Assembly (NCBI RefSeq): GCF_030028105.1
Contig: NC_092377.1
Location: forward strand, 96,974,865-97,038,864
From: Mobula birostris
Lineage: Eukaryota
Reading direction: 5' to 3'
DNA length: 64,000 nucleotides
Of this stretch, positions 1-64,000 are shown in pieces; position 1 is the first letter of the stretch, and each line of letters starts with the position of its first letter. Both the position numbers and the translations under genes were made by a program. The notes below the pieces were generated by a model, which worked only from the letters and a program-made list of their open reading frames with translations, did not search any database and had not been told where the DNA came from.

Positions 1-50
1 AAGTTGCTGGTGAACGCAGCAGGCCAGGCAGCATCTCTAGGAAGAGGTAC

Positions 51-86
51 AGTCGACGTTTCGGGCCGAGACCCTTCATCAGGACT
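51..86 (-). ncRNA. Minimal type-I hammerhead ribozyme motif, intact core
   Basis: Reverse complement reads agtc CTGATGA a gggt ctcg gccc GAAA cgtc gact: conserved core, stem II, GUC cleavage triplet, stem I agtc/gact. Confidence 0.8.
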
Positions 87-315
87 AACTGAAGGAAGAG
101 CTAGTAAGAGATTTGAAAGTTGGAGGGGGAGGGGGAGATCCAAAATGATAGGAGAAGACAGGAGGTACCTGTCCAGCTCTTGGCTCCATCCCTCCCCCCT
201 CCTGTCTTCTCCTATCATTTTGGATCTCCCCCTCTGGATCTCCCCCTCTCCTATCATTTTGGATCTCCCCCTCCCCCTCCCACTTTCAAATCTCTTACTA
301 CCTCTTCTTTCAGTT

Positions 316-351
316 AGTCCTGACGAAGGGTCTCGGCCCGAAACGTCGACT
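316..351 (+). ncRNA. Minimal type-I hammerhead ribozyme motif, intact core
   Basis: agtc CTGACGA a gggt ctcg gccc GAAA cgtc gact. Confidence 0.82.
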
Positions 352-411
352 GTACCTCTTCCTAGAGATGCTGCCTGGCCTGCTGCGTTCACCGGCAACT
401 TTGATGTGTGT

Positions 412-1100
412 AGCATAAATGACAGTGATACTTCCGATGAGTTCAACAACTTTTATGCATTCTTTGAAAGCAAGAATAACACTATGCTTCTGTGAAACCC
501 CAAAGTGACTGGCAACCCTGTGATCTCAGAAACTAATGTCAGAACATTCTTCAAGAAGGTACCTGGCTGGTACTGACCAATTGACTAGAATGTTCAAGGA
601 CACCTTCAGCTTCTTACTGCTGCAGTTGAAGGTTCTCATCTGTTTTAAAAGGGGTCAATCATACCGGTGCCCAAGAAATACAGGGTGGGTTCCCTCAATG
701 ACAATTGACCAGCAGCATTCAAAGTGATGAAGTTCTTTGAGGGATTGGTCATGGCTAGAATTAACCCCTGCCTAAGCAAGGACTTGGACTCACTACAAAT
801 TGTCTATTACGCCAACAGGGTTATAGTAGACACAATCTCACTGTCTCTTCATTCAGCTTTGGAACACCTGGACACCCGCAAAACATACATCAGGCTGCTG
901 CTTATTGATTAGAGCTCAAACTTAAGCACCACCATCCTTTCTGTATTAATGAGCAAGCCTGAAAACCTGAGCCTCGGCAACTGGATTCTTGACTTCCTAA
1001 TTGGGAGGCCACCGTCAGTGCAGATTGATGATAACACCTCCTTCTCGCTGACAATCAACACAGGTGGCACCTCAAGAATGCATGCTTAGTCCACTGCTCT
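412..1100 (+). mobile_element. Decayed Rex/Babar-type LINE RT fragment
   Basis: Peptide MKFFEGLVMARINPCLSKDLDSLQIVY...LEHLDTRKTYIRLLLID (724-912) matches the MKCFERLV...LDPLQFAY...VRLLFID pattern also seen at 10003-10377 and 30972-31190. Confidence 0.75.
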
Positions 1101-2317
1101 GCAATTTTGGATTGAATGTGTTTAAGTTTGAGTGTCTGTTGATGTCATTTGATTGTCTCTTTAAAAGGCAGTAACAAAGCAATAGCGGCAATACTCCTCC
1201 TTCAGAGATTGATCCTTAAGGTAATAGGTGGAACCTCTGGGCTATAATTTATGCCAGTGAGAGAAATGGCCACTGCACAATTTGTGCCATTAGTGCATGA
1301 CTAAAGCTAGTAACAATGAGTGTGAAAACAGACAGCATGGGTGCGCCCAATTTGATTGCATAATGGCTAGGTTTTCCCAAGAAATGATCTGCACCAGATT
1401 TAGAATGATCTTTGCACAAGAAACAGATGCACATCAGACTAGTATGTGTTTGTATAATTCCCAAGAGATCCCGTTACTGTATTTTTCTCAATTTTGGTCT
1501 CTATTTATTTAGTCCTACTTAAAACTTGATTTATATATTTTAATATTTACCTATTCTGTTTCTCGTAAGAATCAGTGCATTTTAAAGAGACTGAGACTTC
1601 AAGGCTTTGTGATATTACTGCTTTGGCCTTCTTGATCACCCTATGTTTTGTCTATTTTCCTAACTTCTTCACTTAATCATATGCTATATCCTTTCCGCCA
1701 TATGTCCTTCTTGTCTCCCTGAATATTTGGCAGATGCTGTTTTGTTCACAGTGGAGCATGGTTGGAAGACATGTTGTTTCATCAGGCTTGTGACCCATAC
1801 ATAAAACAAAAGGATCAAGTTCAGCCTCTCTGTTTTGCTGGAATTTAACAAAATGGTGATGAGGAAACGTGTTCCTAAAGTTAGCTGAATGTATATGTTA
1901 AGTTAGACAAAAGAGTAACTTTTTTTATTTGTTGCTACCGATAACAATTATGAAGAAAGTAACACAAATCTACCTTGTTTGGTGCAGTGGGTTCTCTGCA
2001 TATAGTGTAACAAGAAATCTGAGAACTCTGAGAAACAGTGATAAAATGTTTCAGAATTTTGTGAGTTTGTTGAAAAATCAGCTTCTCTCAAACCCAAACA
2101 AGATTATGCAAAGATTTATGGATTCATTCACAACTGAGTAAACTTTAAACAGTGGTTGAGTGTATCAGCTCAGTTGAGGAAGTTGCCACAATACTGTAAT
2201 TATGGCAGCAAACTCGAACAGATGTCAAGGGACAAATTAATGTACAAGATCAATAATTTATTTGATATCTAAGGTGAATGCAACCTTTGAAAATGTACTG
2301 AATATTGTCCACATGGA

Positions 2318-3070
2318 ATAGAACATAGAATATTATAGTACAATATGGTTCATGATGTTGTGCTGACCTTTTAACCAATCAATCTAACCCTCCCCCCCCA
2401 CACACACCCCTCAATTTTTCTATCATCCACATGCCTAAGAGTTTCTTAAATACCATTGCCCCTAGCAGGGCATTTCATGCACCCACCACTCTCTGTGTAA
2501 AAAAACTTACCTCTGACATCTTCCCCCCCACCATACCTTCCTCCAATCACCTTAAAGTTATGACCCTCATGCTAGCCATTTCTGCTCTGGGAAAAAGTCT
2601 CTTGATTATCCACTCACACTATGCCTCTTAATATCTAGTACGACTCTATCAAATCACCTCTCATTCTCCTTCACTCTAAAGAAAAAAGCCCTAGCTCATT
2701 CAACCTATCCTCATTTAGGCTCTCTAATCCAGTAGCATCCTGGTAAATCTCCTCTGCTTGCTCGCTAAAGCTCCCCATCCTTCCTAAAATCAGGAGACCA
2801 TAACTGAAAACAATATTCCAAGTGTGGTCTAACCAGGGTTTAACAGAACTTCAAAATTACCGTGCAGCTCTTGAACTCAGTCCTCCACCTAAGGAAAACC
2901 AACACACCAGGTGCATTCTTTATAACCCTATCAACTTACGTGATATCTTTGAGGGATCTGTGGGCTTGGACCCCAAGTTCCCACTGTTTGTCTACACTAA
3001 GAATCCTTCCTTTAACCCTGTACGCACTGCCCTCAAATTCGAACTTCCAAAGTGAGTCACTTCACACTTT
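2318..3070 (-). mobile_element. CR1-like LINE 3' fragment
   Basis: (ATAGAAC)-like tail at ~2320; sequence parallels the better preserved CR1 3' end at 59970-60723. Confidence 0.7.
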
Positions 3071-3077
3071 ATAATAT

Positions 3078-3732
3078 AGAATACATTGGGAGACCGCTTT
3101 TCTGAGCACTATGCTCCGTCTGCCAGAAAAAGCGAGGTCTCCCAGGGGCCACTCATTTTAATTCCACATCCCATTCCCATTCCAACATGTCAGTCCATGT
3201 CTCCCCTACTGTTGCAATGAGGCCACACTCAGGTTGGAGGAGCAACTCCTCATATTCCTTCTGGGTAACCTCCAACCTGATGGCATGTACATCAATTTCT
3301 CGAGCTTCCAGTAATGCCCCCCCCTTACCATTCCCTACCCTATTCCCTCTCTCACTTTATCTTCTTGCCTACCCATCACCTCCCTCTGGTGCTTCTCCAC
3401 CCCCCACCCTTTTTTTCTTCCATGGTCTTCTGTCCTCTCCTATTAAGATTCTTCCTTCTCCAGGCCTGTATTTCTTTTCACCAATCAACTTCCCCACTCT
3501 TTACTTCAACTCTTGCACCCCCCCCCATTTCACCAATCACCTTGTGTTTCTTCTCCCTCTTCCCAACTTCTAATTCAGACTCCTCATCTTTTTCCTCCAG
3601 TCCTGATGAAGGGTCTCGGCCTGAGACATCAACTATACTCTTTTCCATAGGTGCTGCCTGGCCTGCTGAGTTTCTTCAGCATTTGTGTTTGTTGACTGGA
3701 TTTCCAGCATCTGCAGATTTTCTCTTGTTTGA
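3078..3732 (+). mobile_element. Penelope-like element 3' fragment (GIY-YIG C-terminus plus pLTR with degenerate hammerhead at 3599-3634)
   Basis: gggagaccgcttt...cacactcaggttggaggagcaac...ctccaacctgatggcatg matches 45068-45270. The hammerhead has GAAA changed to GAGA. Confidence 0.85.
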
Positions 3733-3999
3733 GGTAGGGAAATCTCCCTGGTTTGGAAGAATATTTATTACATTAAGATAGATGAAGCTAGGACACTACA
3801 AAAAATGCTAGGGACATGAAGAGGTTTTCAAAAATGAGCTGGCCCAACCTATTTATCCTGCTCCCAATGTCTTGCTATGGTTCTTCAAGCCAAGGTCAGT
3901 TCTTGATAACTACTCAAAAGACAGAGAGTGTCACACCACCATATGGTGTTGGTGCTGTAGGGTAATGTAATTGGTGGATATGTACATAATTCACAACCA

Positions 4000-4630
4000 C
4001 TAACATTTTATAGACTTTTGGACTATCAGAGTCAAAGTGCCACAGACAGTTGGTCTGCTTGCCCAGCCCAGCTATTGGAGCTAATGGACCACATGCAGTC
4101 CCTCCTGGAAAATCACCATCTTTGTTTTATTTTTAAAGAACTCTTCATGCAGCAAATGCCTAATCAAGTTCACATAGCCCTTGCTAATGCATTCCTGAAG
4201 GACTATAGAGAGCTTGCTACCTCCCATCATAGCATACAACACTCTTGAGTTCCTATTGACCTAAATTCCGCCTCGTTTGTTTTTGTCCGCCATGATGCAC
4301 ATCAACATCCTCTTAGGTCCCCTTACAATGGCCTGTACCACCATATTTTGGAACAGAGAGAAAGACTTTTATCACAGGTAAGAGGGGTAAACCTGAATGT
4401 GTTTCCATAGATCACCTTAAACTAGCCCACCAAGTTTTGGAGGATTCCACTACCAAGCCTCTGCCATCACGATAAGACCATAAGCGTGTCAACAAACTTC
4501 TGGATGAGTCAGAGGCACGTGCTGTTCCTCCACCTATGGAATATTGGATCCAAGCTCTGAACAGGCTTGCAATGCTGGTTTTAGTGAATTCTAGTGGTGG
4601 TGGTGGTGGTGGTGGGGGGGGGGGGGGTCC
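4000..4630 (+). mobile_element. Internally deleted Gypsy LTR-retrotransposon relic (gag-like piece joined to integrase C-terminal piece, G-rich tract at the end)
   Basis: LMDHMQSLLENHHLCFIFKELFMQQMPNQVHIALA is gag-like. VFVRHDAHQHPLRSPYNG...GKPECVSIDHLKLAH (frameshifted, ~4278-4432) resembles the GPY/F region of an integrase tail. It is followed by (GGT)n-Gn at ~4594-4627. Recognised from memory, not from a search. Confidence 0.6.
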
Positions 4631-6704
4631 TGACATGATGACAATTATATAAAGGATTTTAGCACACTTTGTGTTCAGGTTTGTGTTCAATAAAATGTGT
4701 TACAGTTTTTTTCTTAAACATAAAATGCCTCACTTCATTTTATTTGTGAAAACCTACAATGCTGTGCTGTCTGATCCAAACAGGAAGCTGAATCTGAAAA
4801 GCCGATATGCTCACAGTGCTGACAGCAGCAAAAGTAAAAATTGGGTAAAGAAGGTTGAGCTATCATGACTGAGTGAATCAGTTCAAAAAGTACATTCATG
4901 CACATCGTTACATCATTTGCACAGGCCACAAACTCCAATCTTTCCTGTTCCATGAAAAGGAGCAAATGCTTTGGAGACCCCTCACAGTTCAAAGATGTGA
5001 TTTGACCTAAGCAGTAATTGAATATACTATCTTTCTCAAAGTAGGAAAATACCATGGAAACACAGATTTTTAAGGTGTCAGCTGGTGCTAAAAACACATG
5101 CTGATAAATGAATATGTGACCAAGTGCTGACAAGGGATTGACTGGACACACTGTGTGAATACTGTGCAAATCAGACAATGAGCAGTAGATCTTGTACCAC
5201 TGGAGATCGAACCACTTGCAGTACAGAAGGACTCTACCAAAAAGAAAAGTCTAGTATATTTGAAGGATGTTTTTGAGAAATTGAAATCTTTGTTTAAAAA
5301 CTGCATTGCAGGATATTGATGTTGAATGGAAGGAAGGGGTCAGAAGAAAATGCAATGATGTCTAGTTGTTAGTTTTCCTCCAAACCAATTGAGTCAATGT
5401 GCATTAGGGATAATCTAATCTTACTACATGGTCTTTTGCACATGCCATTATATTTTGTTAGGATTATGGTTGGCCAACATGTTTTGGCTCAGTAGGCTAT
5501 AAATACAATAACGAAAAAGTTAAAACCAATTCTCCACTTGTTAAGATAATGCCCTTATGAAATTTCCTATGTCACTGCTAACATAATTACTGATTGCATT
5601 GCACACACATTTAGCGGCTTGTTGAACTGTCAAATACAATGTTGAGTGCTCTCTCAATAGATTCAATTGTACCTCAGCCCTTCTTCATTAAGTGGTTCTA
5701 TTACTCACTTGAACAATTCTTTTCCTTTTTGAAAAATATTAACATCAAAAATCCAATTTTTCTTTTTACTTAGTGATTTATTGGATTTTAAACAAATTTA
5801 TTCAGAGTGGAATGATAGGAAGCAGTTTTGGAAAAGTGCTAAGAAAGCTACAAGCATCTAAGGAAGCAGACTTGGGGACAATGATGCAATCTGCAAAGGA
5901 AATCACTTAACAGGCAGCTACAGGAAGCAACTGCAACCTGAACATAGCAAAAAGGGAAATGGGATATAGGGGAAGGGAACCATCCACTCTGACTTAAAAA
6001 AATAGTTCAGATCTGCTCATTTTTACTTGAAAACAAACAAACAAAGCAAAATCTCAGCCCCTAACTCCACTAGTTTCCCAAGGATCAAAATACCCATTGA
6101 TATTAGCCCTGAATATAATCAACATCTACTCCATTCCATTACGCGGTTCCAAAGATTCATAACATTTTAAATCAAAAAACCCCTGCTCATCTCAGTCTGA
6201 GATGACCAACATCAATCTGACACTATGTCCTCTGGTTCTTGACAAAGAGGATCCTATTCTGCTCCCAATCTCATTTCTGAATATTTCAACTTAAAACTGG
6301 AACGGAAACAAGGTGAGGATGCCAGTATGGACACAGAATTTTCACAACGGCAGGCAGCTAAGGGCCATGATTAATGGGAAGACCATTGCAAACTGAAAAG
6401 TATTCAGTGATGAGGCTCAGCTACAGATCTAGACAAGATTTATTTATTAACTTCAGATAAGAAGTAGTTATTAGACTGCAAATAATTAAAATTTTCTTAG
6501 CACTGAGGCTAATTGTAACCTTTAGGATAACAGACAGGGTGATGAAATAGATAGAAATACAGTAGATATAGTGTAGGAAAGTGTGAAGCGATGTACATGT
6601 GGGAAATTATTCTAGAGTGACAGTATAACCTAAGAAGTAGAAAGAGGAAGACTAGGCCTTTGAGGATGGTCTGCCGATCATTAAGATCATACTTGACATC
6701 TCAT

Positions 6705-6920
6705 TTTTTATTTAGAGATTCAGCATAACAGGTCCTTTCAGCCCAAATCACCCAATTAGCCAAATGTCTTGTACATCTTTGGAATGTGGGAGGAAACTGG
6801 AGCACAGAGAGGAAACTCATATGGTCACAGGGAGAACATACAAACTTACAGACAGCGGCAGAATTGAACCTGGATTGTTGTTAGTGTAGTAGTGTTATGG
6901 TAGGAACTATGCTACTATGC
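6705..6920 (-). mobile_element. tRNA-derived V-SINE/HE1-like SINE
   Basis: tttggaatgtgggaggaaactggagcac...ggaaac...ggtcacagggagaacatacaaact (reverse complement of the V-domain) plus B-box-like aattgaacc; repeated several times in the window. Confidence 0.7.
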
Positions 6921-7620
6921 CCCCTCCCATTTATTCAAATGTCATTTTTCTGTACCATATTTATTTTTCTTGATTCCCTGTATATCTAGAAATCAATTAT
7001 TCTCTCTTTTGAATGAATTGAATGATGAAACTTCACAATGCTTCGGGATAGAGTTTACCAAAGATGTACCAACTTCTGGGGGAAGAAATATCTTGTCAGT
7101 TAAATTCTAACTGGCCTACTTCTTATTCTGAGACCATGACCCTGGTTCTTGACTTCACATCTGGGGAAACATCATTCCTACATCCAACCTACCAAAACCA
7201 AACCAAATTGATGCATGCACAATTGCAATGAAAAACTTACTTGCAGCAGCATCACAGAACACAGTATTTTAGCCCTGTAACAATTTTGTAATCTTCATTA
7301 TTTCCTCATTCTTCTTAACTTTCAAGAATCCCACTCTAGTCAGTCTCTCCTCATATGGCAAACAAGTTTAGCAAATCTTCAGTGAATTCACTTGATGCAA
7401 GTCTGTTTTTTTGTTAGGCATGAAAACCAAAACCATACACCATACTCGTATGTTCTCATTAAGCCCTTAATTAACTGCAATTTAAGACATCATATACGCA
7501 AATCCTTTCATAATAAAGGCCAACATATCATTCACCTTCCTAAGCACTGGCTGCACTTCCATATTAACCTTGTGGAAATAATTCTTAGGTCTCATCAAAT
7601 AACAACATTATTCAGTCTCC

Positions 7621-7790
7621 ATGGAGAGAAATGGACAGTTGACGTTTCATGTACAGACCCTTCATCTAGACTGGAATCAATCCTGTTGAAGCGTCTTCAT
7701 ATGAAACATCAGCTGCCCATTTCTCTCCATAGATCTTGCCTGACCCACGGAGTTCATCCAGATTCCAACGTCTGCCATCTTGTGTCTTCA
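7621..7790. mobile_element. Old inverted pair of Penelope pLTR ends with two degenerate hammerheads, inside a decayed CR1-like tract
   Basis: atggagagaaatgg...ccatttctctccat are exact inverted ends; the arms carry gacgtttc...cccttcatctagact and tcctgttgaag...gaaacatcagct. Confidence 0.65.
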
Positions 7791-8574
7791 CTACCTAGTC
7801 TTTCACCATTTAAAAAGTACACATTTATCTGTTTTATATTGCATCTGTCATGTTCTTTCCTACTTACTTAGCATTCTCCTCCCCCTTGAAGACATTGTAC
7901 ATCTTCCTTCGTACTCACCATTGCATCTATTTTTACTATGATAAACTGCAGCTCAGTAGAGGCACATTGGGGTGCTGCTAAAATATTTTTTAAAAAGTCT
8001 TAAAGAATGTTCAGTGAAAAATGTATCTGGGTTTACAATCAGAGTCATAGCATATAAAATGGTGATAAGCTGGAATGCCACAAATCATATTTATGAAATC
8101 ATGCTAGTGTGAACAATTCTGAACACCATATTTCAAGCAAGATGAAAAGATTTGGAAAAGATAGCGAGGGAGTATAGCAGGAAATTATGAGGGATGAGAT
8201 CAGAAAAATTAGGATCACTCCATGTAGAACAGAAAAGTTAAAGTTGTGATTTAATTTGTTTAAAAGATGATGCCAGGTTTTAATAGTGCTGTCAAATAGC
8301 CCAATAGCTAATGGCTATGAATTATAAAAAGTTAGAGAGAGGACAAAACTGTCAGGATCTGTGACACATTTCTTTACTAAGAAGGTAAGTAATTCAAATT
8401 CGTTCCCTTGCCTCAGTATTTATTAACTTCCTCTTTATTGTGGATTCTTTGTTGTAAGGTGCAAAGCTGATTAGAGTAGTTATTAATTCAATGACACAAA
8501 TATTGCTCCAATAGAGCAAAACTTGTGTCATTGAATGAATCACTATTTGATTAATGGTGCATCCATGACAAATA

Positions 8575-9548
8575 AAACATGAATTTATGTCCTGATGCCT
8601 CTAATAAAATTAAAGCTGACTGGGAAAGAGAACTTGAGATTAATATACCGACTGAAAAATGGGAAAAAATTCTTCAGTTGGTGAATTCATCCTCTGTATG
8701 TGCTAAGCATAGGTTGATACAGTTTAAAGTAGTTCACAGGGCTCATATGTCCAAAGATAAACTATCTTGTTATTACTCTTATATTAATCCAATATGTGAC
8801 AGATGCCAGTCTGAGATTGCTTCTTTAACTCACATGTTTTGGTCATGTCCCTTGTTGGAGAAATATTGGAAAGATATTTTTGATATTATTTCAACGGTCC
8901 TAAATCTAGACTTACAACCTCATCCAATTACTGCTATCTTTGGATTACCAATGATAGACTCAAATAATTTAACCTCTTCATCAGGAAGGATGATTGCATT
9001 TCTTACTTTAATAGCTAGAAGGTCCATCTTGTTGAATTGGAAAGAGATCAACCCTCCTACAGTATTTCATTGGTTTTCACAAACTATGCTGTGTCTAAAT
9101 TAGAAGTGCAGTTTATGACCCTTCTATTAAGTTTGAAAAAATTTGGAGGGCATTTATTCAGCATTTTCATTTGATGTAATTTGATCATTCCCAAACTGGT
9201 TTTATTTCTCTGTACTGTTGTTGGAGGGGAATGGAGGCGTCAACGCTGAGGTTTTCTTCTTTTCCATTTTTAAGTTGTTAGTTTTGCCCAAGTCTTTTAG
9301 CTTAGTTTAGTGTTTTTTTTTCTTTTGGAATGGGTTTTTTTTTCTTTTTTTTGTCTTTTTCCTTTTTTTTTTGCTTTATATTATCCGTGATCAGTTCTAC
9401 ATGTATGGGAGTTTTGGTAATTTCCACTATTTGGTTTTGCAATTACTCTTTTTTTAAATGTAACAATACATCTCATATTATCTGTAATATTGCTATGTTT
9501 TGTTTCTATATTTTGAAATTAATAAAAAGATTGAAAAAGAAAGAAAGA
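8575..9548 (+). mobile_element. L1-clade LINE 3' fragment (ORF2 C-terminus, T-rich 3' UTR, AATAAA and (GAAA)n tail)
   Basis: ORF 8579-9103 IQFKVVHRAH...CDRC...LTHMFWSC is the L1 ORF2 C-terminal Cys/His motif, homologous to 49224-49847; tail aataaaaagattgaaaaagaaagaaag. Confidence 0.88.
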
Positions 9549-10029
9549 CAAATAAAACAGCAGATAAATAATGGCACAGCCTATCAATGATTTTTTTTTG
9601 GGTGATGCTCCAAAGCAATTAATCTTAGTAAGATTAGCATGTATCCAACTGTGTTCAGCAATGGAATGACTAATTCACCCATTTACAGAGAGTCAGGACA
9701 GGTAGGTGAATGTTCTTGGTCGTACATACTAAGAACATTCCATGTACAGTGAAAAGCTTTGTTTTGCATGCCATCCATACAGATCATTTCATGATAGCGG
9801 TACACTGAGGTTATACAAGGGAATAACAATGAAGAATATAGCGTTACAGTTACAGACAGCAAGTTTATGACTTTACACCATCTATTACAATGTATTTAAA
9901 GCTGGTAAGTTTGAGCAACTGCAATAATATTTAATAATACCTAAATTAGCAGATGTACATTTCCATCTGTAAAAGATACCTAGGATATGATACAGCATAC
10001 TCGTGGTATTACTTTTCGACAATCTTACA

Positions 10030-11027
10030 GTCACTCTCTCATTGTTACAGTCAGAAGTTCCCAGCTACTTCAAAAGGGCAATAATCATATCAGTACCCAA
10101 GAGAAGTAGGATGAGCTGCCTCAACAAATATTGGCCAGTAACACTGAAACCAATGGTGATGAAGTGCATTGAGAAGTTGGTCATGGCTAGAATCAACTCC
10201 TGCCTCAGGAAGGACCTGGACCCATTGCAATTTGCTTATCACCAGAATAGGTCTACAGTAGATGCAGTCTCACTGGCTCTCCACTCAGCCTTACATCTGC
10301 ACAATAGCAATATCTACATCAGGCTGCTGTTATTGACTACAGCTCAGCATTTAACACAATCATTCCCACAGTTCTGATCAAAAAGCCCCAAAATTTGGGC
10401 CTCTGTACCTTCTTCTGCAACTGGATCCTCTACTTCTTCACTGAAAGGCCACAGTCTGTACGGATCAGAAATAACATCTCCACTTTGCTGATAATCAACA
10501 CTGGCACGCCTCAAGGATATGTGCTTAGCTCATGGTTCTACTCTTTCTACACCCTTGACTGTATGGCTAGGCACAGCTCTAATGCCATCTGTAAATTTGT
10601 CAACATCTCTGAGGATCTATCCTGGGCCCCACATATAGATGCAGTTACGAAGAAGACACAACAGCGGCTATACTTCATTATGAGTTTGAGGAGATTTGGA
10701 ATGTCACCAAAGACACACACAAATTTCTATAGTCGTACTGCAGAGAACATTGTAACTGGCTGCATCACTGTCTGTTAATGGGGGGTGGACACTACACAGG
10801 ATCACAGTAAGCTGCAGAAAGTTGTAAACTCAGTCACCTCCCTCATGGGCACTTGCCCCCCCAACATCCAGGATATCTTCAAGGAGCAATGCCTCAAAAA
10901 GGCAGCATCCATCATTAAGGACTCTCATCACCTAGGACATGCCCCTCATCTCAATGCTACCATCATGGAGAAGGTAAGGAGACTGAAGGCACACACTCAA
11001 TGATTCAGGAATAGCTTCTTCTCCTCT
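10030..11027 (+). mobile_element. Rex/Babar-type LINE RT 3' portion, decayed
   Basis: VMKCIEKLVMARINSCLRKDLDPLQFAYHQNRSTVDA; TGTPQGYVLS; ISEDLSWAPHIDAVTKKTQQRLYF. Confidence 0.8.
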
Positions 11028-11130
11028 GTCCTGATGAAGGTCTCGGCCTGAAACATCGACCATTTACTCTTTTCTATATATGCTACCTGGCCTGCTGAGT
11101 TCCTCCTGCATTTACTGTGTTTTGCTTGCT
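11028..11130 (+). mobile_element. Short Penelope pLTR end starting at a hammerhead motif (11028-11060)
   Basis: gtc CTGATGA aggt ctcg gcct GAAA catc gac followed by ...gctacctggcctgctgagttcctcc. Confidence 0.75.
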
Positions 11131-12779
11131 TTAGTTAGTTTAAATGCATTCACTAATATATAAACCAGGAACCCCAGAGTAGTCAAGGAAGAGGTTAAAA
11201 TTTACACAAGTATTGAAAGACAAGTCCTTTGCTCAGCACTTTCAGTTCCATAACTTCATCACAATGTCAGCATTTCAAACAATTTCAGCTGGCTAAAATA
11301 TAACACCCTATCTTATTTGATAATTATAGCTTTCTTCTTAAGCCAGCCACTGCTATTCCAATTTCACTGTCTGCATGCTGGTAGCCTTAACAGGAAAACA
11401 CACAAATGTTTTGGAAAACTGCCAATATTATTCCAAGCTGGGCTGCTCTGCTGGCAAGACAGATAACTGACCAGAACAGATCAGGCTGAATACATCAAGA
11501 CTTCCTTGTCTTTTAATCACACTTTTTAACAGCAGAACAACAAAAATCAATTTGCTGCATGTTACGATACTGTGGCTCCATTGCACTGAGAAATATTAAA
11601 GTGAAAGATACGAAAATATCATAGGGCAGGTAACCAATTCAAAAAATTTTTGCCATTTGCCTTTGTCTTTGCCATTTTCAGTTTGTTTGCCAGCAAGCAA
11701 AATTGTTGTATAGGATGATGTCAAACTGCCACAGATACTATGATCATTTGATAGGACAACCAACAAACCTCAATGGAAAACCAAGCAGTCAGCATAGATA
11801 AAGGACACTATAAAGTTTTACCAAACTATGCAGCAAAGGTAAGCAATCTTTGGTGTAAAATTCAGAACTTAATGATATTTTGTGATACGTTACAAAATTG
11901 CATAACTCTGGGAAGCTCTAACAAACATTATTACTTTAAATTCAGTTTTAGAATGCATGTAATGATCATCCCTAATTATCACTGAGTAGGTGATACAGAG
12001 CCACCTCTTTCAATTGCTCAGGCCCTGGTGCCTGGCAAGGAGAACCAGAATTCAGTTCAAGTGACAAATGAGAAGCAACAATACATTTTTCACACTGGGA
12101 TGCTGTGTGACTTTTAGCAGTGATTGTCCCCATGCACCTTCTGCCTTTGGTATTTCAGGGTTCAAAACTATTCTAGCTGGTTTCAACGTGGAAAAACACA
12201 ATGAATTTTGTTGCTCTCATACACTACAATCATAGTGCAATAGTGGTGGACACAATGATTGCTGAAAACAATGGTTAGGGTGCTAACTGAATGAGCTGCA
12301 ATGTCCAGTGTCAAATACTTTTGGGGTGACACCCACTCAAGGCAAGTGGAGAATACTCTACTACTTGTGCCTTGTATCTGATGGAAATGGTTTGATGTGT
12401 CATGAGGTGAATCATTTACCTGGAGCCTACTATCGCGATCACAGTATTGATAAGGCTCGTTCAGTTGAGCTTCTCATAAATGGCAAGCATTAGGCTTTTA
12501 ACAGTGGCAGATTTGGTGGTAAGAATATTGAGGATAAATTGTCAAGTTGGAGCTGTTCTTGTCCTGGAACATTTGTGCTCAGCCTAACTTTAGTATTGTT
12601 TACATCTTCCTGATGTAGACGTGTGCTGCTTTATTTGTGGACTTGTTGATTGGGCACAATGAAACTACTAGCAACAAATATCCCCAATGTGATTTTATGA
12701 TAGAGGAGAGTTATTCATTAAGAACTAAAGGAATTCCTACTGCAGTATCTTACAGCTGGAAGAACTAATCAATTAAGTT

Positions 12780-13015
12780 TTATTTTATTCATTAAAAGGC
12801 ACACCACGGTAACAGGCCCTTCTGACCCAATGAGCCCATGCCACCCAATTACAACTTCGTGATCATTTAGCCTACTACCATGTACATCTTTGAATGTGGG
12901 AAGAAACTGGAACAACTCAAGGAACCCCACACAGTCACGGGGGAAAGTACAAAAATTTTAGATGGTGGCGGAATTGAACCCAGCTCGCTGGCACTCTAAA
13001 AGTGCTACACTACCA
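12780..13015 (-). mobile_element. V-SINE/HE1-like SINE
   Basis: Same conserved body as 6705-6920 (tgtgggaagaaactggaac...cacagtcacgggg...ggaattgaaccc). Confidence 0.65.
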
Positions 13016-14974
13016 TATCATCCTACAACCAAACCTTTGTACTCAGTATTTTTTTTTATGACTTTTGTAGCACGTATAGCTCCAGCCCTCGGAATATTTT
13101 CCCTTGCGACTTAATGACTTCATTTTTAACAGGTCTACTAGATACCACAATGGTCAATTGTGGCTTAATTGAGAAAACTGGAGCAGTTTCTATCAATTTG
13201 ATAATCTTATCTCCAATATCATATGAACATTTTAATCACTTTTAACAAAAATATGTAAATATACATATTCTTCATCATTGCTGTGATCCCTTGGTACAGA
13301 GATGATCCCTGCTGTGCTATGGGGGAACAGATATATGACGACTAAGAAATCGACTCCATAGTCAAAAGTTTTTCCAGAGATTTAGGGTCATAGGACCAAA
13401 GAATGATACACCACAAATACAGGCCCTTTGGTCCATCAAGTTCATGCTGACCATAGTGTCCACCCAGCAAGACCTAATTTCCTGCACTCGGTCCCTACCC
13501 CTTTGCTATGCATTACACCTCACTAATTTTTTGAGTACACATGGAATGAACCAAAATATCATAAGGCTGATTTTTGAGGTGGTTTGGATATTGGAAGAAA
13601 TCCAGGATAGCTTTCCACTTGGAAGTTCTGGCTGAACACAGCTACAATCCATTAGTTTTACTTTATGGCATTCTCATGTATGTCATAGCTGAGAATAGGA
13701 TGTTCTTGGAGCCTCCTCCTGTTAGCTGTTTAATTGTCCACGATCAAACATAATTTGATGCCACAGGACTGTAGAGCTTTGATCTGGGATATTGGCTGAG
13801 AGATCACTTAACTCTGCCCATTGCATGCTTGTTTTGTTATTTAGACTTTCTTACTAAAAGTACATTCCACATAGGTTGTCTGAATATACTTAGAAGAGGC
13901 TCAATATATCTTTCTTTCAAAACAAACAAGAAACCTTCTTTCCTATTTATATCGTATGGCTTCCTCCCCATATTACTGATGTTCGAGCAATCAATAAAAA
14001 GAATCCTCCACTCAAAACCCTTGCAAAGGGATTTGCTGAATCAACCAACAGATCTGTAGCAAAACAGTATGCAGTCACAACAGCAGTACTGTCTTCCAGA
14101 CATGATCAGTAAATCACAAAATACAAAAAAAAATCCCTATGATGTGTTACACAGAACAGTACAGCACTGTACAGGCCCTTCAGCCCATGATGATGTGGGA
14201 CATTTTAATCTACTCCAAGATCAATATAACTCCCTCCAAGTTCAAAGCCTCTTCCTAATCTGTCAAATAAATAGAATTGCTTTCTGTTCATTATTCAGTT
14301 TAAATGATTAAATTTTTTTTAACAAAGCAGGGTACTTTTTGCATAGTGGAACTGATGAAATTAATCTACATACTTATGCAAATGTGGGTGGAAAATAATA
14401 ACAAAATGAAGCATATTAACTAGTTTCATTTTTATTATTTTAATGATGTAATTTTTCCTGTTTACTAATTTACTTTTAAGTAAATTGTTTTACTCTACTG
14501 GAAATTTTAGTAGTAATCCACCTTACAGTCACAATGACATGCTAGCACAGACTTCTTGTTACAGTACAAAGGCAAGGTTTGTCAAAGGCTATTCATTTGA
14601 CATTACTACTGACCAATCTCTGTTAAGTATGGAAAATCTCAAATAGTCATCTATTGGTTAAAAAAATAGTGCAGAAACAAGCAAACTTTAACTCTTGTGC
14701 TCCTTAAATGATGGGGAACCGAATGTAGATTAAATGCTCAAGTCCAACAGATAAAGCAAGTTCTCTATGTAGTAAGAAGACAATTCCTCCGGATTACACA
14801 ACCTTGTGTGATGGCAAACAACATCCAATGAAAAGGAGAGATTGATAATTCAATATATCCATAATAATACCAAATGGTACATATGCATAGTTAGGTTTTA
14901 AAAGGTGCACAAGAAATACTTCCCTTAAATAAAAAGTTACAAAACTATGAATTGAAAGCTGTCTTTCACATAGA

Positions 14975-15930
14975 AAACAATGAGCTGGAATAAATGGGTC
15001 CATATCAGGATGGAGGGATGTTACTGGTGGGGTATTCCACAGATTAATTCTTGGTCCTCAAATATTTACAATTTACACTGATAACCTGGAGAAGAGAATG
15101 AAATGCACAGGTTCCAAGTTTGCTGATGATACAAAAATAAGTGTAAAGGCATGCCGATTTTGTATTTGGATGTAGATAAAGTGAATTACTAGTCAAAAAG
15201 CCCATGGACTTTAATATGAAGAAGTGAGAGATCACAAACTTTTGTAGGATGAATCAAAAGGTAGATTATTATCTAAATGGAAAAAGAGTGAGATCTTAGT
15301 GTTCAAATCCATGATTCAGAAAAGGTTACCAAGACTTACAAGTAATGGAGGAACAACATATTGACTTTTATTGAGAAGGTGTTAGAGTTTAAGAATAGAG
15401 AGTGTTTATTACAGTTGTACAGGGTGCTGGTGAAGTCACACTTGGAATACCAAGAATAGTTTTCACCCCTTATCTAAAAAAGGTTATCATAGCATCGGAG
15501 GCAGTCCAATGCACTAGGCTAACTCCTGGGATGACAGGATTGAACTATCAAGAGAGACTAGACAGTTTTGGTCTGTATTCTTTGGAGTTCAGAAGATTGA
15601 GGGGTGACCTTATTCAAACATATAAAATCCTAACATGGTTGACTCATGAGAGGTTCTCATCAATGGACAATTCATGAACAAGGGGACATTAATACAAAAT
15701 AAGGGTTGGGTCATTTGATTTGTATAGCAATTTCTTCTCTCGGAGTAGTGAGACCCTGGAATTTTTTGCCCGAGTATATTCGAATGATCTGGCCTCCACC
15801 TTAATGAATTTTCTGATTATGATGGAGGCCAAATCATTAGAATATAACATGTTTAAGCCATCACGGATCAGTTTTGATCATATTGATTGGTGGACTGGGC
15901 TGCAATGACCAACTCCTGCTCTTATCTTTA
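14975..15930 (+). mobile_element. Decayed CR1-like LINE RT/3' portion
   Basis: aagtttgctgatgatacaaaa encodes KFADDTK; LYSLEFRRLRGDLIQTYKIL in ORF 15402-15677. Confidence 0.75.
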
Positions 15931-16194
15931 TATGATACAAATAACTACCAACATATATTACATTATTTCTATTTATATAATTAACTAGCAAACATAGGTA
16001 TACTTAGTCAACAACTATAAACTTAGTTAAATATTAATTTGTTTTTCTAGTGATCTGAATTGTAGCATACAGCAAAAGCAAGACTTAACATTTTAACAGT
16101 ATATGCCCCTGACATCAATAAATATAATTATTGACTTCTAAAGTATTGGTTGCGTTGTGAACAGTGTAGAAGGCTGGCATAAATTTCAACAAGA

Positions 16195-16615
16195 CATTGA
16201 CAGGATGCAGAGCTAGGCTGAGAATTTGCAGATGGGGTTCAATCAAGAAAAGTATGAAATCATTCAATTTGTAAAGTTGAACATAAAGGCAGAATACAGG
16301 GTTAATGGCACGATTCATAACAGCATGGAAGAAAGCTAAACTTTATCCCAGGACATAAATGGCTAATATGAGCGAGTATAACTCTAAGATGTTTGAAGGA
16401 AAGGACAGGGGGATGTTAGAGATAGTTGTTCTTTTCTACACAGTGAGTTGTAAGTACTTGGAACATGCTGCTAGAGATTGTGGTAGAAGCAGATATATGA
16501 AGAAACACTTAGGATAGGGCACATGGATGAAAGAAAAGTGGAAGCCTATGTAGGAGAGGAGGGTTAGATTGATCTCAAAGGGTTTATGTTGTGTTGTGCA
16601 GTTCTATGTTCTGTG
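16195..16615 (+). mobile_element. Decayed CR1-like 3' fragment
   Basis: ggctgagaatttgcagatgg...tggtagaagcagata...ttctatgttctgtg tail resembles 30850-30975. Confidence 0.55.
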
Positions 16616-17499
16616 ATCTAAGTTCTAAAATACTGTACTTCAAATAAGGAGGGACGGAACAGACGACTCAAACTTTTATACTCTTATACATAAACATGAA
16701 TAAATTGCACTAGAGCTAACATTGAGAAATGCATACAACTTTTAAAACTTGCACCTGATGAACAACTATGGTAGACAATCATACCTCATCTTCAAAATAC
16801 TCATATGTCTTATAAAAACAAGAACAAATTTTAACAATTTCCATCTTCTTGCCTCCATGTCTGCTCTATTTCACAAGTTTCACTGCAGCCCCTCAGACAC
16901 AATTCTTCCTTTTTTTCTGTTCACCTCTTGACCTTTCCTCTGTGGATGGCTTCCAGTTTCACAACCTCGCCACCACATTTCTCAGTCTCTTCTTCACCAT
17001 GGCAACAGTCTAAGAAATACATCAGTAAACTTATCTTTAAATTTCTTCACAATCCCCCTTTGTGGGATTCCAAATTGAGTCTTAATCAGGCCATTTTTTG
17101 CCCTGTAAACGGAAGCTTTGTCAACCAGCACTTTTCACCAAAATCTGTGCAGTTGCTTCCACAAATGTAGAAGTACTGAAGATCACTGAATTGGCTTCAT
17201 TACAACTCCCTGCATCAAACTTCTCATCTTCCATAATTCAAGTCAACGTCTGTAATGGAGTATTAGCCATCATTATAACATATTGCTGAACTGGCTGTCC
17301 TATATCATTTAAGCAACTCAATAACAACTTCTATACTGGTCTCCACTGAAGATTATGAATATTCCACTGCTCAAGAGATACAATATCACTTTCTCCATCA
17401 CACTATAGATTCCTACTGCGCATCTAAGATTTTTCAACATGCTAGGACACGTCAGCCTAATCTACAGTTCTGGATCTTTTGAAGGAACACCCATACTTA

Positions 17500-18205
17500 G
17501 GATGTTCCTTCACCTTGTCCAATCGCTTAGCTGTACTTCTACTCCCAGTCTATAAGCAGAAACTGAACAGCATAACACCAGTCGTGAGGACGATGAAGGT
17601 ATGGTCAAGAGGAAGGACATTTATAGGGCTGCTTTGAATCAGTGGATTGGACCATAATTGGGCAACAGATTTGGATCAGATTAAACATGCCACAATTGTC
17701 AAAAACTTCATCAAGACCTCCATGGAAGAGTGTGTGCCTTCAAGAACTTTCTGAATATACACAAACCAGAAGGTGTGGATGAATTAGGAGATTCACATTT
17801 TGCTAAGGGCTGGATCTGTGACTTTTATGGCCAACAATGAAGAACCCTTCAATAAGTTCAGGTATGACAAATGGAAGGCCATTGTGAGAACAGAAAGGCA
17901 ATTCTGTGTGAAGTTAGAGACAGAATCTCTATTCAGTATGTCAACTGTGGCAGGGTTTACTGCCATTACTTTCCATAACATGAAACCTAACAGCCCCAAT
18001 GAGCTCAATGCCTTTTATGCACCCTTTGCTTGGGAGAATAATACTACTCCTGTGACAGTCCCCACAGTATTTGTAATCTGTATCTCAGAAGCTAACATGA
18101 GAACATCCATCAAGGGGTGAACACTCACAACGCATCAGGGTACTGAAAACTGTGCAAGTTAATTGGCTGGACTGTTGAAGGACTCCTTCAGTCTTTCACT
18201 GCACA
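17500..18205 (+). mobile_element. Decayed Rex/Babar-type LINE, endonuclease-RT linker region
   Basis: Similar to 62090-62236 (ctggctgtacttct...tgctttgaat..gtggactgg); PNELNAFYAPF motif as at 430-460. Confidence 0.65.
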
Positions 18206-20030
18206 GCTCAAAAGCCGTGAATTCCATAGATTCACCACTCTCTGTCTGAAGAAACTTCTTCTCATCTCTGTTCTAATGGGATGTCCTGTTATTCACAGGC
18301 TTGCCCTCTGGTCTTAGGCTCCCCTGCTATAGGAAACTTTCTCTCATGTCCACTCTATCCAGGCATTTCAATTTCAGGAGATAACATTACCATCATTTAA
18401 TTTTACCATCATATCTTATTCCCTCAGTTACCTCACTAACTTCCCTCTCCATGCATCTATATTATTTATCAGATTCTAAATGTGTCTATATAATTCATCT
18501 CAACAAGATCATGTGGGACTGAGTTTGACATTTTTACCAATCTAAGTAAAAAAGCTTCTCATAAATTGTTTCTGACTAGTGACTTTCCTATATTTATAAA
18601 ATGTGATTGGACTTCATTTAACAATATATGCTTACTGATTTAATTTTAAACATTTGTTTAGCTTTACAGTCAGCTTTCATTTGTAGCTGTAAGCAAGTAG
18701 TTACCAGTTAGCTGCCTGTCACCCACTAAATTAAGAACTGAGGTTACTAAGATGATTCAGAATTTGTAGCATCTAAGATAATAAATCTGGATTCTACTAA
18801 AGTACAGTGTACAGAATCTACTGAGCGCAGTGCCTACAGAGCAAGGGACCTCAGTAAGAAAGGACAAGGTGTATTTTTTAATCTAAATAATTAAATAAAT
18901 TTAAATAGTTTCCAACAAGTGGGCTCACCCTAAAGGAAAGAAGTAATGCAGGACCTCTCAGATACCTTCGGTGCAACGTGGAAACTCAAGGACATGTCCA
19001 GTCTATTGAGATGAATGGGAATGTCATGAGCAGCATATTCAGTCAGACCACAGTCCAGGAAAGAAGAATCAGATGAAATAAGTCACTGATGGAAAAGTGA
19101 AAACAAGCTGGTAGGTAGTTCAGCAGACCCTAGAGCATCTTTCTCTCGAAAGTTTTGAATACTGATGGGTTAGGCCATGAGTAGAAACCATCAGGTAGTA
19201 AGTTCAAGAGACCCAAGGACATCTTGTTCTCTAACCAGCATTTGGTTCTGAATACAGATGGTGAAGAGGGTTCTCTGCAGAGTGCAACTACAACCAACAC
19301 TATAACATCAGGGCAGCTCCGCAGCACAGGAAGGAAGGAGAAAGGTCAAGACAACAACAGTTCCGAGGATTCTATATTTATGGCTGTAGACAGGCATTTC
19401 TACCATCACAGATGTAATTCCTAAATGGTATACTGCCTCCTTGATTTCAGCACCAAGGGTAACAGAGAGTGGCTGCAGAATATTCTGGAAGTGGTTGGGG
19501 GGGGAGGGGTTAAATAGTTATGAGGTTAAGTTCATATCAGTACCAATGACGCAAATGGGAAAAGGGGTGATGTTCTGCAGATACATTTTATGCAGTCGGG
19601 AAATAAGCAGGAGGATCTTAAAAGTAGAAATTCCAAATTACTTTTGAAGCCACGCGCCAGTGAGTATAGAAATAAAGGTTTAGTGCCAATTAATGGGTGC
19701 TTGAAAATATGGTGCAAGGAAAGCGATTGTGATTCATGGATTAATGGGACTGTTCTGGGGAGGGTGAAATTTATGCAGAACAGTTGGACTGCATGTGAAC
19801 AGGACTGGAACAAATATCCTTGTGGGGAAGGTTCCCTGTTTCGCAGGGAGATAGGAATCTGAGCATAGATTCAGAGGGAGAAAAGCAAAACTAGAAATGG
19901 AAGGCAGAAAATAAATCAGAGTTTGAAACATAAAGTAAACAAAAATTAGAAAATACAAAGAAAAGGCATCTTAATGCAAATTAAGAAAAGGAGTCTTTGT
20001 TTAATGCAAAAGGAATTATGAGTATGGCAG

Positions 20031-20717
20031 CAACACACATCAAAATTGCTGGTGAACGCAGCAGGCCAGGCAGCATCTCTAGGAAGAGGTACAGTCGACG
20101 TTTCGGGCCGAGACCCTTCGTCAGGACTAATTGAAGGAAGAGCTAGTAAGAGATTTGAAAGTGGGAGGGGGAGGGGGAGATCCAAAATGATAGGAGAAGA
20201 CAGGAGGGGGAGGGATGGAGCCAAGAGCTGGGCAGGTGATTGGCAAAAGGGATATGAGAGGATCATGGGACAGGAGGCCCAGGGAGAAGGAAAAGGGGGG
20301 GGGGACCCAGAGGATGGGCAAAGGGTACAGTCAGAGGGACAGAGGGAGAAAAAGGAGAGAGAGAGAAAGAATGTGTGTATATAAATAAATAACGGATGGG
20401 GTACGAGTGGGAGGTGGGGCATTAGTGGAAGTTTGAGAAGTCAATGTTCATGCCACCAGGTTGGAGGCTACCCAGACGGAATATAAGGTGTTGTTCCTCC
20501 AACCAGAGTGTGGCTTCATCTTTACAGTAGAGGAGGCCGTGGATAGACATATCAGAATGGGAATGGGATGTGGAATTACAATGTGTGGCCACCGGGAGAT
20601 CCTGCTTCTCGGCCCGAAATGTCGACTGTACCTAGAGATGCTGCCTGGCCTGCTGCGTTCACCAGCAACTTTGATGTGTGTTGCTTGAATTTCCTGCATC
20701 TGCAGAATTCCTCGTGT
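20031..20717 (-). mobile_element. Penelope-like insertion: pLTR plus GIY-YIG C-terminus (minus) followed by a short inverted pLTR end (plus); 15-bp target-site duplication
   Basis: TTATGAGTATGGCAG at 20016-20030 and 20718-20732; body matches 21960-22550; orientation switch at ~20605. Confidence 0.92.
20093..20128 (-). ncRNA. Minimal type-I hammerhead ribozyme motif, intact core
   Basis: Reverse complement: agtc CTGACGA a gggt ctcg gccc GAAA cgtc gact. Confidence 0.82.
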
Positions 20718-22026
20718 TTATGAGTATGGCAGATGAGTTTAGGGCACTGATGAACACAGCAAAGTATGGTATTAAATTCATTACTGTAAAGTAGCTTAAT
20801 GGGAGGAAGAGCTGCAAGTGAAACAGGTAGATGGGAATATAAGTAAAAGATAATGTCTTGGTTGTGAGAAGTATGTTCGAAGAATCTGTAAGTGCGGTCC
20901 TATAGTTTGAACTCAAGTACAAAAAGAGGAAGAAGTCAGAAAATCAATTGACAATGACTGGATAATTTCAATTACTCTAATATTAACTTGGATACCAAGA
21001 TTATAAAGGAATAGAGGGCATAGAGTTCCCAAAGTGCATTCAAGAGTACTATTTTATCCAGTAATGTAGCAAACCTAACAAAGCAGGTGGGGGGGTTGAT
21101 CCTGGGAGAGTACTTTTGTAGTGTTGATTACAATTCAGCTAAATTTAACACAGTTGTGAAAAAAGAACTAAGATAAACTCATGAGTATAGATGTTAAATG
21201 TGCATCAATGAGAGGTTCTTGAAACAGTATGTCTGCATCCAGGAGGAGGGTTTCCAGAGAGGGAAAAAACATACTGGTCTTGCTTTTGGGAAATGATCCA
21301 GGCCAGGTGACAAACCTGATAGTGGGTGAACATTTTGGGAATAATGACCACAACTCATCATGTTTTATGACAATTATGATTAAGAATAAAATCTGACTTT
21401 GCAGAAAGTTAGGGGAGGGAAAGTTATGACAGGATAAGACAGGAGTTAGGGAGCATTGATCAGGAAATCCACATCTGACATGTGGGAGTTATTTAAAGAG
21501 TAGCTGATCAGAGTTGAGGATCAGCATGTTCCAATAAGAAGCAAGGACAAGGGTGATAAAGTTAGGGAGGCTTAGAATACCTGAGACGTCCTGAATTTAG
21601 TCGGAAGGAAAAGGAAGCATATGTAAGGTTTAGGAAGCTAAACCAGACTGAGAATCCTTGTAGAATAAAAAGAAAGCAGTGAAGTACTCAATCAGGCAAT
21701 TATGTCGGCCAAAAGGGAATACGAAATGTTCTTGATGAGCAGGATGAAGGAGAATCTCAAGATATTTTATACTTCTATTAAGAAAAAGAGGATAACTAAG
21801 GGGAAGATAGGTCCACTCAAGAGTAAAGGAGGGAATTTCTGCTCGGAGTCAAAACAAGTGGCTGAAATACTCGTTGAGTACTTTGCATTGGTGTTTACCT
21901 AGAAGGATTTGGAAGATAGTGAAAACAGAAACAACAGGAATTCTGCAGATGCTGGAAATTCAAGCAACACACATCAAAGTTGCTGGTGAACGCAGCAGGC
22001 CAGGCAGCATCTCTAGGAAGAGGTGC

Positions 22027-22062
22027 AGTCGACGTTTCAGGCCGAGACCCTTCGTCAGGACT
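22027..22062 (-). ncRNA. Minimal type-I hammerhead ribozyme motif, core intact, one G-U pair at the base of stem II
   Basis: Reverse complement: agtc CTGACGA a gggt ctcg gcct GAAA cgtc gact; same sense as the PLE ORF and ~300 nt downstream of its stop codon. Confidence 0.8.
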
Positions 22063-22359
22063 AACTGAAGGAAGAGTGAGTAAGGGATTTGAAAGTTGGA
22101 GGGGGAGGGGGAGATCCAAAATGATAGGTGAAGACAGGAGGGGGAGGGATAGAGCCAAGAGCTGGACAGGTGATAGGCAAAAGGAGATACGAGAGGATCA
22201 TGGGACAGGAGGTCCGGGAAGAAAGACGGGGGGGGGGGGGGGGACCCAGAGGATGGGCAAGAGGTATATTCAGAGGGACAGAGGGAGAAAAAGGAGAGTG
22301 AGAGAAAGAATGCGTGCATAAAAATAAGTAACAGATGGGGTACGAGGGGGAGGTGGGGC

Positions 22360-24258
22360 CTAGCGGAAGTTAGAGAAGTCGATGTTCATGCCATCAGGTT
22401 GGAGGCTACCCAGACGGAATATAAGGTGTTGTTCCTCCAACCTGAGTGTGGCTTCATCTTTACAGTAGAGGAGACCGTGGATAGACATGTCAGAATGGGA
22501 ATGGGATGTGGAATTAAAATGTGTGGCCACTGGGAGATCCTGCTTTCTCTGGCGGACAGAGCGTAGATGTTCAGCAAAGCGGTCTCCCAGTCTGCGTTGG
22601 GTCTCGCCAATATATAAAAGGCCACATCGGGAGCACCGGACGCAGTATATCACCCCAGTCGACTCACAGGTGAAGTGTTGCCTCACCTGGAAGGACTGTT
22701 TGGGGCCTTGAATGGTGGTAAGGGAGGAAGTGTAAGGGCATGTGTAGCACTTGTTCCGCTTACACGGATAAGTGCCAGGGGGGAGATCAGTAGGGAGGGA
22801 TGGGGGGGACGAATGGACAAGGGAGTTGTGTAGGGAGCGATCCCTACGGAATGCAGAGAGAGGGGGGGAGGGAAAGATGTGCTTAGTGGTGGGATCCCGT
22901 TGGAGGTGGCGGAAGTTACGGAGAATAATATGTTGGACCCGGAGGCTGGTGGGGTGGTAGGTGAGGACCAGGGGAACCCTATTCCTAGTGGGGTGGCGGG
23001 CGGATGGAGTGAGAGCAGATATACGTGAAATGGGGGAGATGCGTTTAAGAGCAGAGTTGATAGTGGAGGAAGGGAAGCCCCTTTCTTTAAAAAAGGAAAA
23101 CATCTCCCTCGTCCTTGAATGAAAAGCCTCATCCTGAGAGCAGATGCGGTGGAGATGGAGGAATTGCGAGAAGGGGATGGCGTTTTTGCAAGAGACAGGG
23201 TGAGAAGAGGAATAGTCCAGATAGCTGTGAGAGTCAGTAGGCTTATAGTAGACATCAGTGGATAAGCTGTCTCCAGAGACAGAGACAGAAAGATCTAGAA
23301 AGGGGAGGGAGGTGTCGGAAATGGACCAGGTAAACTTGAGGGCAGGCTGAAAGTTGGAGGCAAAGTTAATAAAGTCAATGAGTTCTGCATGCGTGCAGGA
23401 AGCAGCGCCAATGCAGTCGTCGATGTAGCGAAGGAAAAGTGGGGGACAGATACCAGAATAGGCACGCAACATAGATTGTTCCACAAACCCAACAAACAGG
23501 CAGGCATAGCTAGGACCCATACGGGTGCCCATAGCTACACCTTTAGTTTGGAGGAAGTGGGAGGAGCCAAAGGAGAAATTATTAAGAGTAAGGACTAATT
23601 CCGCTAGACAGAGCAGAGTGGTGGTAGAGGGGAACTGATTAGGTCTGGAATCCAAAAAGAAGCGTAGAGCTTTGAGACCTTCCTGATGGGGGATGGAAGT
23701 ATATAAGGACTGGACATCCATGGTGAAAATAAAGCGGTGGGGGCCAGGGAACTTAAAGTCATCGAAAGGTTTAAGAGCGTGAGAAGTGTCACGAACATAG
23801 GTCGGAAGGGATTGAACAAGGGGTGATAAAACAGTGTCGAGGTATGCAGAAATGAGTTCGGTGGGGCAGGAGCAAGCTGAGACAATAGGTCGCCAGGACA
23901 GGCAGGTTTGTGGATCTTGGGTAGGAGGTAGAAACGGGAAGTGCGGGGTGTGGGAACTATAAGGTTGGTAGCAGTGGATGGGAGATTCCCTGAGCGGATA
24001 AAGTCGGTGATGGTGTGGGAGACAATGGCCTGGTGCTCCTTAGTGGGGTCACGATCGAGGGATAAATAAGAGGAGGTATCCGTGAGTTGTCGCTGTGCCT
24101 CGGCAAGGTAGGGGTCAGTACGCCAGACTACAACAGCACCCCCCTTATCGGCGGGTTTAATAATAAGGTTAGGATTAGTGCGAGGGAGTGGAGAGCAGAG
24201 CGTTCCGAAGGAGTGAGGTTGTAATGGGGACAAGGTGCCGTAAAGTCGAGACGGTTGA
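22360..24258 (-). pseudogene. Penelope RT/GIY-YIG polyprotein, 5'-truncated, one frameshift near 23891; 453-aa C-terminal part open
   Basis: IIKPADKGGAVVV, YLLPKIHK, MDVQSLYTSIP, GVAMGTRMGPSYA, LRYIDD, FLDL, linker CKRNKCYTC, GVIYCVRCSRCGLLYIGET...RFAEH...VATHF. Confidence 0.93.
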
Positions 24259-24823
24259 TGAAAACAGAGTAGGGCAAGCTAATGCGCTGGGATATTTTAA
24301 GATTAATTAAGATTTCTCAGTGCTGGGTCTTCTATAAAAAAATTATGGTGGATAAGTTCCCAGAAGGTGATGGTATATATCCCAAAATATCGAAAGAAGC
24401 AAGTGAGGATATACTTGGGGTGTTGACAAATATATTTCTGCCCTCACTAGCAACAAGTGAGATTGCAAAGGACTGGAGAGTAGCAAATTTGAGTCTTTGT
24501 TAAAGAAAGGAAATAGGGATAATCCAGGTAGTTACACGCATAAACCAGTGAGCCTCGCATCAGTGGCAGAGAAGCTATTTGTTAGGGTTTATATGCACTT
24601 GGTAAGGCATGGCTTCCTCAGGGACTGTCAGCATGGCTGTGTAGGATAGCTCATGCTATACAAATATGACATTTTTTGAGAAGATGACAAAGGAGCTTGA
24701 TGAGGATAAAGAAGAGCATATTTTCTACATGTACATGGGTTGATAAGTAAGTTTGCAAATGACATCAAGTTTGATGAAGTTGTGAGCAGTGTAAAGGACC
24801 ACCAAAGAAAACAGCGGAATATA

Positions 24824-25355
24824 TACTCAGTGGCCACTTTATTAGGTATAGGAGGTACCGAATAAAATGGCCACTGAGCATATTCTGGATGTCTGTTGCC
24901 TTCTCCTGTTGTAGCCCATCCACTTCAAGGCTCAACGTGTTGTGCATTGAGAGATGCTCTTTCCACAGCACGGTTGTTACACATCGTTATTTGAGTTACT
25001 GTCGCCTTCTTGTCAGCTTTAATCAGTCTGGCTATTCTCCTCTGACATCTCTCATTAACTAGATGCTTTTGCCCACAGAACTGGATTTTTTTTTTTGCTT
25101 TTCGCACCATTCTCTATAAACTCTAGGAACTGTTGTGCATGAAAATCTCACGAAATCAGCAGTTTTTGAGATACTCAAACCACCTCGTCTGGCACCAACA
25201 ATCATTCCATGGTCAAAGTCACTTAGAGCAGATCTTTTCCCCATTCTGCTGTTTGGTTTGAACAACAACTGAACCCCTTGACAATGTCAGCATGCTTTCA
25301 TGCATTAGGTTGCTGTTACATAATAGGCTGATTAGATATTTGTATTAACGAGCAA
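24824..25355 (-). mobile_element. Tc1-like DNA transposon remnant (N-terminal HTH region of the transposase)
   Basis: MGKRSALSDFDHGMIVGARRGGLSISKTADF...; LVNERCQRRIARLIKADKKATVTQIT; terminal ctcagtggccactttattaggta after TA, with an inverted copy at 24855-24878. Confidence 0.85.
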
Positions 25356-25416
25356 GAAGCAGAGCTGGGTTGGTTCTGGAAGAGTTCGTCTGTGTTGGTG
25401 AGTACAATTTTGTTAA

Positions 25417-25810
25417 CACAATTGTGGCAAAGGACTAAGAATAATTAAGAATTAAGATATTAAATGTGCATGCACGAAGGGTTCTTGAAACAGTATGTCT
25501 GCATCCAAGAGGGTTTCCTGAAATAGTATATGGAAAGTCCAACTACAGGAATAAACATACTGAACCTGCTTTCAGGAAATAAGCCAGGCCAGAAACAAAC
25601 CTAAGAGTGGGTGAACCTATTGGGAATAGTGACCACAACTCATCATGTTTTACGATAGTTATGATTAAGAATAAAAGTGGACCTTATAGGAAGTTACAAA
25701 ACTAGGGGAGTGCAAATTATGACAGGATAAGACAAGAGTTAGGGGCCATTGATTGAAAAATCCATATCTGACATGTGGGAGTTGTTTAAAGACTAGCTAA
25801 TCAAAAGTTC
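25417..25810 (+). repeat. Diverged second copy of the CR1-derived segment at ~21149-21520
   Basis: Shared strings ttaaatgtgcat, ggttcttgaaacagtatgtctgcatcca, gaccacaactcatcatgtttta, ttatgacaggataagaca, atctgacatgtgggagtt. Confidence 0.75.
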
Positions 25811-27374
25811 AGCGTAAAATACTTTGGGATTCTCCTTGATCCTGGTCATCAAAGACATTTCAAGGCCTCTCTTGTCCTACATAACTGCCTGCTTGAGCAC
25901 TTTACTGCTTCCTTTATATTCTACATGGGCTCAGTCTGATTTTAGTTTCCTTTATCTTATGTGTGTTTCCTTTATCATATGTGTGCTTCCTTTTTCTGCC
26001 TATATTCAGGACTTCTCAGGTCATCCAAATTTCCCTTACTTTACCATCCTTGTCCTTCCTACTTATCGTACATGCCACATGACTGACTGATCAGATACTT
26101 GCGTTACCTGCCTCCAAAGCCAATCCAGGAGCTCCAGCTCATGCAGGCCACAATATGGGGCCACTACTAAATTCACCAGATATTTTACATTAACTGTTTT
26201 CTCTACTGAATATAATGAATTTTCTAAGATTCCAGTTACCCATACCCTTGATGATACGTTCAAATATTTTTAAAATTTAAGTATATACAATATGAGGATA
26301 TAACTCATGAGCAGCAGTAGACCATTTGGCCCATTTAGTTTGCTCCACTATTCAACTAATCTGACTGTAGCTTCAATGTCACATTCTGCTCCAGTATCTT
26401 TCATTATCTTGCCTAGGCTAACTGATATTTAGTTCTTTATTTCTCTGTTTCATTCATTCTTACTTAGCAGTGATACTTCCCAATATACTGGGACTGTATC
26501 AGAACTTATGGAACTAGGGAAGATAATCACTAATGCACCTTCTGTCCACCACTTTGTTAAAAACATTGAAATTTTTTCAACTTTTAAACTCTAATTTCCC
26601 TTAGTGATATTAATGGCCTTGAGTTCCTGTAGGCCTGCTAAAACTACAATTTATTCACTAAAGGTTTGCAATACTTGAAATATATACAGCTATTTTTAAA
26701 ATTAAATTGTGATGCACTTTATGCATAATGTTGATGAGGTTAGTACATAAATCTTTAACTCATGCACTTAATTTACTTTCCCACTTTCATAGTGCAAAAT
26801 GAATCTATGTGGAAAGAATTATTGAGAAGCTCTGAAAGCCATTTCACAGAAATGTAAAGAACATCTTTCTAAGAAAAAACTGTCATCTTCAGCATCAGCA
26901 TGTGTCAAATGACCTGAGCACCAAACTTCCGACCAGATGATACAATTAATTTGCTTCAACTCACTTCAAATTCACTTTCTCAGCCAGTAAAATTCATCAG
27001 TTCCTCGGTCAGATTATTGGAAGGAAAGCTACACCAACTCCAATCATCCTTGCGATCATGCCTCCAGGGGTAATGAACAGTGATCAATGTTTGTTCATCA
27101 GATGTGAAGGGCGTCAGAAAATTAATTTTGCAGAAACAGTGACAAAGTCAACAATCATTCTGCTTGATGCAGAACTGCTGCCTAGTTTCAAAGGGACAAT
27201 TCTACAGTTGTCATCTGCAGTGGAACAGCTGACTTTATTTAAGAAATCACCTTCGGTGGACAGAGATTGGGACTCAGTTACAGTTATATTGTTTGCAAAC
27301 TATAAGAATGCCATATGCAAATTAATGTTTCAGTTTTACAGCTGCTTGGCAAAAAGATAATGACAGACTATGGA

Positions 27375-27422
27375 CACTTCCTAGTAATCAAATCTCAGCA
27401 CTTCCTAGCAATCAAATCTCAA
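27375..27422 (+). repeat. 24-bp tandem duplication
   Basis: cacttcctagtaatcaaatctcag followed by cacttcctagcaatcaaatctcaa. Confidence 0.9.
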
Positions 27423-28139
27423 AACCAATCTTTTTTTAAACTGGCAGGGATATAAAACAGAATGTTATCTTTTGACATTACAGCTAATTCCCTTAGATAT
27501 GGTAAAACTTAAAATGAAGTTACCAACAAACATAATCCTTTCAAATTTATATCCAATTTAAAACAAATACAATGTACAATTTATACAATGTGATACATCA
27601 GCAGCCATTCCAGTGATTCTGCAGCAAGGACACTGGCTCTGATTCAAAGATAGTCACCAACAGGATTCTGAATAATCCTATTTCATTGGTGTGTTTCTGA
27701 GTAGGAACATATTAATATGTCTCCAGTCTAACAATTACATTTGAGTACAGAAGGCTTTCACAACACCTCGACAAAACGACAACCATGTGCTACAGGTCAG
27801 AACTAAATTATTACAGATTAATTTGAAGAGTACAATATGTTATTCAGTAACAAGAATACAGCAACACAAACCACTGTAAGTAATGACACAAGGTAAAAAG
27901 ACAATGACATTCAAATATACTTTAAAAATATATATATGAACACTTCAAACATGATATTAAAAGCAGTAACAGCTTCAATAACTAAAAAGCAATGGTAGTC
28001 TCTAACAATGACCAGTGAGAAATTCAAATGTTTTTATTATGACATCAAAACCCATCATTTGATTTTCTTTAAACTGTAAATGCAACTCAGACCTCAATTT
28101 TGTCCTGCTACATTAGATCATATCTCAAGATTAGGAAAT

Positions 28140-28385
28140 GTCTGGCGGTGTGGCACATTAGCATAGCCTTTACCATACACTTTACATTGCCAATGACTGG
28201 GGTTCAATTCCCACTGCTCTCTGTAAGAAGCTTGTACATTCTCCTCATGACTATATGGGTTTTCTTCAGTGTTCCGGTTTCCTCTCATATTTCAAAGATA
28301 ATCAGGTTATAGGTGAATTGGTCACATGGGTTCACTGCGCTGGAAGGGCTTATTACCATGCTGTATCTCTAAATAATAATAAAAA
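28140..28385 (+). mobile_element. V-SINE/HE1-like SINE
   Basis: B-box ggttcaattcc; gcttgtacattctcctcatgact...gggttttc...gttccggtttcctc; A-rich tail. Confidence 0.7.
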
Positions 28386-29266
28386 ATGATGAAGTGTCAC
28401 ATCTCAAGAATGACACTTAGACAAGGACTGATTAACAACTAAAACACAACAGGCATTTTTGCTGAGATGAAATAGTTCACTACAGTGTTATTAATCATAA
28501 TTACATAAGACAAGGGTGAGAATTGATACATAACTCCACAATTCTACAGGCTACTTCTACTATATCAGATGTTTCTGCAATTATACAAACAGTCATTGAG
28601 AGGTCTCCTACAGTAATAACTATGATCCAAAACCAGCAAATTAGGTCATTTGTTGCTCTAAAATGCTCAAGATAGCTTGTATCTCACTTGTGATTAGGTA
28701 CACATGTCATATGACCTTTTTATGACCTTAATTGCATCTAAATTTACCCACTCACTTTACCAGGATCAGGAGTAGGGGATTTAACCTCTTAAACCCAATC
28801 AGCACTGCACCACGCCATGTCAAATTCATGATCTAAGATCTATACCCTTGTTTTACTACATAAAATAATTAGCCATCGTGATAGTTGACCTTCACTGGAC
28901 ATCTGTTCTGGATCACAAGTTACATCATCTCATGGTACTGCACATGAAACTATAATTGGATTTCTCACTGTTGGGAAAATGAACCCAACTCTCCAGTGAC
29001 AGGCGAGGGTATTTGTCTTTATATTAATGAGGTCTTTGTATGCTTCCTTTTCTAATAGCCCTACAGCCAGAGAGCACCCAAAAATATCGCCTTATTGTAG
29101 AATAACTGAACAAAAGCATAGAACAACTGATACTAATATTAAGAATTGTTTCCAATATTCACTCTTCACCATAGCACATGTAATACCTCCTGTTTGCAGA
29201 AGGCCAACCTCTGATAACTGAAAATCAGGACCAAGATGCAGTTAATTCATAAAGTGGAAGAAAAAG

Positions 29267-31185
29267 AAATCAGAATAAGAATCAGGTTTATTATCACCTG
29301 AACATGTCGTGAAGTTTGTTAACTTAGCAGCAGCAGTTCAATGCAATACATAATATGGAAGATAAATAAATAAATAAAGCAATTACAGTATATTGAATAG
29401 ATTTAGAAATCTATTTTTAAAACTGCAATAATATATAGTAAAAAAGTGTTCTATTTAGGAATCGGATGGCAGAAGGGAAGAAGCTGTTCCTGAATTGCTT
29501 TTCTGTACCTCCAATCTGATAGTAACAGTGAGAAAAGGGCATGCCCTGGGTGCTAGAGGTCCTAAATAATGGAAGCTGCCTTTCTAAGACACTGCTCCTT
29601 GAAGATGTCCTGGGAACTTTGTAGGCTAGCACCCAAGATGGAGCCGACTAAATTTACCACCCTCTGCAGCTTCTTTCGATCCTGTGCAGTCGGCCCCCAC
29701 CCCCATACCAGACAGTGATGCAGCCTGTCAGTATGCTCTCCACAGTACATCTATATAAGTTTTTGAGTGTATTTGTTGACATGCCAAATCTCTCCAAACT
29801 CCTAATAAAGTACAGCTGTTGTCTTGCCTTCTTTATAACTGCATTGATATGTTGAGACCAGGTTACGTCCTCAGAGATCTTGACACCCAGGAACTTGAAA
29901 CTGCTCACTCTCTCCACTTCTGATCCCTCGATGAGGATTGGTATGTGTTCCTTTGTCTTACCCTTCCTGAATTCCACAACCAGCTCTTTTGTCTTACTGA
30001 CGTTGAGTGCCAGGTTGTTGCTGCAACACCACTCCGCTAGTTGGCATATCTTGCTCCTGTACACCCTCTCGTCACCATCTGAGATTCTACCAACAATGGT
30101 TGTATCATCAGCAAATTTATAGGTGGTATTTGAACTATGCTTAGCCATACAGTCATGGGTATAGAGAGAGTAGAGCAGTGGGCTATGCACACACCCTTGA
30201 GGTGCACCAGTGTTGATTGTCAGTCAAGAGGAGATGTTATTACCAAACTGCACAGATTGTGGTCTTCCGGTTAGGAAGTCGAGGATCCAATTGCAGAGGG
30301 TGGTACAGAGGCCCAGGTTCTGTAACTTTTCAATCAGGATTGTAATGATGGTATACAGATAGATAGGATAGTTAAGAAAGCTTATAGAGTGTTAGTCGAG
30401 AGATAGAGTTTAAGAGTCGCGGGGTAATGATGCAGCTCTAGAAAACTCTAGTTAGGCCACACTTGGAATACTGTGTTCAGTTCTGGTCGCCTCACTATAG
30501 GAAGGATGTGGAAGCATTGGAAAGGGTACAGAGGAGATTTACCCGGATGCTGCCTGGTTTAGAGGGTATGCATTATGATCAGAGATTAAGGGAGCTAGGG
30601 CTCTACTCTTTGGAGAGGAGCAGGATGAAAGGAGACATGATAGAGGTATACAAGATATTAAGAGGAATAGATAGAGTGGACAGCCAGCGCCTCTTCCCCA
30701 ATACACCACTGCTCAATACAAGAGGACATGGCTTTAAGGTAAGGGATGGGAAGTTCAAGGGGGATATTACAGGAAGGTTTTTTACTCAGAGAGTGGTTGG
30801 TGCATGGAATACACTGCCTGAGTCAGTGGTGGAGGCAGATACACTAGTGAAATTTAAGAGACTACTAGGCAGCTATATGGAGGAATTTAAGGTGGGGGGT
30901 TCTATGGGAGGCAGGGTTTAAGGGTCAGCACAACATTGTGGGCCTAAGGGCCTGTACTGTGCTGTACTATTCTATGTATTAAATGCTGAACTATAGTCCA
31001 TAAACAGAATCTTGATGCAGGTGTTTCTGTTGTCCAGGTGGTCTGAAGCCGTGTGAAGAGCCATTGAGATTACATCTGCCATTGACCTATTGTGGTAATC
31101 GACAAATTTCAATGGGTCCAGGTCCTTGCTGATGTAGGAGTTTAGACTAGTCATGACCAACCTCTCAAAGCATTTCATCACCATC
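29267..31185 (-). mobile_element. Rex/Babar-type LINE 3' half with (ATTCTG)n-like tail, interrupted by a CR1 insertion
   Basis: VMKCFERLV...DYSSAFNT (30972-31190) continues as SPLLYSLYTHDC...KFADDTTIVG...LNVSKTKELVVEFRK...FKFLGV (29654-30190). Confidence 0.88.
30356..30975 (+). mobile_element. CR1-like LINE 3' end nested in the Rex/Babar copy
   Basis: LEYCVQFWSPHYRKDVEALERVQRRFTRMLPGL...LYSLERSRMKGDMIEVYKI...FFTQRVVGAWNTLP; tail gtactattctatgt. Confidence 0.9.
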
Positions 31186-32726
31186 TTCACCGGTTTAGTC
31201 CGAATCTAATAGACTATTTCAAGCAAAACACCTCCAGATCCAAGTAGTGTAGGGACCAGTTCAAATGGCACCAGAAGATTCGATGCTGTAGTCTGGCAAA
31301 GGAAACACTGCATTCAAGTGCATGAAACATCTACAACTTTCAAATGTAAGCATTTATTCCTGCTTACATATGAAACATTCATCTGTCCAATTTATTCTTG
31401 CACCAGCCAGGGTACATAATCTTTCATTAATTTTCCAAACACATAAGGATTGTAACCCATGGTTGTGTTTTTTGACATGCAGTCTCATTTTAAAGTAGGC
31501 GTGCGGACGAATTCACTTACGACCAGCACTTCCCTGTTTCAACATATCATCATCATTATGTGCCGTTTCATATCTTTGACCATGATTGCTCCTTGCATAT
31601 TTCACCATATACTACTTTAAAGAGAGACAATTTGACAAACTGACCTAAATAATTAGATTACTCACAAATGTTTCTGCTGATTACATAAAATAGAACACAA
31701 TTATTCTGAATCTTGAAAATCCACTTGACTACTTCCAAAAAATACAGCAATTTTTGGTGTATCAAAATGAATGAGATTTCTTATTTTTTTACTTCTGACA
31801 ACAAACATTTCAACTTAAAATGTGTTATCTTTATAAACCTTATCTATTTCAAACGTTTTTGTCAAGTTATTTCCTTTATTCTCAGCATTGTTCTGGGTCA
31901 GAAACAAGCACAGTAATAAAGGCTAATGATTTTATCCTTGAAATACCACAGAACAAGAGAACTGGCTGCAGATTGTCTTTAAAGGGCATTTAGACTGCTC
32001 CCAAGACAATACATTGGCAGATATCCAAAAGTGATTTGATCATTAACAAAATATTCTGAATAGTTAATTCAAATGGTTGGTACTTTTGACAGCTACTGCA
32101 CCTATATTATAATGCTTTTACAATGCTTTTCAAATATATAATTATTTCATGCAAATAGATCTTCGGAAAGATGATTTTATTTTCTTTAGATTGAAGGGCA
32201 GGTAGCATAATTAATTAAAACACTGCTCATTTTCAATTTTCAAGTCTGTTTTAAATTTTTCCCACCAGAAATTACGTTGAATATACTGCCAAGTTCTAGT
32301 GGTATACAATCAATTCAGCCAGGATAAATCCAAGTCCTCATAAACGTGCACACACAGAGGGAAGGAACAATTTCAAAAATGGAAATATTTATCTATCGCT
32401 ATTTTAACTCATTAGGGTTCTAATTAATAATGCATCTGGGAAATACAAAATAGTTTCATTTAAACTATTTCTGATCTAGACAGATGACTCCCTAACATTC
32501 TTCCCTAGAAATTCTATCATAAGCTAACAGATATGTCAAGTGAGAGGAACAGCAAGGCTTGAACAAATGATTTACTGGTTTACTACTGGAAATATCAGTT
32601 GTACCTGTGGCCCAAGGCCTCAACCAGAAGTGATATTTTTCAGCATCTCTATTGGTCAGGAGTGAAGCCTGGTTGATATTGGGAAAGAAATGAGGAAAGA
32701 AATGAAAGGCTACAGAAAGTAGTGGA

Positions 32727-34385
32727 AACGAGAGAAAATCTGCAGATGCTGGAAATCCAAGCAACACACACAAATTTCTGGAGGAACTCAGCAGGCCAGG
32801 CAGCATCTATGGCAGGGGTCCCCAACCATTTTTGTACCGTGGACCGGTTTATTACTGACGATATTCTTGCAGACTGGCCAACCCAGGTGGGGGGGGGGGG
32901 GGGGGGCGGGGGGGAGGTATGGTTGCCAACAGACAGGAGTAGCAGACAAATATGTTGTGTTTACCCCAAGAAGACTATCATGACCATGAAGCCTTGTGCA
33001 GGCACCAGTGCGCATGCGTGTATGTGCCAATTTTTTTCTACAAGTCGTTTTTTGGCGATTCTGTTTGGGGGGGGTGTTAATCACGACTGGAATATAGGTG
33101 ATAAGTGGCTAATACACCCAATTTCGTTTCTAAAAGGATTTATCTAACGGATTTAATATTAAACACACAGCGCATATTTTCCTCGCATGAATATAGTGAT
33201 AAGTCAATTATAAGTCACTTATAAGTCAATAGCATCATAACCTTTTAAGTAACGTTTGGATATTAAACACACAGCACATATTTTCCCCGTGTGAACATAT
33301 AAAATCATTACAACACACCAATATCGCTGAATCAGTGCGAGCTCTGGGCTTGTTTCCCTGCAACAAAACGGTGCCATCGAGGGGTGATGGGAGACAGCGA
33401 TACTCGAAGGGAGTTCCTTATATCCAGTCTATTCCGCAATTTAGTTTTCGTTGCATTCATTGCAGAGATATGTTGGAAATGGAAGCAACGTTTTCAGTGC
33501 TTTTATGGCTATCTCAGGATATTTAGCCTTGACTTTGATCCAGAATGCCGGCAGAGATGCTATGTCAAACATACTTTTCAGCCCGCCGTCATTTGCAAGC
33601 TCGAGGAGTTGATCTTCTTCCCGCGCTAACATGGATGACGCATGCGTAATGACCTCACGTGTGTTCAACCTCAAATGTGACCGTGACAGGGAATGAGGAA
33701 AGGTGCAGCTGACTCATATCGCCAAATCATATCGTTTCCTCACGGCCCGGTAGCACATGCTTTGCGGCCTGGTAGCTGGGGACCGCTGATCTACGGAAAA
33801 GAGTACAGTCGATATTTCGGGCCGAGACCCTTCATCAGGACTGGAGAAAAAAAAAGGGGAGGAGGAGAGAAACACAAGGTGATAGGTGAAGCCGGAAGGG
33901 AGAAGGGTAAACAGCTGGGAAGTTGAATGGTGAAAGAGATACAGGGCTGGAGAAGGGGGAATCTGATAAGAGAGGACAGAAGACCATGGAAGAAGGAAAA
34001 GGGGAGAGGAGCACCAGAGGGAGGTGATGGGCAGGCAAGGAGATAAGGTGAGAGAGGGAAAAGTGAATGGTGAGGGGGAGGGGGCCATATGTTCATGCCA
34101 CCAGATTGGAGGCTACCCAGACAAAATAGAAGGTATTGTTCCGCCAACCTGAGTGTGGCCTCATCGCGACAGTAGAGGAGGCCATGCATAGACATATCGG
34201 AATGGGAAGTGGAGTTAAAATGGATGACCAGTGAGAGATCCCGCTTTTATCTTGGAAGTTAGAACCCGACAAATTAAAACACTGATTGCTTACCCCTCTC
34301 TGTAGATGCTGTGTGATCTGCTGGGTTCCTTCACCATTTTGCATGTTACTCTGGATTTTCAGTATCTGCAGAATCTCTTGTGTTT
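32727..34385 (-). mobile_element. Older Penelope pLTR plus GIY-YIG tail with a short inverted end, split by a hAT insertion; hammerhead variant at 33807-33842
   Basis: MSMHGLLYCRDEATLRLAEQYLLFCLGSLQSGGMNI matches the PLE C-terminus; hammerhead reverse complement agtc CTGATGA a gggtctcggccc GAAA tatc gact. Confidence 0.85.
32813..33788 (-). mobile_element. hAT (Charlie/Buster-like) non-autonomous DNA transposon
   Basis: TIRs caggggtccccaacc and agctggggaccgctg; 8-bp TSD ATCTATGG (32805-32812) / ATCTACGG (33789-33796); dimerisation-domain piece SLPAFWIKVKAKYPEIAIKALKTLLPFPTYLC. Confidence 0.9.
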
Positions 34386-34399
34386 CCCTCATACTTAAT

Positions 34400-35750
34400 T
34401 CCTTTTGCCAATTTTCTGTCGAGACAATATCTTCCCAGGGCCTAAAACAATACATTTGAGGTGTTGCCCCAGTGACTACAAACCCTTCTACTGCCCTGCA
34501 CCTCTTCCTCACTGCCCTCCCACTGTACCACCCCTGTTCCCAAATGTACTCTTATTGGATTTACAACATATTGATAAAAAAAGAAGCCCACTTGAATGCA
34601 GTTTAGGAATTCTGTTTCCTGTATATCTTTTGCACTACATCATTATCAGTACTAAAATAATTGAAATCCCCTGCTATTACTGTCAAGTGGTTTTGCATGT
34701 GTCAGAAATTTTCTTACTAATTGTTTTTCTACCTTTTTTAAACCACTTGGCCATTTCCTGAATATTGCTAATACAGGTCGACCTTCACTAATCCAACTAC
34801 CTGTAATCCAGTTCCTTCAATAATCCGGCACTGATTATGCTTAATGTGATCCTTCTGTGATTCGGCATTTTCACTAATCCAGCACTCCTCAGGTCCCAAT
34901 GGTGCCGGATTAGTGAAGGTTGACCTGTAGTGTGATTCTCCTTGTTTTGTTCTTGAGTTCAACTAATATCAAATCTAATGTTGATCCTTCAAATATATAA
35001 CATCTTCTCAAAGATATGATTGTTTCTCCCTCAACTTTTATTCCCTACTGTCAAATCTGTAAATCCTATAACCAATAAGCTGCCACTCCTGCCCATCTTT
35101 AAATCATACATCAACAATAGGTAAAGTAACGTAATTGCATGAGCATATCAGCTTTAGAGACTGTATTCTCTGGGTTTTTTTTTTGGTCTATTTTCATCAC
35201 TTTATAACTACCGTATCTCTGTTATTACCTTCCATTTTCAGCATTGCTTTTGTCCCTTCTGTGTTTATAATCCAGTGCCCCTCCTGCCAAGCTGGACAAC
35301 TACAGCTCTTTTGACCTTTCTCCACCATCCCTGTACTTCTGAGTTGCTATCATTTCAGCTGTTGTTGACTCCTAAATTAAATCGTTATGCACATCACATT
35401 CTGGTTTAAGAGCATAATGCTTTCAGGGGTCTCAAACTATCTTCCTGTTCTTTTTTGTCTATCTTGGAGTAATTTGGTTCCCTCTGATGGTGCCATCTTA
35501 TTTTAAGGACTAATTGTCTCCTGAAACTTGATCTCTGTGAAACACGCAGTATTATAGACACATCGCAGTGACATCAGTTGTTGCTCAGGCTGCAAAGCCT
35601 TGAGTTCAAGCTTTTCCAGCTGATGAAAACTCCTGTACTTGTCGTCATCCAGGATACAGAAAGCATCCTGGAGTTCCCGCATAGTACATAGTTTGCATTC
35701 CTGGGTTCTGCAATACCCTTCCATGGCACTATTCATTATACCACTGAGCA
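34400..35750 (-). mobile_element. Highly decayed CR1-like 5' portion
   Basis: 35503-35736 peptide (C..C, LEKLELKALQPEQQL) resembles the CR1 ORF1 zinc-finger/zipper region and parallels 57500-57650; 34600-34760 parallels 56480-56600. Confidence 0.45.
34774..34927. mobile_element. 154-bp MITE of the Tc1/mariner-pogo (Tigger-like) superfamily
   Basis: TIRs caggtcgaccttcactaatcc and ggattagtgaaggttgacctg (1 mismatch in 21); TA on both sides (34772-34773, 34928-34929). Confidence 0.88.
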
Positions 35751-36777
35751 GAAAAAAAGGATTAGGGTTAATACTGATTTAAGAAAACTAATCACCTCTA
35801 AATTCAAGTACACTGTAAGTGTTAATAGTTTTGAGGATAAGATTAAACCTTAAGAGCTGGGTGACAAAGCAAACAAAAACAGTCTAAATAAATGAAGAAA
35901 CATTTTATTCCTTATATTACATATTTCTAGTATTAAAAATAGGTAAAACAGAAGCTCACCATGCTATTAAAATACGTGCCCTAAGAATTAAACTAGAATA
36001 TGGCTTGAAAAGGCTAAACTAAATTTTACTGAAATTGTTTTGTACAACTGCATGCTGGATTCTCTTGAGTCAACCACATAGCAAAACATAAACTGCATAA
36101 GCTTGTTATCAGCTTAATACTTCAGCAATCCTTCCATAGCATAATTTAGAAGAAAACATTTATCAAAGTGACCCTTTAGCCATGTTCAATTTAAGAAAAA
36201 CAGATATCAACTTGACAACCAAGAAAAGCTTACATCTCTAAAACACCTTTCAATACATCACACAGTTGTTTACTGCCAATAAAATAATCTTAAATGCAGC
36301 CAATGTTATAATGAACTAATTTTATGAAAAATGAGAACTCTTCTCTGCAAGATTCTTGCTGTTTCTAGCTCATGCATCAAATCCTTCTACTGCCAGAAAT
36401 GCACGCGTCTTTTCCCAACAGCGAGTTCCAGATCAGTCTGTTTCAATTCATCTCAAATACTGTAACTAAAAAAAAACTGAGACCAAGAACTGACTGAATA
36501 AATCAGTATAATTCATACAATGTAGAAGGTCTAGGTTCAATCTCAGGATTATACTTTGCTAATTACTCACGAAACAGCAGGAAGAATAATGAACAATTGA
36601 ACAGTGCCTTTTGTTAGGTAGGATGAAATGCATCCTTATTATTACAGATTATTCTATTGTGTTTTTTGTTGCTTGCTGGTGTGCAGATTTGAAGAACAAA
36701 ATCTGCTGCCCCTCACATAAATATAGTACTGATAGTTCTGTTAAATATATTAAACAATCAACATTTTACTGTTTAAG

Positions 36778-37042
36778 TTATTTTCTTACTTTTTATCTTG
36801 GAGATATAACACGGTAACAGGCCCCTCCAGACCATAAGTCTGCACTGTACAATTACAGCCATATCACCAATTAACCTACTATTCCGTACATCTTTGGAAT
36901 TTGGGAGGAAACTGGCGCACCTGGAGGAAACCCATGCAGTCACAGGAAGAATGCACAAATACCTTCTAGATAGCAGCAGGAACTGAACCCAGGATACTGG
37001 TGCAGTAATAGTGTTACACTAACTGTTATGCTACTGTGCCAT
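36778..37042 (-). mobile_element. V-SINE/HE1-like SINE
   Basis: gtacatctttggaatttgggaggaaactggcgcacctggaggaaacccatgcagtcacaggaagaatgcacaaa...gaactgaaccc. Confidence 0.72.
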
Positions 37043-37302
37043 CACCAAACTCTACAAACTACAATGGATGGGAATTCAACCCAGATCAACTGCTTGGGAA
37101 ACAGCACTGAACATCACTATATCACTGTCCCTCCAAACTGTATAAAAAAAAGTACTAATATCATGAGAAGGAGGTGGAAAAATAGTAAGACATACAAATA
37201 GGAGAATCACTTCTTTCCATTCCAGATATATCCAGGAATCACTTTGACATATCCGCTATCATCTTGAAAACAGTTCAAGTACAAACTAGACATTAAAATC
37301 TA

Positions 37303-37600
37303 TAACACGAGGAAATCTGCAGATGCTGGAAATTCAAGCAACACACATAAAAAAAGCTGGTGAACACAGCAGGCCAGGCAGCATCTATAGGAAGAGGTAC
37401 AGTCAACGTTTTGGGCCGAGACCCTTCATCAGGACTAACTGAAAGAAGAGATAGTAAGAGATTTGAAAGTGGAAGGGGGAGGGGGAGAACCGAAATGATA
37501 GGAGAAGACAGGAGGGGAAGAGATGGAGCCAAGAGCTGGAAAGTTAATTGGCAAAAGGGATATGAGGCTGGAGAAGGGAGAGGATCATGGGATGGGAGGA
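37303..37600 (-). mobile_element. Solo Penelope pLTR with a mutated hammerhead (37401-37436)
   Basis: Matches 20040-20270; hammerhead reverse complement ...ggccc AAAA cgtt gact (G12>A, C17>T). Confidence 0.88.
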
Positions 37601-38450
37601 ATTAGAAATAAATCTCTACTTCATTAGGAGTTTAAGGGGATTTGATACCAATGATAAATTGTACAAATTTTGTTACACAATGGATTTCAGTTGGGACACA
37701 TCAGAAATAGTACATTTTAGCCCAATTAGTGGTTGCTTCAATTAGCCAGGTTTCATGGAAATAGTTAAAAAGGTATAAAAAAGACAAACTGAGTAACAAA
37801 TTACGTTTTTAATTTTTTTTAATTAAGTGCAATCACGAACAATAGCCAGATCAGAAATGCTAATCAAGTCAACTAGTTCCAAAGAGAACTCTGATAGGCC
37901 AATCAGATGGTTCACTGCTGCTCAGCGATAGAACACAAAAAGATCATATGTACAATAAGAAACATTAAAAAATAGTAGAAATACGTAAGTCATGATGATC
38001 ATGATGAAGTCTGCTGGGGAGAGACATTTATACACTTGCTGTCCTCCATAATTCAAAGAGATTGAAGGATAAGGTTGCAGGGTGACAAATTGTGGCAGGA
38101 GTACTTGGAACTAAAAACTAATCCCTACCGGGAGAAAACAGCACCTGTTCTTTCCACACTGTTCTCCAGCAAGTGCAGAAGTACAGAACAAATTAGAACA
38201 CTACCAATACTAACTACAGTACTATAAAACTGTATCAGTTCCTAATATTTATAGATAGAAGAATTAGAAACATAGAAAACCTACAGCACAATACAGGCCC
38301 TTTGGCCCACAAAGCTGTGCTGAACTTGTCCTTACCAGAGAAATTACCTAGGGTTACCCATAGCCCTCTATTTTTCTGAGCTCCATGTACCTATGCAGGA
38401 GTCTCTGATAAGGTCCTTTTGTATCTGCCTCCAACACCATCGCCGGCAGC

Positions 38451-40083
38451 CAATGTTCCCTCTAATTTTTAGTAGTCAGTGTGCGCAAAAATATTATGTT
38501 GTGCAAATTTTTTTCCTGTGACAAAAGTATGTGCGCACTGAATGCACACATGGCACAGTTTATGTAGGTTTACAAAATATTTGACATAAAACTGCACAGA
38601 ATAACAACAAAATAACATACATATTTAAGTCACTCAGTTATTTTTTCTCTCTCCTGTCTTTGGCATTTACCCATTCTTTGTAAACTATATCTCGACGAAT
38701 AGAACTTCCATCCAATTGATAGCTTTTGATTCTCATTAACATATCCAAATGACAATCACCTAAAACAGTGGTCCCCAACCTCCGGGCCGCGGACCGACAC
38801 ATTGCTGCGAAGAACCCGATATTTACGTGCCAGGCAGCACCTAATTAATTAGCTTGTTTATTTCGGCTTTTTTCTTAAAGATGTGCTGGGTGCATTCCGA
38901 CTACCGCTGCACCACTGCATTCTTTGTGGCTTTGTAATGGTCCACAGCCCGGAGGTTGGAGACCACGGACCTAAACGGTTTCTCAGCTTGTTTTTGAGCT
39001 GATTCATTAGGCTAAAACTTCGCTCACAGTCCGCACTAGATGCAAGAAAGGTTCCCCCAATGTCCATCAACTGTGCAAGGTTGCAAAACTGTTCATTTTG
39101 AAGTACAAATGCCACCAATTGAGCAAAGTTTGAAATCGGCTTGGATTTAATTTTTTCTTGCACAGAAAATTTGAAATCATTAAACTGTCTAGCTATTACA
39201 ATATTTTCAGCTAGAAAATCATGATATTTCAGACATAAGGCATTAACTTGTTCATCGCCTAGTGTGAAGTCACAATCTGCAATTGCGGAGAAATCAAAAG
39301 CTGACCATTCTTGTACCTTAACTTTGATCTCCTCTGGGTTTGATCGTTTTCGCTCTCGCTCATCTGCACTCAACCGTAACATACATAGCACTCCTCCAAC
39401 GGGTAATGACGGGTTCTGTTGCCTGAGCTTTTGTACACTGTCCAAGTGCGATTTACTTGCCAAATGACACTTCAAAAAGTCAAGTTTCTAAATATCATCC
39501 CACATCTTTCCACTAGCAAATTCTCCAGCAACTTTCGCATCACGACAATACAAACAGATAACTCCAGTTTCCAAATCATACATAAATATTTCTCGTAGCT
39601 GAATGTTCATGACGTCATGAGCTTTTGGTGTAACAGGTTCTATTATTTTGTTAAGCCATTCAACTTTAATCAAATTTGCAGTTCTTTTGCGCTTCACACC
39701 CTTCGCTTCTTTTGAATTCGACATAGTGAATCAATATTTTTTCCAATAAAAACTTAGTAAGCTACCTACAGGATTTGAAACAGATCTTTTTAAACTTTAC
39801 GATATGAACACTGTCTGTCAAAGATGGCTGCCGCCGTGATGCAGTTGTACAAACCAGAACAGGAAAGGTGAGGTGACGTAAATTAGTGACGTGCATTGTG
39901 GTATTTGAAAAACCGACTACCTAGTTAACAGAAACTGTTAGGTAAAAGATCATTTTCAATATGTATAATTATTAATTACCACATTATTTTAGGTAACTAA
40001 CCTTTTGGGCACACATTAATTTCCTTTGTGTGCTGGCTAAAAAACGTGCGCGCGCACACGCGCTCAGCTTAGAGGGAACTATG
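38451..40083 (-). mobile_element. hAT DNA transposon with an internally deleted ZNF862-like transposase
   Basis: TIRs caatgttccctctaa and ttagagggaactatg; TSD CCGGCAGC/CTGGCAGT. ORF from 39724: Zn-finger-like GVICLYC...HLASKSH joined to the C-terminal LASSADCERSFSLMNQLKNKLRNRL; in-frame stop at 39488. Confidence 0.88.
38766..38968. mobile_element. hAT-Charlie-type MITE inserted in the hAT transposase 3' end
   Basis: TIRs cagtggtccccaacctccggg and cccggaggttggagaccacgg; TSD ACCTAAAA (38758-38765) / ACCTAAAC (38969-38976). Confidence 0.9.
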
Positions 40084-40889
40084 CTGGCAGTCCATTCCAC
40101 GCACTCACCACTCTCCGCGTTAAAAAAGCTTAACCCTGACCTCTCCTCTGTACCTACTTCCAAGCACCTTAAAACTGTGCCCTCTCTTGCTAGCCTTTTC
40201 AGCCCTGGGAAAAAGCCTCTGACTATCCACATGATCAATGCCTCTCATCATCTTATACACCTCTATCAGGTCACCTCATATCCTCCTTCGCTCCAAGGAA
40301 AAAAAGGCTGAGAATTCATCTGCATCAAGTTCTTTTGACTGTAAATGAGCAACCTAGTGCAAATAATGAGCTGCCTTCATATAACGCTGTTGACAAAAGA
40401 ATCCTCCAAGTCTTAGTTTTCCTTGCAATATTCAAGATGATTGCCGATACTTTCAGATCCTTCATCATTCCTAACTTTTTGAAGTAGTGAAATTATTTCA
40501 TTTTCACTCCCGGCCATTTCTGGCATCTCTAAGCCTGATTGCTTGAAACCACAATGAGCAAAACAGACAGTATTATCTTACTGCTCATCTCTTACCAACT
40601 ATCAATGAGAAAAATCACTGCTGCTTGAACATAAAGACATGTAAATGATGCTATTTAAAAACTGTTCACTTGAAGCACGGGTTGTGTCTAATGTCCACAC
40701 AAATGCACTCAAGTGATGCTAGTTAGAAAAAGTTCAGCAACAGTCTCATGCCCCAATTAGGAGGCCCAACGTCCAAATTAAACTAAGGGAACCCCAGTTA
40801 TTTTCTAGATTAGTTTTTGTCCTTTAGGGATTGTCCCAAATAAGCGGCTACCCCAATTAACCAGAATCCACCTTATTTGCAAATGACAT

Positions 40890-41513
40890 AAGACTCCATC
40901 TCGGCCCATCGAGCCCATGCCAGCTCCTAAAGTAATTCCTTTCCCATCTATATTTGGAACCCATCCACCTAAACTGAGAGTGAAGTTGGATCGATTGAAG
41001 CACTGGACTGATTTGGAAAGGTCAGATATGTGCTGGAACATGATGGCAGGGTCCAGGCCCAGAGCATATCGAAGCAACAGGACCCGGGTCCTAGTGTGAG
41101 GGATGACCCAGTGTCACTGGGCCAGATGGACTGAAAAGGCAGGGTGTTAGGACCGGAGGCAAGGGCTGGGCCAGTTTTGCTCTCTGCTCCGCTCTCCATG
41201 GTACTGAGCATGCTCGGAGCTCGTGTCTGCGAGCTTCTTGCCCTGCTGTGATGAACTGAAGCTTAGGCTGTGGGCTGGCTCCGGCTGCTTCAGGCCTCCT
41301 GTCGATGGACTCACCTCAGTTCTGAATGCTGTGGCTTGCATTTATTGTTTGCATGATTTGTGTTTTTTTCTCTCTTTGTGCATTTGGTGTTTGTTAGTCT
41401 TTTTTTAAATGGCTTCTTTCAGGTTTCTTGTTCTGTGGCTGCCCATAAACAGACGAATCTCAAGATTGTATGATTTATACAGACTTTGATAACAAAAGTA
41501 CTTTGAACTTTGA
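40890..41513 (+). mobile_element. GC-rich unclassified retroposon with a (TTTGAAC)n-like tail
   Basis: GC-rich body followed by a T-rich UTR and ...aaaagtactttgaactttga. Confidence 0.5.
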
Positions 41514-42459
41514 AATGAAATATAGCCCCTGGAGTGCCTTCTTCATAATTGCATCAATATTGACACCAAGAGCTTGAAGCTGCATACTGGATTGTAATAA
41601 TTAATGATGCACTATATGTTTATTTCATGAACTTTAAATTATTTCAGTATCTAAAGATAAACATTCTAGCTGAAACATTATGTTCAAAAAGAGTAGTCTG
41701 TATGACAAATATCAATTCCTCATCTTTTAAATATCTGACAGAAGTGGAGTCCAGGCTTTCTATTATAATACCTTACAAGAGCAGTATCATGCATTACAAA
41801 CTTAACTGAATTACAGAGTACAATTTACAGTATCAACATGCCATACTGCAGCCAGATTCCTCACTCTAGTGCAACTATACTTGAAGGAATTTGGCAGTTA
41901 GCCCTTGTACGTTTCTTATTAATAGTCATCATGTGCATGGAATTAATTAAAATAACTAAGTACAGTAGCTCCATATAGATCAGTAATAGAATTTATTTTT
42001 CTCCCTAACAAGGTCAGTATTTTCTGAAATATAACCCAAGACATTAAATGAAGACAGAAAACTACAGTTACTAAAAGCATTAAGCTGTCATTGGCCAACC
42101 TACATACACCTATCTTGCCCAGACCAGGCTTTGTTTTCATGTAAGTAAATCCAGAAGATGATTCCTTTAGTTTAAGAGCACCAGCTATTTAAAAGCTTCT
42201 GGCAATGTTATATAGTTTTCTTCATTCTCTTTATTACTTGCACAAAGCCTATTTCAAAACATGATTCAAAATATGGTCAGACAATCATCAATTGATTTAG
42301 TTCTTCCGGGAATGATTCATTCAAAACAGTTGCTCAGAAAAATAAATGCAAGGAGAAATAAGTTTATATTTAAATTTAACTTTGTCCTTTTCTAGAGAAA
42401 ATAGAAAAGATAGACATAGGACCGTACAGCTCTAGGACAGGTCTTCTTGCCCACAATAT

Positions 42460-42730
42460 TTATTTATTTAGAGATACTGCGTGGAACAGGCCCTTATGGC
42501 CCAAGGAACACCACCACCACAATTGATCTATTTAACACTAGTCTAATCACATGACAATTTACAATAACCAATTAACATGCTAAAGGTATGTCTTTGGACT
42601 GTGGGAGCAAACCAGAGCACTTGGAGAAAACCCAATGTGGTTCACAGGAAGAACAGATGGCACGAATTGAAATCCAAACTAGGGAATGCCCCGAGTTGAA
42701 TAGCTTCGCACTAACTGCTACGTCACCATG
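42460..42730 (-). mobile_element. V-SINE/HE1-like SINE
   Basis: gtatgtctttggactgtgggagcaaaccagagcacttggagaaaaccc...ggttcacaggaagaac...gaattgaa. Confidence 0.65.
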
Positions 42731-44417
42731 GTATCCATGATGCAATCCTTGCGACAACCATGATGCCAAGTCAAACTAAACCATCTACAAAACAGCTAAT
42801 ATTCCTCCATTCCCTGCCTGTTCATGTGCCTGTCTCAATGCCTGTTAACATTACTATTGTATCTGCTTCCACCACCTCTGCTGATGCAATTTCCAGACAT
42901 TGACATACAATGCTCCATGTAAAACTAAACTTGCATCATAATCTTATTTAAACTTCTCCCTCCCACCTTAAAGCTGATTCCTGTGGTATTTGACATTCCC
43001 AGGCTCTGATTATCTACCCTATCAATGCTTCTAATATATCAGGTTACCCCTCAGCCTGCAATGCAAATTTGTCCAGTGTCTCCTTATAAGAAATACCAGT
43101 ATGAATTTAGGAGAAAAATCCATACCCAAAAACTAGAAACTACATGGACTGGTCAAGTGAATAAGATTTAAGGGGGACGCTGATACGTACACAAAGGAAA
43201 AAGAAATAAAATGGTGAGCTGATGGAGACTGCGCCTGTCTGTAAATGGAGTAGCAGCAGTTTTTGTGCTGCTCCCAGTTTTGTTCCCTTTCCCCTAGTTT
43301 AAACTTCGAATTTAAAATTTTTATTTGCTGATTCTTGAAGGGGAACAATATGTCTATACCTACGAGGAGTGGGAAAAACTTGTCTGATCCTAGTGATAAA
43401 ACTAATGGGAAAGGAAAGATGGGAAAGGAAAGATGCAAAAGGAAAGATCTGATGAAATGCCACCATGGGCTGAAGATATGGTTCAGACACTGAATTCAAT
43501 TAAAGATCAGAATGGGTCAATTGAAGACCAACTGGAAAAGAATAGTAATGAAATGAAGTTATTTCTGGGAAAACCTAAAGACCTGGAAACTCAAGTTATT
43601 ACACACGAAGAGGAATCGAAGATAACTAAGCAAAAATTGTTTGAAACTACAACTTGTTTGGAAAGATATCAAAATAAGATTATAGACCTGGAAACTAGGT
43701 CTCGCCGAAGGAACATATGAATTGTTAGGCTGCAAGAAGGAGCCGAAGATGGAGATTTAACTGCTTACTTTGGTAAGCTTTTTCATACCTTATTTCCTAC
43801 CATATTATCACTGCCACCTACTATAGAAAGAGCACACAGAGCTTTTACTTCGAAATCTAAAGATCCAAATAAACCAAGGTCTGTTTTAGTTTGTTTTCAT
43901 CACTTTAAAATTAAAGATCAAATAATGCGACAGGCAAGAAAACAGACGTGTGCTCCGCTTTTATGAGGATTATCTGAAAGAGGTAATGGAACAAAGATCA
44001 AAATTTGCTCTGGTAATGAAACAGGCATATGATAAGAAACTGTTCCCTTCCTTGCGTTACCCAACAAGAATTAAAGTTTTTCCTCCTAATTTTCCTCCTC
44101 GTACATTTTTTTCATCCTAAAGTTGCACTGGCGTTCGTTCAAACTATACCTGCTGCAGCTGCCGAATGAACTGTCTTGGAAGGCTGCTTGGTTATCTGTA
44201 TATTATTGGCATTTTGGAAAGAAGATTTACAATGATTACTTGGACATTTCATTGCGAGACTATTAAAAGAAAATAAGGGGATTTGTTCATTATTGCATAG
44301 CATTGGTTTTTTTGGAAAGAAGATCTATGGTTCAAGTATGACTGTTTAATTGGTTATTTGGATATTCGACTAAGAAAAGGAAGGTAAAGGGACTTGTTTC
44401 TTTAACCCAATATCTGG

Positions 44418-45680
44418 TTTGATTCTCACAGCTATCTGGACTATTCCTCTTCTCACCCTGTCTCTTGCAAAAACGCCATCCCCTTCTCGCAATTCCTCCG
44501 TCTCCGCCACATCTGCTCTCAGGATGAGGCTTTTCATTCTAGGACGAGGGAGATGTCTTCCTTTTTTAAAGAAAGGGGCTTCCCTTCCTCCACTATCAAC
44601 TCTGCTCTTAAACGCATCTCCCCCATTTCACGTACATCTGCTCTCAATCCATCCTCCCGCCACCCCACTAGGAATAGGGTTCCCCTGGTCCTCACCTACC
44701 ACCCCACCAGCCTCCAGGTCCAACATATTATTCTCCGTAACTTCCGCCACCTCCAATGGGATCCCACCACTACGCACATCTTTCCCTCCCCGCCTCTCCC
44801 TGCATTCCGCAGGGATCGCTCCCTACGCAACTCCCTTGTCCATTCGTCCCCCCCATCCCTCCCCACTGATCTCCCTCCTGGCACTTATCCCTGTAAGCGG
44901 AACAAGTGCTACACATGCCCTTACACTTCCTCCCTTACCACCATTCAGGGCCCCAAACAGTCCTTCCAGGTGAGGCAACACTTCACCTGTGAGTCGACTG
45001 GGGTGATATACTGCGTCCGGTGCTCCCGATGTGGCCTTCTATATATTGGCGAGACCCGACGCAGACTGGGAGACCGCTTTGCTGAACATCTACGCTCTGT
45101 CCGCCAGAGAAAGCAGGATCTCCCAGTGGCCACACATTTTAATTCCACATCCCATTCCCATTCTGACATGTCTATCCACGGCCTCCTCTACTGTAAAGAT
45201 GAAGCCACACTCAGGTTGGAGGAACAACACCTTATATTCCGTCTGGGTAGCCTCCAACCTGATGGCATGAACATCGACTTCTCTAACTTCAGCTAAGGCC
45301 CCACCTCCCCTCGTACCCCATCTGTTACTTATTTTTATGCACACATTCTTTCTCTCACTCTCCTCTTTCTCCCTCTGTCCCTCTGAATATACCTCTTGCC
45401 CATCCTCTGGGTAGCCCCCCCCCCCATCTTTCTTCCCGGACCTCCTGTCCCATGATCCTCTTGTATCCCCTTTTGCCTATCACCTGTCCAGTTCTTGGCT
45501 CTATCCCTCCCCCTCCTGTCTTCTCCTATCATTTTGGATCTCCCCCTCCCTCTCCAACTTTCATATCCCTTACTCACTCTTCCTTCAGTTAGTCCTGACC
45601 TGAAACGTCAACTGCAACCTCTTCCTACAGATGCTGCCTGGCCTGCTGCGTTCACCAGCAACTTTGATGTGTGTTGCTTG
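44418..45680 (+). mobile_element. Penelope-like element 3' part (RT thumb, Cys linker, GIY-YIG, pLTR) inserted between L1 ORF1 and ORF2
   Basis: ORF 44553-45296 is nearly identical to the C-terminus of 22360-23721; hammerhead with a 13-nt deletion at 45591-45613. Confidence 0.93.
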
Positions 45681-47508
45681 ATTTTTTTTTTTGTTTCTTT
45701 CTTAATTAATTAATTGGTAGTTTTTCCTACTAATGGGGCTATTTTTTATATATATATTTAGAAGAGGGATTAATTACTTATACAATATTACTAGTAGGTA
45801 TTTTTGAAAATTTAGTTGGGTTAAATATGCTAATAACTTTTTTTTGCTTTATTATAGTGTCTTATAACCAAATTTAAAGCTTTTTTTTAGGGATTTAATG
45901 TTGAATCTAAAATGGTGCTGGTTTTTCTTTTTAAGAGATAACATTATTTTGGTTCTTTTTCTTTAAAAAGAAGATTAAATATAAACATGGGATAGTTTGT
46001 AGATGTTGGAATGTAAACACTTTCCTTTGCTGAGACGTTGTTGTTCCTCTTACAAGGTCAGTGGGTTTCATTTTTTTTTTAACCGGGGGAGGGAGAGAGA
46101 ATATCTTTAAATTCTTTTGTACAGGCAGAGCAGTCCCTGGCTTCGTATTCTATCATAGGGTGCCTGCTTTCTTTTGGGCTGTGGGGGGAGGGGGGTGGGG
46201 TTAGAGTTAGGGATTTTTCCCCATTGGGTGGTTCTGGAGCATGCGTGTTTTCTATGTGGTTATGTTCATCGCTGCCATTTTTGATCATCCCATGTGTAAA
46301 GTAGAATAAAATTATAGTATAGTATTTAAACGGATTAATGTAATAAGTTGGAAAGTACGTGATTGGAATCATCCTATCAAATGAAAAAAGACTTTTAAAA
46401 TCATTAACCGATTCCAATCTGATATAATTTTTGCCCAAGAGACACATATCAGGGCGGGAGATCAAAATAGATTTTTTGGATGGTGGAGGGGTTTGAAAAT
46501 TCACTCCACTTCTCAGAGTAAAGCTAAGGGAGTGTCCATCTTTATTAAATCCAATATATTTACTCAAGAGGATATTGAGTCAGATTCTAATGGTAGATTT
46601 TTAATTGTTAAAGGAGTAATCTGTAACAGAAAAGTTGTTTTGGTCAATTTGTACGGTCCTAAATTAGATGATCCTTCCTTTTTTAAATAGGTATTTGCTT
46701 TACTGCCTGATTTAAATGAATATATGTTGATAATGGGTGGGGATTTTAACTGTTGTTTAAATCCTTTGATTGACAAGAGCTCAACCAATCAGCGACTTCC
46801 AAATCGCTCCGTGTCACTTATTAACTCCTTTTTGACCAATTTTGGATTGATTGAATTATGGAGATATTTATACCCTGATAACAGAGAATATTCTTTTTTT
46901 TCCCCTCCACGTTTATAAAAAAAAATTCAAGGATCGATATTATAATCGATCCTCGCTTCTTGCCTAGTGTTAAGAATTGTGAATATGACACTATTGCTAT
47001 ATCTGATCATGCGCCTCTGAGTTTGTCTTTCGAATTTGATTATATCATTCTTGCCCGCCCACCATGGCGCATGTCTCAGACATTATTGCAGAACTCTGAC
47101 TTTGTCAGCTTCATTGAAACACAGATAAAAGATTTTTTTCTTTTTAACGGTATAGGGGGTACGTCTAAATTAATCATATGGGATACATTTAAAGCATTTT
47201 TACGTGGTCAGATTATTTCTTATTCAGCTAAGCTTAAAAAACAGACTAAAGTAGAATTAGATAAGATTTCAAAACAAATTAAAGACTTAGATAATATTTA
47301 TGCAATCTCCCCTAATAATGATTTATTCAAACAAAGGGTGGAACTTCAATCACAATATAATCTATTATTAACTCATCCTATTGAAGGCTACTTGCTTAAG
47401 TTAAAGAGCCAATTTTGTATGTTTGGAGATAAAAATAACAAACTGCTTGCATCTCAATTAAAAATGGCCAGAGCCAAAAGGCAAATTTTGAATATCCATA
47501 GGAAAGAT

Positions 47509-47558
47509 TAGATTAGATTATGAGGACACTCAGTCCTCATTTATTGTCATTTAGAGAT
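47509..47558 (-). mobile_element. ~50-bp extreme 3' end of a retroposon with an (AATCT)n tail, inserted in L1 ORF2
   Basis: tagattagattatgaggacactcagtcctcatttattgtcatttag matches 52130-52180; agat repeated at the borders. Confidence 0.8.
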
Positions 47559-50379
47559 GGTACCCTGGCTTGTGACTATGAAGAAATTAATAAGATTTTT
47601 CAAGATTTTTATACTTAACTTTATAAATCTCAATGTCCAGTAGATTCTTCTAAAATGAATGCTTTCTTACAAAAGATTGTTTTTCCTCAAATTTCTGTTG
47701 AGGATCAAAAAACTCTTGATGCCCAAATTACTGAAGCAAAAATTCATAAAGCTATTTTTTCAATGCAATCTGGTAAGGCCCCTGGACTTGATGGCTATTC
47801 TGTAGAATTTTATAAAAAATTTGGAAAATTGCTTTCTCCGTTTATGTTGGAAATGTTTAAGGATTCTTTTGTGAAGGGTGATTTACCCTCTACTTTTTAT
47901 GAGGCTTCTATTTCTTTAGTTCTTAAAAAGGATAAAGATCCTACTGATTGTGCCTCATATAGACCTATTTAATTATTGAATGTCGATGCTGAGATTCTGT
48001 CAAAGGTAATAGCCAATCGGTTGGAGAATATTTTGGGTAAAATTATTTTTAAAGATCAAACAGGATTTATAAATGGTCATTATTCTTTTTCAAATGTTCA
48101 GAGATTATTTAACATTATACATTCGTCCTCTTTTAAAACTCCACAATGCGTTGTCTCTTTGGATGTTGAAAAAGTGTTCAATCAAGTCGAATGGAAATAT
48201 TTATTTAATGTTTTAGAGAAATTTGGCATTGGTGTTAATTTTAATAATTGGATTAGAATGATATATAAAACCCCACAGGGGACAAGACAAGGTTGTCCAT
48301 TAAGTCTTTTGTTATTTAATTTAATACTAGAACCCCTTACTATTGCTCTTTGTGAAGCTAAAGATATTTATGGGATTTTTGTAAATAAGACCATTCATAA
48401 GATTTCTCTTTACACTGATGATTTACTGGTTTATATATCCAATCCCGAGGAATCTATTCCTGCCTTGCTAAAATTATTTAATGAATTTAGAGATTTTTCA
48501 GGATATAAAATAAATTTTAGTAAAAGTGAACTGTTTCCTTTAAATGAACCTGTTTCAATATATGATAATACTCCTTTCAAAGTCACTAATTCCTTTAGGT
48601 ATTTAGGTGTTATAATCACTAAAAAAATAAGGATCTTTATAAAGCTAATTTTGTTCCCTTGGTAGATTCTATGAAGTTTTTATTTAGTAGATGGAACCCA
48701 TCTACTAAATTTTTATATTTATTTCAGAATATCCCTGTTTTTCTGACTAAGAAGTTTTTTGATCGGATTGATTCTATTATTTTATCTTTTATTTGGAATA
48801 ATAAAAGACCAAGAATTAGAAAATTTTGAAGGTCTCGCTTTGCCTAATTTAAGAATGTATTACTGGGTTGTTAATGCGCCATATATGTTCTTTTGGTTAC
48901 ACTGGATTGATTAGAACGATCGACCAATTTGGGTAGATTTGAAATAGAAAGCTGTGAAACAGTTTTATTTAACCTCGTTACTGGGAGCAGCTTTACCTAT
49001 ACAATTAGCTGAAGTTGCTAATTTAAATTTATACCCTGTGATTAAGCATTCTTTACAAACTTAGCTCCAGTTCCGTAATCTTTTTAATCTTAAAAAATTT
49101 TAACTTTGTAGTTTAATTTATCGAAATTACTTTTTTAAGCCTTCTTTGAGTGATCCCACTTTTTTTACTTTGGAAAAATAAAGGTATTAATTCTTTTATG
49201 TTTTATTTAAAGAAGATAGGCTGATGTCCTTGGAACAATTAGTTGATAAATACTCTCTTTCATACTCACACTTCTTACAATACCTTCAAGTTAGACATTT
49301 CTTACAAAAATATTTAAGTAATTTTCCTTACATATTGGATGCCGACCTGTTAGATACTATTACGAGTATGAACCCTTTGATGAAGGGTTCTACTGGAAGA
49401 ATTTATAATTTATTATTACAATGGGATAAGCATCCTTTATTTAAGATTAAACAAGATTGGGAAAAGGAACTTAATTTGACTTTTATGACGGAGGACTGGA
49501 CGCGGATTCTGAAGCTGGTTAACTCTTCTTCGATCTGTGCTAGTCATTCACTGATTCAACTTAAAATTGTACATCGTTACTATTTCATGAAGGAGAGGTT
49601 GTCTAAAATGTTTCCTAATGTTGATAGTTATTGCGATAGATGTAAGACTGAGACAGCTACACTGACACACGTGTTTTGGTCTTATTCTATACTGGAACAG
49701 TTCTGGAAGTCAGTTTTTTCTACAATTTCTAAAGCACTTAAAATTAATTTACAACCTAACAAATTAACTGTGCTTTTGGAAGAATTCCTCAAAATATCTG
49801 CAGTATCTCTTTGCCTGACCAACATGTTATTGCATTTGTTACAGTGATAGCTAGGAGGGCCAATTTGTTGAAGTGGAAGGATACATCGGCCTCTCATTTT
49901 GTCACAATGGTTCTCTCAAGTGACGCTGTCTTAGTTTGGAGAAAATTAGAAGTCGAACTTTTGAACGTATGTTTGATTTTGAGAAAAGGTGGGTTTCATT
50001 TGCTCGTTACTATTATTTGAGTTAATTGATAGATTTCCTCCACGATCTAATTGTAAATTTTTGGTACATTTTTTTTCTTGCTGGCAGTTTGATGCTTATC
50101 TTTAGAAGCTTTTTGTATGACGCATGGCTCTGGGGTTGAACACCTAATGGTTTTTTTTTCTCACTTTTTCTTGCTTAGTAGGGTTTTTTCCCCTTTTTTT
50201 TTGGTAACCAAAACTTTTTCAATCTTTAAAACAATGTTTTTTTTGAGACATTGTAAGTGTTGCCTACTTCGATGTACTCTTGTTAATTTTGGATAATAAT
50301 AAAAAGATTTGAAAAGAAAGAAAGAAAACTGACACGAATTGAGCTATTTCTGTACCGTAGATGTAATTCTACGTAAAGT

Positions 50380-51080
50380 CAGAATCTACAGAAGCAAGAG
50401 ACTAAATATGCTGGAATATGAGGCATAAACAAGCTGCTGGAGCAATTCAGTAGGTCAGACAGCACTTGTAGAGAGAAAGAAGTGGACAACATTTCAGGTC
50501 GAGGCTTTGCATCAAAACTGAGCATACTGAGTAAGGATGCCAATATAAAGGCGAAAGAGAAAGAAGTGAGACAGTGGGTAATTGGTGGATCTGCATCAAA
50601 CAGGGACTGACGTAGAGGGAGGATGGGCAAATACAGCCAGCTGGTACAGTCTGGGGCTGTACTTGAGAGATAGAGGCTGGGGACTTGGTGGAAACACACA
50701 AGAAAGGAAGAAAAGGCACAAGGAGGCAAGTAGAAAGAGTTAAAAGTGAAGGTAGAAATGGAGGCTAGAGGGTGTTCCTCTGGAAACACAATGTGCAAAT
50801 GTCCACTCCCCTACCTGGTTCCATCCACCTAACTATCACCCACAAGTGTTTTTCCCACTGGTCCTCCTATCCCCTCCTCCGTCTAGTTTCACTTGCCTAA
50901 CAGCCCTCTCTTATCTGGTTCCACATTACGCACCAAACCCTGTCTTATCCCCTCTCCCTCGCATCTTTATATGGGCTGCCCTCCTTCTGTGCCCTTAGTC
51001 CTGATGCAAGGTTTTAACACAAAATACCAATCATTCCTTTCCCTCCACAGACCTACCAAGTTCCTCCAACAGGTTGTTTC
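50380..51080. mobile_element. Old inverted pair of Penelope-pLTR-like sequences with degenerate hammerheads (~50485-50520 minus, ~50997-51030 plus)
   Basis: Purine-rich arm then pyrimidine-rich arm; gacaacatttcaggtcgaggctttgcatcaaaact and agtcctgatgcaaggttttaacacaaaatac. Confidence 0.55.
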
Positions 51081-52128
51081 TTTAATCTTAGAATTCACAC
51101 TTGATATGGCCCACTAAGAAGCTCATGTGTAGATATTTCATGTCATATACACATCCAATTGTTGCCGAAAAGCAGCGCTACATTAGAATTACAAATGCAC
51201 ACCACTGATGTCAGTATCATAGAATCATCATGCTATTCTGCCCATTGAGGCCCATGCTGGATCCTAGAGTTCAAGAAGGAATAATATGGCAAAAACAAAT
51301 GCAGAAAAATACCACATGGGCTGACAAACTTGTGGATCAGTGTAACTATTGTACAAGCAAACTAAGTAAACTATGTTTGTTAAGCCGTGTGAATGGAAGC
51401 TCAGTAAATCTATAGGCATAAAGGGGAAAATATACTGAGTCTTGAAAATGTGGACTTTTTCTGTTGGTATAAATGTTAGCATTTGCTGAGGCAGTGTGTA
51501 TAATGACATAGCAATAAAATAACCTTATATCTCCTAAAATTAAATGAGCTGGGAAAACGACTATAATATTCAGGCTAGCAATTAAAGTTTTTTGAATAGT
51601 TAACCATGTTACTTGAGATAAACATATCCATAACTTGCATAATACAATTGATTAACCAAGCTTCAGTGATCTCTCCCTTAGCTGGGATAAACCTTGTAGC
51701 TCTGATGCATGACAATACATTGTTAGAGATGCTTGTGGTTGGAGAAGGTGCTATAACTTTCTTGACTTCTTTACTCAAGTGATGCATTGCACCCATTGCA
51801 TCTTAGAAACATAGAAAACCTACAGCACAATAAGGCCTTTCAGCCCACAATGCTGTGCTGAACATGTACTTACTTTAGAAACTACCTAGGGTTACCCATA
51901 GCCCTCTATTTTTCTAAGCTCCATGTACCAAATTCCATCTTCCACAGTGGAAATGCAGTTGGAAGGCTTGCTCATCAGCTTCTTAATTGTCAGTAATCTC
52001 TAACTCTTCATTATATAGCGCACATGATTATATTACACATCACAACACTGAAATTAACCAATTACAAAGTGTATATTAATCACGTTCCTATCTCCGCTGA
52101 CTTAGTTTGACCTAATGTGACAAACATA

Positions 52129-52780
52129 TTAGATTAGATTAGATTACGAGGACACTCAATCCTCGTTTATTGTCATTTAGAAATGCATGCATTAAGAAAT
52201 GATACAATATTCCTCCAGAGTGATATCACAAAAAAAAGGACAAACCAGAGTAGCACTGACAAGACCACATAATTATAACATATATTTACAGCAGTGCAAA
52301 GCAATACCATAATTTGACAAAGAGCAGACCATGGGCACGGTAAAAAAAAAAAGGTCTCAAAGTTCTGATTGACTCCCGATAGCAGGCGGCAAAAGGGAGA
52401 AACTCTCCCTGCCATAAACCTCCAGGCGCCGACAACTGCTGATACATCGGAAGCACCCGACTCGGAGTCTGTCTGAAAACTTCAAGCCTCCGACCAGCCC
52501 CTCCGATACAGCCTCCCAAGCACCACCCTCTGCTGAGCGCTTCGACCCTGCCCCGGCCACCGAGCAACACGCAAAGCCGAGGACTCGAGGCCTTCTCCTC
52601 CAGGGATTCTGGATCACACAGTAGCAGCGGCAGTGAAGAAGGCATTTCAGAAGTTTCTCCAGATGTTCCTTCATGCTCTCACGTCTGTCTCCATCAAATC
52701 AGGATTGTGCATGGCACCATACTTGACAGATTACATTCACCGGAGTGGCTGCTGCGTGCTGCGTCGCGCCACCATCATCT
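52129..52780 (-). mobile_element. GC-rich non-autonomous retroposon with a 3' stem-loop and (AATCT)n tail
   Basis: (AGATT)n at 52129-52145, hairpin acgaggac-actca-atcctcgt, CpG-rich body ending gcgtcgcgccaccatcatct. Confidence 0.65.
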
Positions 52781-53289
52781 CCTCCTCCTTCATTTTCTCC
52801 TCCTCCTTCTATCTTTATCTGAAGGTTTTGGTGTTTAACAAATTTTAAAGGATCCAAAAAAAATTTGTTGTATGCTAACAGCAGTAGGATTGGTGTGATT
52901 GAGAATAAAATAAGAAGTAGATTTTTCACTTTTGGACATTCATTTTGTCTCGTTTTCATTTAGCTGGCTTCCCATTATTGTAGATACATAACTCTACCTG
53001 CTAGAGAAACAATTGTTCATGTGATAAAGCTGCACAAGTATACAAAATCTAATTACAGCAAAATTCCCGACTAGCTTCTGCTTCTGGGCATTCAATTTTC
53101 ATCACTACAATGTAAAAAAAATGAAAGACTCTGCATTAGCTGATGCTTACCTTGTCCATATAGTTCAGCATACCCACACAATGTTCATGTCTACATTTAA
53201 TAAGAATGTAGCACCACCTGCCAAATGAGGAGATTTTTTAAGGAACACATGGTGGTGGAAATGAATGATTTAGGGATGGTATATATATT

Positions 53290-53600
53290 GGCACAGCAAT
53301 ACAGATAGCAGAACTGCTGCCTCATACTTGCAGAAATTTGGTCTCCATCCTAACCTCTGGTGCATCCTGTGTGGAGTGCACATTATCCTATTGACTGTAT
53401 GGGTTTCCTTCTGGTATTCCAGTTTCTTTTTGCATTCCCAATGACATACAGTTTGGTAGTTGTCATTTACCCCTGGTGTACAGCAGGTGACAGATTCTAG
53501 GAGGGCTGTTGGGATCATTATAAGGTTAGTGAAAATGGGTACAGGATAATCAACTCAGAGTGACTACCAATAGGCTTACTTCCATGCTGTATGGCACAAT
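53290..53600 (+). mobile_element. Old V-SINE-like SINE
   Basis: ctgctgcctca...atcctaacctctggtgc...tgtgtggagtgcacatt...gggtttccttctggtattccagtttc. Confidence 0.55.
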
Positions 53601-53695
53601 GTAGTATGAACCTTACTTTTTAGTCCAAAATTACGTTAGATTTGATCATGTTAGATTCAACATCAGACAACTGACAGAAAGAACAATACTGTCAG

Positions 53696-53777
53696 TAACA
53701 CACAAAAAATGCTGGAGGAACTCAGCCGGCCAGGCTGCATCTATGGAAAAAAGTAGTCAACATTTAGGGCCAAGACC
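53696..53777 (-). mobile_element. Short Penelope pLTR end truncated inside hammerhead stem II
   Basis: gctggaggaactcagccggccaggctgcatctatggaaaaaagtagtcaacatttagggccaagacc. Confidence 0.7.
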
Positions 53778-54141
53778 AATACTGCCAGCATCTAGTTTGC
53801 AAAAGAAAATGAAGTCAATATTCTACATAGACCTAATATTTTGTTTTGACTGTTCATCCAGTACTTGATGTCATTTTAAGCAGTCTGATAACATAGAGAG
53901 GGAAGAGGCATTGGGAGCGGTCTTAGTTATCGGCATAAATATCATTATCATCGGAGTAAAAATCATACCAATTCACAATACAGAAGGATGTCGTTCAATG
54001 CACTGCATCTGTGCTAGCCACAAATACCCTAAGGTAATCTCAGCTCTTAGTCTGTGTCTCTTTAGAGAAAGCGACTTAAAGTGCTCAAAATGGTAAATTT
54101 TGAACAAATTAAGGTATCTGTCTCCAGCAGCAATTCTGATT

Positions 54142-57100
54142 TAAGACTATAAGACCGAGAAGCAGAATTAGGTCATTCAGACATTTTGTCTGCTCTACCA
54201 TTCTATCATGGCTGATTTATTATCCCTCTCGACCCCATTCTCCTATCTTTTCTCTGTAACATTTGGCCCCAATTAATCAAGAACCTATCAACCTCTACTT
54301 TAAATATACCTAATGAACTGGCCTGCACAACTTACTATGGAAATGAATTCCACAAATTCACCACCCTCTCGTTAAAGAAATTTTTCCTCATCTTTGTTTA
54401 AATGGACATCCCTCAATTCTGAGGCTATGCCCTTTGCACTCCTCCACTATAGGAAACATCCTTTCCACATCCACACTATCCTGTCCATTCAACATTCAAT
54501 ATGGTTCAATAAGATCCCTTCTCATTCTTCTAAACTCTAACAAGTACAGACCCAGAGCCATCAAACACTCCTCATATGTTAACCATTTAATGCCTGAGAT
54601 TATTTGCATGAACACTCTCTGGACCCTCTCAATGCCAGCATGTCTTCTCTTAAATATGGAGCCCCAAACTGCTCACAATACTTCAAGTGCAATTTGATCA
54701 ATGCCTTATAAATCCTCAGCATTGAGTCCTTGTTTTTGTATACTAGCCCTCTCGAAATGAATGCTAACATTGCACTTACCTTCCTTACCACTGACTCAAC
54801 CTGCAGGCTAACCTTTAAGGAGTCCTGCATGAGGACTCCCAAGTCCCTATGCACCTCCCCATTTAGAAAATAGTCCACACCTTTATTCTTTCTACCAAAG
54901 TGCATGCCATGCACTTCCCTACACTATATTCCAACTCCCATTTCTTTGCCTATTCCCCCATTCTGTATGAGTCCTTCTGCAGACAACCTGCTTTGTCAAT
55001 ATTGCCTGCCCCTTCACCTATCTTTATATTGTCTGCAAACTTGGTCACAAAGCCATCAATTCCTTCATTCAAATCATTCACATACAGTATAATGTGAAAA
55101 GAAGTGGTTCCAACACCAAACCCTACAGCATACCACTAGACAGCGGCAGGCAACCAGAAAAGGCCCTCTTTATTCCCAATATTGGTCTCCTGCCAATCAG
55201 CCAAACCTGTACCATGTACCTTTCTTGTATTACCATAGGTTCTTATCATGCTAAGCAGCCTTATGTGAGGCACCTCATCAAAGGCCTCCTGAAAATCAAA
55301 ATAAGTAACATCCACTGACTATCTTTTATCTATCCTTCCTGTTATTTCCTCGAGGAATTACAACGGATTTGACAGGCAAAATTTCTCTTTGAGAAACCAT
55401 GCTTATTTTAGTCTATTTTATCAGGTGCCTTCAAGTATCCTGAAACCTCAAAGCTAATAATAGACTCCAGCATCTTTCTAACCACTAAAGTTAGGCTAAC
55501 TGGCTTATAATTTCCTCTCTTCTGTCTCCCTCCCTTCTTAAAGGGTGGAATGACATTTAGAATTTTCTGGTCCACTGGAACCATTCCTGAAACTAGTGAT
55601 TCTGGAAAGATCATTTCTAATGCCTTCACAATCTCTTTGAAATCTACCTCTTTCAGAACTCTGGGGTGTAGTCCACCTGTACTACCTACCTTCAGACTTT
55701 TCAGATTCCCAAGCACTTTCTCCTGAGTAATAGCAATGATACTTATTTCCACTCTTCCCAACTATCCCCCTAACGTTCTTCTGTTTCTAGCATGTCTTCC
55801 ACAGTGAAGAATGATGCAAAATATCTATTAAGTTCATCTGCAATTTCTTTGTCCCCCATCACCATCCCTCCAACATCATTTTCCAGCAGATGATCTCCAC
55901 TTTAATCTCTCTTTTACTCTTTATATACTGTATTTAAAAAAATCTTCTTGTATTATTGGCTGGCTTATCTTCACATTTAATCTTTCCTCTATGGCTTTTT
56001 TTAGTTGCCTTCTGTTGGCTTTTAAAAGCTTCTCAATCCTCAACCTTCCCACTAATTTTTGTAATATTTTATACCCTCCCTTTGGCTTTTATGCTGTATT
56101 TGTTTTCCCTTGACAGCAAGGGTTGCTTTATCCTCCCTTTAAAATACTTCATCTTTGGGATGTATCTTTCATGTGCCTTCCAAATTTTTTCAAGAAACAC
56201 CAGCCATTGCTGTTCTACTCTCATCCCTACAGAGTCCCCTTCCAGTCCAATTTGGCTAGCTCCTCTCTTGTGCCTCTAATTTCCTTTACTCCACTATATT
56301 ATTGATACATCTGACTTTAGCTTCTCCATCTTAAACTGCAGGGTGAATTACTGTCTCCTCAGGGTTCTTTTACCTTAAGGTCTCTAATCAAATCTGGGTC
56401 ATTACCTGGGGCTCAATCCAGAATTGCTGTTCCGCTAGTCAGTGGGATGAGGTAAAGCATGAAACACAATCTACCTGTATATTGAAATACCCCACGCTTA
56501 TTGCAACTCTGCCCATTTTACATGCCTTTTCTATCTCCTGTTGTTATCTGTAGCTCACATCCTGGCTACTGATCAGAGGCCTGAATATAACTCTCATCAG
56601 AATCTTTCTACCCTTGCAGTTTCTTAACTCTACCCACAAGGACTCTACATCTTCTGATCCTAAATCATTGCTTTCTAAGGACTCAATTTCATTTTTTTTT
56701 TTTTTTTACCAAGAGCCACCTCACCCCCTCTGCTTACTGCCTGTCCTTTCGATACAATCTGTACCCTTGAACATTAAGCTCCCAATTATGAGCTTTTTTC
56801 AGCCACGACACAGAAATTCCCATCTCTAATTGCACTACAAGATCATCTACTGTATTCCATATACTGCATCCATTAAAATATAATACCTTCATCCATTGAT
56901 CATCCATTTTTGATTTTGGCTCCCTTTTACACTTTAACTCATCTCAAAGATTGCAATTTTGCTTTATTATCTGCCTACCCTTCCTCACAATCTCCTACAC
57001 TATATCTAGTTGTATACCAACTGCCCTTCCACAGTTCTTTCATTCTGGTTTCCAACGCCCTACCAAATTAATTTAAACCCAGCCCCATTGCTCGAGCAAA

Positions 57101-57950
57101 CCTACCCGCAAGGACATTGGTTTAGGTATAACCCATCCCTGATCCTAGCATCTGGAAGGCAACATACCATCCAGGTGTCTGTTTCACGTCCACAGAATCT
57201 GCTTTCTCTTCCTCTATGGAATACTGCACTTCTCTTCTCCCTCCTTCCCTCTGAGCCACAGAGCCAGATGCAGTGCCAGAGACCTGGTCACTGCAGCTTC
57301 CTCCTGGTAAGTTGCTCCTCCCACACCCCCACCAGCTAACTAGTATCCAAAGCAGTATACTTTTTATTAAGGGGAACGGCCACAGGGGTATTCTACACTG
57401 AGTGCCAATTCCATTTCCCTCTCCTGACAGTCACCAGGATACCAGCCTCCTGCAACTTAGGGGTGACAACCTACCTGTAGCTCCTATCCTTCACCTTCTC
57501 ATTTTCCCGTATGAGCTCCATCTAGCTCCAGCTTCAGTTTCTTAACATGGTCTCTAAGGAGCTGCAGCTCAGTGCACTTCATGCAGACAGTTATCAGGGA
57601 GACTGGAGGTCACCCAGAGTCCCTTCATCTCACACAAAAACATACCACTATGTCTGAATTCATTCTGAGCACACTAGCTATGTATTAGCAGAAAAAAAAT
57701 TTACGTTAAACAAACTTACTTACTCAGAACCTTTGCCTGTGCTTGCCCAAACCTGTTCTCATCGAGTTCTGCTGAGCCAAAGCTTGATCACTCTAACACT
57801 GGCCCACTCCACTTACACTTCCCGTCTTCTTATTGGCCCGATGCTGATGGCAACCCATCGAAAAGAGCTCTGGAGCTTTTTTTAAACTTCTTGCTGCGTC
57901 ATCAATGAACGACCTCTTGCACTGATTGCAGTCTGCTGAATTCTCCCAGG
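54142..57950 (-). mobile_element. Long decayed CR1-like LINE
   Basis: LHPRVLKEV...NVIPPFKKGGRQKRGNYKPVSLTLVVRKMLESII (55408-55761); MHFGRKNKGVDYFLNGE...DLGVL...SAMLAFISRGL (54600-54914); ORF1-like remnants ~57100-57650. Confidence 0.8.
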
Positions 57951-58899
57951 TTGTTCCACCAAGTAACTTAAAACCACATCCTCAAATATGTGACCTTTCT
58001 GCAGATGAAGAGGGGTCCTATTTAACCAGACCCCTCATAAATTTAAATGGTTCAATTAAGCCTCAACTCTTTTTCCAAAGAATACAACCCCAATCTAGAC
58101 AGTCTTTTCTTATAACTACAGGCTGACCCTGAGTAAAAAATAGGCACTGTTGCACCAATATCCATAAGTCAATTTGTCCGTACATTAGAAAATACTCAAT
58201 AATTACTTGATATGGTAACTATACCTGCACAGTATTGTAATGAATGGCGTGAAAAGATAAGATTGTTAAGTAAGAAAAGTTAAGAAAACTGGAGAAAGAA
58301 AAGACTAATTCTGTCATTGCTGTGTAGGAATTTTGAATTTCTTAATTTATAGGAGGTCTTTCACATACTGTCCATGTTGGGCTTTCATAACCCAAGGATG
58401 GCCTATAGAATTCCACTCTATGCCCGCTCAAGAGTTATCACTTCATTCTTGCAGTATTGTAAGAACTGTACACAATATTCAAACTCTAAATATTGTTTTG
58501 TATAAATCTTCCCCAACTACAGTATGTGTGTTTCTATTTTCTGTCTCAGCTAATTAAGGCAAATATACCATCTAATATTTTTAGTAAGCTGGATCACAGA
58601 AGAAAATAGAAAAACCTAACAATGTTTTCTACTTCTCCTGACTAAATACTTATGACAGCTTCTTATCGTAACCAACACATTGATTCATTGGAAGTACAAG
58701 CATAGAATATCACAACACACTGGCACCTATTAGACTATATCACTACCCGAATGAAAGACCTCAGATAGATCCGCATCATTCATGCTATTTCAGGAACAAA
58801 TGATTCTTTTACTAATCACTGCCCAATATGTTCTGTTATCCTGCTCCAAAATAACAGTATCAACAGAAATGTTCCCACAAAAAGACCAATGTTAAAGCG

Positions 58900-59300
58900 C
58901 TCAAAGGACACACAGAGATGATTAATTAATGTTATTGGTCGTCAATTCACCAGAGTAGACTTTGCTCAATTGAGGAAAAGGTGTGTTTGAAAGGAATAAA
59001 AACCAACAGACCTCTCAATAAACTCAACTTCAACCAGGAAGCAGTGATACCTGTCCTCCAATCTGCTTCTCAGACCATGACTAACTGGAGCAGGCATCCT
59101 AAGGCACTGGAAAGATACTACAAAATCCTCAAAATTTACTGAATGGATAAGTGGATCATTGCTAGTCTCCTCTTCTAGACCACTGAGTCCCTAATTTAGT
59201 TCAATCACCTCTATTGAGCAGGCCACATTAATTCCTTGTCCAACTCCAAAACCTGCAAAAGATACTCTATTCCAAGGTTTGTCACAAGAAAAGTGCTCTG
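58900..59300 (+). mobile_element. Possible very old RTE-like LINE fragment
   Basis: gcaggcatcctaaggcactggaaagatac...aaaatcctcaaaatt...ggataag...ggccacatt resembles the RTE C-terminal region; recognition only. Confidence 0.35.
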
Positions 59301-59354
59301 TGTCAAAGGTCAGCTATCTCGTAAAGTTGATTGTGACTTGCAGGTCAAACCCAT

Positions 59355-59822
59355 TTAAAGTTCAAAGTAAATTTATTAACGAAGCATGTACATGTCACCA
59401 GATACTACACGGAGATTCATTTTCTTGCAGGCATTCACAAGAAACAAAATCAACAGAATAAATGAAAAACTGCACTAAAAGTCTAACAAACAATCAATGT
59501 GCAAAAGAAGACAAACTGCGCAAATAAACATAAATAAATAAATAAATAAATACTGAAAGCATGAGTTGTGGAGTCCTTGGAAGTGAGTACACAGGTTGTG
59601 CAATCAGTTCAAAGTTGAGGTGAGTAAAGTTATCCCCACTGCTTGAAGAGACAGATAGTTGAAGAGTAGTAACTGTTCTTGAACCTGGTGGTGGGACCTA
59701 AGACTCCTGTACCTCCTTCCTGATAGCAGCAGCATCAAGAAGACAGCATGGCATGGATGGTGGAGCTCCTTGATGATGCCAACTTCTAAGAAAACAGAGG
59801 TGCTGTTGTGCCTTCTTTGTCA
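59355..59822 (-). mobile_element. Rex/Babar-type LINE 3' end
   Basis: aactgttcttgaacctggtggtgg...tgtacctccttcctgatagcagc parallels 29480-29600; tail aagttcaaagtaaatttatt. Confidence 0.65.
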
Positions 59823-59964
59823 TCGATTTTGGAGGTAAAAATTCCAAAAAGTCAAAGACCGAAGTTGGCAAGTCTGTAGGTAGAGGCCCAAAAGTTGAGT
59901 CTTAAATCTGGCCAGGAACTCTTGCTGGGAGGCCCAACTCTGAGGGTCTGAAAGACCATTCAGA

Positions 59965-60723
59965 CCATAGAACCATACCATAGAATCATAGAAACTACAG
60001 CACAGAAACAGGCCTTTTGGCCCTTCTTGGCTGTGCCGACCCATTTTCTGCCTAGTCCCACTGACCTGCACACGGACCATATCCCTCCATACTCCTCCCA
60101 TCCATGTATCTGTCCAATTTATTCTTAAATGTTAAAAAAGAACCCGCATTTACCACCTCGTCTGGCAGCTCATTCCATACTCCCACCACTCTGTGTGAAG
60201 AAGCCCCCCCTAATGTTCCCTTTAAACTTTTTCCCCCTCACCCTTAACCCATGTCCTCTGGTTTTTTTCTCCCCTTACCTCAGTGGAAAAAGCCTGCTTG
60301 CATTCACTCTATCTATACCCATCATAATTTTATATACCTCTATCAAATCTCCCCTCATTCTTCTACGCTCCAGGGAATAAAGTCCTAACCTATTCAACCT
60401 TTCTCTGTAACTGAGTTTCTCAAGTCCCGGCAACATCCTTGTAAACCTTCTCTGCACTCTTTCAACCTTATTTATATCCTTCCTGTAATTTGGTGACCAA
60501 AACTGAACACAATACTCCAGATTCGGCCTCACCAATGGCTTATACAACCTCATCATAACATTCCAGCTCTTATACTCAATACTTCGATTAATAAAGGCCA
60601 ATGTACCAAAAGCTCTCTTTACGACCCTATCTACCTGTGACGACACTTTTAGGGAATTTTGTATCTGTATTCCCAGATCCCTCTGTTCCACTGCACTCCG
60701 CAGTGCCTTACCATTAACCCTGT
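59965..60723 (-). mobile_element. Young CR1-like LINE 3' end
   Basis: ORF 60275-60691 EQRDLGIQI...LVRPNLEYCVQFWSP...VERVQRRFTRMLPGL...LYSLERRRMRGDLIEVYKIM; (CATAGAA)n-like tail. Confidence 0.92.
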
Positions 60724-61212
60724 AAGGGCCAAAGATTGGAGGCTAGGCTGTGTGTATAGGTAGGAGGATGGTAAAGGGGCTTGTTTTACTGCTGTCTTGT
60801 TTTGTTCTGCTATTGTTACTGTTTACATTGTTCTGTAGAACATTGTGGGTTGCCCTCAGCATACTCTTGTGTGTGTTTGCTGTTAATGCAAATGACACAT
60901 TTCATTGTATGTTTCAATGTGCACCTAAGCTTGAAGCAATTTATTGTAACCAATTAACCTAACAACCAGCATGTCCTTTGCATATGGAAAGAAGCAGAGC
61001 ACCTAGGCTCTAAATCCACATTGTCAGGAGAATATGTAAATTCTGTATAGACAGCACCGACAGAAAAAAAAACAAATGCATGCTTCTGAAGGTGTGAGGG
61101 TGCATTTTTATGCGTTTTTCCCCTTTTCCACCGGGTAAGATATTGGTATTATTGGATAAGATGCAGAAGATAGTGACAGATTCAACATTGCTTAATGTCA
61201 TTTTCATTACAG

Positions 61213-62237
61213 AACACTTCCAGGGCGCCTCGAGGCGACTCGAGTGGGAGCAGAACTCTCAATGGATATGGTTAAATATTCACATTTCAGCTTGACACAG
61301 CTAAAAAGCTCAACCGCTTCCAAGGTCTGTACAGTCAACAAAGATGTCTTAATACGTTTAAACGAACTATCGCTGTTTAGAACTGATGGAAACAATGTCG
61401 ACTGGGGATGGATCCCTCGTAGGTTTCCACTCAGGGATCGTGGCTGCAGGTCAGGGATACAAGTGTGTTTAAGGAAACGATGTTTTAAACTCCCAATTCC
61501 AACTATCTTGCTGGCAAACGTGCGGTAAAATTGATGATCTCAGAGCTACGGTGCTGAACCACAGGAACATTAGGACCGTGTGTGTCCTTTGTTTCCTGGA
61601 ATCCTGGTTAACCCCTTATATACAAGATGCAGCGATTCAGATCTATGGGTTTACTATACACCGTCAGTATAGATCCATAGTTTCTCTCAAAAGCAGTGGT
61701 GGAGGAGCATGCCTCATGATCAGTTCTACTTGGTGCACAAATATATCGGTGCTGTCCCAATTCTGCTCACCAGATCTGGAATATCAAGCAGTTAAGCGCC
61801 ATCCATTTTACCTGCCATGGGAGATTTCTGGAATCATTCCACCTCAGGCCAATGTCAATCAGGCTTTAGATGACCTGAGCAATGGGATTAACATGCACGA
61901 AACAGTGCACCCTAACACCTGACCATCGTTTTGGGGGATTTTAACCAGGCCCGTCTGAAAAAAAATCAATAAACAATTACCATCAACCTATCACTTGCAA
62001 TACCAGAGGAAGCAACACACTGAACCACTATTCCACCACCATCAAGAATGCCTATCATGCTATTCCACACCCTCACTTCAGGAAGTCTGATCACCTGGCT
62101 GTACTTCTACTCTCTGAGAATAGGGAGAGACTGAAGACTTCAGCACCAGCAGTGAGGACTGAGAAGGTATGAACAAGGGAAGCGCAGGAGCACTTACAGA
62201 ACTGCTTTGAATTGGTGGACTGGACTGTATTCAGGAC
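61213..62237 (+). mobile_element. Rex/Babar-type LINE 5' part with AP-endonuclease, interrupted by a Penelope insertion
   Basis: LPIPTILLANVR; VLCFLESWL...GFTIHRQYR...GGGACLMI; ggggattttaac (GDFN); aagtctgatcacctg (SDHL). Confidence 0.8.
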
Positions 62238-64000
62238 TCTTCCACCCCCACTGATGACCCCTTCTCCCATCTTCAACCCTCCTCTTCTTCATGGACACCC
62301 CGCTCTGGTCTTCTGCCTGCTCTGGATCTCTTTATCACTAATTGCCGACGGGACATCAACCGTCTCGACTTCACCGCACCTTGTCCCCGTTCCAACCTCA
62401 CTCCTTCCGAACGCTCTGCTCTCCACTCCCTCCGCACTAACCCTAACCTTATTATTAAACCCGCCGATAAGGGGGGTGCTGTTGTAGTCTGGCGTACTGA
62501 CCTCTACCTTGCCGAGGAACAGCGACAACTCGCGGATACCTCCTCTTATTTACCCCTCGATCGTGACCCCACTAAGGAGCACCAGGCCATTGTCTCCCAC
62601 ACCATCACCGACTTTATCCGCTCAGGGGATCTCCCATCCACTGCTACCAACCTTATAGTTCCCACACCCCGCACTTCCCGTTTCTACCTCCTACCCAAGA
62701 TCCACAAACCTGCCTGTCCTGGCCGACCTATTGTCTCAGCTTGCTCCTGCCCCACCGAACTCATCTCTGCATACCTCAACACTGTTTTATCACCCCTTGT
62801 TCAATCCCTTCCAACCTATGTTCGTGACACTTCTCACGCTCTTAAACTTTTCGATGATTTTAAGTTCCCTGGCCCCCACCACTTTATTTTCACCATGGAT
62901 GTCCAGTCCTTATATACTTCCATCCCCCATCAGGAAGGTCTTAAAGCTCTACGCTTCTTTTTGGATTCCAGACCTAATCAGTTCCCCTCTACCACCACTC
63001 TGCTCTGTCTAGCGGAATTAGTCCTTACTCTTAATAATTTCTCCTTTGGCTCCTCCCACTTCCTCCAAACTAAAGGTGTAGCTATGGGCACCCGTATGGG
63101 TCCTAGCTATGCCTGCCTTTTTGTTGGGTTTGTGGAACAATCTATTTTCCATGCCTACTCGAGTATCTGTCCCCCACTTTTCCTTCGCTACATCGATGAC
63201 TGCATTGGCGCTGCTACCTGCACGTATGCAGAACTCATTGACTTTATTAACTTTGCCTCCAACTTTCACCCTGCCCTCAAGTTTACCTGGTCCATTTCCG
63301 ACACCTCCCTCCCCTTTCTAGATCTTTCTGTCTCTGTCTCTGGAGACAGCTTATCCACTGATGTCTACTATAAGCCTACTGACTCTCACAGCTATCTGGA
63401 CTATTCCTCTTCTCACCCTGTCTCTTGCAAAAACGCCATCCCCTTCTCGCAATTCCTCCGTCTCCGCCGCATCTGCTCTCAGGATGAGGCTTTTCATTCT
63501 AGGACGAGGGAGATGTCTTCCTTTTTTAAAGAAAGGGCCTTCCCTTCCTCCACTATCAACTCTGCTCTTAAACGCATCTCCCCCATTTCACGTACATCTG
63601 CTCTCACTCCATCCTCTCGCCACCCCACTAGGAATAAGGTTCCCCTGGTGCTCACCTACCACCCCACCAGCCTCCGGGTCCAACATATTATTCTCCGTAA
63701 CTTCCGCCACCTCCAACGGGATCCCACCACTAAGCACATCTTTCCCTCCCCCCCCTCTCTGCATTCCGCAGGGATCGCTCCCTACACAATTCCCTTGTCC
63801 ATTCGTCCCCCCCATCCCTCCCCACTGATCTCCCTCCTGGCACTTATCCGTGTAAGCGGAACAAGTGCTACACATGCCCTTACACTTCCTCCCTTACCAC
63901 CATTCAGGGCCCCAAACAGTCCTTCCAGGTGAGGCAACACTTCACCTGTGAGTCGACTGGGGTGATATACTGCGTCTGGTGCTCCCGATGTGGCCTTTTA
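62238..64000 (+). mobile_element. Penelope-like retroelement (Neptune-type) RT region, running off the window; frameshift in the C-run at ~63746-63755
   Basis: Frame open from ~62340: IIKPADKGGAVVV, YLLPKIHK, GRPIVS, MDVQSLY, LRYIDD; nearly identical to 22600-24258 (reverse complement). Confidence 0.95.

Follow-up and report, generated by a model that had tools for sequence, protein, structure and literature searches.

A minimal hammerhead motif in a Penelope-like element of the ray Mobula birostris and the pile-up of 5' insertion ends at the first letters of its stem I

Insertions of a Penelope-like element (PLE) in the genome of the ray Mobula birostris show a pile-up of their 5' ends at the first letters of stem I of the hammerhead motif that the element carries, and this pile-up is what is new here. 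By its sequence, the motif is a minimal type-I hammerhead of a PLE, whose self-cleavage is a prediction. The pairing of such hammerheads with PLEs is a published class and not a new system, so the motif by itself is no discovery, although our literature search recovered no published account of minimal PLE hammerheads in rays or sharks. The starting point was a stretch of 64,000 nucleotides (hereafter, the window; contig NC_092377.1, positions 96,974,865 to 97,038,864, forward strand). Signed positions below are numbered from the predicted cut site, with -32 being the A of stem I, i.e., the ribozyme's first letter.

The 36-nt motif (consensus agtc-CTGAyGA-a-gggt-ctcg-gccy-GAAA-cgtc-gact) had been reported in a first-pass annotation of the window as intact at four sites, and we found it exact at all four, namely, 51-86(-), 316-351(+), 20093-20128(-), and 22027-22062(-); at three or fewer mismatches, the window has 7 matches, as against 0 in 100 shuffles. 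In the copy at 316-351, stem I is formed by 316-319 and 348-351, and between them lie CUGANGA (320-326), an extra A (327), stem II (328-339), and GAAA (340-343), with the cut on the plus strand predicted after 347, as had been proposed. This copy and that at 51-86 belong to a single head-to-head inverted insertion, whose left arm runs on the minus strand from 165 to 46 bases beyond the start of the window and whose right arm (167-420, +) is a 3' untranslated region (UTR) piece with a small tandem duplication, the hammerhead, and a 3' end near +70. The hammerhead at 20093-20128 lies in a 5'-truncated copy (20029-20607, -) that comprises the endonuclease end, the 3' UTR, and a short 3' end at +68; its inverted partner arm (20607-20718, +), absent from the first-pass list, extends from within stem II (-17) to +101. 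The longest copy wholly inside the window, also 5' truncated (21930-24260, -), combines the intact hammerhead at 22027-22062 and a long 3' end (+101) with a 559-aa open frame (22360-24039, -). The motif was said to lie about 300 nt downstream of the stop of the reverse transcriptase (RT)/GIY-YIG frame in the sense strand; measured here, it begins 298 nt after the stop at 22360, on the coding strand.

The variants listed with the intact sites are decayed copies, and all seven are predicted to be dead. They are found at 3599-3634(+), with a broken GAAA box and CpG decay, in an older sister-subfamily fragment of 70% identity (3087-3729, +); at 7637-7672(-) and 7679-7714(+), an old inverted pair (7637-7714) with the first box broken; at 11027(+), with one stem II base missing, in a short old fragment (11027-11128, +); at 33807-33842(-), with the ACGU palindrome gone, in a sister-subfamily fragment (33790-34247, -); at 37401-37436(-), with G12>A and C17>U, in a 3' fragment (37304-37566, -); and at 45591-45613(+), left without a stem II by the loss of 13 nt (G8, A9, and most of that stem), in a 5'-truncated copy whose endonuclease frame extends to 45296 (44420-45685, +). 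Two further pieces are a fragment with only the sequence 3' of the hammerhead (32727-32808, -; +19 to +101) and a 5'-truncated copy with an RT frame (62233-64000, +), whose remainder lies outside the window and reaches an intact hammerhead some 550 bases after the window's last base. The element content of the window thus consists of 5'-truncated pieces only.

The carrier is an EN+ PLE with a linker of the Neptune/Nematis type, which bears out its earlier assignment as Penelope-like. One open reading frame (ORF), bounded by pseudo-LTRs (pLTRs), encodes an RT (YIDD; RVT_1, E = 1.8e-7), a linker, and, at the C terminus, a GIY-YIG endonuclease (E = 4.5e-4; 20.9 bits, just below the cut-off of 22.6). 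The linker reads C-X4-C-X2-C, which fits the CX2-5CxxC pattern that is a Neptune/Nematis trait and is missing in Poseidon. Translations also contain a DKG motif (upstream and in a shifted frame in the copy at 22360-24039) and the CCHH with a pair of Cys between GIY and YIG, by the definitions given in PMC8557442. Since a 2026 preprint (bioRxiv 10.64898/2026.07.22.740005) found only Neptune and Poseidon, of the PLE clades, in vertebrates, we tentatively prefer Neptune over Nematis. As in the Neptune clade described in PMC8557442, which shares the C-terminal GIY-YIG with CCHH, the linker, and DKG, the ray insertions include partial tandems and inverted 5'-truncated arms (inverted junctions in 43 of 101 sampled copies), with 3' end modes about 35 nt apart that match an optional tail of 30 to 40 bp, and target duplications of 7 to 13 bp. 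As to that clade's insertion bias for (TA)n, the ray flanks inspected by eye showed no evident repeat of this kind. The proposed carriage of the motif in pLTRs holds for elements outside the window, where the full element consists of one ORF of about 1,090 codons between two pLTRs, with one hammerhead 138 nt before the ATG and the other about 300 nt past the stop; three of the four elements fetched (L205 to L207) have two pLTRs, with hammerheads 3,724 to 3,730 nt apart. Within the window, it does not hold, 0 copies there having two pLTRs. The suggestion of recent activity likewise stands in part: the best copies are 95 to 98% identical in protein, as in a young burst, whereas no complete ORF or intact master element was found among the 150 copies scored and 8 fetched, the longest open frame (1,014 aa) missing its N terminus. 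The nearest named proteins come from rays and sharks, in line with the cartilaginous-fish host that had been surmised.

The core and stems of the hammerhead are as first described: CUGANGA, GAAA, and U16.1-H17 are in register, an extra A follows A9, stems I and II have 4 bp each, and the ACGU palindrome (15.2-16.2) stands in place of helix III. The core and ACGUC are intact in 39 of 58 spanning copies. In PMC4209133, minimal hammerheads were described from Neptune, Poseidon, and Xena elements of fishes, and the ray motif shares with the minimal PLE hammerheads of that account the type I form, the lack of helix III, the palindromic 15.2-16.2, one extra base between 9 and 10.1, a helix I of 4 to 5 bp, location in pLTRs, and a mostly solitary occurrence. 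It differs in its helix II (4 bp as against 7 to 8 in Schistosoma), in having U at 11.1 in 46 of the 58 copies (making pair 10.1-11.1 G-U, with G-C in 11), and in the far greater uniformity of its copies. Stem covariation is present across families: in other, unrelated motif families of this genome, stems are wholly replaced yet still paired, and the core and ACGUC are kept. In all 13 loci with a long spacer, 5 to 6 of the first 7 positions of stem II are paired, and stem I reaches at least 3 bp in 8. A 3-bp stem I is seen in one sister subfamily; within the window's own family, no two-sided compensatory change was seen.

These features, together with published in vitro cleavage by equivalent motifs, make it highly improbable that the motif is a conserved promoter, splice, or protein-binding signal that only resembles a ribozyme. 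Such a signal would account for the polypyrimidine tract and AG ahead of stem I in all subfamilies, for fold z-scores near zero, for a core that is no more constant than its flanks among young copies (whose decay is neutral and CpG led), and for the outcome of the covariance-model search advised by the first-pass annotation, which gave no Rfam hammerhead family among 24 matches at E <= 1. Failure to match is, however, expected from the absence of helix III. The Rfam matches to miRNA families were rejected: all fall below their gathering scores, and they correspond to the inverted repeat at 114-288 and to a hairpin at 24819-24885. Also rejected, by inspection, was a second register cutting after an upstream GUU; position 1.1 would mispair in it, and the GUU is absent from the sister families. 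The minimum free energy structure of the monomer is a rod pairing G5-G8 with C15.2-C17, predicted to be inactive, and the double hammerhead scores far below the inactive dimer in ViennaRNA (-16.3 versus -36.5 kcal/mol). The active fold being disfavored, activity would need help or may be very low.

Genome-wide, we counted 73,261 core-intact motifs (41 in the control; about 18 per Mb), 30,596 exact 34-mers (0 in the control), and 212 exact ORF-start junctions; the excess of motifs over ORF starts is one of two orders of magnitude, and most hammerhead copies are solitary. For comparison, about 9,000 copies were reported for Xenopus and about 4,000 for the coelacanth (PMC4209133), with different search patterns. 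Contigs of other organisms (four sets) also carry the family, and among the differences listed, those within the motif are confined to N7, the stem II loop, and 11.1. This PLE family gives rise to short same-strand tandems of 200 to 520 nt with two hammerheads, similar in form to animal non-LTR retrozymes (PMC7229834; bioRxiv 10.64898/2026.07.22.740005). Nevertheless, we rejected a retrozyme identity: the window copies are fragments of a coding element with minimal, not canonical (PMC7229834), hammerheads, and the junctions of the short tandems elsewhere are each private, so that no amplified retrozyme family is seen.

The ends of insertions were analyzed in 101 copies from the first 5.5 Mb of one contig, some being the two arms of one insertion. 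Their 3' ends form two groups, 46 at +55 to +76 and 55 at +89 to +114, with modes at 66-67 and 102-103. At the other side, 22 of the 82 copies at risk end at -33 to -28, i.e., 4.5% per nt, about 20-fold above the upstream rate of about 0.2% per nt, and a single copy of the 101 begins at the cut site (+1). The peak is present in inverted (13/43) and plain (8/32) copies alike and is repeated in a sister family (7/30 at -33 to -28 and 0 at +1, by eye). Across the genome, starts with a foreign two-base prefix number 1,100 at -32, 310 at +1, and 194 at +5; of 30 starts at +1, inversion junctions account for 20, among them 7 exact fold-backs on stem I. This concentration of ends on the opening letters of stem I, with the cut site largely spared, indicates that most templates had not been cut and that the ribozyme is likely where the RNA begins; judged from these genomic junctions, uncut RNA was the likely source of the insertions. 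An origin of the -32 ends by splicing to an upstream exon was rejected, the flanks being target duplications or inverted element sequence with no common exon. In this respect, the ray element departs from Penelope of Drosophila virilis (PMC2377424, PMC4209133), which resembles it in a promoter inside the pLTR (putative in the ray) and an AG resembling a 3' splice site at the 5' end of helix I: in Drosophila, a 75-bp intron ends at helix I and transcription starts 46 bp ahead of that intron, whereas in the ray no spliced junction was seen and the ends lie at helix I itself. An extra cap-derived G before -32 was not found (51 G versus 49 A, many of the G attributable to inversion microhomology).

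Alternatively, the pile-up might be structural, with the RT releasing or switching template on finishing the 5' arm of the imperfect 36-nt hairpin or with an exonuclease trimming to the folded, protein-bound motif. Going outward from the loop, end frequency indeed climbs along the 5' arm (about 1% per nt at -27 to -12) and falls just beyond, the fold-backs on stem I exist, and template jumps, too, land at -31 to -33 (4 loci). Moreover, cDNAs stop over the motif in similar shares in the general sample (40/97) and at ORF-start loci (11/22), so that a stop at each passage fits too. Yet the hairpin formed by the cDNA is weak (-3.8 and -2.6 kcal/mol), the variant with the stronger hairpin is not enriched among -32 starts (16/100 versus 24/100, both by eye), the 3' foot of the hairpin is free of stops (0/97 at -11 to -1), and 0 of 13 loci of the long-stem families appear, by eye, to end at stem I. 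We regard a structural stop as rather unlikely on this balance.

About half of the copies extend past -39, which calls for a second template, be it the 3' repeat, a tandem, or a circle. In the model of Cervera and de la Pena, transposition hinges on the ribozyme: after cleavage at both hammerheads, ligation closes the unit RNA into a circle, on which the RT then works. Because this restores an intact motif, intact DNA junctions say nothing against cleavage. Long copies that often end beyond +101 in 5' UTR sequence, and hence need a tandem or circular template, speak for the model, as do the 11 of 30 ORF-start loci with a 5' repeat longer than -139, the core and pairing kept across families, and locus L070, where the same +349/-140 junction occurs twice, although this is 1 case in 15 and could be a later duplication. 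A circle, however, has no end at -32, and linear cut RNA should leave +1 starts, which barely exceed the control. In addition, ribozyme mutants of the anole element inserted normally in vitro, and no RNA-seq read was found to end at the cut site (PMC11167929). We therefore consider this role of the ribozyme doubtful. That anole element, PAc, a Poseidon, is like the ray element in its two internal RT starts giving an optional tail, in uncut RNA as the main substrate, and in having no ends at the cut site. It differs in lacking the CX2-5CxxC linker and in having its ATG within the ribozyme and its RT starts inside the ORF, whereas the ray ATG is at +139 and both RT starts are in the 5' UTR; the accessible part of its description mentions no 5'-end pile-up at stem I.

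On the whole, we think it probable that a young PLE carries the motif in its terminal repeat as a minimal type-I hammerhead and that the tens of thousands of genomic copies of the motif are passengers from uncut RNA likely beginning at the ribozyme's first letter. Transcription would start at the A of stem I (-32), within an initiator-like YYANWYY; against this counts an A/T-rich box some 30 nt upstream, which is weak and, in one subfamily, missing. The sequence sets with the motif on record include none as RNA, and as the four examined are contigs, ends and strand cannot be read from them. The two groups of 3' ends suggest two internal priming sites for the RT, near +67 and +102, so that every cDNA would take the hammerhead first. 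Those primed at the 5' repeat would run off at -32 and yield hammerhead cassettes of 100 to 135 nt, which would help to explain the excess of motifs over ORF starts. A lone motif is predicted to be the inactive rod, while two same-strand copies in one RNA are predicted to pair via ACGU and cut after GUC, probably aided by the element's protein, and cutting would yield a unit RNA able to circularize; for most insertions, such cutting would be unnecessary.

It had also been proposed that the copies put self-cleavage sites on both strands of host transcripts crossing the region. This is unsupported, given the predicted inactive rod and the mostly solitary copies; furthermore, two copies on opposite strands have no way of pairing within one RNA, and a screen of the window detected no host gene (none of 124 nonrepeat frames of at least 55 aa has a Pfam match above the cut-off, a screen that short exons would escape). 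The genomic density of core-intact motifs, the one intact same-strand pair in the window (20093/22027, 1.9 kb apart), 13 same-strand pairs less than 1.5 kb apart in the fetched loci, and the appearance of elements inside some ray gene models (by protein names) would favor such cutting. Nonetheless, single minimal hammerheads showed no cleavage in PMC4209133, eight of nine frog dimers failed to cleave (bioRxiv 10.64898/2026.07.22.740005), and only 6 fully intact motifs occur in the 264 kb around the window, making cutting of host transcripts on either strand very unlikely.

What the family adds to a known class is scale: tens of thousands of young insertions amount to a base-level record of where the RT starts and stops, which bears on the role of PLE hammerheads in vivo. 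With it, uncut RNA as the main template, previously an in vitro result, is supported in a second clade by genomic evidence, and the insertion ends single out one position, -32, for tests of RNA 5' ends. We tentatively entertain the possibility that initiator and stem I are one sequence, that this and internal priming together make the 5' end a SINE-like hammerhead cassette of 100 to 135 nt, and that cleavage may serve as a decapping and circularizing switch on the element's own mRNA, with the genome recording which RNA form was copied. If the ribozyme's first letter is the transcription start and priming is internal, rays would carry among the densest ribozyme loads of any vertebrate.

The 36-nt motif is exact at all four window sites where the first-pass annotation had reported it intact, and seven copies with three or fewer mismatches occur in the window versus none in 100 shuffles. 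The further variants that had been reported are real but decayed, the one at 45591 having lost 13 bases, stem II among them. As had also been claimed, the motif follows a reverse transcriptase (RT) frame, starting 298 nt past the stop of a 559-aa open frame (22360-24039, minus strand) that matches RVT_1 and has a GIY-YIG match just under the cutoff. In the window, every copy is a piece, either truncated at its 5' end or inverted, of a single family or of one of its older sisters. Hammerheads in Penelope-like elements (PLEs) are already established, and the feature is real: the motif carries all of the features of the minimal form listed in the available text of Cervera and de la Pena (PMC4209133), and we regard this identity as nearly certain. 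A covariance-model search, which had been proposed as a check, gave no Rfam hammerhead match in the window.

Genome-wide, exact 34-mers number 30,596 (control, 0), and intact boxes with ACGUC at 13-nt spacing number 73,261 (control, 41), versus only 212 exact open reading frame (ORF) starts. The core and ACGUC are kept in 39 of 58 young motif-spanning copies, and the whole 36-mer is kept in 27. Published counts of minimal motifs are about 9,000 in Xenopus and 4,000 in the coelacanth (available text of PMC4209133), and for the axolotl, with its 28-Gb genome, as many as 120,000 copies of retrozymes are given (PMC7229834, in part), whereas the 73,261 motifs here lie in 4.0 Gb and were counted with a different pattern. 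Position 11.1 alternates between C and U within the family, and no two-sided stem change was found among the copies compared. A search for longer spacers, with no stem requirement imposed, gave 735 matches (control, 185). Of the 30 such loci listed, 13 have a 19-nt spacer; they represent other families, whose stems differ, and in all 13 the first 7 positions of stem II include 5 to 6 that are paired, with a stem I of at least 3 bp in 8. At least four further minimal-hammerhead families with longer stem II, other stem I sequences, and few copies were recognized by their motifs (loci L271, L272, L277, L278, L280-L285, L292, L294, L297, and L298). A literature search outside subscription papers and repeat databases found no paper that deals with this family, with rays, or with a pileup of 5' ends at stem I; in the available part of PMC6155905 sharks appear for the name only, and the accessible text of a 2026 preprint (bioRxiv 10.64898/2026.07.22.740005) includes one chondrichthyan among retrozyme-bearing genomes.

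Loci were selected with an upstream segment of the ORF and with its start; in these, the sequence downstream of the motif continues into an ATG at +139. Numbering starts at the predicted cut: the G that follows GUC (window 348 in the copy at 316) is +1, and the preceding C is -1. Hammerheads flank the ORF on both sides in three of four fetched elements, 3,724 to 3,730 nt apart, bearing out the proposed placement in the pseudo-LTR; an internal jump is present in the fourth. DKG and YIDD motifs, a C-X4-C-X2-C linker, and a Cys pair between GIY and YIG are all found in the protein; by the definitions in the available text of PMC8557442, these features make the element, on motif criteria, of Neptune or Nematis rather than Poseidon type. 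The nearest named proteins come from Mobula (87 to 94%), Hypanus (77 to 87%), and three sharks (62 to 71%), a ranking in line with the cartilaginous-fish host that had been supposed. The best 150 of 73,263 candidate RT copies are 95 to 98% identical to the RT of the window; the burst is therefore young, as "recently active" had implied, but a complete ORF was found in none of these 150 copies and in none of eight fetched elements. Long and short versions of the element differ by an in-frame duplication of 213 nt within the N-terminal, Pro/Ser-rich part (ORF region +780 to +1200; loci L039, L041, and L205-L208). Two ray gene models (P0001 and P0004), named as a kinase-domain and a chitinase-domain protein, include the RT/EN sequence, which suggests exonization or misannotation.

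The monomer is predicted to fold, at -11.9 kcal/mol (z near -1), into a rod with G5-G8 paired to C15.2-C17, and in the dimer the double hammerhead (-16.3) is much less favorable than the inactive optimum (-36.5), in nearest-neighbor energies that leave out the catalytic core. Both predictions agree with published behavior, as far as the accessible texts go: the minimal monomer is inactive and the dimer weak (PMC4209133), one of nine frog dimers is active (bioRxiv 10.64898/2026.07.22.740005), and cleavage in an anole element is assisted by protein (PMC11167929). Activity of the predicted ribozyme as an assisted dimer is reasonably probable. It had been suggested that transcripts crossing the region may be cut on both strands; this is unsupported. 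Only same-strand pairs could dimerize in one RNA. The 264 kb around the window hold six fully intact motifs with one close pair, no host exons were detected in the window, and an effect on host RNAs is very unlikely. Other decayed mobile elements share the window, with two LINE-type frames matching RVT_1. We take these elements to be L1/Tx1-like remnants (8576-9103 and 46882-49847), a further LINE type (9991-10778, 29654-30223, and 61473-62200), another LINE type (30442-30921 and 60275-60742), and a transposase-like frame (38858-39487). A 67-bp inverted repeat (24819-24885) lies at the end of what is probably the remnant of a short DNA transposon (about 24820-25300).

Both ends were mapped for 101 copies whose sole selection criterion was a perfect match to a 35-nt anchor that lies 3' of the motif. 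These copies are the first 100 anchor sites and one neighbor; all lie within the initial 5.5 Mb of contig C1, and some are two arms of a single insertion. The 3' ends form two groups, 46 at +55 to +76 and 55 at +89 to +114, which are the PLE tail. The 5' ends fall at +1 to +19 in 4 of 101 (one at +1), at -11 to -1 in 0 of 97, at -27 to -12 in 15 of 97, at -33 to -28 in 22 of 82 (about 1 expected in those six positions), and at -38 to -34 in 3 of 60, with about 0.2% per nt farther upstream. Twenty-six of the 101 apparent 5' ends are alignment breaks, with more of the element found upstream of the break; one falls within the peak, but almost all are located far upstream and so inflate the background. 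The peak is present in both inverted and plain junctions, and in a sister family 7 of 30 starts, read by eye, lie at -33 to -28 and none at +1. Across the genome, starts preceded by a foreign two-base prefix occur 1,100 times at -32, 310 times at +1, and 194 times at +5; of 30 starts at +1, 20 are junctions of inversions, including 7 in which a cDNA that had reached -32 folded back. Linear ribozyme-cut RNA has thus rarely been the template, and templates were probably mostly uncut RNA. One start search returned ten identical, regularly spaced matches at 35.6-36.3 Mb of contig C6 (G000:C6), which suggests a large segmental duplication in tandem.

Stem I begins with the A at -32, and we tentatively prefer to read this position as a putative transcription start. 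In all subfamilies seen this A lies within YYANWYY, the initiator consensus; in the sister family comparison it is unchanged where its pairing partner varies, and most subfamilies have a weak A/T-rich box some 30 nt upstream of it. Promoters within pseudo-LTRs are described for other PLEs in the available parts of PMC2377424 and PMC3846280. Two findings count against a transcription start: a cap-derived G before -32 is unsupported (51 G versus 49 A, counted by eye), and the share of stops is similar among ORF-start loci (11 of 22). The ends may instead reflect trimming by an exonuclease or an RT stop linked to a hairpin. Immediately 5' of stem I, all subfamilies have a polypyrimidine tract and CAG resembling a 3' splice site (22063-22110, minus strand), and near 22686, within the endonuclease region, there is a strong donor-like site; none of the copies examined was spliced.

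For some copies the template may have been circular RNA. Long copies frequently end past +101; in 15 of the 30 ORF-start loci (L059-L088), e.g., L060, L062, L070, L075, L077, L078, and L079, the sequence leaves the ORF and re-enters the terminal repeat; and one insertion (L070, about 1220-1990) contains the identical +349/-140 junction twice, as expected of a circular or trimeric template. Of these 15 jumps, 8 originate at +259 to +296. The jumps produce short tandems in which two hammerheads lie 200 to 490 nt apart on the same strand; the junctions are private to each locus and show microhomology. Such short tandems are possible seeds of retrozymes.
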